Virus record (IMG/VR): IMGVR_UViG_3300033562_002112
Span: 1-37,430 of that record
Strand: one strand, 5' to 3'
DNA: 37,430 bases
Source: a virus
Lineage: Duplodnaviria; Caudoviricetes
Position 1 is the stretch's first letter. Each line of letters opens with the position of its first letter. The position numbers and the translations under genes were made by a program. The notes beneath the pieces were generated by a model that saw nothing but the letters and a program-made list of their open reading frames with translations, did not search any database and was not told the DNA's origin. Below are positions 1 to 37,430 of the stretch, piece after piece.

Positions 1-412
1 GCATGCAATAATAAGAGGCTTTCCCATAACGTCCATATAACCTGTCATTATGTACATAACCGCTAACCAAAACAGATGCATTATGCGTATGAGATGTTGG
101 TGAGTAGTAACTCCCATGTTGTCCATCCAGCAAATCAGCGTTCAAATTCGTCACCAAATTACTGTTACTCATTGTTCCACCAACAAGCGGAAGATAAGCA
201 TGTGTATGTCCAAGTCCAGAATATCGAGTATCTAAATAAGTATTTAAATTTGCAACTGTTGATATTTTGATATTATTATCAGTTGGATCAAGAATAATGA
301 ATTTATCAGAAATCAATAAATTCGGATGGACTGGAGATAAAGATAAATCGATGTCCACATCGAACACCGACTTATCTTTTATTTGCCGACCGGTAACTTG
401 AGTTTCAGCCAT
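1..412 (-). CDS. Tail fibre protein, N-terminal part (3' end truncated by window edge; not in ORF track)
   Basis: Manual translation from ATG at 412 is open to the edge: MAETQVTGRQIKDKSVFDVDIDL...NTYLDTRYSGLGHTHAYLPLVGGTMSNSNLVTNLNADLLDGQHGSYYSPTSHTHNAS. The HTH, YLPLxGGT and LNADLLDG motifs are typical of phage fibre shafts. Confidence 0.8.
   Translation of the reverse strand, partial: MAETQVTGRQIKDKSVFDVDIDLSLSPVHPNLLISDKFIILDPTDNNIKISTVANLNTYLDTRYSGLGHTHAYLPLVGGTMSNSNLVTNLNADLLDGQHGSYYSPTSHTHNASVLVSGYVHNDRLYGRYGKASYYCM
339..379 (-). promoter_or_regulatory. Intragenic RNA hairpin, 18 bp (3 G-U), 5-nt loop
   Basis: Minus strand AAAGATAAGTCGGTGTTC-GATGT-GGACATCGATTTATCTTT pairs fully only with G-U wobbles, i.e. 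on the mRNA strand. Begins 33 nt into the 412 CDS. Confidence 0.75.
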
Positions 413-456
413 AAAAATTTATTTATTTTTCGATATTATTCTTTAAATTTTATATA

Positions 457-1803
457 TTAAACAGAATAATTTACTAAAATTACATCAGTATAAGCAGAAG
501 CTGCTGATGGAGCTGAAGCAAAAGTAATTGTTGTAACATATGGTCCACTACCAACATTATAAGCAATAGTATAATCATTACCAACTCCAGCATTCATTAA
601 AATTCCATTTTTATAAACTTCTTCTGAACCAGTAATTATATGAGCATTTGCAGCAGGAGATATTGTAAAAACTGTATTTGATCCATTTACTAATCCACCA
701 GGAGTTGCTCTAAAAAATCTTGTTGAAGTATTTTCAGTAGTTAATCCTAAAATTGTTCTTATTTGTGCAGAAGTTAAATCTTCGACAACCCCTGTTCCGG
801 CAGTTATTCTTCCTTTTATTGTGTTATTAGCAACATTAGAAAGTTTAACATTTGCAAGTGTACTATCAGCCACTTTAGCACCGGTTACGTTTAAATTAGC
901 GATTTTGTCTGTAACTACTTTTGAAGTTCCGATATTTGCTGCCCCATTTAAAACAATAGTTACATCACCAGTAGCATTTGGTTGAACATATAGTGTATCA
1001 AAATATGTTTTCAAAAAAGCTTTTAAATTCGTAAAAGTGAATTTTTTGATAGACCAAGCACCAGCAGAATCAACCAAACTCAATTCATCCGCGTCAACAG
1101 GCGTTGCCTTAACAGTCGCCGCATGTGTATATGTTGCCCAGTTATATGTTGCATTAAATGCAAGCATAAGTTGAGATTTCAAAACAGCCCATGTAATTTT
1201 CTTTAAACCTCCAGAAGCCGCCGAATCAGATATTGGTAATGTATCAGCATCAACAGGAACAGCTTTTGCCGTAGCCGCATTTAACACAGCTCCAACATTT
1301 TGTGCATCTGTTACATCAGCCAAAGCTTCAATACCTGTTAATTTTGTTAATTCAGCTGTTGTTAAATGTTGATGGTCATTTAAAGCACCTCCTAATAAAC
1401 CAGAAAGTAATTCGTGACTACTCATGATTGATGTTAATTGTAACCATCTTCCAGGAGCCGCATCAGTTGCAACATCAGTTGGACGAATAATTGTACCATC
1501 ATTACTTACCACAACACTTTCAGCATCAAAACGATATAAACCAAGTGTTTCGATATGCATCAACATTTTATCAGCACGGCCAGCAACTAAAACAGCTTTG
1601 GCCGTTGCTAAATCAGCAACAGGAACGTGTATTGAATTACCAACACCTGACACAGCATTGCCAATTGCCACATCCATTTGATCTTTATTGACCGCATCTG
1701 TAGCAAGAGTTGCTGGTGATAAATTAATTATTTTTTTGGAATTTGCATCCAAATTATCATCAATGTAAATTTGTGATGATGACCTTTGTTTTGTGATTGC
1801 CAT
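457..1803 (-). CDS. Tail fibre / whisker-like virion protein (448 aa)
   Basis: Ala/Gly/Thr/Val-rich. Has an IINLSP..ATDAVNKDQ fibre motif, an internal 52-aa-period repeat, VVTDKIA/VTGAKVA-type repeats and a C-terminal GxxNGxNxxF beta domain. Lies in a fibre/baseplate cluster. Confidence 0.7.
   Translation of the reverse strand: MAITKQRSSSQIYIDDNLDANSKKIINLSPATLATDAVNKDQMDVAIGNAVSGVGNSIHVPVADLATAKAVLVAGRADKMLMHIETLGLYRFDAESVVVSNDGTIIRPTDVATDAAPGRWLQLTSIMSSHELLSGLLGGALNDHQHLTTAELTKLTGIEALADVTDAQNVGAVLNAATAKAVPVDADTLPISDSAASGGLKKITWAVLKSQLMLAFNATYNWATYTHAATVKATPVDADELSLVDSAGAWSIKKFTFTNLKAFLKTYFDTLYVQPNATGDVTIVLNGAANIGTSKVVTDKIANLNVTGAKVADSTLANVKLSNVANNTIKGRITAGTGVVEDLTSAQIRTILGLTTENTSTRFFRATPGGLVNGSNTVFTISPAANAHIITGSEEVYKNGILMNAGVGNDYTIAYNVGSGPYVTTITFASAPSAASAYTDVILVNYSV
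1021..1278 (-). repeat. Two-copy internal protein repeat (156-nt period)
   Basis: AATAKAVPVDADTLPISDSAASGGLKKITWAVLK (1177-1278) versus AATVKATPVDADELSLVDSAGAWSIKKFTFTNLK (1021-1122). Confidence 0.85.
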
Positions 1804-1808
1804 AATAT

Positions 1809-2417
1809 TTATTTTATAGTGTAAATTGATTCAATAATATCAGTAAATTCATTATTTTTTGGTGCTTCTTCAAGCATTATTGTATTTTCTGTTAATTCTG
1901 AAAAAAAATGTTCTTTTACTCCATTAACAAATACACTAATTTTTCCAGAAAAATAAGGTACTGATGTTTGAAAAATTTTATTCACACCATTTATTTCTCC
2001 TACTAATTGTTCGTGAACTGGTTGTGCTTTTTTCCACATAATATCCAATTCTATTGTTCTACTAAAATCTAATGCCGATTTATCAAGTCTTTGATGATTT
2101 ATAGGTGCTAAATATGGTGCTTTACCATCTCCAACAGATTTATAAACATATGCATATTGTCCTGATTGTGGTCCAATATTTACTCCTAATAAATCAATTA
2201 TTTCAATTTTATTGGGATTTTCATCTAAATTTATTTGAGTTATAACATATGTATGTCCTACGTTATCTTTTAAATAATACCCTATTTCTTTTTCAGCTTT
2301 TTCCGCTCCTGGCTCATTTATATCTTCAGGAATTACAATAACCTGATATTTATCAGGTTCTATATATACAACATCTTGAATTATTGTTGACCAGGAAACA
2401 GTTGGTAAATAAGACAT
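1809..2417 (-). CDS. Putative virion structural protein (202 aa) with C-terminal GxxNGxNxxF beta domain
   Basis: Tightly packed ORF. C-terminus LVGEINGVNKIFQT...ISVFVNGV...APKNNEFTDII resembles the C-terminus of 457-1803. Confidence 0.6.
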   Translation of the reverse strand: MSYLPTVSWSTIIQDVVYIEPDKYQVIVIPEDINEPGAEKAEKEIGYYLKDNVGHTYVITQINLDENPNKIEIIDLLGVNIGPQSGQYAYVYKSVGDGKAPYLAPINHQRLDKSALDFSRTIELDIMWKKAQPVHEQLVGEINGVNKIFQTSVPYFSGKISVFVNGVKEHFFSELTENTIMLEEAPKNNEFTDIIESIYTIK

Positions 2418-2420
2418 ATT

Positions 2421-3893
2421 TTACGAGAAAAATAAATGTATGAAAAGTTGTTGTTGAACAGTTGCTAAACCCTCTATTCTTAAAGTATTTGAATTTTGTG
2501 CAATAACACCTGAATGAGAAGCATTTCCATAAAGTAATCTTTCACCAAATGATGTCATTGTAAATATTGTAACTTGTGCAATTTTTCTATTCAAATTATG
2601 TATAATCAAAAGATCATTTTGATTTCCATTATATGCCATTACTGTCCAGCCAACAGGATAATCAACTCCGGCAATTGCACCTGAACATCTATTAGCCACA
2701 GAAGTTGCTGATGGTAGATTTATATCATAAATTGACTTATAATCATTATGTGTATGATCACCATATGCAGCTTTTGAATGGTCTATTCCAAATCCAGGAA
2801 AAGAAACAGTACCAAAAGGAGCAAAAGCTTTAACATCAATTCCTAATTCTCCCGTAACTGGATTATAAACAATGGGAGCAATTGGAAGTATTAATGCCGT
2901 ACCGGAAGCTTGTTGAGATAATGTTCTTATTGTTTTGTTATTTATTTCAAGTAAATCCTTATTAATAGGGACAACTTCAGTTTGTGAATTATTAAATAAT
3001 ACCACAGTTTCAGAAATAAATCCTATCATTGAATTATTTAATGAATCAAAACGATTTATTCCTAAATAAATTTCATGTGTTTGCGCAATTGATATTTTTC
3101 TATTTATACGAGCTTCAATTTTAATACGTTTAAATCCATCGTCAAATATCATATTAGAAAAACGTAATTCAATTTGATTATTGTAATCTATTGAACAATG
3201 TTCTACGGAGAAGAAAATAATTACCGAATTGTTAATATCATTAATAACATTTATGTTACTTGAAAGAATATCATTCGTTATTGTATTTTTTAATACAAGT
3301 TTGAAATTATTTGATTTCCCATCTGATTCATTTTGAGATAAATCTGTTTTAAAAACAGTAATTGTCGTCCAAATATTTTCATTATTTTCTCCAACAATAT
3401 CCAATTCCAAAATATGTTTTGATTTAATCAAAAAATTGATATTATCCAATTTTGATTTATCAAAAGGAGACATTAATCCAGGTTTTGAATTTTTGTTATA
3501 ATATTCATATATTGAATTAAAACCTAATTTGAAATTTTCAGCACTACTAACAAAAAAACTAGCAAAATCTTGAAAAGTAATTGCCTGATTATCTTCTGAA
3601 ACATGAAAAGTATCATAAATATCCAATATTTGATCAATGTCAAATTCCCATAAAAATCCATTAGTATCGTTAGATAAATAATGTTTTTTTAGTCCGTTGG
3701 TTGTGTCATCAATTAAATATCCGTATATACCTTGATAAATAGTACCATCAAAATCAAATACTATTTTTTGTCCAATATAATAACGAAAACTTATTGGTTC
3801 TAAAATATCGAAAAAAAGTTTATCGTTAACTATTTCAGTTACTTTTATTTCGAATTTATTTAATTTAGGATATTCTATTGGATTTAAAATCAT
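2421..3893 (-). CDS. Putative tail fibre-associated structural protein (490 aa)
   Basis: GLMSPFDKSKLDNI and AAYGDHTH fibre-type motifs, and a C-terminal IxHNLN module. Sits between baseplate wedge and fibre genes. Confidence 0.55.
   Translation of the reverse strand: MILNPIEYPKLNKFEIKVTEIVNDKLFFDILEPISFRYYIGQKIVFDFDGTIYQGIYGYLIDDTTNGLKKHYLSNDTNGFLWEFDIDQILDIYDTFHVSEDNQAITFQDFASFFVSSAENFKLGFNSIYEYYNKNSKPGLMSPFDKSKLDNINFLIKSKHILELDIVGENNENIWTTITVFKTDLSQNESDGKSNNFKLVLKNTITNDILSSNINVINDINNSVIIFFSVEHCSIDYNNQIELRFSNMIFDDGFKRIKIEARINRKISIAQTHEIYLGINRFDSLNNSMIGFISETVVLFNNSQTEVVPINKDLLEINNKTIRTLSQQASGTALILPIAPIVYNPVTGELGIDVKAFAPFGTVSFPGFGIDHSKAAYGDHTHNDYKSIYDINLPSATSVANRCSGAIAGVDYPVGWTVMAYNGNQNDLLIIHNLNRKIAQVTIFTMTSFGERLLYGNASHSGVIAQNSNTLRIEGLATVQQQLFIHLFFS
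3808..3853 (-). promoter_or_regulatory. Intragenic hairpin (12 bp with bulge plus 4-bp inner stem)
   Basis: Minus strand TCGAAA-T-AAAAGT pairs with ACTTTT-TTTCGA; inner AACT/AGTT. Starts 40 nt into the 3893 CDS. AU-rich. Confidence 0.4.
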
Positions 3894-3914
3894 TTTATTT
3901 TGGTGTTAAGTTTT

Positions 3915-5429
3915 TTATTTGGAAACCATATTAATATCAAAAAACAAATTGATTGTATTAAAAGTTGAATCACATATAGCAAAATCTCCTTTTAAAATTG
4001 GTAAATATTCAATATGTTTAATTATATATGGCGTTGATGTTTCGATTTTTTTCTCAATTTTTTCTTTTTCAACAATTTGATTAAAAATAGTATATTCAAA
4101 TTTGATATTATTTTTAACCATATATGTTTCGAAAATATTTTCAACATTAACAATATGATTTTTAATATACAAAAACTTCGAAAATTCAGTATATAATATT
4201 TCCTGAATGTTAAGTTTATGTTTTGTTAATTCTTCATTTGAATCCATTAAAATTTGAAAAGCAAATTTACATGTTTTAAGATCATATATAATATGTGATG
4301 TTAAAGCATATTCAAATTCCTCAATAATTTTCGATAAATTTGTTTTTTCCGAACTTTTTAATTGATAAGTTTGAAAATCAATTATTTTTTTGTATTGATT
4401 AATATAATCATTTGGATTATTTGATTTAATATTTAATGATTGTTTTTTACCCAAATATAAATGATTTATTGTTTTTTCAATTGAATCATTTTTAATATCT
4501 TGAATCAAAATTGTTGAATATTTGCCAATAAAATTCCTATAACTTATATTGTCAAATAATAATATTTTTCCATGATTATATCCAATTGCGGCCCGCAAAG
4601 CATTTTCATCTGTTCCATTTGAACCAAAATCAAATCCTGTTAAATTTATTATTTGAATTTCATTATCAGATGGATTTATATTATTGCCAATATTGTCAAT
4701 AATGTTTTGTGTTTCAAAATCATGTGTTTCTTCAATATTACCAATTTCTCCAGATGTAAGTTTGTAAGTAATATTAATAATATCTTGTATTTTTAATCCT
4801 TTCAAATAAATAATGATAGGTTTTTGAATATCATTTGAAAATTTTACAAGAAATTGTTGATTATTATTTTCTCCTTCCATATCAAAAAAGGATTTTACTT
4901 CCAAAAATTGAATTCCATTTACTTCAATACTTATTGAATTTTGCGCGATATTTTCTTCTGGAAGATATATTCTTTCAATTAAGTTATTTGTTTGTATTGT
5001 TGTTTTTATGTTTTTTATTTCCCCTTCAACAACTGGAATAATATTCAAACCATTAACTAAACGAAAAGTTTTATTTGAATTATAATAATAATTCAATTTC
5101 GATAATTTATCTGTAAATATAGAATATGGTGGTAAAAATAATGGATACCCAGTTCTTGAAAATAATTTCGGATTAATAACTAATTCAAGTAATCCAGAAG
5201 CAGGTATTTTCAAAGTTGGTTCAAAACCATTTTCAGCAGACATATGTCTTAAAGAAGAAAGATGTTGAGCTGTCAACATATTTCTTTCTCGTTTAACAAT
5301 ATCAAGACGATATTCTAAATGTGTAAACATCGCATTAATACCATTAAACATTTGCCAAAATATGTTTGTTACATGTTTTGGTATACGTTCAGAAATATAT
5401 CTTTTTAAAATTGCGTCTATTCTTTCCAT
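3915..5429 (-). CDS. Baseplate wedge subunit (T4 gp6 / baseplate J-like)
   Basis: LTAQHLSSLRHMSAENGFEPTLKIPASG matches the gp6-family TAxxxxSxxxxAxxxGYxP pattern; GSNGTDENALRAAI matches GGxDxESxxxxR. Follows a gp25-like gene. Confidence 0.8.
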   Translation of the reverse strand: MERIDAILKRYISERIPKHVTNIFWQMFNGINAMFTHLEYRLDIVKRERNMLTAQHLSSLRHMSAENGFEPTLKIPASGLLELVINPKLFSRTGYPLFLPPYSIFTDKLSKLNYYYNSNKTFRLVNGLNIIPVVEGEIKNIKTTIQTNNLIERIYLPEENIAQNSISIEVNGIQFLEVKSFFDMEGENNNQQFLVKFSNDIQKPIIIYLKGLKIQDIINITYKLTSGEIGNIEETHDFETQNIIDNIGNNINPSDNEIQIINLTGFDFGSNGTDENALRAAIGYNHGKILLFDNISYRNFIGKYSTILIQDIKNDSIEKTINHLYLGKKQSLNIKSNNPNDYINQYKKIIDFQTYQLKSSEKTNLSKIIEEFEYALTSHIIYDLKTCKFAFQILMDSNEELTKHKLNIQEILYTEFSKFLYIKNHIVNVENIFETYMVKNNIKFEYTIFNQIVEKEKIEKKIETSTPYIIKHIEYLPILKGDFAICDSTFNTINLFFDINMVSK

Positions 5430-5441
5430 TATTTATTTATT

Positions 5442-5831
5442 TTAAGAACCAAGTAAAAATTTCTGTTTATATGTTTGATTAATACCGTCTTGATCTTGGG
5501 CATTAATACTAAAAACAATATATATTAAATCCTTATTATCTGAATTTTTTATTGTTTCTACTGATATTGTATATGAAAATTCAGAAGCATGTTGACAATT
5601 TTTAGAAACATAAGAAGTTATTTCGTTTCTAATTTGTGTTATTGTAACATATTGATTAAAAAGATATCTACCCAAATTTATCGAATCAGAAATACCCCAA
5701 ATCTCATTAGGACCAATTTCCATCACTAATTCAATTTCTTGTATAAATAATTCTAAAGGTTGTGTTAATATATTATCCTGTATGGTATTACCATGCAAAT
5801 AAATATCAACATAATTTATTTTATTTGACAT
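5442..5831 (-). CDS. Baseplate wedge / sheath initiator, gp25-like (129 aa)
   Basis: Size, the IQEIELVMEIGPNEIWG...LGRYLF...IRNEITSYV...LIYIVFSI pattern, and position directly upstream of the gp6-like gene. Confidence 0.65.
   Translation of the reverse strand: MSNKINYVDIYLHGNTIQDNILTQPLELFIQEIELVMEIGPNEIWGISDSINLGRYLFNQYVTITQIRNEITSYVSKNCQHASEFSYTISVETIKNSDNKDLIYIVFSINAQDQDGINQTYKQKFLLGS
5763..5811 (-). promoter_or_regulatory. Intragenic long imperfect hairpin (about 21 bp)
   Basis: Minus strand TGTTGATATTTATTTGCATGGT-AAT-ACCATACAGGATAATATATTAACA folds with G-U pairs, two bulges and one mismatch. Starts 20 nt into the 5831 CDS. Confidence 0.6.
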
Positions 5832-5833
5832 AA

Positions 5834-6772
5834 TTAAATTATTGAAGTTTGTTCTTCCCGCATTTTTATTTCAAGAAATGAATTTAATTTACTTAATGTT
5901 TCTGAAAATGTATTCCAATGAGTATGATCATTTATTGTATTTATTGCTATCTGAGTTGCTTGATTATTACAAGTTTTCATGTTAAAAATAAATTGATACC
6001 CAATTGTTCTGGATAAATTTGTTTTTTGTGTAAAAACTTCTTGATCCCAATATGTAACTTTATTTTCAAATGGGTAAATAAAATTTATTCCATGTAATTT
6101 TTGTATTCCTGTTTCATCAGTATAAAATAATAATAATGTATTGAAATTAAAATCTTGTTCCAAAACATCATTAAAAACACAATTTTCAAAATCGATAACA
6201 TCTTTTAATCCAGTAAAATCAAATTGTTTATCTCCATTATCAAATAAACATACATCTTCATCAATACTCTGAATTATATTATCAATATTACCTATTGTTT
6301 TCCATGCAGGAATTAATAATTTACATTTATTTGGAATTTGACAAACAAGTTCTCCCCAACCATTATTATTTTCAGTTGTAATAAAATTAGAAGTAACTAT
6401 TTCATTTATGAAAGTTACGGTTGATTTATAATTAACCCCCATTTTACTGAGCATTTTCCAAAATGCAATTTCAGTAATTTCTTCTATTGGATTTCCATTT
6501 ATACCAATTGATGGTTGACGCAAAATATTTTCTAAATAATATTGAATAGTTTTTGGAACCACAATATTTGGATTCGTACTATTTTCACCAACAGAAGTTA
6601 AATCAATAAAAAATTCAGGATTTTGCCAAAAGGGTAAATTTAATGCTACCATTTTAGTAAAATAACAAATCTTATTTGTTGAAATTGCTTTATCAAAATC
6701 AAATAAAGCTTTTGAAAAACTGATATATGTACTTTGATCATTTCTTAATTGATCTAATTCTGGTAGATTCAT
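5834..6772 (-). CDS. Hypothetical protein, probably baseplate-associated (312 aa)
   Basis: First gene of the leftward unit, 2 nt from the gp25-like gene, genome-typical codon usage. No motif I can assign with confidence. Confidence 0.6.
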   Translation of the reverse strand: MNLPELDQLRNDQSTYISFSKALFDFDKAISTNKICYFTKMVALNLPFWQNPEFFIDLTSVGENSTNPNIVVPKTIQYYLENILRQPSIGINGNPIEEITEIAFWKMLSKMGVNYKSTVTFINEIVTSNFITTENNNGWGELVCQIPNKCKLLIPAWKTIGNIDNIIQSIDEDVCLFDNGDKQFDFTGLKDVIDFENCVFNDVLEQDFNFNTLLLFYTDETGIQKLHGINFIYPFENKVTYWDQEVFTQKTNLSRTIGYQFIFNMKTCNNQATQIAINTINDHTHWNTFSETLSKLNSFLEIKMREEQTSII

Positions 6773-6904
6773 AATTGATTTTTTTAATTTTTTAAAAAAT
6801 TTTCAACATTGTTTTCCGAAAAATAAATAAAAAAATTTTTTTTCTCGATTAGTAATATATATTCATTAAGTTAAAGAAAAAATTTTTAAATAAAATTTAC
6901 GACA
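6773..6904. promoter_or_regulatory. Divergent promoter region
   Basis: 132-bp extremely AT-rich gap between head-to-head genes. Contains the palindrome AATATATATT (6854-6863). Exact promoter elements not established. Confidence 0.6.
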
Positions 6905-8284
6905 ATGACAGGATTAGAATTAAACAATAGGGAAAAATATGTGAATCACGATGATAAAGCAGAAATTTTTTTTACAGGTGAATTAAAAGCATATAAAACC
7001 GCCTATACTGATCCATTAATTTTGAATTTTAAATTAATGATAGATTTTGATAAAAAATCTGGATTATTTGCTTCAAAAGAAAATATAAATTCAGCTTTAG
7101 CATATTTATTAAGGATAGGAGAAACAGCTCGTTATCATATGTTGACTCGTTGGATTGAAGTTTTTCAAGATTTTGTAAGAAATCATGATTTTTTAATATT
7201 GGATGTTATTGGACTTGATACCATAGTTAATGCCCCTCCATACCATGCTTTTACACTGGAAGATAAATTGACATTAACAATTCGAGAAACTAATGATATG
7301 TTTTTTCAATCATTATTAACAACTTATCGACATATATGGTTTGATGATAATAGATGTGTGGAAGTTTTACCAGCAAATTTAAGACGTTTTGATGCCCATA
7401 TTTTATTATTTAATTCCGGTTATTATAATATGGATATTTATGATGTTAATGGTATTGATTCTGTTGAAACAGAAACAAAAATATTCCCTACTCTTCGAAA
7501 ATTATCTGATAAATATTTTTACGATAATGCTGATAAATATGAATTTAACCATCATTTAATTAGTTTTGTTGAAGCTTCTATTAATAATGAAGAATCAGGA
7601 AAAAGTTTTTTTGAAAATGTAACTAATGAAATGACAGATGAATTTGTCAAAAATCAAATTGTTTTAAATTATCGTTTTGGAAATTATAGAGGAGTATTTA
7701 ACAATATTTTTGGAGAAATTGATTTTGTTAAAGAATTGGCTGTTATTGCAAGTTATGATAAAACATTAAATCAAAATACTACAGAAAAATCAAAATTAAA
7801 TGAATATTTCAGTTCGACAGGTGAATCATTAAAATCATTAAGTAAAGAACAATGGAATAAAATAAAAAATTCTCCACAAAGAATTAAAAAATATGTTGGA
7901 CAAAATACTGCGATTGGCCAAGCATTTAGAACATTATCAGATCCATCACTTATACCAAATATGATAAGTAATACTATTGATAGAGGGATGAATTATTTGG
8001 AAGATCAAACTATTGGGGCTGTTTTTACAGGAATTAATAATTTAATTTTACAAAATTTTTCAAATAATCTTGTAGATATATATAAAAGTTACAATGAACA
8101 AAATACTGTCAATAATTTAAAAACATATTCTGATGAAGAATTATTATTGATGACAAAAGACGAAGAAACAAATCCAAACGGAGCAAAATTTCAAGAAAAA
8201 ATTGAACCATATATGGATAATAGTGAAAATAAAAAAAATATTAAATTGGAAGCATCTAACATTTACAATAGGGGAGGATTTTAA
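6905..8284 (+). CDS. Putative tail-tube initiator / baseplate-tube junction protein (gp48/gp54-like fold)
   Basis: LTLTIRETNDMFFQSLLTTYRHIWFD resembles the tube-fold signature. Immediately upstream of the spike gene. Function is an inference. Confidence 0.5.
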   Translation: MTGLELNNREKYVNHDDKAEIFFTGELKAYKTAYTDPLILNFKLMIDFDKKSGLFASKENINSALAYLLRIGETARYHMLTRWIEVFQDFVRNHDFLILDVIGLDTIVNAPPYHAFTLEDKLTLTIRETNDMFFQSLLTTYRHIWFDDNRCVEVLPANLRRFDAHILLFNSGYYNMDIYDVNGIDSVETETKIFPTLRKLSDKYFYDNADKYEFNHHLISFVEASINNEESGKSFFENVTNEMTDEFVKNQIVLNYRFGNYRGVFNNIFGEIDFVKELAVIASYDKTLNQNTTEKSKLNEYFSSTGESLKSLSKEQWNKIKNSPQRIKKYVGQNTAIGQAFRTLSDPSLIPNMISNTIDRGMNYLEDQTIGAVFTGINNLILQNFSNNLVDIYKSYNEQNTVNNLKTYSDEELLLMTKDEETNPNGAKFQEKIEPYMDNSENKKNIKLEASNIYNRGGF

Positions 8285-8287
8285 ATA

Positions 8288-9001
8288 ATGCTTGGTAATA
8301 TAAATATTTTTTTCGGAAAAGTATTAAATGTTTCAGATGAATTAAAAATCAATAGATGTCAAATATCTATTGACGGGCTGACTGATGAAATAGTTTCTGA
8401 TGATCTTCCCTGGTATTTTCCTTGGTATGGCTTAAATTATTTACCGATCGTAAATGATGTTGTATCAGTTATCGTATTTGACAATAATTTTTCAACTTGT
8501 TTTTATGGTAGAAAAGTTGATTTGGTTGATGGTTCTCTTGATGGAGGGGATTATGAAAACTATCTTGAAATATTTAAACGGAATGTTGATGATAAAAATG
8601 TTTCACTAACTTATTTGAAATCTAAGGGAATTGAATTTATCAATGATAAAAATAAAGTTCAAATAGAACTTGATAAAATATCATTATTTGTAGATACAAA
8701 TTCCATAGTAATGACAAAAGATAGAATCGACATAGGGGATTCTGGGCAAGAACCCATAATTTTGGGAGATAAAGGTGTTTCACATTTACATGATATAATA
8801 AAACATCAAGCTAATACTATAACGGAAATGATGAAATTATTTCAAGTTATTGTAACAGCTTGTACAACTCCGTTTACAATACCAATTGGAGTAGCTTTAA
8901 CCGCAAATATTCCAATATCTCAATCAAAACTTGTGATGGAAAATACACAAGTAGATAAAAAAGCCGATACTCTTCAATCCAAAAAAACCTTCATAGAATA
9001 A
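8288..9001 (+). CDS. Baseplate central spike, gp5/gpV-like OB-fold, without lysozyme domain
   Basis: FFGKVLNVSDELKINRCQISIDGLTD...DLPWYFP...LPIVNDVVSVIVFD is the gp5 OB-fold pattern, followed by short beta repeats and EPIILGD. Confidence 0.85.
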   Translation: MLGNINIFFGKVLNVSDELKINRCQISIDGLTDEIVSDDLPWYFPWYGLNYLPIVNDVVSVIVFDNNFSTCFYGRKVDLVDGSLDGGDYENYLEIFKRNVDDKNVSLTYLKSKGIEFINDKNKVQIELDKISLFVDTNSIVMTKDRIDIGDSGQEPIILGDKGVSHLHDIIKHQANTITEMMKLFQVIVTACTTPFTIPIGVALTANIPISQSKLVMENTQVDKKADTLQSKKTFIE

Positions 9002-9005
9002 AAAT

Positions 9006-11435
9006 ATGAACATTCCTGTAATTCTCTACGATTTGGAGAAAAAAATTATTCTCCAAAATTCAAACATAAAAACAAACTGTCAATATTTTTATTCATATCG
9101 AAATTTTGAAGTAAAAATAATTTCAGGTATTGGGATAATATATTCTGTTAAACAATTACAAAACGACTTATTAGAAAATTATCTTGAAACTCAAGAAGGT
9201 CAAGAATTTCAAAATAATTTTGGATATACATTATATATTCCAGAAAATAAAACATCAGTTGTTGTTGAAATTTCAAATAGTTATGAAACAAAACAATACA
9301 CATTCAATTTAGAATATGATAATATCATTGATGAAACAAATGAACATTACAATGATTTATTGATAAATAATTATTTACCAACTTATACTGAATTAGAAAA
9401 ATGTATTCCAGATGAATTTGAACAAGGTAATTTAATAAAACGTTTATTACTTGATTTTAAAACTATCTTAAAATATAAGGGAACAAAAAAATCAATTGAA
9501 AAAATATTGAATTTTATTGGTTTTGGTAATGATAATCTCAATATTTATGAAGAATATTTTAATCGAAAATCAAATACATTCAATGTAAATCCAAATAAAA
9601 AAACAGATATAAAAACAGGTAATTATCATGTTATTTATGATAATTTTACACATGGAGAACTTGATGCAAATAATATGCCTCAAAGATATATTGTTATTGA
9701 TGATTTGGATAAATTTTCCGAACATTTATTAAACGCAATTGCTTTGATAAATATTTATTTCACTTGTGAAGAACAAGAAATAATATTTTTTGCATTAAAT
9801 TATTCCAGTAATATTCCATCATGGGCGGCAACAACATCTTCGATGAATATGATTGTTAAAAATGATGTTTTTGGTTTTCGAAAAGATATTCATATAGATA
9901 TGAATACATTCTTTTCTTCATCTTTAGAAACAATTATTATTGAAAATTGTTATCAAAAAGTAAATAGTATTTTTAAATCCGAATGTAAATATTTTATTGA
10001 TCAATATTTAATCAATAAAACAAATTCCGAAATATATTTTGTTGATTATGAAATATTTGATGATGAAATAATTGATCCTTCATTAGACTGGACAAAAATA
10101 GAAAGAGTTTTTGGTAATATTATCAATCTAAATATTTTATCTCCTAATGTGTATGTGGAATTTGAACTTTTAGATAAAAATAATCCATTTAGTAAATTAA
10201 TATTTCCAAAACAATATGTTTCGAATTTTATTAACAAAACTATTGTTTTGATAAAAACTTCCGAATATAGATTAACTATTAAATTAACAGATAAATATAA
10301 TAATGTTGAATCTTATATTTATGATTTTAACGTAAATATTGATATTCAACAAATTGATTTTGAAGTATTTAATTCAACAGAATTACGTCCAGATAATAAT
10401 AAAAACAAAATAATTTTGGATATTGATTCTCAAGTTGAAACAATTGTTATTCCCGAGATAGAAGAAGAATCAAAAAGTTTCATAATATCGCCATTATCTT
10501 CTATTCCAGAAGATATGAATACTTATTTTGATACTGAACCAACTGAAATGTTTCGTTGGTTAACAGAAAATAAAAAACATAATATTACAAGTTTAAATTT
10601 GGATTATTCTCTTGATTCTATAACGGAAACTATTCCATTAGATCTTTTCCATAATTGGTTAGATTTAATTTCTTTTAAATATGATCCTTTATGGAATCTT
10701 AAATTAAGAGTATACGATAAAAATCTTGGGAAAAAAATATTAATTAATTATGAAGATATAACGCAATATGATCCAACATTTGATATTTTATATCTTATGG
10801 TAATGGATATTTTTGATCGTTTAGAAGATGGTTCTATAAATCCAGTTGCTGAACCATTTTATTTTATCACAACTATTGATACTGGAATAGAAATAAATAA
10901 AAATACATTTGATTTTGTATTAGTAAATACAGAAACTTCAGTAATAAAATCCATATATTCAATGATTGATAATACTGAAATTTTTAGGAAAAAAATTCCT
11001 GTTAATCATGATTTTCCATTATTTCCTATTGTTTCTGAATTAGCACCAACTTTAACCACATATATTTCTCCATCAAAATATGTTGAAGAATATATTGCTA
11101 TAACAGAAACAAAAACATTAAATACAATACGTTCATTATTCACAAGATTAATTAATGTTTCAGAGGATTCATATCATCTTAGTTATTCGATGAAAATATT
11201 CGATATAATTCTTTGTCGGCTAAATGATAAATATGTTGTTAATTCAACAGATATTGTATGGAAAGTTTTTAATTCTTTTACAAATGAATTACTATTCGAA
11301 ACAAAAGATTTTGCTTTAAAATATCAGATAACTGAAAATCTTTGTTTTGATGTTTCATGTAATTTTTTAGTAAACGGATTACCATATACTATTTTTAAAA
11401 AATCATTATTTTCAAGTTTTAAAATAAATGAATAA
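9006..11435 (+). CDS. Putative baseplate wedge protein (gp7 / tail protein I-like motif), 809 aa
   Basis: LLLDFKTILKYKGTKKSIEKILNFIGF resembles the KGTxxxI motif of wedge proteins. Follows the spike gene. Confidence 0.6.
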   Translation: MNIPVILYDLEKKIILQNSNIKTNCQYFYSYRNFEVKIISGIGIIYSVKQLQNDLLENYLETQEGQEFQNNFGYTLYIPENKTSVVVEISNSYETKQYTFNLEYDNIIDETNEHYNDLLINNYLPTYTELEKCIPDEFEQGNLIKRLLLDFKTILKYKGTKKSIEKILNFIGFGNDNLNIYEEYFNRKSNTFNVNPNKKTDIKTGNYHVIYDNFTHGELDANNMPQRYIVIDDLDKFSEHLLNAIALINIYFTCEEQEIIFFALNYSSNIPSWAATTSSMNMIVKNDVFGFRKDIHIDMNTFFSSSLETIIIENCYQKVNSIFKSECKYFIDQYLINKTNSEIYFVDYEIFDDEIIDPSLDWTKIERVFGNIINLNILSPNVYVEFELLDKNNPFSKLIFPKQYVSNFINKTIVLIKTSEYRLTIKLTDKYNNVESYIYDFNVNIDIQQIDFEVFNSTELRPDNNKNKIILDIDSQVETIVIPEIEEESKSFIISPLSSIPEDMNTYFDTEPTEMFRWLTENKKHNITSLNLDYSLDSITETIPLDLFHNWLDLISFKYDPLWNLKLRVYDKNLGKKILINYEDITQYDPTFDILYLMVMDIFDRLEDGSINPVAEPFYFITTIDTGIEINKNTFDFVLVNTETSVIKSIYSMIDNTEIFRKKIPVNHDFPLFPIVSELAPTLTTYISPSKYVEEYIAITETKTLNTIRSLFTRLINVSEDSYHLSYSMKIFDIILCRLNDKYVVNSTDIVWKVFNSFTNELLFETKDFALKYQITENLCFDVSCNFLVNGLPYTIFKKSLFSSFKINE
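9032..9057 (+). promoter_or_regulatory. Intragenic hairpin, 9-bp perfect stem
   Basis: TTTGGAGAA-AAAAATTA-TTCTCCAAA, 26 nt into the 9006 CDS, just after the spike gene stop. Confidence 0.5.
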
Positions 11436-12126
11436 AACATTAATAATTGGTCTTGATCTTTCATTTAATTCAACAGGTATTGTAATATCTGAAATTGAAG
11501 GAACAAACGGAAAATTTATTGAGTTTCATAAAGTAATTTTTGATCACAATTCTAATAAAACTGATAAAAAATATACTCCTCAATCAATAAAAAATATTAA
11601 TATCCACACATATCGTATGCCAACAAATATTTTGGTAAGTGATTTAGTATTGGATATTAATGACACAAATAATTTGGAGCAATGTGAAGCTACTTTGAAA
11701 GCAATGATTTGTTCTAAAAAAATAGGGATAATAATTGCACAAAAAATATTGGAATCAAATCCAACAGAAGTTATTGTTTCAATTGAAAATTATATAATGC
11801 CTGCATTTTCAGGCCAAAATCAATTGAAAACAGTTTCTGGTTTAATAATGTTACAAGGATATGTAAGACAAGTAATTATTCGATTATGTTTGGATAAAAA
11901 TATTTCCTTTAAATTATATACTCCTACACCATCATCGAATAAATTATTTTTTTCAAGAAATGGACATGCTGAAAAACCAGAAATGTTAAAAGCATTTTTA
12001 AATTATTATGATGGAAATAAATTACTTCCATCAGTAACAATTGATTCATCCGCATCTGTTAATGACGTAATTGATGCTTTTTCTCTTATGATGAACGCTT
12101 ATAATAAACACATAGTAAAAAAATAA
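11428..12126 (+). CDS. ruvC: RuvC-like Holliday junction resolvase
   Basis: IIGLDLSFNSTG (first Asp), SIENY (Glu), YTPTPSSNKLFFSRNGHAEKPEM and NDVIDAF (two Asp) reproduce the RuvC catalytic motifs. Confidence 0.88.
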   Translation: MNKTLIIGLDLSFNSTGIVISEIEGTNGKFIEFHKVIFDHNSNKTDKKYTPQSIKNINIHTYRMPTNILVSDLVLDINDTNNLEQCEATLKAMICSKKIGIIIAQKILESNPTEVIVSIENYIMPAFSGQNQLKTVSGLIMLQGYVRQVIIRLCLDKNISFKLYTPTPSSNKLFFSRNGHAEKPEMLKAFLNYYDGNKLLPSVTIDSSASVNDVIDAFSLMMNAYNKHIVKK

Positions 12127-12128
12127 TC

Positions 12129-12542
12129 ATGACAAAAATTTTTGAAAACAAAAGTTTAAGATTTATTTGTAATTCAATCAATGTTGGATTAGTTGAAACA
12201 GAAGAAATCGATATTAATGATTTAGAAATTGTATCGAAAAATAATCCCGATTTTATCATAAAAGTAATCGAAATCGATATTTCAGACTATGTTGTAAATA
12301 TGTTAAAAAAATCAAACATATTAAGAACCAAAATAAAAAAATTTGAAACAAGTTTTTATGATTTTGTTGTTTTCAATACAACAGAAAATACATTAATTTC
12401 GATTAGTTTGTTGGAATTATCTATGATCGCTCCAAAATTAATTCAAGGAGAACAACAAAAAAACGAAGATGAAATAACAAATACAATAAATAACAATTGG
12501 TCTTTTGATTCAGAAGAATGGGATTTAATATTGCAAAAATAA
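12129..12542 (+). CDS. Hypothetical protein (137 aa)
   Basis: Tightly coupled ORF with typical codon usage and an acidic, Trp-containing C-terminus. Confidence 0.7.
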   Translation: MTKIFENKSLRFICNSINVGLVETEEIDINDLEIVSKNNPDFIIKVIEIDISDYVVNMLKKSNILRTKIKKFETSFYDFVVFNTTENTLISISLLELSMIAPKLIQGEQQKNEDEITNTINNNWSFDSEEWDLILQK

Positions 12543-12589
12543 TTTAAAAACCATTATATAATATATAAAACTTATTAAATACAAACAAA

Positions 12590-12964
12590 ATGGATAAAAA
12601 TAACTTTTTGGATTTTCTTTCTTTATTGGAAGGATTTAAAGTAAAATTTCGTGAATTGCATTGGAATAGCGAATTATTATCAGAACATGAATTATGTGAT
12701 GAAATTATGTCTAAAATATCTGTTTTCCAAGATAATTTTGCCGAAGAAGGATTTGTATTTTTTGAACATTTTGAAAATAATGGATTTTCAGTCAATAAAA
12801 TTTTCAGCTATTCAACAAAAGAAACATTACAAATTTTATTGGAAAATACCAATACCATTAGAGAACAATTAATCAATAATTCTGAATTTGTTGGATTATT
12901 ATCAGTAACAGATTCATTTATACACAATATAAATAAATTCATATATTTATGTGATTTTAAATAA
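12590..12964 (+). CDS. Ferritin/Dps-like four-helix bundle protein (phage DUF5856-like)
   Basis: KFRELHWNSELLSEHELCDEI...QDNFAEE and INKFIYL match the HW-x(7)-H-x(3)-D...D-xx-A-E Dps-type ligand pattern. Confidence 0.75.
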   Translation: MDKNNFLDFLSLLEGFKVKFRELHWNSELLSEHELCDEIMSKISVFQDNFAEEGFVFFEHFENNGFSVNKIFSYSTKETLQILLENTNTIREQLINNSEFVGLLSVTDSFIHNINKFIYLCDFK

Positions 12965-13018
12965 TAAATTACCTAAATATAACTAACTAACTATACTTAC
13001 TCGTAGCACTCAATTACA

Positions 13019-13399
13019 ATGGAAGAAAGAAAAAATGAGTTTTTTATATTTACGATAATTTTACTTTTGATAGGGTTTTTGCAATATTTTCGAAAAATAT
13101 TGACTGGCACTAAAATGAATAAAATTTCAAAAATATTATATCTTGTGACATTAATAATTTTTTCGATTTCAACAATGTTCGTATTATATGTTACGGATTT
13201 CAATAACGTCCTATCTTTTATGGTGGGGTTAATTGTCGCAACTTCTTCTGAACAAATTGCTAAATTATTTTTAACTATTGGAAGTAATTTTACTTCAATA
13301 GGGATTAAAATAGTTAAAAATTATTCTGGAATTGATTTGACTGATGAATTAAAAGAAAAAAAGATTGAAAATAAGACTGAAAATAATTTTGAAAATTAA
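13019..13399 (+). CDS. Holin-like membrane protein (3 predicted TM segments)
   Basis: Three hydrophobic stretches (FFIFTIILLLIGFLQYF; ILYLVTLIIFSISTMFVLYV; VLSFMVGLIVATSS) and a highly charged C-terminal tail; 126 aa. Confidence 0.55.
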   Translation: MEERKNEFFIFTIILLLIGFLQYFRKILTGTKMNKISKILYLVTLIIFSISTMFVLYVTDFNNVLSFMVGLIVATSSEQIAKLFLTIGSNFTSIGIKIVKNYSGIDLTDELKEKKIENKTENNFEN

Positions 13400-13428
13400 T
13401 AAAAATAAAAAACCAATTCATTTTAATC

Positions 13429-13977
13429 ATGGATAAAATAATTTTTTACCTTTTCGCAGGAATAATTGTTCCAATTATTTTTTCATTATTTACAATAGGG
13501 ATAACTATTTTCACTATTGGAGAATTTAAAGAACATAAGAAAAAAGTACCACTAATAATTAATTTGTTAACATTAAAATTAGTTTTTTTTGTGATTATAA
13601 TTTTGCACACATTTCATTATTATCTTCATAATTTTATACCCGAAAGTTTTTATTTCGTATCAATTTCATTAAATTTTTATATCATTCTTGAATATTTACA
13701 AATAAATAAAATATTTTTTACTCTTCGAAGATATATCACTAATGATAATCCTTTGGATAGTAGTTTCCTTATTTATTTAAAAAACAATATTCCAATATTG
13801 TTGAAAGAAAATTTATTATATTATGTTGTATTACAAATATTTGGTATATTAATTGCCATTATTTTGTTAATCATAACAATACATTCATTCAGTATGTTTA
13901 ATTTATTTTTGTCAATTGTATATTTATTTATTTATTCAATCAAATTCTACCTTTCTAAATATTTAAGTACTTTGTAA
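13429..13977 (+). CDS. Integral membrane protein (about 5 TM segments), function unknown
   Basis: 182 aa dominated by I/L/F stretches. Confidence 0.7.
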   Translation: MDKIIFYLFAGIIVPIIFSLFTIGITIFTIGEFKEHKKKVPLIINLLTLKLVFFVIIILHTFHYYLHNFIPESFYFVSISLNFYIILEYLQINKIFFTLRRYITNDNPLDSSFLIYLKNNIPILLKENLLYYVVLQIFGILIAIILLIITIHSFSMFNLFLSIVYLFIYSIKFYLSKYLSTL

Positions 13978-13988
13978 AATTATTAAAT

Positions 13989-14777
13989 ATGATAACTGTA
14001 AACAATAATCAACAACTTGTAGAAGCTGATCGACAATTTATCAATTTAGTAAGTAACAGAATAACAGGTTATGGACAAATACCATATACTGTTCCTGAAC
14101 CACTAATTATTGATATTATTAAAGAATCAGCTCGATATTTTTATCGTCATTATTATAAAGCAACTTATAAAACATTTTTTAGAATTTCCAAATATGATGT
14201 TTTACAATTTTTAGGAATTAATAATCATCCAAACATAACCGATTATACAATTATACTTCCAAGTTTTATAAATGTTGTTGTTGAATTACATGAATCAGAT
14301 AAAGTAAATTCACCAACATCACAAGAATTAATTGAAAATATTCAATTATTACAAAGATCCGCACCATATGGGCAATCAGTTTTAGGTATAAATAATTCCC
14401 TTTATATTATGGAAGCTGCTTGTAGAATGGTTGAAGAAACAAATTATAATTCAATTTTTGGTACAACTGTTCCATTTAATTACAATAATCTTATTCATCA
14501 GTTAAATATACATAAAACACTTTTAACAAATTTGATTGCTGAAGTATTAGCCAACGTTGATATCCAAATATTATATAATGATGATTTATATATTCGTCAT
14601 GTAATTGCGCGAACAAAACAAGAATTAAAGAGAGTAATTGGTTCACATACAATTGAACTTCCAGGCGGAGCAACATTGAATGCTGATGAAGTTTGCAATA
14701 ATATCGAAGATGTTGAGAAAGTTGAAGAAATTTTGAAAAACTCAGGTGGTATTGGTGACATAATAATGATGCGATAA
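13989..14777 (+). CDS. Neck / head-tail adaptor protein (T4 gp13-like)
   Basis: IIKESARYFYRHY near the N-terminus and IELPGGATLNAD near the C-terminus match the gp13 LPGGVTLNG motif; 262 aa. Confidence 0.85.
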   Translation: MITVNNNQQLVEADRQFINLVSNRITGYGQIPYTVPEPLIIDIIKESARYFYRHYYKATYKTFFRISKYDVLQFLGINNHPNITDYTIILPSFINVVVELHESDKVNSPTSQELIENIQLLQRSAPYGQSVLGINNSLYIMEAACRMVEETNYNSIFGTTVPFNYNNLIHQLNIHKTLLTNLIAEVLANVDIQILYNDDLYIRHVIARTKQELKRVIGSHTIELPGGATLNADEVCNNIEDVEKVEEILKNSGGIGDIIMMR

Positions 14778-15212
14778 ATGGAATTTAAACTAATTGATGA
14801 AAGAGAACAAGAAGATTCAATATCTATTCAATTAATAGATAAAAAGAAAATATTGGGTCATATTGATATAAGTGAAATTGTTGATGGTTATTGGTGGTTT
14901 GATAATGATAAAATGACCGAAGAACAATTTGACAATTTATTTCCAGATAGTAACTTTTTATTAATTCAGTTACTTTTCATTAATGAAAAATTTCGTGGTA
15001 AGGGTTTTGCAAGAATTTTAATGGAAGAATTTGAAAAATTAATTCCAAAAATTTTCAAACATCATAATAGAATAATATTAAGTGCTTCTCCAATTTGTTT
15101 CCCTATTGCGAATCGTTTTGATTTAGAACAATTAATATTATTTTATAAAAAATTTGGATTCCAAGAATTGGAAAGAGAAATAAATAATTGCACAATGATT
15201 AAAAACATATAA
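14778..15212 (+). CDS. GNAT-family N-acetyltransferase
   Basis: Motif A LFINEKFRGKGFARILM and motif B LILFYKKFGF. Confidence 0.9.
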   Translation: MEFKLIDEREQEDSISIQLIDKKKILGHIDISEIVDGYWWFDNDKMTEEQFDNLFPDSNFLLIQLLFINEKFRGKGFARILMEEFEKLIPKIFKHHNRIILSASPICFPIANRFDLEQLILFYKKFGFQELEREINNCTMIKNI

Positions 15213-15215
15213 TAA

Positions 15216-18200
15216 ATGAAAAGTTCCGCAGAAGAATTATTCGATAACATGTCTTTACTGTATAAAAATATTTACAGTTTATTAACGGCTTTTCAAGAAG
15301 CATCAATAAGTCAAAATTCATTAATTACTGCTAATATTGAAAAACCAGACGGAAGTATTGAAAACGTAACAATCAATTCTTTCCAAAAATTACAACAAGA
15401 ATTAACAAGACTTGATTCAAATTTCAAATCACTTTTAAATAGTGATAATTTATCATATGTTTTGGATAGTGATGGTTCAATATCCCAATTAACAAAAACA
15501 TCTTTTATTAATGCTGAATATTTGGAAAATTTTGTCATGGAACAAGGAAATAATTGTTTTATTGACAAAACATCCGTAATTGATGATTTAATTTTTCCTA
15601 ATATCAAAATACCAATCACAATTGATTCAAATTTACATTCCGATATTTATTGCAGAACATTTGAAATTAGTCAGGGTTGGCAAGAAATTCCTATTAATCC
15701 AACAATTATCGATTTAGAATATCTTGGAAGTATAGGGAAAGTTATTTTTAAAGAAATTAATCGTAGTTTAAAACTTGAAAAAGAACAAATAAAATATTTT
15801 GGTAAATTTACTATTGAAAATTTATCGATAGATAAAATATCAAACAATATTTTCAATATTGTTTTGAATGAAGTTAAATATACTGGAATAAATACAATAG
15901 GTAATTCGATTGATTTAAAAATTGGAGATTTACTGATTTCTAAATCAGGTTCTTCAAAATATATTATCAATGATATTGATAAAATTACCAAAAAATTAAA
16001 AATTACACGCATAGCAGGTTCAGAAGTTTTAACTACTGGAATTGATACGTTATATTTTAACGAAATACTTCCAAGTGATAAAAAAATAGTTGGAGTTCCT
16101 GTAAGACCATTACAAAAAATAGTGGTATTTTTATCAACAGAAAATTTCAAAAATATTTCATATCCATCAAAAGGAATTAAAATCGATACGGAAAGTTATA
16201 ACGTAGTATATAGAAATAAAACATATACTCTTGATGATTTTTTTGCCAATTATGTATTGAATTTTTCCGAATATTTAACCGCATTTATAAATGATTCAAC
16301 AATTCCTATTAATTTAGGAATTATTCCTGATAAACCTGTTTTAGAAAGTAGTAATTTCAAAGTAGTTCAAATAAATAAACATTTGAATAACAGCAAATCA
16401 ATTACAGAAATAAACGAATTAAATAGTCGTAAACAATCAATTCAAAATGATATAGAATTTAAACAAACACAGATTAATAAAACACAAATTGAAATTGATA
16501 CAGCTAATTTTTCAAATGTTGCGGAAAAAGCTTCCAAAGCAAATTTATTAATAACATTACGTCAAGATTTATTAACATTAAAAACAAATCTTCTTTCTAT
16601 TACAAGAGATATTGATAATAATGCTGTTAAACATGGTTTGAAAAATACAACACCAAAATATAAACTCATAGCTTTTTGGCCAATACAAACCCCAATGTAT
16701 TCTCCAATGACTAAAGCTCAACATATTATAAAATATGAAGTAAATTATCGATATTTATCGAAAGATGCAGATACACTTGAAAATACATCTTACTCGATGA
16801 TTGATAATACTGGTAAATCCATATCTGTTGTTTTTTCTCCGTGGGTTGAATTACCAACAAAGACATTATATAAAACAAAAAATATTGATGGAGATTTTAC
16901 TTGGAAAACAGAGATACTTGATAGTGTTGAAGAAATTAACATTAATCAATTAGCTATTTCAATTAATGAAGGCGAATCTGTTGAAGTAAAAATTCGTGCT
17001 ATTTCGGAAGCAGGATATCCAATTTCACAAATAAAATCTGAATGGTCAGAAATAATCAGAGTTGATTTTCCAAGTGAATTAAAACAATCCAATATTATTT
17101 CAGCAATAAGTGAAAACAATATTGATTTAAATAAAGCTGAATTTGAAGGAATATTACAAAATCATGGTTTATTAACTCATATTGCAGGAACTATACGTGA
17201 AGGAGAAAAAACATTTTTACATGTTGCCAAAGATATAGCTTCTGGTCAATTTACAACTGAACAAAAAAATATTGGTCTTGATGTTCTTTTAACCACAATA
17301 TTAAAAGAAATATCTTTATTTAAAACTGAAAATTCAAACAATAGTGTTACTGTTGAATTAATTGATTTTTCAAATGAATCTTTTGTTGTTAAAAACAATA
17401 CAACAATGGAATTATTTGCAGGTAATTATTCGGATAATTTAAGTTTATTAGATCCAACAAGTTGGGGATCAATTATTCGTAAAAAAGGTTATATAAAAAT
17501 CAAAAATAAAAATACAATTCCAATAGAAATAAAAACTCTTGTTCCTGGAAATGTATTTGATGCTACAAAAGCCCCTGGATATTATAATGTTATGGTGAGA
17601 GGAGCTAATCAATTATCTCAAGAAAGTAAACAAATACTTTACTTTAGAAATGTTGATTTAACAAATCAACCAACAGAACATTTTAAACTTGTTTCTTCGA
17701 AATTAGAAAATGCCTTAACTTATCCGTCACCTCTTGATATTGATGATTTGGCATTAGAAATCGATAGAAATATCCTTTATATGGAAGAGGACAATACTCT
17801 ACAAATTTGTAAATTAAAAGACTCATATAGTACTGATTTCGTAGCTTTTACAAAAGAACATCCAATATTGGAATCAAATAAAGAATTATTGATTGGAGAA
17901 TTTGAACGTTTAAAATTATATTCTTCAAATATTAAAGAAAAACAATATCAAAGCGAATATGTTCCATTGGAAGATAATTTAATGGGATTTGATGATAATG
18001 ATTTTTATGCTATTGGAGAAAAAACTTGTGGTGCATTTTTATATCCAATTCTTTCAAATAAATCCTCAATATCGGTTGTTGGTGATACGGCAATTGCCAC
18101 TTTAATTATTCAACGTGAATCAGAGGTTTTAATACCTTTCGTATTCGAATATAGAATGATTGATAGATTGGGGAATATTAATGGTTTATTAAATCAAGAT

Positions 18201-18401
18201 AAAAATACACCATTATCTTATGAGAAAAAAATTGGAATTGATATGCTATTAAATAACGAATTGTTTAAATTCGATATTAATGTGAATTGTAAACTAAAAT
18301 CAAAAATCGCTACTATTGATTCAAAAAATATTTCATCAGTTATTGGAAAATATATAGGTGAAAATGGTTTGAGTTCAGGTAATGAAAATAACAATCTTTA
18401 A
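15216..18401 (+). CDS. Large putative virion structural protein (1061 aa) with central coiled coil and FN3-like segment
   Basis: Coiled coil EINELNSRKQSIQNDIEFKQTQINKTQIEI...; VEVKIRAISEAGYPISQIKSEWSE resembles an FN3 terminal strand. Located in the structural operon. Confidence 0.6.
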   Translation: MKSSAEELFDNMSLLYKNIYSLLTAFQEASISQNSLITANIEKPDGSIENVTINSFQKLQQELTRLDSNFKSLLNSDNLSYVLDSDGSISQLTKTSFINAEYLENFVMEQGNNCFIDKTSVIDDLIFPNIKIPITIDSNLHSDIYCRTFEISQGWQEIPINPTIIDLEYLGSIGKVIFKEINRSLKLEKEQIKYFGKFTIENLSIDKISNNIFNIVLNEVKYTGINTIGNSIDLKIGDLLISKSGSSKYIINDIDKITKKLKITRIAGSEVLTTGIDTLYFNEILPSDKKIVGVPVRPLQKIVVFLSTENFKNISYPSKGIKIDTESYNVVYRNKTYTLDDFFANYVLNFSEYLTAFINDSTIPINLGIIPDKPVLESSNFKVVQINKHLNNSKSITEINELNSRKQSIQNDIEFKQTQINKTQIEIDTANFSNVAEKASKANLLITLRQDLLTLKTNLLSITRDIDNNAVKHGLKNTTPKYKLIAFWPIQTPMYSPMTKAQHIIKYEVNYRYLSKDADTLENTSYSMIDNTGKSISVVFSPWVELPTKTLYKTKNIDGDFTWKTEILDSVEEININQLAISINEGESVEVKIRAISEAGYPISQIKSEWSEIIRVDFPSELKQSNIISAISENNIDLNKAEFEGILQNHGLLTHIAGTIREGEKTFLHVAKDIASGQFTTEQKNIGLDVLLTTILKEISLFKTENSNNSVTVELIDFSNESFVVKNNTTMELFAGNYSDNLSLLDPTSWGSIIRKKGYIKIKNKNTIPIEIKTLVPGNVFDATKAPGYYNVMVRGANQLSQESKQILYFRNVDLTNQPTEHFKLVSSKLENALTYPSPLDIDDLALEIDRNILYMEEDNTLQICKLKDSYSTDFVAFTKEHPILESNKELLIGEFERLKLYSSNIKEKQYQSEYVPLEDNLMGFDDNDFYAIGEKTCGAFLYPILSNKSSISVVGDTAIATLIIQRESEVLIPFVFEYRMIDRLGNINGLLNQDKNTPLSYEKKIGIDMLLNNELFKFDINVNCKLKSKIATIDSKNISSVIGKYIGENGLSSGNENNNL

Positions 18402-18413
18402 CAATGTGTTATA

Positions 18414-21400
18414 ATGTACAAAAACATAGCAAATAATTTATCAACAAATATATTTGAAACACAAACAGGAGTTTTAAATATTGCTCCTACAAAAATTTCT
18501 GGACAATATAAAATAGTTGTTGATTTAAAAAACAATCTATGGTTGGATGATTATACTGGAAGAAGAACAATAATCGATAAAACTCGAGATTTTTTGCCAC
18601 AAGTTGCTAATTTTTTAAAAGTTAATACTTTTTTGAATGATACTACACAATTAAAATATGGTGGATTTCAAAAAAGTACAAAAAAATATTGGCACATACC
18701 CCTATATCTCGGTACTACAGACAAATTTTCATTACCAAAATATTTTGTTTTAAGTCGTGTTGTAAATGAAACAATAGATAATATTAATTCAATTTATAAA
18801 TATGGCAAAATAACAAATGTTATAGATTTAGAAAAAATCGGATTACATAATATTTTTCAACAAATATTAAAAGAAAAATATTTCAATTTCCCTGTGTATT
18901 TCAATTGGCAAGATAATAATATCAAAATCTATGGATATTCAATAGATAAAGATATACCAGCTACACATACTTTCGATATTGTTGATTCACAAGCAAATCA
19001 AACAGATTTATCATTATTTAATAGCTTAATATTAAACAGTTTTGCAAAACAAAATATGTTTTTCCCGTGTTTTATAAATATTGAATTTGAATTTGAATAT
19101 TCCAATGAAGATATTATTTTCAATAATTTTTATGGTTTTTTGTCTTTTCAAAATGAAATAGAAATATCACAATTAAATGAAAATAGTTTTAATATTAAAT
19201 TACAAGATTATATTGACGATAAAATAATTTGGAAACAAGAATATCCAAATACCAATACTGTTTTGAACAAATATATTGATATGTTTGGTGGTGGGTCTAT
19301 TCGCAATATATCTAATAAATTACCTCAATTTTCTTTAAAAACTTCAAGACTTTTAGTTGATGATAATATTTCCATATATCACCCAAATGGTGAAATAGAA
19401 TTTAGTTATACCGTTTTATTATCGGATATAAAAACAACATTATATGAAAGTTTAGTTGGTATTTGTAATAAAGCTACAATAGAATCAAAACGAAAATTTT
19501 TATTTTCTGTTGAAGAATTATCTCAAAATTTTTGTAAAATAACAATAATTTTGAATTTTATTGACAGTTTTAGTGACGAATATCTTGTCACTTATCCGAA
19601 TTATTTTTTAGTCAATGATAGATTTTATTTAGCATCAAATTATAATAATTTCAGGGGAATAACAGATAATGATATATGGTTGCCTGGACAACCAGATTTA
19701 TTAAAAGGAATAAATGAAATATCAATAAACAATGTTTTTTATTCAATATTGGATAAATTTCAATACAATAACCAAACAATAATTAGACTTAATAAACCTA
19801 CAAATATAAATCAGGTAGAAGAATGTAAAATTTTTAACAATAAATTTGAAAAATTATTAAAACTGACGCCTATTCAGTTTTTAAGTTTCAATTCAGATTT
19901 AAGTAATTATTTACCATGTGAACAAAAAAAATATGTGGATGATCTAATAACAAAATTTGGAGAAAATAATGCCATAAAATTATTTGCAAAAACAGAAATT
20001 GAACAATTAAATCAATATGTTACTGAAGAACTAAATGTTGTTACTGATATTAATAATGTAAAAACTTCTGACAATAATACTGATATTTGTTTATCAATGT
20101 TTTTTAATTCTATCGGTCAAACAAGTTATATAACTCCAGATATATTAAATATCGATAAAAGATTTCATGTACAAAACGGAAGTTTAGATGCTGATCAACT
20201 TGATTCAGATATTTTGCGATATAATTGGTTTTTAATTAATGGCAAATGTCCTGATTATTTAAAAAATGATATTCGTTCTTTAAGATATTTCAATATTAAT
20301 GAAAAACCAAAATTAACTTCTCGAATAATAAAAATTTCAGATGAATTATGCGAAACAATATTTCTTGGAGTAAAATATCAATTTCCAATAAAATATGCTA
20401 ATTTTAGTTTTGCCACATATATAAATTTCAATACCAAAAGTGATGAGGAAATGCATTATAATTTTGTTATTGATAAAAATCAAAAAACTATTTATTTGGT
20501 AGTAAATAAATATTTGGATTTTGTTGATTTATTACGTGGGGGAAATGATACAAACGAACCTTTATTAGATTTGAGTTTCTTTTATTTAGTTGATAATTCA
20601 TTTAATGAAGAATCAGAATATATTGGCGATTTCAAAACCAGTATATTAAAATTATGCGATGAATTTAAACCAAATGATCCCCCAATATATTTTGAAGGTA
20701 TTAGGGTTAATGATTGGAAATATTTTAATCCAGTAAATAATAAATGGTATATCGCAATCAGAAATCAAGTCAGTAATGACCCTGAAAAAATTAATGATTT
20801 ACGCTTTTTATTTTCCAAATCAACTGCAGATAATATTTTTCATGTTTATTCAAGTATTACTATTGATGGTATTGTTTATTCATACCCTTCAATTATGGTT
20901 AATGTTAAAAATATTGTATTTGTAGATAAAGCATATTTATGGTGTGAAGATGTATCGATTAAATTTTTCGATACACAAGAATTTTTTATTAAAAAATTTA
21001 ATGAACTTACACAAAAAGAAGATATTTTCTTAATTAATAAAGAAAATATATTAAGTTATGAACCAGCAGGAAATAATATTTTTGGAGATTATGAACAAAT
21101 AACAACAATTGTTCAAGATGCTACAAATCAACAATTCAAATTATTACTTCCAGCAAATTCAATATCATTAAAAGAAAATTATTTTGAAATTAATCAATCA
21201 ATAACCAAAGATGATTATGGTACAAAAATACCGGAAAAACGCTTATTTACTTTTCCTGAATGTACATTAGGATTGACTGAAGAAGAAATGATCAATTTAT
21301 TTGATGATCAACTTATTGATTTATCAGTTCCTTCAAATAAAATAACTTTATTCAATAGAAATCAAATTTGGAGAGTAATTCAGGATTTGTTTAAAGTTGA

Positions 21401-22127
21401 TTTAAAATTCAAATTTTTATCAAAAGAAATGATAAGATTAATTATCAATAAATTCATGATAACTAATTTAATCGATTTTAGTGATGTAAATTCATTACCT
21501 ATTACATTTACAAATGAAAATTTTGGCGAACCGGAATATTTAAAAATCAAAATAAATAGTATTGATAAAAATATTGTTGTTTGGAATAAACCAACACAAG
21601 ATATACTTATTTTGATTAATCGGTTTAGAACATGTTATTTACCATATTTACCGAATGTTGAAAATGAAATTGAATTTCAATTACCAAAATATAAACAAAA
21701 TAATAGATTGTTTAATATTTATGATAAAGATTTTGGTGGTAATGGAATTTCAGCAACAGGATTGTGGCAAGAAGTACACGGAAATTTAATTTCATCATTT
21801 TTTTGTCAAGAAAATGATATAAATATAACAATTCCTTTTGAGAATACAGTTGATTACAAACAATTATTGATAAATAATTTTATCAATATTAATAAAATAA
21901 TAATAACTAATAATAACAGAGAATATATCAAAAAAATAAATGCCAACATAAATGAATATATACTTGATATTTATGCGATATATTTACTAAAAACATTTTA
22001 TAGTTTTGTAGATGTAACGAATGAATTAAATCAACGAGTTATTTATAATGTTGATCAACAGAATACGTATTTGGTTAAATTTTATCGCAAAACGGAAAGT
22101 TTAACATTTAATTTTAAACGAAAATAA
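18414..22127 (+). CDS. Large hypothetical protein (1237 aa), probably structural
   Basis: Long uninterrupted ORF in the structural operon; no recognisable catalytic motif. Confidence 0.65.
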   Translation: MYKNIANNLSTNIFETQTGVLNIAPTKISGQYKIVVDLKNNLWLDDYTGRRTIIDKTRDFLPQVANFLKVNTFLNDTTQLKYGGFQKSTKKYWHIPLYLGTTDKFSLPKYFVLSRVVNETIDNINSIYKYGKITNVIDLEKIGLHNIFQQILKEKYFNFPVYFNWQDNNIKIYGYSIDKDIPATHTFDIVDSQANQTDLSLFNSLILNSFAKQNMFFPCFINIEFEFEYSNEDIIFNNFYGFLSFQNEIEISQLNENSFNIKLQDYIDDKIIWKQEYPNTNTVLNKYIDMFGGGSIRNISNKLPQFSLKTSRLLVDDNISIYHPNGEIEFSYTVLLSDIKTTLYESLVGICNKATIESKRKFLFSVEELSQNFCKITIILNFIDSFSDEYLVTYPNYFLVNDRFYLASNYNNFRGITDNDIWLPGQPDLLKGINEISINNVFYSILDKFQYNNQTIIRLNKPTNINQVEECKIFNNKFEKLLKLTPIQFLSFNSDLSNYLPCEQKKYVDDLITKFGENNAIKLFAKTEIEQLNQYVTEELNVVTDINNVKTSDNNTDICLSMFFNSIGQTSYITPDILNIDKRFHVQNGSLDADQLDSDILRYNWFLINGKCPDYLKNDIRSLRYFNINEKPKLTSRIIKISDELCETIFLGVKYQFPIKYANFSFATYINFNTKSDEEMHYNFVIDKNQKTIYLVVNKYLDFVDLLRGGNDTNEPLLDLSFFYLVDNSFNEESEYIGDFKTSILKLCDEFKPNDPPIYFEGIRVNDWKYFNPVNNKWYIAIRNQVSNDPEKINDLRFLFSKSTADNIFHVYSSITIDGIVYSYPSIMVNVKNIVFVDKAYLWCEDVSIKFFDTQEFFIKKFNELTQKEDIFLINKENILSYEPAGNNIFGDYEQITTIVQDATNQQFKLLLPANSISLKENYFEINQSITKDDYGTKIPEKRLFTFPECTLGLTEEEMINLFDDQLIDLSVPSNKITLFNRNQIWRVIQDLFKVDLKFKFLSKEMIRLIINKFMITNLIDFSDVNSLPITFTNENFGEPEYLKIKINSIDKNIVVWNKPTQDILILINRFRTCYLPYLPNVENEIEFQLPKYKQNNRLFNIYDKDFGGNGISATGLWQEVHGNLISSFFCQENDINITIPFENTVDYKQLLINNFININKIIITNNNREYIKKINANINEYILDIYAIYLLKTFYSFVDVTNELNQRVIYNVDQQNTYLVKFYRKTESLTFNFKRK

Positions 22128-22130
22128 ATT

Positions 22131-24995
22131 ATGGGCTCAATTCTCGATACTTTAAAAAAAATTGGATATGTAAATCTTGAACAATTTGTTGAAGATATAA
22201 ATCATAATTTTGCTGTTGTACAAAATTCTCCACTTTATAAAGGTATACCTGGTATAGAGGGAGATGAAGGTAATGAGGGATTACGTGGAAGTAGAGGTAG
22301 TCAATTTATTTTCGTAAATTTCGTCAATTTTCAAGCACAATTTCCAAATGAATTAATTAATTCATCTGATATTAATTTGAATTATATTAATGTCAAATTA
22401 TTAAATTTTGCAGATAAACAAAAATTATTGATTGCTTTAGATATATTGGAATTAGTTGATAAAGACACAATTGTCTTGACAAATTCCACTATGTTAAATT
22501 ATAACATTATTTCGAATACATTTTTAAATACAGGAATTGCTTTTAATGCACAAACAAATTTACTTTCATCTATTGAAAGTCAAATAGAACAATATGTCCA
22601 ATATTACATAAACAATAATTCAACAATTTTAGGTTTATCAAATCTTTTCAGCACTTTTTCCACATATGCAAAAAATTATGCAGATACATCAAATGTTTAT
22701 ATAACTAATCAACAATTAGAATCAAGTGTTTATGTACCATATTATCCAGGAGTAACATCTGATTTAAATGGTACTTTAGTTAATCATAGGTATTTTGGAT
22801 TTACTGATCAAGAATTTCCAAGAACAGGAAATGGTTCAATTGTTTTTGGTTCAATAAAAAAATATATTGATTTATTGTTTGCAACTGTTAGTTTATCTGA
22901 CGGCGTTACTTTAACAAGCGATTATGCACCGGGAATGAATAATATTCCAGCAGCAATAATTTTACAAGATACATCAAATGCCGGTTTAATGATTGGAAGA
23001 AAAATAAAATCCAATTTGCGGACATTTGCGCATATATATAAAAATTCACTTGATGAGTTAGTTATAAAATCTGATTCTGGACCAGAACCTATAGATAATA
23101 AACCTTCAGTAGATTTTTCCAAACTAATAATTGGAAAAACTCGAATGAAATATGATAAAATATTTGATTTGAACGGAGATTTAAATTTGAATGAAAATTT
23201 AAATTTATTAGGTAAGTTCACAAGTCCATTTATCAGAACTGATGGAAAAACTTTAATTGAAATTGGATTAGAAGATTCTAATTCCGAATATAAAAATTTA
23301 AGTAATGAAATTAATTTTACAAAATATTTATCAAGAGTTTTAGTAACAAAAGCTAATGGGGTTTTAAGTAAAGATTATTCTTTGGAAGAAATGCCTTTAG
23401 TTGCTAATGAAGAACAAGGATTTGTTCCAATAACTCGTATACCAAATGATCCAAATAAAATAGTAACATCAAGATATATAGGATTTTTGATGCGAAAAAT
23501 AAATAATATGGTTCAAAGTAATGGTGGAGATTATTATAAAATTCTTGATTTCCGAAATGGAAATATTCCCGAATTATTATTAAGCAATAGTTTGACAGTT
23601 GGTGATAATGTTTATTTGGGAGGAAATATTGCCAGCAATATGTTGCGAGTTTCTTCTTCAAATAATAATGTTACTATTGGTAAAAATTCTACTTCCATAG
23701 CAACATTAATTGGAAATCTTACATTATCAAATTACATAGCTAAGGTTTTAGTTACAGATCATGAAGGTAAAATATCTTCAGCTTTTTCAATGGAATCTGT
23801 TACTATGAATCCATTGCAAGAAGTAGGGTTGAATCAAATAACAGATATTCCAACAAGCAGACAAAACATAGTATCTTCATATTATTTGGGATTTTTAATG
23901 CGAAAAATCAATAATATTATGACTTCTCTTGGCAACGGTGGAGGTGGTGGTAATATTTCGGGGGATTTTTATACAATAGCTAATTTTCAAACTGGGGTAA
24001 TTCCTATATTGGTTTTATCAGATTATTTAACAGTCAGGGGGAATGCTTCTTTTGGTGGATTTTCTGAAAATGTAAGTTTATTATCTGTAAATATATCGAA
24101 TAATAAAGTTAGTATTGGAAAAAATTCAATTAGTTTAACAGAAGTTAAAGGAGATTTAACTTTAACTAAATTACCAAACAAAGTATTAGTTACAGATAGT
24201 ACTGGTAAAATAAGGGAAAATTGTGTTTTAACAGCTGAAACATCAGGAGGAACAGTACCAAATAGTTACGCGGTTGTACCAGCAAGTACATTAGATTTAG
24301 AAAATTTAATACCAATTAATATTGGAACCAGGTCAAATACAGATATTCTTACAGGAAGCCAAAATATTTGGATTATTTCTGTTATAAATGCTATAAAAGT
24401 TCGTTTAAAAAATACTTTCAATAGAACCGAAAGTGACGCAAGATATATGCAATCAAAAAGTAATTTGAATGATCTTGAAAATAAAGCAACATCAAGATTA
24501 AATCTTGATGTTTATTCCAAAACGGAAGCAGATGCAAGATTTCAAATGAAAATAAATAATTTGTCAGAAATTCCAGATATAGACGAAGCAAGAACTAATC
24601 TTGATGTATTATCTAAAAGTGAAGTTCCAATAACAATTGGACAAAGATTAGTTTTTTATGCTAAAATTAATGGTTATACGGGAGTTATAAGCAATACGAA
24701 AAATTTATTAACATCAGGATTTTCTCCATATTTTGAAAAACAAAATGATGGAAATTACAAAATTTATTTCAAAAATTTAGCAAATGAAGTTTTGGAATTA
24801 AGTAACAAATATGTATTGGCAAATTCTCTTGATGGTGGTATTTCTGGATCATTAGTTGGAATCAGAAAATGTATGATTGAAACAATGATTACTCCTATTG
24901 CCAAAGCAAATGGACAAATAAATATAGTCGGGGCAGCAGGAACTGTTTCAGAAGATTTAATCTTTGAAATTTTCATACATGAATTTTACATTTAA
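22131..24995 (+). CDS. Fibre-like structural protein with collagen-like segment and internal repeats (954 aa)
   Basis: GIPGIEGDEGNEGLRGSRGS, a duplicated module of about 136-146 aa, and NLNDL...SRLNLDVYSKTEADAR / NLSEI...ARTNLDVLSKSEV tail-fibre repeats. Confidence 0.7.
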   Translation: MGSILDTLKKIGYVNLEQFVEDINHNFAVVQNSPLYKGIPGIEGDEGNEGLRGSRGSQFIFVNFVNFQAQFPNELINSSDINLNYINVKLLNFADKQKLLIALDILELVDKDTIVLTNSTMLNYNIISNTFLNTGIAFNAQTNLLSSIESQIEQYVQYYINNNSTILGLSNLFSTFSTYAKNYADTSNVYITNQQLESSVYVPYYPGVTSDLNGTLVNHRYFGFTDQEFPRTGNGSIVFGSIKKYIDLLFATVSLSDGVTLTSDYAPGMNNIPAAIILQDTSNAGLMIGRKIKSNLRTFAHIYKNSLDELVIKSDSGPEPIDNKPSVDFSKLIIGKTRMKYDKIFDLNGDLNLNENLNLLGKFTSPFIRTDGKTLIEIGLEDSNSEYKNLSNEINFTKYLSRVLVTKANGVLSKDYSLEEMPLVANEEQGFVPITRIPNDPNKIVTSRYIGFLMRKINNMVQSNGGDYYKILDFRNGNIPELLLSNSLTVGDNVYLGGNIASNMLRVSSSNNNVTIGKNSTSIATLIGNLTLSNYIAKVLVTDHEGKISSAFSMESVTMNPLQEVGLNQITDIPTSRQNIVSSYYLGFLMRKINNIMTSLGNGGGGGNISGDFYTIANFQTGVIPILVLSDYLTVRGNASFGGFSENVSLLSVNISNNKVSIGKNSISLTEVKGDLTLTKLPNKVLVTDSTGKIRENCVLTAETSGGTVPNSYAVVPASTLDLENLIPINIGTRSNTDILTGSQNIWIISVINAIKVRLKNTFNRTESDARYMQSKSNLNDLENKATSRLNLDVYSKTEADARFQMKINNLSEIPDIDEARTNLDVLSKSEVPITIGQRLVFYAKINGYTGVISNTKNLLTSGFSPYFEKQNDGNYKIYFKNLANEVLELSNKYVLANSLDGGISGSLVGIRKCMIETMITPIAKANGQINIVGAAGTVSEDLIFEIFIHEFYI
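23337..24215 (+). repeat. Tandem protein module, two full copies plus the start of a third
   Basis: VLVT anchors at 23337, 23745 and 24183 (408 and 438 nt apart). GFLMRKINN is conserved at 23481 and 23889 with near-identical DNA; IGKNS occurs in both copies. Confidence 0.9.
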
Positions 24996-24998
24996 AAT

Positions 24999-26738
24999 AT
25001 GATAAGTCTTGATGATAAAAAAGCGAGGGTTTTTGAAAATACAGTAATTTATTTTCAAAAACCTATCGAAAATTTGGATATACAAAAATTGGAAGTAATT
25101 ATTTCTGGAAATGAAAATAATTATTTTCAACTTTTGTATAATTATTCATACGATAAGATTAATTATTCCGAATTTGTTTTGAAACCTAATTTTTTAAATC
25201 CAGATAACTTATCCATACCATGTTATATTTCGATTTTATTGAAAAGAAATGAAATCACAGATTTACAAAAACCATTAACATTATACCAAACTAAAAACGT
25301 TAATTCTTCTTCAAGTATAATACTTGAATCTATTTCGTATAATGATGAGTTATTAAATATTTTTGATGAATCTGAATGTAAATCATCTACAACATATGAA
25401 ATAATTAATCAATTTCCGAAATGGAATTTTTATGATAATCAAAACATAACAATAAATAGATGGTTACAACAATGTAATTCTATTGCTGAAATGTATGGGC
25501 ATACTTGTATTTATTTCAAAACTGAACCAATAGAAAGTGAAACAATTCATACTTTTAAAAATCATGTTTTTCGTAATGTCGTAAATGTCAAAAAATTGCA
25601 CATAATTCCTCCTGGAAATGAATTTCCTCAAGACAGAGTAGTATTTTCGGAATGGGACCAGGCATTACAAGATGATTTTATAATACATATTGTTGTCGAT
25701 AAATTTGAACAAGCTTTTGGAGAAAATAAAATTCCAATAGAAAAAGATTATCTTTTTATTCCATTATTAAATAAATTATTTCGTGTTGCGACATCGCAAC
25801 CAAAAAATAGTTTTATGGGTAAAATTGGTTGGTGGGAAGTTTTTTTATCAAAATTTGAAGAAGACGAAACAGTTTTAATAGATCCGGCATTAAAAACATC
25901 AATGGAATTAAATGGTTTATTTAATGAAGAATTAGATTCAATGGATATTTTTGATAATTCCTTAAGTTCAGAAATATTTAATGAATTAACAACATTTGAA
26001 AATGATACTGTTGAAACCAAAGAAAAAAATGATTTTTTAACTGTTGAAGAAAAAAAACAAGTTAATCAGAATTATACGAACAAATTAACAGATTCAATAC
26101 ATTATGTTTCTTTAAAAGAAACAGAAAAATTAAGAGAATTTTATGATAATCGTTTAAAATTAGTTTCTGTTAATCCAGACAGTAATTCATTTCCAATAAC
26201 AATGTATGATAATTCAGCTGTTCCAAAAAGAGTAATGGCAATGCAATATGTTTTAGGTGATTATTCAACCAAAAATAAATTTTCATTAAATGTTATTGAG
26301 GGATTTCAATTATCATTTAATTATGTTTTGTTAACTAAATTTGTTGGTGAACTTTTCGATATAATATCAAATAATGTTGTTTTATTTACACTTTCAATTT
26401 CTCGAAATAAAATAGAAATAATTGATAATAGAAATGGATTAGTAAATAATTTTTTAGTTGATTTTGGATTAAATATTAATGAAATTTATAATATCGTTTT
26501 GGAATATAATTTGTCAATAAATCAATTGGCAATTAAAATTTTCTCGTTAAAAAACAAAGAAAAAAACTTAGAATATCAAAACATATATATAAATGAACAA
26601 GTTATAATACCCTTTTTGATAACACACATACAAATGTTTGGTGGAAATTATTATTCTAATGAAATAATTTTTAAAATTAACAAAAATGTTATTCTCAAAG
26701 ATTATACAAATCCATTACTTTTGATGAAAAATATTTAA
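24999..26738 (+). CDS. Neck / head-closure protein (T4 gp14-like core) with N- and C-terminal extensions
   Basis: SIAEMYGHTCIYFK and KFEQAFGENKIPIEKDYLFIPLLNKLFRV match the gp14 motifs (IxxYGxxxxY; PxEGDLIYFPLxxKLFEI). Confidence 0.75.
   Translation: MISLDDKKARVFENTVIYFQKPIENLDIQKLEVIISGNENNYFQLLYNYSYDKINYSEFVLKPNFLNPDNLSIPCYISILLKRNEITDLQKPLTLYQTKNVNSSSSIILESISYNDELLNIFDESECKSSTTYEIINQFPKWNFYDNQNITINRWLQQCNSIAEMYGHTCIYFKTEPIESETIHTFKNHVFRNVVNVKKLHIIPPGNEFPQDRVVFSEWDQALQDDFIIHIVVDKFEQAFGENKIPIEKDYLFIPLLNKLFRVATSQPKNSFMGKIGWWEVFLSKFEEDETVLIDPALKTSMELNGLFNEELDSMDIFDNSLSSEIFNELTTFENDTVETKEKNDFLTVEEKKQVNQNYTNKLTDSIHYVSLKETEKLREFYDNRLKLVSVNPDSNSFPITMYDNSAVPKRVMAMQYVLGDYSTKNKFSLNVIEGFQLSFNYVLLTKFVGELFDIISNNVVLFTLSISRNKIEIIDNRNGLVNNFLVDFGLNINEIYNIVLEYNLSINQLAIKIFSLKNKEKNLEYQNIYINEQVIIPFLITHIQMFGGNYYSNEIIFKINKNVILKDYTNPLLLMKNI
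25024..25068 (+). promoter_or_regulatory. Intragenic hairpin, 15 bp + 3 bp, 8-nt loop
   Basis: CGA-GGGTTTTTGAAAATA-CAGTAATT-TATTTTCAAAAACCT-A-TCG; starts 25 nt into the 24999 CDS. Confidence 0.7.
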
Positions 26739-26808
26739 AATAATATAATCCCAAAGGATTAAAATAATAAGGTTGCTAAATTTTTTACAAACAACTTAAA
26801 ACATAAAA

Positions 26809-27510
26809 GTGGACAATAATTTCGAAAAAGAAAAAGAATCAGATGAAATTTTCATACTCGATGATAATGATATTTCAGATGATAGTGTTGAAATTCTTTC
26901 AGAATCTGATGATATTACTAATGATTTTTCAGAAGTTCTGCATTTAACACAATATAATGATTCGATGCTTCCAGAATCAAAAAATGATTTTGTGATAGCT
27001 GAGTATGATAATATTAAAGTTGTTGAATTAGAAAAACAACATTCATTAACAGCACAAAAATTTGTTGGAAAAATAACGAAATTTGTTCTTGAATTTAATG
27101 ATGTCATATTAACAGAGGATCATAAAAATTATATTAAACAAGTTTCAAAACTTCAATTACAACATTTAAGTGATTTATTATACTTAACTGATGTAAATAA
27201 AAAAATGTTGAATAATATTATTGCGCGAGTTAATGCAACACAAGCAGAAGATTATGCCATTTTAAATTCATATAATAATTTGGCAAATCAACATTTAAAA
27301 TTAATAAAAGAGTTGCAAAATACATATAAATCAATACCTTCAGTGTTGAAAAAAATGAAAGCAGATATTTTATGCAATCAAGAACTTGAAGGAAATTTAG
27401 ATGATGATGAAGTTGTAACTTCCGATTATGGCGAAACGCAATATAATAATCAAAAACAATTATTGCGTAATCTTATTGAAAAAAAGAAAACAGATAACTC
27501 TGAAAAATAA
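26809..27510 (+). CDS. Helical protein, candidate terminase small subunit (T4 gp16-like); GTG start
   Basis: Acidic N-terminus followed by two long helices (LSDLLYLTDVNKKMLNNIIARV...YAILNSYNNLANQHLKLIKELQ...LKKMK). Lies between gp14-like and sheath genes. Function is an inference. Confidence 0.4.
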   Translation: MDNNFEKEKESDEIFILDDNDISDDSVEILSESDDITNDFSEVLHLTQYNDSMLPESKNDFVIAEYDNIKVVELEKQHSLTAQKFVGKITKFVLEFNDVILTEDHKNYIKQVSKLQLQHLSDLLYLTDVNKKMLNNIIARVNATQAEDYAILNSYNNLANQHLKLIKELQNTYKSIPSVLKKMKADILCNQELEGNLDDDEVVTSDYGETQYNNQKQLLRNLIEKKKTDNSEK

Positions 27511-27548
27511 ATCAATTATCAACAAACATATTAAACATACCAAAAATT

Positions 27549-29906
27549 ATGGATACTAAATTAAGACAAATTGTCAGTAAAGCTGCTGGTACCTATTTTA
27601 TAGTTACCGATAATTCGCAAGTCGCAAATATCGAAGCTGAATCAAAAATGAGATTATTTTTTATTAACATGGAAAAAGGTCCTGTGAATATGCTTTTCAA
27701 ATTTGCGAAAGGTGACAGTTTGGGATTTTTATCTGTTTTTGGTAAAACTACTCGTTTACAAGAAAAAAAGGGAAATTTTTCAATTTCAACATGTCTTGAT
27801 GCTTTAAGTGCCGGTCCAATTGCCGTCATTAATCTTCGAGCATTTAATGAAAATGATAAGTCCGGATTAGTTGGTATGAATCCTAACATACTTGATTCAA
27901 ATGCTGTTGAATTTGAATATTCGAATTTATTTAATACAAATAATTTTTGGGCTCCTCAACCAAAAAATATGGTTGCTCCCCTTGAAATTGAAGGAGCTAA
28001 TTTATTGAATTTTGGTAATATTGGAAATAATAATTTATCAATTTTCGTTACATTTGCTAAATCATCTGATGTTCTTGCAATTACAAGTGAAGGACAAAAT
28101 ACACTTGCAAATTGTTCATTAACTATTGATGAATATCCTGCAATTGATCCGAATATGTTATTGGAAAATACATTTGTAAATGTATATGTTTTCAATAATA
28201 CGTTTAATCCTGTTACTGTAGGTACAAATCAATTTTATGGCCATTTATTTAATGCACAAGGAAATCTTGATTTTACCCGTATTGAAGAATTGATTGATAT
28301 TTCTGAAGCTGGTTTTGCAACTAAATTTACTGGTTCATTAATTCCAGGATTAGTTTCTGAAAATGATATTGATATTTCGATTGATAAAGTAATCAATCAA
28401 CAATATATGAATATCGGTCTTCTCGCATATATTAATGACGAATTGTTTGAAGCTTCTAATAAATTTTTACTCGATGTTTTTGCAGATGAGTTTTATGATG
28501 AAACCGGTGATGCTGTAAATACCAATTTATTATCTCATATTACTCCTGTTGCTTTAACAACTGTAGATGTTGTTTATCCATTAGTAACAAAAGAAGCAAA
28601 CGTAGCTCCTCTCGCAGCAAATGTTATAAATTATGGTTGTGTAAAAGTTGATACAAATAAATTCGAAGGTTCATTTGAACAAGGATTACGTGTTGGTGAT
28701 ATTTTAAAGGGAACTGAAGGAAAAGTTAAAATTGTAAGTATTGATATTATTGACGCACTTGCTATTATTGGTGACTCAACTTATACAAAAGTACAATTTA
28801 TTTGTTCAGGATCAGTTAAATTTGAAGATACTATTGTACCTGCTGTTATTGGTACTGGAACTGTAGAAAATCCTCAATTCCCCGCAAAAACAACTTCAGA
28901 AGTAACCAAATTTAATCTTTTCACAAAAACTGGTTTAATTAAACCATTTGCTTTAAATGCTTATGTTCCAAGATCAACACAATTTACTGATGGAACAAGT
29001 GAAAAACAAAATGAAATTCTGAATATGATGATTTCTCCTGGTATTGTAAAAGGAATAAAATCAGCAACCGGAATACGTTATGTAGTTGATTGTTTCAAAT
29101 CATTTGTTGAACCAAGTTATAAATCACAATTTGGATCATTAATGGTTTCACTTGATCAATCAAATAAATTTGTTCGTGCAATTATAAACGAACCATTTAT
29201 TGAGGATTTACAAAAATCTTCAAACCCTATGTTCAAACAAACCCCAACAGGTATTTTTGACTGGAGTTATGTACCAGAAGGTGGAAATAAAACCTATTCA
29301 AGCAAACTTTTAACAAAGTTTAGTTTAGGAGCAGAAATGTGTTTCTTTTTTGGACCAGGAAATATTGTTGGTTCTATTACAAAACCTTTGACCGGTTTAA
29401 TTTCAAATTTATTTTATAATAAAAGGTATGCTTTTGATGTTGTTGCAAATGCAACAGGATATGTTGATGGAATAGCTGAACTTGAATCAGCAATTGATGA
29501 TGATGAAAGAGCATATTGTGAAAGGTTTGGTTATAATCCAATAATTTATTTCGGTGGTGGAAATACTATTTATGGTAATTTAACCGGACAAAAAGCAAAA
29601 ACCGCTCAACAACAAATTCATAATTCGGAATTGCTCGCATATATAAAGGAATCTTTGTATAACCTCGCGAAAGGCGAATCTTTCAAAAAAGGTAATTATG
29701 ATGATTATCTTCGTACCGAAACCGAAACCACGAATTTTATGAATGGATTAGCTCTTGTTGGTGCAGTAAATGCAAACCCTGTCGTTATTTGTAATGCTTC
29801 AAATAATACACCGGAAATTGCGAAACAAAAAATAAAACTCATTCATATTGAATACACCCCAGTTGATTCTCTTGAGAAAGTTGTATTTGATTTACAAATT
29901 AATTAA
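27549..29906 (+). CDS. Tail sheath protein (gp18-like)
   Basis: AGTYFIVTDNS, KGPVN and FLSVFG at the N-terminus; DDERAYCERFGYNPI, IYGNLTGQ, QQIHNSELL, VICNASNNTPEI and IEYTPVDSLEKV at the C-terminus. Confidence 0.93.
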   Translation: MDTKLRQIVSKAAGTYFIVTDNSQVANIEAESKMRLFFINMEKGPVNMLFKFAKGDSLGFLSVFGKTTRLQEKKGNFSISTCLDALSAGPIAVINLRAFNENDKSGLVGMNPNILDSNAVEFEYSNLFNTNNFWAPQPKNMVAPLEIEGANLLNFGNIGNNNLSIFVTFAKSSDVLAITSEGQNTLANCSLTIDEYPAIDPNMLLENTFVNVYVFNNTFNPVTVGTNQFYGHLFNAQGNLDFTRIEELIDISEAGFATKFTGSLIPGLVSENDIDISIDKVINQQYMNIGLLAYINDELFEASNKFLLDVFADEFYDETGDAVNTNLLSHITPVALTTVDVVYPLVTKEANVAPLAANVINYGCVKVDTNKFEGSFEQGLRVGDILKGTEGKVKIVSIDIIDALAIIGDSTYTKVQFICSGSVKFEDTIVPAVIGTGTVENPQFPAKTTSEVTKFNLFTKTGLIKPFALNAYVPRSTQFTDGTSEKQNEILNMMISPGIVKGIKSATGIRYVVDCFKSFVEPSYKSQFGSLMVSLDQSNKFVRAIINEPFIEDLQKSSNPMFKQTPTGIFDWSYVPEGGNKTYSSKLLTKFSLGAEMCFFFGPGNIVGSITKPLTGLISNLFYNKRYAFDVVANATGYVDGIAELESAIDDDERAYCERFGYNPIIYFGGGNTIYGNLTGQKAKTAQQQIHNSELLAYIKESLYNLAKGESFKKGNYDDYLRTETETTNFMNGLALVGAVNANPVVICNASNNTPEIAKQKIKLIHIEYTPVDSLEKVVFDLQIN

Positions 29907-29909
29907 TAA

Positions 29910-31094
29910 ATGAAAGAATTTTCAAAATTAAAAAACCTCGAAACCAGGAAGGACCATCTGATTAATCAGATGGTCATTTCTACTGGTTTACCGGTTGAGA
30001 GAATTGAAAAACTTTATGAAAGTTTTTCATATGAAAATGATGGGGATTTTGTCAAAATTAATGAAAGTTTTTCTTCATTCATTATGCCATCAGCAACAAC
30101 ATTTGATTTCGAAAATTTTAAAAAACAAATTATTGATTTATCGCAACAAATTATTAATCCTCAAATTTCTCTTGAAGAACGCGAAAAAATTACTGATTTG
30201 ATGTTTAAAACAATTCAAGATAATTGTGGTATTTCTGTTGGAACTACCCAATTACTTGAAGTCATTTGTTACATATTACTTTTGAAAAATGATAAATTTC
30301 AAAAAATTTCTGAACAAATTTCATTTGGTAAAGTAACAAAAAGTCTTTTTGAATCAGAAAAAATAGATTTTACCCCGATAAATGTTTCAAAAAAGAATAC
30401 TGCTGAACAAAATTCAATAAATGCTTCCGAAGATAAAAAACTTTACGAAAGTTTAAAAAATATTCTTGCCAAAAATAACAAACGTTGGGGGTATAATTAT
30501 CATTTGGATAATACTTATAACGAAATTGTTAAATATTTGGATTCGGAAATTCAGGAATTAACAAACATGAATAATGTTCATACGGTTGGTAATACTTTCC
30601 ACATGGAATTATTAAAACAAATTTTGACAGAAAAACAACTTAATCAAAGTTATCGTCATATTGATGTTTTACGAAATTTGATTCCAGATATTCAAACTTT
30701 AGTTTTTGATTTAATGCTTCTTATTCATTCATATACTGAAAAAAATAAAGAAGTTATTGAATTTGTTGCCCGTGATACATTTATTGATTTTACGGATATT
30801 GAAAAAACATTATTTGCAGCAATTTCAAGTTCAAAAAAATCTTCCAAAATAATCAATAACAGTTTATTTTCTTCATCTGTTGCAAATAATTTTGAAATTG
30901 ATTTTGAAAAAATTGATATTGGTAATAATCCTATTCAATTACGTTCAGCAATTGATATGATTCATATTATTAAATCATGCGAAACTGAATTTAATTTACA
31001 TTTACGTAAAGTTATAAATAAATATGTTACAAAAACATTTAATCTTCTTGCCTCTACAGAAAAAATAATTCTTAGGGAAAGAAGTATTAAATAA
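29910..31094 (+). CDS. Hypothetical protein (394 aa) between sheath and tube; possible head-packaged protein
   Basis: Long ORF with repeated (L/I)xES motifs: KLYESF, KINESF, SLFESE, KLYESL. Confidence 0.65.
   Translation: MKEFSKLKNLETRKDHLINQMVISTGLPVERIEKLYESFSYENDGDFVKINESFSSFIMPSATTFDFENFKKQIIDLSQQIINPQISLEEREKITDLMFKTIQDNCGISVGTTQLLEVICYILLLKNDKFQKISEQISFGKVTKSLFESEKIDFTPINVSKKNTAEQNSINASEDKKLYESLKNILAKNNKRWGYNYHLDNTYNEIVKYLDSEIQELTNMNNVHTVGNTFHMELLKQILTEKQLNQSYRHIDVLRNLIPDIQTLVFDLMLLIHSYTEKNKEVIEFVARDTFIDFTDIEKTLFAAISSSKKSSKIINNSLFSSSVANNFEIDFEKIDIGNNPIQLRSAIDMIHIIKSCETEFNLHLRKVINKYVTKTFNLLASTEKIILRERSIK
29941..29989 (+). promoter_or_regulatory. Intragenic hairpin with a perfect 24-bp palindromic core
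   Basis: GACCATCTGATTAATCAGATGGTC (29952-29975) extended by AAACCAG/CTGGTTT. Just downstream of the sheath stop; no U-tract. Confidence 0.8.
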
Positions 31095-31167
31095 TTTTGT
31101 AAAATAGTTTAACAATAAATAATTTTATTGTAGTAAGTAAAAAAACAAATTTAAAAAACAAAACAAT

Positions 31168-31758
31168 ATGCCAACAAACGTAGTATTTCCACATTTAACA
31201 AATTCAACAGCCGCGGTTAATAAATATGAACCAGTAGTTGCTTCGAATTTTAATGCCCATTTTGTTTTAATGGGCAGATTAAAGTCAAAACTCGGAGATT
31301 ATTCTTTTCTTCGTGAGTATATAAAATCCGTAACTGGATTATTTGTTGAAAAAGCTGGTGGTACTATTGAAGCTGGTTACAAAACAACAAAATTCCGTTA
31401 CGATTCAAACGAGAAAGAAACATTCTATGATGTTGAAGTTCAATTTTTTAATTTCTTGGATAATGAATCAAAAATGTTTGTATACAATTCATTAGTAGCC
31501 TGGAGTCGTTTCAAACATAATCCATTAACAGGAGAAAAAACATTAAAACAAGATTATTCGGATGCCGCAATTATTGTTGAAAAATACAACAGAGACGGTA
31601 CTATTTATTGGAGAAGAATGGGACATCATTTATTTCCAATGAATGATTTTGAAGATCAAATAGCGGATTATAGTGCTCATGACATGAGTGAATTGGCAGT
31701 AACTTTTAACGTTGATTATGTTAGTGATATAACAAATGACCCACGTTTAACTGAATAA
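31168..31758 (+). CDS. Tail tube protein (gp19-like)
   Basis: 196 aa; YEPVVASNF, IEAGYKTTKFRY, VEVQFFNFLD, KYNRDGTIYWRR, LFP and LAVTFNVDY follow the tube fold pattern. Downstream of the sheath gene. Confidence 0.88.
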   Translation: MPTNVVFPHLTNSTAAVNKYEPVVASNFNAHFVLMGRLKSKLGDYSFLREYIKSVTGLFVEKAGGTIEAGYKTTKFRYDSNEKETFYDVEVQFFNFLDNESKMFVYNSLVAWSRFKHNPLTGEKTLKQDYSDAAIIVEKYNRDGTIYWRRMGHHLFPMNDFEDQIADYSAHDMSELAVTFNVDYVSDITNDPRLTE

Positions 31759-31760
31759 AA

Positions 31761-32081
31761 ATGCTCAAAAAACGAAATAATGAGGAAATTGGTATTTTAA
31801 CACCAGTTTCCTCATCATTAAATAATGGGAAAGAATTAACATTTTCAACCCCTAAAATAAGATCATACAAGGATGAAGCTATTTTAGTTTTAAATATCTT
31901 GGAAGCAAATAATATTGATATTTATAATCCAAGAAATAAACCCGGAATGTATCTGAATAGGAAAAACAAGAATAATATTTCATCAAAATTAAAGGAAAAA
32001 TTTCAAGAAAATAATGACGATGAAAATAATTCAAGTGAATTAACAAATTTATTTCAACACTTAAAAACAATCAAAAAATAA
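31761..32081 (+). CDS. Hypothetical protein (106 aa)
   Basis: Fills the gap between tube and chaperone genes with 2-4 nt spacers. Confidence 0.65.
   Translation: MLKKRNNEEIGILTPVSSSLNNGKELTFSTPKIRSYKDEAILVLNILEANNIDIYNPRNKPGMYLNRKNKNNISSKLKEKFQENNDDENNSSELTNLFQHLKTIKK
31776..31819 (+). promoter_or_regulatory. Intragenic hairpin, 14 bp (1 G-U) + 3 bp
   Basis: ATGAGGAAATTGGT-ATTTTAAC-ACCAGTTTCCTCAT (31780-31815); 19 nt into the 31761 CDS, directly after the tube stop; no U-tract. Confidence 0.75.
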
Positions 32082-32085
32082 TAGT

Positions 32086-33021
32086 ATGAAAAATGATAAT
32101 TTGGATGCTCTTTCACAATTAGAAAAAGAAACACAAAAAAATACGGATGATTCTGTCTTAGAACGTAATGATTTAAGACCAAATATGCTTGATGGCTATA
32201 AAATTCTTCAAAGAGAAGAATTGCCACAAAAAGGTGTTTTATATCCTGAATCATGGCAATTTGCTTATAGATGTCCAATAGCTAAGGAAGTAGCTAATTT
32301 TTCAACCCTTAATGAAAATGATCAACCAGCAATTATTGCGGCTGTTGAAGATTTGATACGTAAATGTGTTGTTATTTATGATGTTGAAAAAGATCGACAA
32401 GTTTCTTCGGGACAAGTAAATGATGCACATCGTACTTTTTTCTTATTATTACTTAGAGAATTTTATCTTCCTGGTAGTCCAATCACATATCCTTCTGTTT
32501 GTACTTTATGTAAAGAACCATTATCAATACATTTAACTTCAGATAAATTAAAATATTCCGAATTATCAGAAAAAATACTTAAAGATTTTGATGGTCGCAA
32601 TTTTTCATTATCAATGCCGGATATCGAAGAACCAATTAGGTTTTATATTCCCACAATAGAAATAACTTCAAGAATTTTCAAATATATCGTAAAAGTTTAC
32701 AGAGATGATCAAAACGATAGGGAAACAAAAGAAGATAAAATTGTTTATGACAAACAATTTTTGTTAATTGCCCCTTATTTATATGTGAAAGGAAATGAAA
32801 CTGTAAAAGAAATTATTCAAAAATTTAAAGGAATACAAAAAGACGAAAAATTATTTAAAGCATATTTGAATATTGCGGTAAAATTAAAAACAGACAATCT
32901 TGATTATATAGAGGAAATCTGTGGAAGTTGTGGGTCGACGGAGGAGGCTCTTTTACGATTTCCAGGAGGATGGAAAGGTATGTTTATCAACAAGACAGAC
33001 AATACTGGATATTTCAACTGA
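32086..33021 (+). CDS. Baseplate hub / tail assembly chaperone (T4 gp26-like) with two CxxC motifs
   Basis: ELPQKGVLYP, DAHRTFFLLLLRE, CTLC and CGSC. Located between tube and tape-measure genes; ends at TGA. Confidence 0.8.
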   Translation: MKNDNLDALSQLEKETQKNTDDSVLERNDLRPNMLDGYKILQREELPQKGVLYPESWQFAYRCPIAKEVANFSTLNENDQPAIIAAVEDLIRKCVVIYDVEKDRQVSSGQVNDAHRTFFLLLLREFYLPGSPITYPSVCTLCKEPLSIHLTSDKLKYSELSEKILKDFDGRNFSLSMPDIEEPIRFYIPTIEITSRIFKYIVKVYRDDQNDRETKEDKIVYDKQFLLIAPYLYVKGNETVKEIIQKFKGIQKDEKLFKAYLNIAVKLKTDNLDYIEEICGSCGSTEEALLRFPGGWKGMFINKTDNTGYFN

Positions 33022-33364
33022 TAAATTGAGAATTTGGAAGGAAAGAAATTTCCTTCCAAATTCTCAATTAATTTCATTAATTTATTCGCAGTCAAAGATT
33101 AATTTGTCAGATTATTATGAAACTTGCGCGATTATGTCGTCTGAATCATCAAATAATCAACAAATAATTGATAATCTTGAATATTATGTTTTCAATAATT
33201 TAATGGTTTATTATCAAAAAATAGCTGAAAATAAATCAGGTACAAACGGAAATGAACAACAAAATACTCAAAATCAAGCAGCTAATCAATTTTCTAATGC
33301 ACAAAAAAGTGCGAAACAATTAATGAAACCAAATCTTGGAAGCAGAAATTTTAAAAAGAAATAG
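32921..33364 (+). CDS. gp51-like / chaperone extension ORF overlapping the gp26-like gene in the +1 frame; true start uncertain
   Basis: INLSDYYETCAIM...IIDNLEYYVFNNLMVYYQKIAE resembles the small YYxxxxxL...IENM...Y ORF that follows gp26 homologues. Candidate starts are GTG 32921, TTG 33026 or ATG 33134, or entry by frameshift. Confidence 0.65.
   Translation: MEVVGRRRRLFYDFQEDGKVCLSTRQTILDISTDKLRIWKERNFLPNSQLISLIYSQSKINLSDYYETCAIMSSESSNNQQIIDNLEYYVFNNLMVYYQKIAENKSGTNGNEQQNTQNQAANQFSNAQKSAKQLMKPNLGSRNFKKK
33024..33069 (+). promoter_or_regulatory. Perfect 21-bp hairpin with GAAA tetraloop
   Basis: AATTGAGAATTTGGAAGGAAA-GAAA-TTTCCTTCCAAATTCTCAATT, 2 nt after the TGA at 33019-33021. Confidence 0.9.
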
Positions 33365-33365
33365 G

Positions 33366-35207
33366 ATGAACATTATGAGAAATTTAAACGAAGGAATTGA
33401 AGATTTATTGAATGGAACTATTGTAAGTAATATTCCTGATATTGATACGGTTTTGTCAACAACAAAAAAGAAAAAAAGAACTTCTATTTTTGGTGATGAT
33501 GAAGAAGTAATTCCAAAAATTTCTGTAATTGAACAATCACCTATTGTAATTCCGCAACCTATTGCTGAAGAATTTCAAGAAAATGTTGTTTCACAAATTT
33601 CTCAAATCGATCGGGTTCAAGAAATAAAAAGAATATCTGCTTTGCGTTCGAAAAAGAAAAATAAAACTGAACAAATAAGTCAGGTTTCTGCTGAATCTTT
33701 GGAAAAAAGGATGCAAGAAGTCAGAAAAGAAATTGAAGCTTTACGAGGAGAAGATTTACCAGAAAATATAAATATTATCGAAATTGAAGAAGAAGTATCA
33801 ACAGCTTTGGAAGATATTCCAGGAGCAGAACATATTGATATTGGTGATTTAGATATACGTGCAATTCCTACAAAAAAAGATAAAACAGGATATTTTAAAA
33901 GTGAAATTACCAGTAGGAAAGAAAATTATCCTGATATTCTATTGAAAATTGCTTCTTATGTAAAAAAACGTTCAAAAGGATTATTAATTCCAAGAAAAGT
34001 TGATTTACGTGTTTTAGCAAATACAAACAAAACACAATTAAGAGGTTCAGCTTTGAAATTAGGATTAACATCTATTGTTTTTAAACCCGATCCAAACAAA
34101 CTTAAAGTAAATAAAGGCACACGTTTCATGATTTCTGTTCCTGAAGATTATATGTCTTCAAAAAACATAATTGTCTATATTCAAGAATCAAGAAATAAAA
34201 AAATTATTCAACTGTCTCCTAATGATACACAAAAAACTCAAGATAATTTTAATGCGTTTATTGGGGACAGAGTAGTTGAGTATTATTTTTCAGGTTTTGA
34301 CATAACAGTTAAAAAACTTGAATTACGTTCAGTAAATAATCCATTAATGGACGTAACAACCAATATTATAGCAACACACGAATTTAAAGCAATTCCACAT
34401 GTTGACGAAAATTCCCATGTATATTCTGTTGATTTTTATTCAAAAGGAGTAGATAATCAATGGTTATATATTCAAGTTGTTGAAACAGAAATACCTGGAA
34501 AATATGAATTAATAGCAAAAAATAAAGTTGATCAAACTTGGAATTTTGCTTTAACTCAAAAACCTGTAACCCTTAATGCTTTAAATTCAAATCTTTATAA
34601 TATTCTTTCTTCTTGTTTTGGAAGAGTTTGGGATAAAGAATTAAATATTGAAGATAATATGCGTTTTTATTATTTGTATGATAAATTATCTCATGCAAAA
34701 TTGAAAAACGTAATGGTATATATGTTTGAAATGATGGAATCTGAAGAAAATTCAGAAGAAGATTTGGATTTTCAAGACAAGAAAATAAAAATTAATCCAA
34801 TAATAAAAGAAACATTATCCAAAAAAGATACAGCTAAAGCTTTAAAAATAGATTATGATTCCGAAGCTATTATCTTTAAAACAGATTTTATTGATTATTG
34901 TATTTGTTCATTTTTAGCATATCCAATTGTTGGAGGGGACAAAAGAAAAGGTTCAGATTATATAACAACTGAACAATATTATGAAAAATATAACGTAAAA
35001 GATACTCGAAATTATCAAGAAAGACAAAAAACAATTTCAAAAAAAGAAGGAACTGAAAGAAATTATAATTCAAGAATATATTTATATCAACTTGAATATT
35101 CTGTCAAAGGTAAAGTACATATATATAGAAACACAAAGTGGGAAGATGTTTTAAAAGAAACAGGAATTTTTACAACTTTAGTTAAATTTCCAGAAACAAA
35201 ATTTTAA
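33366..35207 (+). CDS. Hypothetical protein (about 613 aa); start re-assigned to ATG 33366
   Basis: The in-frame ATG lies 1 nt after the upstream TAG, fitting local gene packing better than TTG 33336. Charged low-complexity N-terminal third, globular remainder. Confidence 0.7.
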   Translation: MNIMRNLNEGIEDLLNGTIVSNIPDIDTVLSTTKKKKRTSIFGDDEEVIPKISVIEQSPIVIPQPIAEEFQENVVSQISQIDRVQEIKRISALRSKKKNKTEQISQVSAESLEKRMQEVRKEIEALRGEDLPENINIIEIEEEVSTALEDIPGAEHIDIGDLDIRAIPTKKDKTGYFKSEITSRKENYPDILLKIASYVKKRSKGLLIPRKVDLRVLANTNKTQLRGSALKLGLTSIVFKPDPNKLKVNKGTRFMISVPEDYMSSKNIIVYIQESRNKKIIQLSPNDTQKTQDNFNAFIGDRVVEYYFSGFDITVKKLELRSVNNPLMDVTTNIIATHEFKAIPHVDENSHVYSVDFYSKGVDNQWLYIQVVETEIPGKYELIAKNKVDQTWNFALTQKPVTLNALNSNLYNILSSCFGRVWDKELNIEDNMRFYYLYDKLSHAKLKNVMVYMFEMMESEENSEEDLDFQDKKIKINPIIKETLSKKDTAKALKIDYDSEAIIFKTDFIDYCICSFLAYPIVGGDKRKGSDYITTEQYYEKYNVKDTRNYQERQKTISKKEGTERNYNSRIYLYQLEYSVKGKVHIYRNTKWEDVLKETGIFTTLVKFPETKF

Positions 35208-35219
35208 AAAATAAAACTC

Positions 35220-35537
35220 ATGATAATTGAAAAAGTAGGGAATGACGGACGAACACAATTAATGATAGCTTTAAACAAACTTACATCAAGTTTGGTAAAG
35301 CGTAATGTATCGTTCGTTATTAACACACATTCGGAATTTGTTGGTACAATTAATTTGATTGTTACTGGAAAATTAGGTTCAGCACAAAAAACTATTGTAA
35401 TTATATATAATCATACTTCAGGGGAATGGGAAGGATATTCTGATGGATATTTATTCCGAATGTTATTATTGAATGAACTTTCAACTGTATTGAAAAGTAA
35501 AATCAATAAATTATCTGTTTTATTACATAAAGTTTAA
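35220..35537 (+). CDS. Hypothetical protein (105 aa)
   Basis: Tightly packed ORF directly before the tape-measure-like gene. Confidence 0.7.
   Translation: MIIEKVGNDGRTQLMIALNKLTSSLVKRNVSFVINTHSEFVGTINLIVTGKLGSAQKTIVIIYNHTSGEWEGYSDGYLFRMLLLNELSTVLKSKINKLSVLLHKV
35241..35321 (+). promoter_or_regulatory. Intragenic long compound hairpin
   Basis: Outer stem AATGACGGACGA/TCGTTCGTTATT (12 bp, 2 G-U); inner GCTTTA/TAAAGC and CAAACTT/AAGTTTG around an ACATC loop. Starts 21 nt into the 35220 CDS. Confidence 0.7.
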
Positions 35538-35540
35538 AGT

Positions 35541-37430
35541 ATGAATCAAACTCAAAATTTATCCATGAGACAAGCAACTCCAAATGAAATGGGATTAACT
35601 TCCATTACATCTATGTTTGCTGAAATTTCACAAAATACTGTTTCTGGAAGTAAATTTTTAGATTCGTTACAAAAAAATTTTGATAAATTAAACATTTTCA
35701 TTGGGGAATCAATTAGCAGTTTATTGCCAACATTTAGTTTGGATTATTTTAAGAAAAAAGACAAACATAATTTTTTGATGAATAATATTTCAGATAAATT
35801 AAATCAATTAACTGAATATTTTTTATCTCAATCAAAACCTGTTGAAAATAATGTTCCTGAAATATTAAATACTTCAATAGTATCTCCAATAATACAACCA
35901 ACAACAATTGTTCCAACCAACACAGAAGTTTCTCCAGAAATATTACCTCCGACAATTAACAACACGAATAAAAAAACAAAAGAAAATGATTTTAAAGTTG
36001 GTGGTATTCCTGAATTAACAGAATTTATAAAAACTATTTCGAAAGAATTAAATAAAAAATTATTCAATAAAATGAATGATTTCAATATTTCATTGGAAAA
36101 AATGCTTAGTTTTGATGAAAAAAAAGCTGAAAGTTTTGGTAATGGTATTGGAAAATTAAATAAAATTCTCGAAAATCTTGTGAAATATTTAAAACCAGCA
36201 GCTATTTCTATTCTTGGTTTAGTTGCTGGATTTTTCTTACTTGGAATGATAACAAAAACACCTGCTATTATTCTTAGTTTAATTACACTCACAATATTTA
36301 TATGGGGATTAACAAAAGTATTAGGTGATAAAATTTTACCTAATAATATGATGCAATTTAGTGCAGGTATACTAATATTAGTGGGAGCAATGTTCGCAAT
36401 AACATTTGTACCATTTGCATCTATATTTAAAATGATTACTTTTATTGGATTACTTGGATTTGTATTTCGATCACATATTGGTAAAGCAAGTTTACCAATG
36501 CAAATGATACAATTTGCTACTGGAATAGCTATTTTAACATTAGCTTTATTTGCATTTACAGAAATTCCATTTATGGCTATATTCAAAATGATAACTTTTA
36601 TTGGTTTATTTGGATTAGTTTTGAAAATGATTAATAAACCAGGTACTTTTGGACCAGGTCCAAAAATGTCAGCAATTTTATCTTTTGGAATGGGGCTTGG
36701 TATTATGGTACTTGCATTATTTGCCTTTAATGAAGTTCCTTGGGATGCGGTCGCAAAATTATTAGTTTTTATTGGAATACTTGGTTTGGAAATTATAATG
36801 ATTAATAAACTTTCTGGTGGTGCTGGATTTACTAAAGGACTTCCAGGATTTGCTTTTGGATTAGGTTTATTAGTTCTTGCAATGTTTGCAATGAATGAAC
36901 TTCCATGGCAAGCACTTGGCACTACATTATTGTTTTTAGGTGGTTTAGGAATTGTGTTAAAACTATTTGGTCCAAAAACCGGAATAACAATGGCTTTAGT
37001 TGGTGGTGGTATATTAGCAATATCAGCAGCTTTTTGGGTATTCAAACAAACAAATTTCACCGTAAATGATGCTCTTATTTTTGCTGGTTCATTAGCAATT
37101 ATTGGAGCAGTTATACTTTTATTTGGTATTCCTGCTGTTGCTGGATTATTAATAGTTGGTAGTATAGCATTAATTGGTATTTCGATTGCATCAATTTTAA
37201 TAGCTTTATCATTATCATTAATTTCAACAATAAAAATATCTTATAAAAAAGTAGGTAATTTTGTTTTAGCTGTTGGAATTTTAGCCCTTGGTTTTGCAGC
37301 GATTGCAATTCCTGCTGTTCCTGGTTTAATTGGTGCCATATTATTTTTACCAATAACATTAAGTGCTTTATTAGCTGCCGGAACAATAGCATTAATTTCA
37401 ATAATTAAAATAAATAATTCTTCTGTAATA
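35541..37430 (+). CDS. Tape-measure-like protein with hydrophobic repeats (3' truncated; not in ORF track)
   Basis: Manual translation from ATG 35541 is open for 630 codons to the edge (MNQTQNLSMRQATPNEMG...). From about residue 220 it is G/A/L/I/F-rich with repeats of about 50-56 aa. Downstream of tube and chaperone genes. Confidence 0.75.
   Translation, partial: MNQTQNLSMRQATPNEMGLTSITSMFAEISQNTVSGSKFLDSLQKNFDKLNIFIGESISSLLPTFSLDYFKKKDKHNFLMNNISDKLNQLTEYFLSQSKPVENNVPEILNTSIVSPIIQPTTIVPTNTEVSPEILPPTINNTNKKTKENDFKVGGIPELTEFIKTISKELNKKLFNKMNDFNISLEKMLSFDEKKAESFGNGIGKLNKILENLVKYLKPAAISILGLVAGFFLLGMITKTPAIILSLITLTIFIWGLTKVLGDKILPNNMMQFSAGILILVGAMFAITFVPFASIFKMITFIGLLGFVFRSHIGKASLPMQMIQFATGIAILTLALFAFTEIPFMAIFKMITFIGLFGLVLKMINKPGTFGPGPKMSAILSFGMGLGIMVLALFAFNEVPWDAVAKLLVFIGILGLEIIMINKLSGGAGFTKGLPGFAFGLGLLVLAMFAMNELPWQALGTTLLFLGGLGIVLKLFGPKTGITMALVGGGILAISAAFWVFKQTNFTVNDALIFAGSLAIIGAVILLFGIPAVAGLLIVGSIALIGISIASILIALSLSLISTIKISYKKVGNFVLAVGILALGFAAIAIPAVPGLIGAILFLPITLSALLAAGTIALISIIKINNSSVI

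Follow-up and report, generated by a model that had tools for sequence, protein, structure and literature searches.

Strong hairpins lie just inside several gene starts of the window, by which we mean the whole 37,430-nt stretch of viral DNA analysed here. With a probability of about 0.5, we favour the reading that these hairpins follow abundant upstream genes and serve as U-less protective barriers at mRNA 3' ends, stepping down expression of the next gene. Comparison within this family of large tailed phages shows that the stem belongs to the upstream gene rather than to the start codon: the stems of relatives track the sheath gene and usually the tube gene, shift into the spacer and vanish without adjacency. 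The same comparison shows that a spacer of about 70 nt or more holds the stem itself, that with a shorter spacer the stem falls inside the next gene, and that pairing persists across substitutions which change the host protein. Stems almost never start between −15 and +14 of the ATG, and the most fitting reading of the +19 to +42 offset is that the stems keep clear of the ribosome landing zone.

Hairpins inside gene starts of the window

The initial annotation described eight strong stems beginning 19-42 nt past the A of an ATG. Indeed, all eight fold where they had been placed and start 19-40 nt after an in-frame ATG, but only five are very strong (z of −5.1 to −6.6 against dinucleotide shuffles), two being moderate and one not strong. 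Two of the very strong stems, 29941-29989 (plus strand; +31 inside gene 29910-31094; z −6.4) and 31780-31815 (plus; +19 inside 31761-32081; z −6.6), follow the tail sheath and tail tube genes. The others are 25024-25068 (plus; +25 inside 24999-26738; z −6.0), which follows a tail/fibre-like protein gene (22131-24995, plus; PHROG 8763 tail protein, E 3e-18); the long hairpin 35241-35321 (plus; +21 inside 35220-35537; z −5.4) after gene 33375-35207; and 339-379 (minus; +33 inside gene 2-412; z −5.1) after a tail-fibre-like gene (457-1803, minus; PHROG 2710 and 19294, E about 1e-6). The moderate stems are the short hairpin 9032-9057 (plus; +26; z −3.6), which follows a gp5-like spike gene, and 5763-5811 (minus; +20 inside 5442-5831, following 5834-6772), with z −2.8 by dinucleotide shuffling and −3.5 against a codon-resampled null. 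The eighth, 3808-3853 (minus; −8 kcal/mol; z −1.3), has no equivalent in the two homologues compared and is probably not a member of the set; the membership of 9032-9057, the equivalent of which is absent from the four homologues compared, is uncertain.

Four weaker stems had also been proposed (2340-2359, 11469-11498, 14814-14859 and 35573-35621), and their z values of −2.2 to −3.4, computed on windows trimmed around each stem, leave them unsupported. The last of them (plus; z −2.3) lies at the start of a tape-measure-like gene, near which some relatives have a strong stem (−22 to −27 in loci L062, L067, L074 and L006). The majority of genes carry no such stem, and the system is thus not operon-wide as had been suggested. 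Chance folding in AT-rich coding DNA suffices for 3808-3853, 11469-11498 and 14814-14859, and perhaps for 9032-9057, which are weak or unconserved; as an account of the strong hairpins it is extremely improbable, and enrichment, covariation and register shifts rule it out where the sheath, tube and fibre stems are concerned. Searching Rfam at the gathering threshold gave no match in the window.

Against a codon-resampled null that keeps the protein, z below −3 was reached at 7 of 30 gene starts, compared with 6 among 177 internal positions (Fisher p=6e-4); a second run again gave 7/30 starts, with a partly different set. The absence of stems at the starts of the sheath, tube and gp26-like genes was confirmed (z of −0.7, −0.5 and −0.3 at +15 to +45), the tube gene having a −18.9 structure at +73. 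The messages are SD-less as claimed, with an SD-like 4-mer at 1 of 28 ATG starts and an A at −3 in 22/28. A mild mean folding excess at +30 was seen in all genes, equal at short gaps (−1.9) and long gaps (−1.8), which may leave room for a start-linked component.

The hairpin at 33024-33069 (plus; 21 perfect pairs, −30.1, z −7.4), the strongest in the window, had been overlooked. It sits 2-3 nt past the stop of a gp26-like baseplate hub/tail chaperone-like gene (32086-33021, plus; PHROG 36717, E 9e-20; PHROG 150 baseplate hub, E 5e-4), with no conserved start downstream. At nine homologous junctions a strong stem begins 0-23 nt past the hub stop; others, such as L001, L002 and L058, lack it. 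The hairpin falls within a +1-frame ORF, and beside it lies a conserved candidate +1 frameshift site that had likewise escaped notice: the Phe-Pro sequence TTT CCN at 32959-32964 (plus), which leads into an ORF ending at 33364. TTT-CCN is present in all 28 distinct homologues and also in pT24; the +1 frame holds no stop in 480 codons after the site, against 7.9% before it.

Stems that follow the sheath and tube genes

The best-supported member of the set is 29941-29989. Its upstream owner (27549-29906, plus) matches PHROG 34521 tail sheath (E 2e-115) and also the sheath of PAU and pT24; the conserved gene that hosts it (29910-31094, plus) received no name from PHROG, Pfam or the Atlas. We compared 28 distinct sheath junctions, 21 with a gap of at most 51 nt and 7 with a gap of at least 70 nt. 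The stem lies inside the next gene in 18 of the 21 short-gap loci, whereas all seven long-gap loci carry a spacer stem and one of them an in-gene stem (Fisher p=0.001, uncorrected for kinship). On the sheath tree, the gap state requires 3-4 changes. The stem is absent altogether from the clade of L007, L008 and L010. Covariation bore out the pairing: double-sided changes occur in 8 of 10 pairs, amounting to 27 cells against 9.9 when shuffled, with slid controls lower, and the compensatory changes alter the host protein. All 10 pairs are kept in 13 of 18 rows and the register is shifted in the remaining 5.

The tube hairpin gives a second comparison. Its upstream owner (31168-31758, plus) was recognized by a structure model of mean pLDDT 49 that matches the T4 tail tube (5w5f, E 2e-5), and its host gene (31761-32081, plus) is small, with an N-terminal tail that varies. 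Among homologues of the latter, the stem is found in 13 of 16 that adjoin the tube gene and in none of 10 that do not. The tree holds two independent pairs on supported branches and never the opposite direction; the three tube-adjacent homologues without a stem share one subclade with six non-adjacent ones, and kinship weakens the comparative counts, this test included.

Counterparts of the other stems are more scattered. The fibre junction has a same-site stem in L001, L002, L004, L051, L057, L069, L081 and L083 and weak or different structures in several others of 21 rows, and the equivalent junction of L005 has a gap of 144 with the stem located in it. For 35241-35321, counterparts are strong in L059, L079, L053/L075 and L057 and weak in most others of 20 rows; for 5763-5811, they are strong in L027 (−31.8) and L039 (−20.9) and not clear in three other homologues. 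The single homologue of the 339-379 junction carries a different structure (−20.1) at +23.

Taken together, these comparisons support the proposed link to high-copy upstream genes and a step-down of the next gene, with copy numbers that are assumed, since several upstream and all downstream proteins lack names. Capsid and SSB genes, too, have hairpins behind them. An alternative, that the stems are DNA-level inverted repeats (cruciforms, or protein or resolvase sites) placed so as to spare ribosome binding sites, would agree with the lack of strand asymmetry described below and with a RuvC-like resolvase gene in the window. However, the stems keep to the 3' ends of particular genes and move with them when gene order is rearranged, and they share no common sequence, making this reading very improbable.

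Gap length, U-tails and competing roles

In six relatives, a strong start stem is present at 38 of 356 genes behind a short gap, at 4 of 115 behind a long one and at none of 33 operon-first genes (p=0.002); under the strictest cut the contrast between short gaps and the others has p=0.07, and a cruder window test found no difference (27/237 versus 9/104, p=0.57). The offset is 15-60 in 36 of the 38 strong stems. In a survey of stems at −19 or below in five relatives, those at short gaps start at +15 to +59 in 21 of 26 cases (about 3.3 expected) and never at −15 to +14, and those at long gaps end no later than −16 in 41 of 42. The offset is fixed relative to the ATG and not to the stop (r=0.01). 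Exceptions in which the stem covers the ATG were seen in L011, L046 and at two PAU sites, and none of 17 short junctions of pT24 has an in-gene stem.

The initial annotation had also offered the stems as downstream loops that position ribosomes. That proposal is weakened because stems are rare at long gaps, missing from operon-first genes and absent from the genes whose products are most needed, and also because one stem follows a stop without a conserved start. More broadly, the stem could be a translation element for coupled genes on SD-less messages, confining re-initiating ribosomes as a "starting block" or braking them as a throttle, which we consider unlikely. The specificity of strong stems for short-gap co-directional junctions, the offset tied to the ATG and the +30 folding excess in all genes speak for it. 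According to the available part of one review, initiation of fepA and bamA is activated by CDS stem-loops which, like ours, lie just beyond the initiation region (PMC7769764); those stems belong to their own gene, whereas the phage stem goes with the upstream gene, being absent where gene order differs. The accessible text of another describes re-initiation controlled by post-stop structure, and its ribosome termination structure, linked to the upstream stop, agrees with 33024-33069 and with the intergenic stems (PMC7518266). That structure is, however, centred about 5 nt past the stop and becomes scarce where gaps are below 25 nt; the phages show the opposite pattern, an enrichment of strong stems at short gaps with a displacement of 20-60 nt. 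The intergenic stem of every long-gap sheath junction, the hub stop abutted by a stem and the stemless starts of sheath, tube and hub genes also count against a translation element.

The stems had all been said to lack a U-tract, yet 339-379 has a U-rich run at its end, and a simple terminator scan also picks out 29952-29975 and 33024-33069. At least 6 U in 9 nt were found after 2 of 26 in-gene stems and 27 of 51 intergenic stems, with a background of 4%; as a class the in-gene stems thus lack the U-run directly after the stem that marks intrinsic terminators. One stem that does have such a run, 339-379, was called terminator-like by the scan and is possibly a true intrinsic terminator. Leaky termination, in which polymerase partly stops at the stem (factor-aided or weakly intrinsic) and read-through feeds the next gene, would suit this U-rich tail, the mostly U-tailed and intergenic hairpins that follow capsid and SSB genes, the ordinary U-tailed terminators that account for about half of the intergenic stems, and the L005 stem between convergent tube and fibre-like genes, which resembles a two-way terminator. 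In contrast, the in-gene stems are at background U content, and the sheath stem of relatives mostly has no U-rich tail even when it lies in the spacer, PAU alone of the seven gap stems having an abutting U-run. Translation of the host gene would be expected to oppose termination, as it does in coupled bacteria, and we regard this reading as rather unlikely. In its favour, 28% of the mapped RNA 3' ends of six Pseudomonas phages fall in the downstream gene, most regions fold stably and only 84 of 268 ends are intrinsic; a start-codon offset, gene tracking and covariation were not seen in the available part of that work (PMC10914365).

The stems are nearly pure Watson-Crick, without a conserved loop or common sequence. 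This agrees with RNase III-type processing, in which near-perfect stems would be cut, freeing abundant upstream mRNA and partly destroying the downstream message, as does the sheath stem with its upper helix, internal loop and lower helix, a layout also found in T7 processing sites. However, many stem cores have only 10-14 pairs, which is short for RNase III, and cleavage within a conserved gene would inactivate every cut message; we therefore hold this explanation improbable. A bias of G-U pairs to the mRNA strand had been proposed; it is true of 339-379 (three G-U pairs) and fails as a general feature. Indeed, 53 orthologous junction stems folded better on the sense strand 24 times and on the antisense strand 22 times, and 881 pairs of 56 stems include 27 G-U and 19 A-C (p=0.30) with 20 other mismatches. 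With no strand bias, an RNA-level role is something that we infer rather than show.

Relation to known RNA elements and significance

For the favoured reading, protective barriers at the 3' ends of abundant upstream messages, the following course may be proposed. The sheath, tube and hub genes would each have their own late promoter; a GTAAATA-type motif found in 17 of 166 upstream regions of one relative, G003 (top of 105 permutations), lies before these three and not before the two stem-bearing genes between, and shows no enrichment in G006 or a third set. Read-through RNA may be cut or Rho-released inside the weakly translated downstream gene, and 3'-to-5' trimming back to the stem would leave a stable upstream mRNA. 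SD-less initiation would require an unstructured landing zone; with gaps of 2-50 nt, a barrier then fits only just past the ribosome footprint, hence at +19 to +42. In Prevotella, a hairpin at −21 does not inhibit translation and weaker ones closer to the start do (PMC3155529).

The concept is not new, being that of U-less protective hairpins inside downstream genes of E. coli. According to the available part of that study of differential operon decay, 17 of 26 U-less protective stems lie inside the downstream CDS, at a mean depth of 107 +/- 56 nt, as demonstrated with RNA data (PMC5927463). As there, the phage structures are stable hairpins downstream of the more abundant gene and have no U-tract (339-379 excepted); conservation across relatives is seen at the sheath, tube and fibre junctions and not for 3808-3853 or 9032-9057. 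Unlike the E. coli structures, as far as they are described there, the phage stems lie at +15 to +60 against the ribosome footprint of SD-less genes, closer to the start and in a narrower range, sit in the spacer or in the gene according to gap length and are maintained by amino-acid-changing compensation. In the cip-cel operon of Clostridium cellulolyticum, stem-loops ending abundant subunit mRNAs likewise set complex stoichiometry; these are, in the portion available, intergenic processing sites with measured ends in a bacterial operon (PMC4423207), in contrast to the in-gene stems of a virion operon which probably also has internal promoters. Rho-terminated transcripts similarly acquire exact 3' ends at stable U-less stems via exonuclease trimming, and their stems, in the part of the report at hand, require downstream rut sites (PMC6061677). 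In the phages, rut-like C-richness downstream of stems did not differ (33 versus 221 genes, p=0.49), a comparison of low power in AT-rich DNA.

In T4, sheath and tube subunits number well above one hundred. How a packed operon gives many sheath and tube subunits and few copies of neighbouring proteins is mostly unmapped, and the sheath junction provides a natural experiment in which one junction has its stem outside or inside the next gene by gap length. The family also marks out −15 to +14 as a zone kept free of structure in SD-less initiation and lets RNA structure be seen to constrain protein sequence; as a caution, N-terminal amino-acid covariation in such proteins can stem from RNA pairing. 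PAU is a cultured relative carrying both stem forms, which makes the model directly testable. A further possibility, which we rate as unlikely, is that the junction hairpin has two jobs, ending or protecting the abundant upstream mRNA and, once in-gene, controlling SD-less re-initiation at the footprint edge. If true, this would, with internal late promoters and the conserved +1 frameshift, constitute an RNA-encoded copy-number code for a contractile tail, with enough force to dictate which amino acids the host proteins carry.

Strength of the start-proximal stems in the window

The initial annotation named eight strong hairpins 19-42 nt inside gene starts, and all of them (339-379, 3808-3853 and 5763-5811 in minus-strand genes; 9032-9057, 25024-25068, 29941-29989, 31780-31815 and 35241-35321 in plus-strand genes) fold at those positions, beginning 19-40 nt past an ATG. 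Their strength is less uniform than proposed: z lies between -5.1 and -6.6 for five very strong ones, another two rank as moderate, and the stem at 3808-3853 (z -1.3) is weak. Moreover, the enrichment at gene starts holds against synonymous-codon resampling, with z<-3 at 7/30 starts versus 6/177 internal sites (p=6e-4); the 30-gene set was taken without 32921-33364, and the minus ORFs 35828-37060 and 37111-37401 were excluded because they shadow the plus-strand ORF 35541-37430. Of the six window hairpins (span up to 60) that fold most strongly, three had been named, while the strongest, 33024-33069, with 21 perfect pairs directly 3' of the stop of the gp26-like gene, was missing from the list. 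Two further proposals did not hold: G-U pairs show no preference for the mRNA strand (24 sense-favoured vs 22 antisense-favoured among 53 family junction stems; 27 G-U vs 19 A-C among 881 pairs), and a U-tract is not absent from every strong stem, a U-rich tail being present at 339-379. Further strong structures were observed ~73-81 nt into the tube gene (31241-31297, -18.9), gene 24999 (25080-25139, -19.6, where it follows the 25024 stem) and gene 3915-5429 (5291-5349, -21.5), and relatives L004 and L005 have a structure similar to that in the tube gene. Among contigs from four public DNA runs, the single one that spans the window, possibly the source of this DNA, has 3 differences, none within stems.

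The window is a whole contig of 37,430 bases with ~25% G+C and carries a large-myophage tail module. Its sheath (27549..29906, +) matches Sphingomonas phage PAU and Tenacibaculum phages pT24/PTm1, with weak matches in Prevotella Lak phages. The product of 31168-31758 (+), modelled at a mean pLDDT of 49, resembles the T4 tail tube (E 2e-5); searching PDB sequences with the tube profile gave no match. Naming searches returned no name for 29910-31094 or 33375-35207, the gp26-like protein, folded from its single sequence, gave a model too poor for use (pLDDT 33), and Rfam gave zero matches on the window. The TTG start listed for 33336-35207 is probably wrong, as the L001 and L002 homologues match from residue 14 on, which is encoded by the ATG at 33375. 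Between the baseplate and tail genes (11428-15212) lie a RuvC-like resolvase, a GNAT acetyltransferase and small membrane-like genes. An SD-like 4-mer precedes 1/28 window starts, which are thus SD-less, and A stands at -3 in 22/28; the accessible text of PMC3155529 describes such starts for Bacteroidetes, from which we infer a Bacteroidetes host. A sigma-70 promoter scan of the window stayed at chance level (150 vs 146).

Stem position in related phages

Relatives were collected as 44 loci via the tube protein from viral and metagenome contigs, duplicates among them, with PAU and pT24 taken from sequence records; a search of viral contigs with the 29910 protein yielded no relative. Sheath junctions were readable in 28 distinct loci, and there the stem (window 29941-29989) moves with gap length. 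With a gap of up to 51 nt, an in-gene stem of -19.7 or stronger is found in 18/21 loci, and the three lacking it form a single clade. With a gap of 70 nt or more, the stem lies in the gap in 7/7, an additional in-gene stem occurring only in L052. A 27-row sheath tree, excluding L071 (55 residues), requires 3-4 changes of gap state. In L003 the sheath (6411-8746) is split into two ORFs of 78 and 702 codons, either through a sequencing error or because the gene is truly interrupted.

Covariation, which the initial annotation had proposed as a test, is present in the sheath stem: among 18 in-gene rows, double-sided changes occur at 8/10 pairs, and cells and score exceed all 500 shuffles as well as slid controls, with counts of a kind that kinship inflates and the window's own row as reference structure. 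All ten pairs are kept in 13/18 rows though the encoded residues change (e.g. Q/E/K/D facing a variable Leu/Ile codon). Because the register is shifted in 5/18 rows, RNAalifold on this alignment gave a weak consensus of -1.2 kcal/mol. Chance folding would be adequate for the weak stems; for the conserved stems it is barely credible, and it is very improbable that the stems are repeats acting at the DNA level.

The tube stem (window 31780-31815, in 31761-32081) tracks the upstream gene: 31761 homologues lying directly after the tube carry a stem (-16.9 or lower) in 13/16 cases and those lying elsewhere in 0/10. Allowing for kinship, this comparison is underpowered: supported branches provide 2 independent pairs, and no pair runs the other way. 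Where the tube is followed by a long or convergent gap (12 loci), a simple stem, at -12 or lower, starts in the gap in 8. The stem after the tail/fibre-like gene 22131-24995 (+), at 25024-25068, is kept in about 8 further loci among 21 rows; those at 35241 and 5763 are patchy among relatives, and no conservation was found for those at 9032 and 3808 in the homologues compared. At the 18414 start, after a 1061-aa gene, a conserved in-gene stem is strong in 4/7 homologues (L005, L022, L036, L047) and weak in the window.

Across six relatives (G001-G004, G006 and G007), stems that beat resampled codons by more than 8 kcal/mol are found at the starts of 38/356 short-gap, 4/115 long-gap and 0/33 operon-first genes (p=0.002), versus 11/356 in a control stretch at the short-gap genes; at the strictest cut the short-gap contrast has p=0.07. 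Of the short-gap stems at -19 or lower in the five AT-rich relatives, 21/26 begin at +15..+59 and zero at -15..+14; of the long-gap stems, 41/42 end by -16. These positions agree with the rule given for Prevotella in the accessible text of PMC3155529, where a hairpin at -21 is harmless to translation and weak structure closer to the start is inhibitory. L011 is an exception to this exclusion zone around the ATG: with a gap of 63 after the tube, its stem covers the next ATG, that of an inserted 318-aa gene. PAU carries an intergenic stem behind its sheath gene gp90 and an in-gene stem at +28 of gp100 (about 75529-75560 of NC_019521.1). Across 135 of its 219 kb, a stem lies at +24..+29 in 4/107 short junctions, another one begins at +8, and two stems in gaps extend over an ATG; pT24 has an in-gene stem at 0/17 short junctions. 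In addition, a mean folding excess of ~-1.8 at +30 in all genes, together with a cruder window test that did not separate short from long gaps (27/237 vs 9/104), counts against a purely upstream reading. Control of re-initiation by the stems is a rather unlikely explanation.

The hub stop and a candidate +1 frameshift

After the gp26-like hub gene (32086..33021, +), the stem begins right behind the stop, 2-3 nt after it in the window and 0-23 nt in nine strong-stem loci of a family that provides 28 distinct hub junctions, since there is no start to spare there, and this junction acts as an internal control. The stem is missing from several close relatives (the hub tree excludes L077).

The ORF after the gp26-like gene mostly has no ATG ahead of its conserved part, and in 27/27 loci its +1 frame is already open 59 nt or more ahead of the stop. 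A candidate shift site, TTT-CCN at 32959-32964, ~20 codons before the stop, is invariant in 28/28 distinct homologues, PAU included, and in pT24, while the remaining Phe codons of these genes are TTT in only 333/499. Stops in the +1 frame number 0 in 480 codons after TTT-CCN versus 7.9% before it (24 rows counted). According to the accessible text of PMC5009743, UUU-Ynn favours +1 shifts in bacteria, and frameshifting occurs in tail chaperone genes. Taken together, the invariant site, the open frame and this known behaviour make a programmed +1 shift likely. It would join the gp26-like gene to the ORF ending at 33364, a G/GT-like organisation located between the tube gene and the tape-measure-like gene. 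At 32940, ~12 nt upstream of TTT-CCN, there is a GGAGGAGG run, and most homologues have GAG GAG codons there despite the SD-less, AT-rich context.

Nature of the stems and their possible role

Ordinary U-tailed terminators account for 27/51 intergenic stems; the in-gene stems are at background U content (2/26). Intergenic stems, most of them with a U-tail, also stand after the capsid and SSB genes. The sheath-junction stem is mostly U-less even when intergenic, so the missing tail is not imposed by coding. Leaky termination at the stems, to which the U-tailed gap stems would be suited and the U-less in-gene stems less so, is unlikely. No rut-like signal was detected downstream of the stems (33 vs 221 genes, p=0.49), a comparison of low power in AT-rich DNA.

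In the GC-rich relative G003 (L025-L028), a GTAAATA / GTATAAATA motif lies 25-49 nt ahead of many structural-region genes. The GTAAATA type outranks 105 permutations. It stands before sheath, tube and hub and is absent before the two stem-bearing genes between them; motif and stem occur together at one further gene. The motif is close to the T4 late promoter and is likely a late promoter itself. No such motif was demonstrable in the window or enriched in G006, which encodes a protein resembling a late sigma factor (E 5e-6). Several long intergenic stems of G006 (L039-L046) have similar ends and an ATATATT-like tail rather than a U-run, which may reflect a repeated element or a promoter.

The accessible portions of earlier reports describe U-less protective stems within the downstream gene in E. 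coli (PMC5927463), stoichiometry set by stems in Clostridium (PMC4423207), U-less stems at ends made by Rho (PMC6061677) and phage RNA 3' ends inside neighbouring genes (PMC10914365); those of PMC13714241 and PMC7824862 hold nothing bearing on such stems. In the open-licence literature we found no phage report of a spacer-to-gene switch, tight offset or protein-changing compensation. S6 Table of PMC5927463 (E. coli stem positions) and Table S4 of PMC10914365 (phage 3' ends) may contain cases equally near a start.

The stems are real and, judged from sequence, a candidate variant of the known protective 3' hairpins, with which they agree on every testable feature. Cleavage by RNase III at the stems is quite unlikely; like the barrier and terminator readings, it would be expected to leave an RNA end there. 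We favour the protective reading, at a probability of roughly one half: abundant genes would be transcribed from late promoters of their own, and read-through RNA would be cut or released within the next gene and trimmed back as far as the stem, which would leave a stable upstream message.

Follow-up and report, generated by a model that had tools for sequence, protein, structure and literature searches.

The DNA analysed here, referred to as the window, is the whole 37,430-nt stretch IMGVR_UViG_3300033562_002112:1-37430 from an uncultured T4-related phage, and is a fragment of a large myophage. Among its genes are those for a tail sheath and a tail-tube-like protein, followed by ORF1, by a second ORF that overlaps the 3' end of ORF1 in the +1 frame, and by three further ORFs (Table 1). 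Between the tube-like gene and ORF1 lies a 106-aa ORF, near the start of which there is an imperfect 21-bp inverted repeat (31776-31819, 86%). ORFs similar in size to the 613-aa and 105-aa ORFs occupy the same positions in several close relatives (L001, L003, L017, L038, L042 and L045). The long hydrophobic ORF after them had no match in the family searches; its nearest named ESM Atlas clusters are tape measures at 0.82, which is a lead only. In phage MA9V-2 the tape measure (PHROG 4372, E 1e-6) is the directly following gene, whereas in the window two genes intervene before the weak candidate.

Table 1. Positions of the genes and sequence features discussed, counted from the first letter of the window
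Feature	Position	Strand	Remarks
Tail sheath gene	27549-29906	+	phrog_34521, E 2e-115
Tail-tube-like gene	31168-31758	+	phrog_32623, whose PAU member matches tail tube (E 1e-6)
ORF1, 311 aa	32086-33021	+	T4 gp26-like tail assembly chaperone, short form (TAC-N)
GC-rich 5' element	32932-32950	+	candidate stimulator; GGAGGAGG (32940-32947) within or next to the loop of a possible stem
E-site codon CGA	32956-32958	+	
Predicted +1 shift site UUU_C	32959-32962	+	P-site tRNA-Phe, UUU to UUC; codon 292; sole in-frame TTT_C of ORF1
Dual-coding overlap, 20 codons	32960-33021	+	from shift site to ORF1 stop
+1-frame ORF, 134 codons from TTC	32960-33364	+	T4 gp51-like C-terminal extension (TAC-C); without conserved start
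Perfect 21-bp hairpin, GAAA loop	33024-33069	+	in the variable linker of the +1 ORF
613-aa ORF	33366-35207		without convincing family match; between chaperone and candidate tape measure
105-aa ORF	35220-35537		without convincing family match; between chaperone and candidate tape measure
Long hydrophobic ORF	35547-37430	+	weak tape-measure candidate; truncated by the contig end

ORF1 matches PHROG 36717, the family of PAU gp93 (E 9e-20), and more weakly phrog_150, baseplate hub (E 5e-4), and 27 of 109 ORF1 homologues match PF12322 (T4_baseplate) at E<=0.1, the best at 1.7e-7. Its AF2 model (pLDDT 90) retrieves T4-like baseplate hub subunits from BFVD at E 3e-10 to 1e-4; a Foldseek search of the PDB with the same model gave no match. 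We place ORF1 in the T4 gp26 family, an affiliation that is weak by sequence and clear by the predicted fold. Its C-terminus bears a CxxC zinc-ribbon-like motif followed by F-P-G-G. As for the +1-frame ORF, those of 11 of the 26 tested loci match PHROG 634 (gp51, baseplate hub assembly catalyst) at E<=0.1 (best 4e-6), and in 10 of these 11 the match begins 6-12 residues past the TTC, i.e. within the overlap. The +1 ORF of the window itself has no direct match to PHROG 634/gp51 and is linked to it solely via the family alignment; its AF2 model is helical (pLDDT 69.5).

An earlier, sequence-only reading had described a candidate recoding cassette here, and all of the features it listed are present. 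The +1 frame is open over 32912-33364, that is from 107 nt before the ORF1 TGA (33019-33021), the 101 nt given in that reading being counted from a GTG (32921) through the stop; the frame has no ATG before 33134, 58 codons past 32960, after the gp51-like similarity has begun. The segment 32921-33000 has 38/80 G+C, about twice the 25.9% of the window overall and matched by just 35 of the 37,350 other 80-nt windows in it. Likewise present are the GGAGG-containing motif (Table 1), CTT-TTA in the ORF1 frame at 32950-32955, AGGAGG at 32964-32969, and a perfect 21-bp hairpin after the TGA. A 14-bp stem that it had also listed can form in the window sequence and appears in no consensus fold. Gene starts in the window do lack Shine-Dalgarno (SD) sequences, as had been remarked: an SD 4-mer precedes 1 of 28, 23 of the 28 have A at -3, and across the loci described below 2 of 130 ORF1 starts have an SD. 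The sole strong SD-like start among the 28 is that of a baseplate/tail lysozyme-like gene at 8288 (GGGGAGGA, 8266-8290). The hosts of the named relatives are Bacteroidota (Tenacibaculum, Chryseobacterium, Flavobacterium, Prevotella), the exception being PAU, recorded on Sphingomonas. The start signature of the window, with A at -3 and almost no SD, presumably fits a Bacteroidota host; upstream adenines are mentioned in a passage of PMC13000457.

The overlap and the UUU_C site

For comparison 250 loci were gathered in addition to the window; 15 with less than 300 nt after the stop were dropped, and the remaining 236 were reduced to 131 representatives with less than 90% identity around the site. 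The column of the anchor Phe was placed by protein alignment, and seven further named records were treated apart from this set. In two of the locus searches the peptide patterns included F-P or F-[QPR], so that residue counts are biased while tests on synonymous codons are unaffected; the loci are also related by descent, and counts of loci are not counts of independent events.

Starting at the anchor Phe, the +1 frame runs without a stop for at least 60 codons in 123 of the 131 dereplicated loci (window included), as against a long -1 frame in one. In the 610 overlap codons of the 30 loci of a first set there is not a single +1-frame stop, compared with 0.067 per codon elsewhere in the gene body, and synonymous codons that would create such stops are avoided. 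Length changes in the overlap and linker come in whole codons, the +1 frame being open throughout. The overlap of the gp26-like ORF with the +1-frame ORF is real and conserved. Nor is the arrangement an assembly error: one contig in the probable source run, which is not independent of the window, covers 32700-33400 with one substitution and no indels, and the same arrangement recurs in relatives.

The +1-frame stops bracket the position at which the frame must change. The last of them lies at codon -2 in 21 loci and within codons -6 to -1 in 46, whereas in the 98 distant loci none is found at codon +4 (24.5 expected from synonymous usage) or at codon +9 (34 expected). Because such stops are tolerated as far as -2 and excluded from +4 on, the shift must fall between codons -1 and +4, and near-invariance in this interval is limited to TTT_C, which stands at the anchor in 120 of the 123 loci with an open +1 frame. 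The anchor Phe codon is TTT in 120 of 122 cases, as opposed to 61% in the gene body. A protein-only test on 116 distant homologues found P, R, Q or H after the anchor F in 102 of 106 cases, compared with 10.5% after other Phe residues; the common property of these four is that their codons can begin with C, and the DNA loci confirm the C. A T precedes TTT in 1 of 120 loci, against 45.9 expected, and 11 of 13 Arg codons in the E site are CGA (6% in the background). The codon after TTT can be any that starts with C except those for Leu (Pro 87, Gln 19 and Arg 16 of 123); it is CCC in 46 of the 123 loci, compared with 7% of Pro codons elsewhere, and CGN in 16. In the window it is CCA, the commonest Pro codon there (129/226), so that a pause at a hungry codon is not evident, and the new A-site codon, CAG, is rare (12/239).

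Five loci (L057, L063, L101, L103 and L144) have TCC_TTT_CG at the site, in agreement with the minimal +1 cassette of influenza PA-X; in L057 it reads exactly TCC_TTT_CGT. A C-terminal GGA TAT TTC was also considered as a shift site and rejected, as it is lost in the wider family.

The upstream element and the hairpin

GAGG is found upstream of the site in 114 of 123 loci (24/25 close, 90/98 distant), and in 1 of the 8 loci in which the +1 frame closes, the background rate being 0.03-0.07 per equal stretch of gene body. Its usual distance from the site is 11-20 nt, most often with its end 14, 17 or 20 nt ahead of TTT, and Glu codons at positions -7 to -5 are GAG in 60 of 63 cases, compared with 11%. 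We rate the element as selected at the RNA level, which bears out the earlier emphasis on the upstream GGAGG. The second AGGAGG, previously put forward as a signal as well, was rejected in that role: it encodes Gly-Gly and is not conserved, GGAGG being found there in 50 of 123 loci.

In the window the element could form a 5-bp stem of GGGUC (32932-32936) with GGCUC (32946-32950). This stem is 88% paired in 22 of the 25 close loci (the three with a shifted register being excluded), a level reached by none of 500 shuffles, and two of its pairs show two-sided changes, in just four cells. A stem in fixed register was unsupported in the 98 distant loci (271/2000 permutations), the mean folding of which is -9.2 as against -8.1 +/- 0.3 in column-swap controls. 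A flank-swap test gave its largest effect at the element (1.4-1.6 kcal/mol), yet windows in the gene body reach similar z-scores, and because the test is thus not element-specific the stem-loop remains unproven. Pairing of GAGG with UUUC, the top helix by paired fraction, was rejected as invariant and unable to form while the site is decoded.

The spacing of SD sequences is given as 3 nt for stimulation of +1 shifts and 9-14 nt for -1 shifts in a passage of PMC5009743; the 11-20 nt spacing of GAGG is unlike the former, and overlaps and mostly exceeds the latter. Bacteroidia ribosomes, moreover, normally sequester the anti-SD, even at prfB (PMC10798248, in part). Given this long spacing and the sequestered anti-SD, simple SD pairing is a poor fit. 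In vitro, designed hairpins placed upstream promote +1 shifting on 70S ribosomes according to a section of PMC6321510, and 5' stem-loop stimulation of +1 shifts on bacterial ribosomes is entertained with a 'perhaps' in part of PMC5009743. The element probably raises the slip rate, either as a stem-loop that re-forms behind the ribosome or through base-pairing to 16S rRNA. Tenacibaculum phage PTm1 has no GAGG upstream of its site, and the element is therefore not essential. We offer two more specific versions only tentatively, as a possibility on the doubtful side: the GC-rich GAGG segment, which ends 8-10 nt before UUU_C, might be a natural 5' stem-loop stimulator of +1 shifts on bacterial ribosomes, or it might act by SD pairing only when the Bacteroidota anti-SD is freed from bS21, with the chaperone ratio then following the state of the host ribosomes.

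On the other side of the site, the 21-bp hairpin is far stronger than expected (z -7.4 vs dinucleotide shuffles), and stems of at least 11 bp follow the ORF1 stop in 9 of 25 close relatives, all different in sequence, compared with 9 of 175 background windows; for distant loci the figures are 7 of 98 and 14 of 686. Long near-perfect hairpins of unrelated sequence are found inside the coding linker of the +1 ORF in L014, L015, L027, L028, L029, L043 and L046. The sequence of the hairpin is not conserved, and it begins 65 nt past the shift site. Given the size of the ribosome footprint, a hairpin at this distance should be too remote to act on a ribosome positioned at UUU and to drive the slip. 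The hairpin scored as terminator-like, and a reasonable guess is that it is a leaky terminator or a structure of the mRNA 3' end that favours the short form. A conserved 3' stimulator was rejected, downstream folding being no better or slightly better than that of mononucleotide shuffles. A UUUCC/GGAAA hairpin that spans the site, part of the consensus for 19 close loci, was set aside as uninformative because it is dictated by F-P-G-G-W-K and shows no variation.

Natural losses and exceptions

In 8 of the 131 loci (L155, L164, L171, L172, L175, L177, L180 and L210) the +1 frame closes within 4-18 codons. A quick tree, with SH-aLRT support only, places seven of them in one clade (support 100) and the eighth, L155, on a separate branch inside a TTT_C clade. 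With the closure TTT_C, GAGG and high GC3 are mostly lost together: TTT_C is gone in seven of the eight, L155 retaining it with a T before it, and the GC3 of the upstream 12 codons is 0.16 as against 0.49-0.53 in the others. A separate gp51-like ORF is found in seven of the eight (none was found in L164) at a variable distance and in a variable frame, and its own ATG was located in four. Because the gp51-like domain appears stand-alone, no fusion of the two parts seems possible in these two lineages. The stand-alone ORF lies behind a terminator-like hairpin or an inserted gene, and the clade of seven has U-tailed hairpins after ORF1. This state, with a stand-alone gp51-like gene and no fusion, differs from that of lambda, and presumably also from that of T4.

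Elsewhere the site seems to have changed its place in the overlap. Chryseobacterium phage MA9V-2 (L251) and PTm1 (L253) have lost the anchor Phe but carry V_TTT_C in the open overlap 36 and 75 nt before the stop, respectively, so that TTT_C seems to lie downstream in the former and upstream in the latter. In four proteins of set A2, F-R, F-Q or F-L is likewise found about six residues upstream of the anchor. Three loci with an open +1 frame have another sequence at the anchor, namely ATC_T in L131 and TTC_C in L186 and L201, and LR756504 has an open frame with no TTT_C anywhere in the overlap. In the overlaps of these four, CTT_T or CCC_A may serve as other shift sites.

A probable frameshift, its alternatives and known systems

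The overlap, the site and its bracketing by +1-frame stops are read directly from the alignments, and from them we consider it likely that this locus uses a programmed +1 ribosomal frameshift to produce tail assembly chaperones of 311 and 425 aa. The recoding earlier proposed to join the gp26-like ORF to the +1-frame gp51-like ORF is thereby supported, the predicted long form comprising 291 + 134 residues. Peptidyl-tRNA-Phe (anticodon GAA), paired with UUU in the P site, would re-pair one base forward to UUC, and decoding would restart at CAG to give ...L-L-R-F-Q-E-D-G-K.... Avoidance of U before UUU would block a competing -1 slip, and in loci with CCC as the following codon, tRNA-Pro slippage would yield an identical product. 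By analogy with gpG/gpGT of lambda, the abundant short form would coat the tape-measure protein and the minor long form would recruit the tail tube protein.

It could be argued that the gp51-like ORF is merely a separate gene started in or after the overlap (at the GTG at 32921, a TTG near 33026 or 33104, an ATT or the ATG at 33134), with GGAGG as its ribosome-binding site. Separate gp51-like genes do exist in two lineages, 111 of the 123 loci have some ATG, GTG or TTG in the +1 frame before the ORF1 stop, and in PAU an ATG in this frame lies 6 nt past GGAGG. Across the 123 loci, however, no start position in the +1 frame is shared. The GTGs arise where a Cys codon meets a Gly codon, and in 46 loci +1 stops separate them from the rest of the frame; ATGs in the open frame at or before codon +7, the point at which the gp51 match sets in, occur in 34 of 123 at scattered positions, and 36 of 123 have no ATG, GTG or TTG up to that codon. 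A conserved start behind GGAGG was sought in either frame and rejected, and SD sequences are, as noted above, hardly used at starts. A separate gene would also leave unexplained the preference for TTT over TTC, the following C and the preceding non-T, features that are lost where the gene stands alone. We therefore regard this explanation as distinctly unlikely. Fusion by translational bypassing over the hairpin, as the sequence-only reading had allowed, or by transcriptional slippage could draw on the frequency of long hairpins after the ORF1 stop in close relatives. A hop would not need a +1 frame open through overlap and linker or length changes in whole codons, no matching codons for take-off and landing, and no homopolymer run longer than three, are conserved, and a T that would lengthen the run is avoided; such a route seems highly improbable.

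The remaining alternatives concern the shift itself. A -2 frameshift, a kind also envisaged earlier, is known from Mu, and a -2 slip at TTT_C would have a long-spaced SD duplex pull the ribosome back so that tRNA-Pro re-pairs from CCN to UUC, giving R-F-P-Q-E-D. Stimulators of backward shifts sit at 9-14 nt (PMC5009743, in part), a range that the 11-17 nt of GAGG partly shares, and Pro codons that follow TTT are CCC more often than elsewhere (16 of 29 vs 7%). Set against this, TTT is followed in 35 of 123 loci by a Gln or Arg codon, the tRNA for which could not re-pair on UUC; re-pairing at -1 (UCC) would beat that at -2 and leads nowhere conserved; and the U before UUU that backward slips of tRNA-Phe need is selected against. 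A shift of this kind is accordingly very unlikely. The sequence-only reading had preferred a prfB-like +1 shift at CUU-U (32950-32953) with an SD 2 nt upstream, and both motif and spacing are present in the window; a different CTT_Y, moreover, occurs at codons +4 to +10 in 44 of the 98 distant loci and may be a secondary site there. CTT-T at the codon in question is, however, private to the window (1/123), a +1 stop occupies the next codon in 21 loci, and no stop codon follows as in prfB, which makes this site extremely improbable. Alignment of the homologous loci thus upholds the conserved +1 overlap and synonymous constraint that had been anticipated, with TTT_C and not CTT-T as the conserved motif. 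As TTT_C lies three codons downstream of CTT-TTA, the predicted junction becomes ...EEALLR-F-QEDGK in place of EEAL-YDFQEDGK, and the LysC peptide predicted to span it is TDNLDYIEEICGSCGSTEEALLRFQEDGK.

The predicted +1 shift at UUU_C has partial counterparts. Xu et al. 2004 is reportedly the reference for the conserved frameshift of tail assembly chaperone (TAC) genes in long-tailed phages, and Vladimirov, Gautam and Davidson (2022, Virology 566:9) are said to have identified T4 gp26 as TAC-N and gp51 as TAC-NC, with frameshifts in some T4-like groups. The protein families of T4 gp26/gp51 are those found here (PF12322; PHROG 150 and 634). TAC frameshifts of long-tailed phages are well known and mostly -1, as set out in part of PMC5009743. 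Like lambda gpG/gpGT, the present locus has two overlapping ORFs, the second without a conserved start, and a conserved slip site in the overlap; lambda shifts by -1 on a slippery heptamer (X XXY YYZ), whereas here the shift is a predicted +1 at UUU_C with U before UUU avoided, the protein has a gp26-type fold with a zinc-ribbon-like end, the shift lies about 20 codons before the stop, and two genes separate the locus from the candidate tape measure in the window. Shift signals of T4-like TACs are described as poly-T -1 sites in a passage of PMC12846349 that cites Vladimirov 2022, in contrast to the +1 UUU_C of the PAU/pT24/Lak/huge-phage clade.

Shifts of +1 in TACs have been proposed for haloarchaeal myoviruses, for HSTV-2 in a section of PMC5009743 and at TTT-CGC for HF1-like halovirus tail chaperones in one of PMC7230728. 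These likewise join a gene pair by a predicted +1 shift at TTT_C, but their hosts are archaeal, the site is beside the stop codon, and the passages concerned describe no upstream GAGG element. UUU_Y is described as +1-prone in bacteria, and sites of the UUU_C type include UCC_UUU_CGU of influenza A PA-X, UUU_CGN of amalgaviruses and UUU_Y of Yersinia YopN-TyeA (all in part of PMC5009743). The PA-X and amalgavirus sites share the in-frame UUU followed by C and the re-pairing of P-site UUU to UUC; they have CGN in the A site, whereas here any C-starting codon except those for Leu is used, along with a conserved 5' GC-rich element. The prfB shift (PMC10798248, in part) resembles the one predicted here in being +1 and in having a conserved SD-like sequence within the gene in organisms that initiate translation without SD, and differs in its CUU_U, its A-site stop and its SD 3 nt away, the stop being lacking here and GAGG mostly 11-20 nt away. 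Unlike bypassing of the T4 gene 60 type, the +1 frame here is open throughout and no matched codons are conserved. A passage of the PRFect paper (PMC10885494) holds that no general forward frameshift motif is established. A literature search found no description of a UUU_C site in this clade, which Vladimirov et al. 2022 may already cover, and the annotated records examined list the two parts as separate genes.

If true, this proposal would extend the rule of two-form tail chaperones, via a rare +1 route, to the large T4-related clade of jumbo and mega phages that includes PAU, pT24, PTm1, MaF61, MA9V, Lak and the 460-735 kb huge phages, with hosts that are mostly Bacteroidota. The 'hypothetical' genes PAU gp94, pT24_131, MA9V2_060, MaF61 ORF156 and PTm1 ORF-023 would then be the tails of longer proteins, and the lineages with a stand-alone gp51-like gene show one route toward a two-gene state. 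The more than 100 natural bacterial UUU_C variants and the two natural losses would provide a test set for +1 shifts that do not involve a stop codon, in culturable phage-host pairs, and the 5' element would add weight to this if proven to be a natural upstream stimulator.
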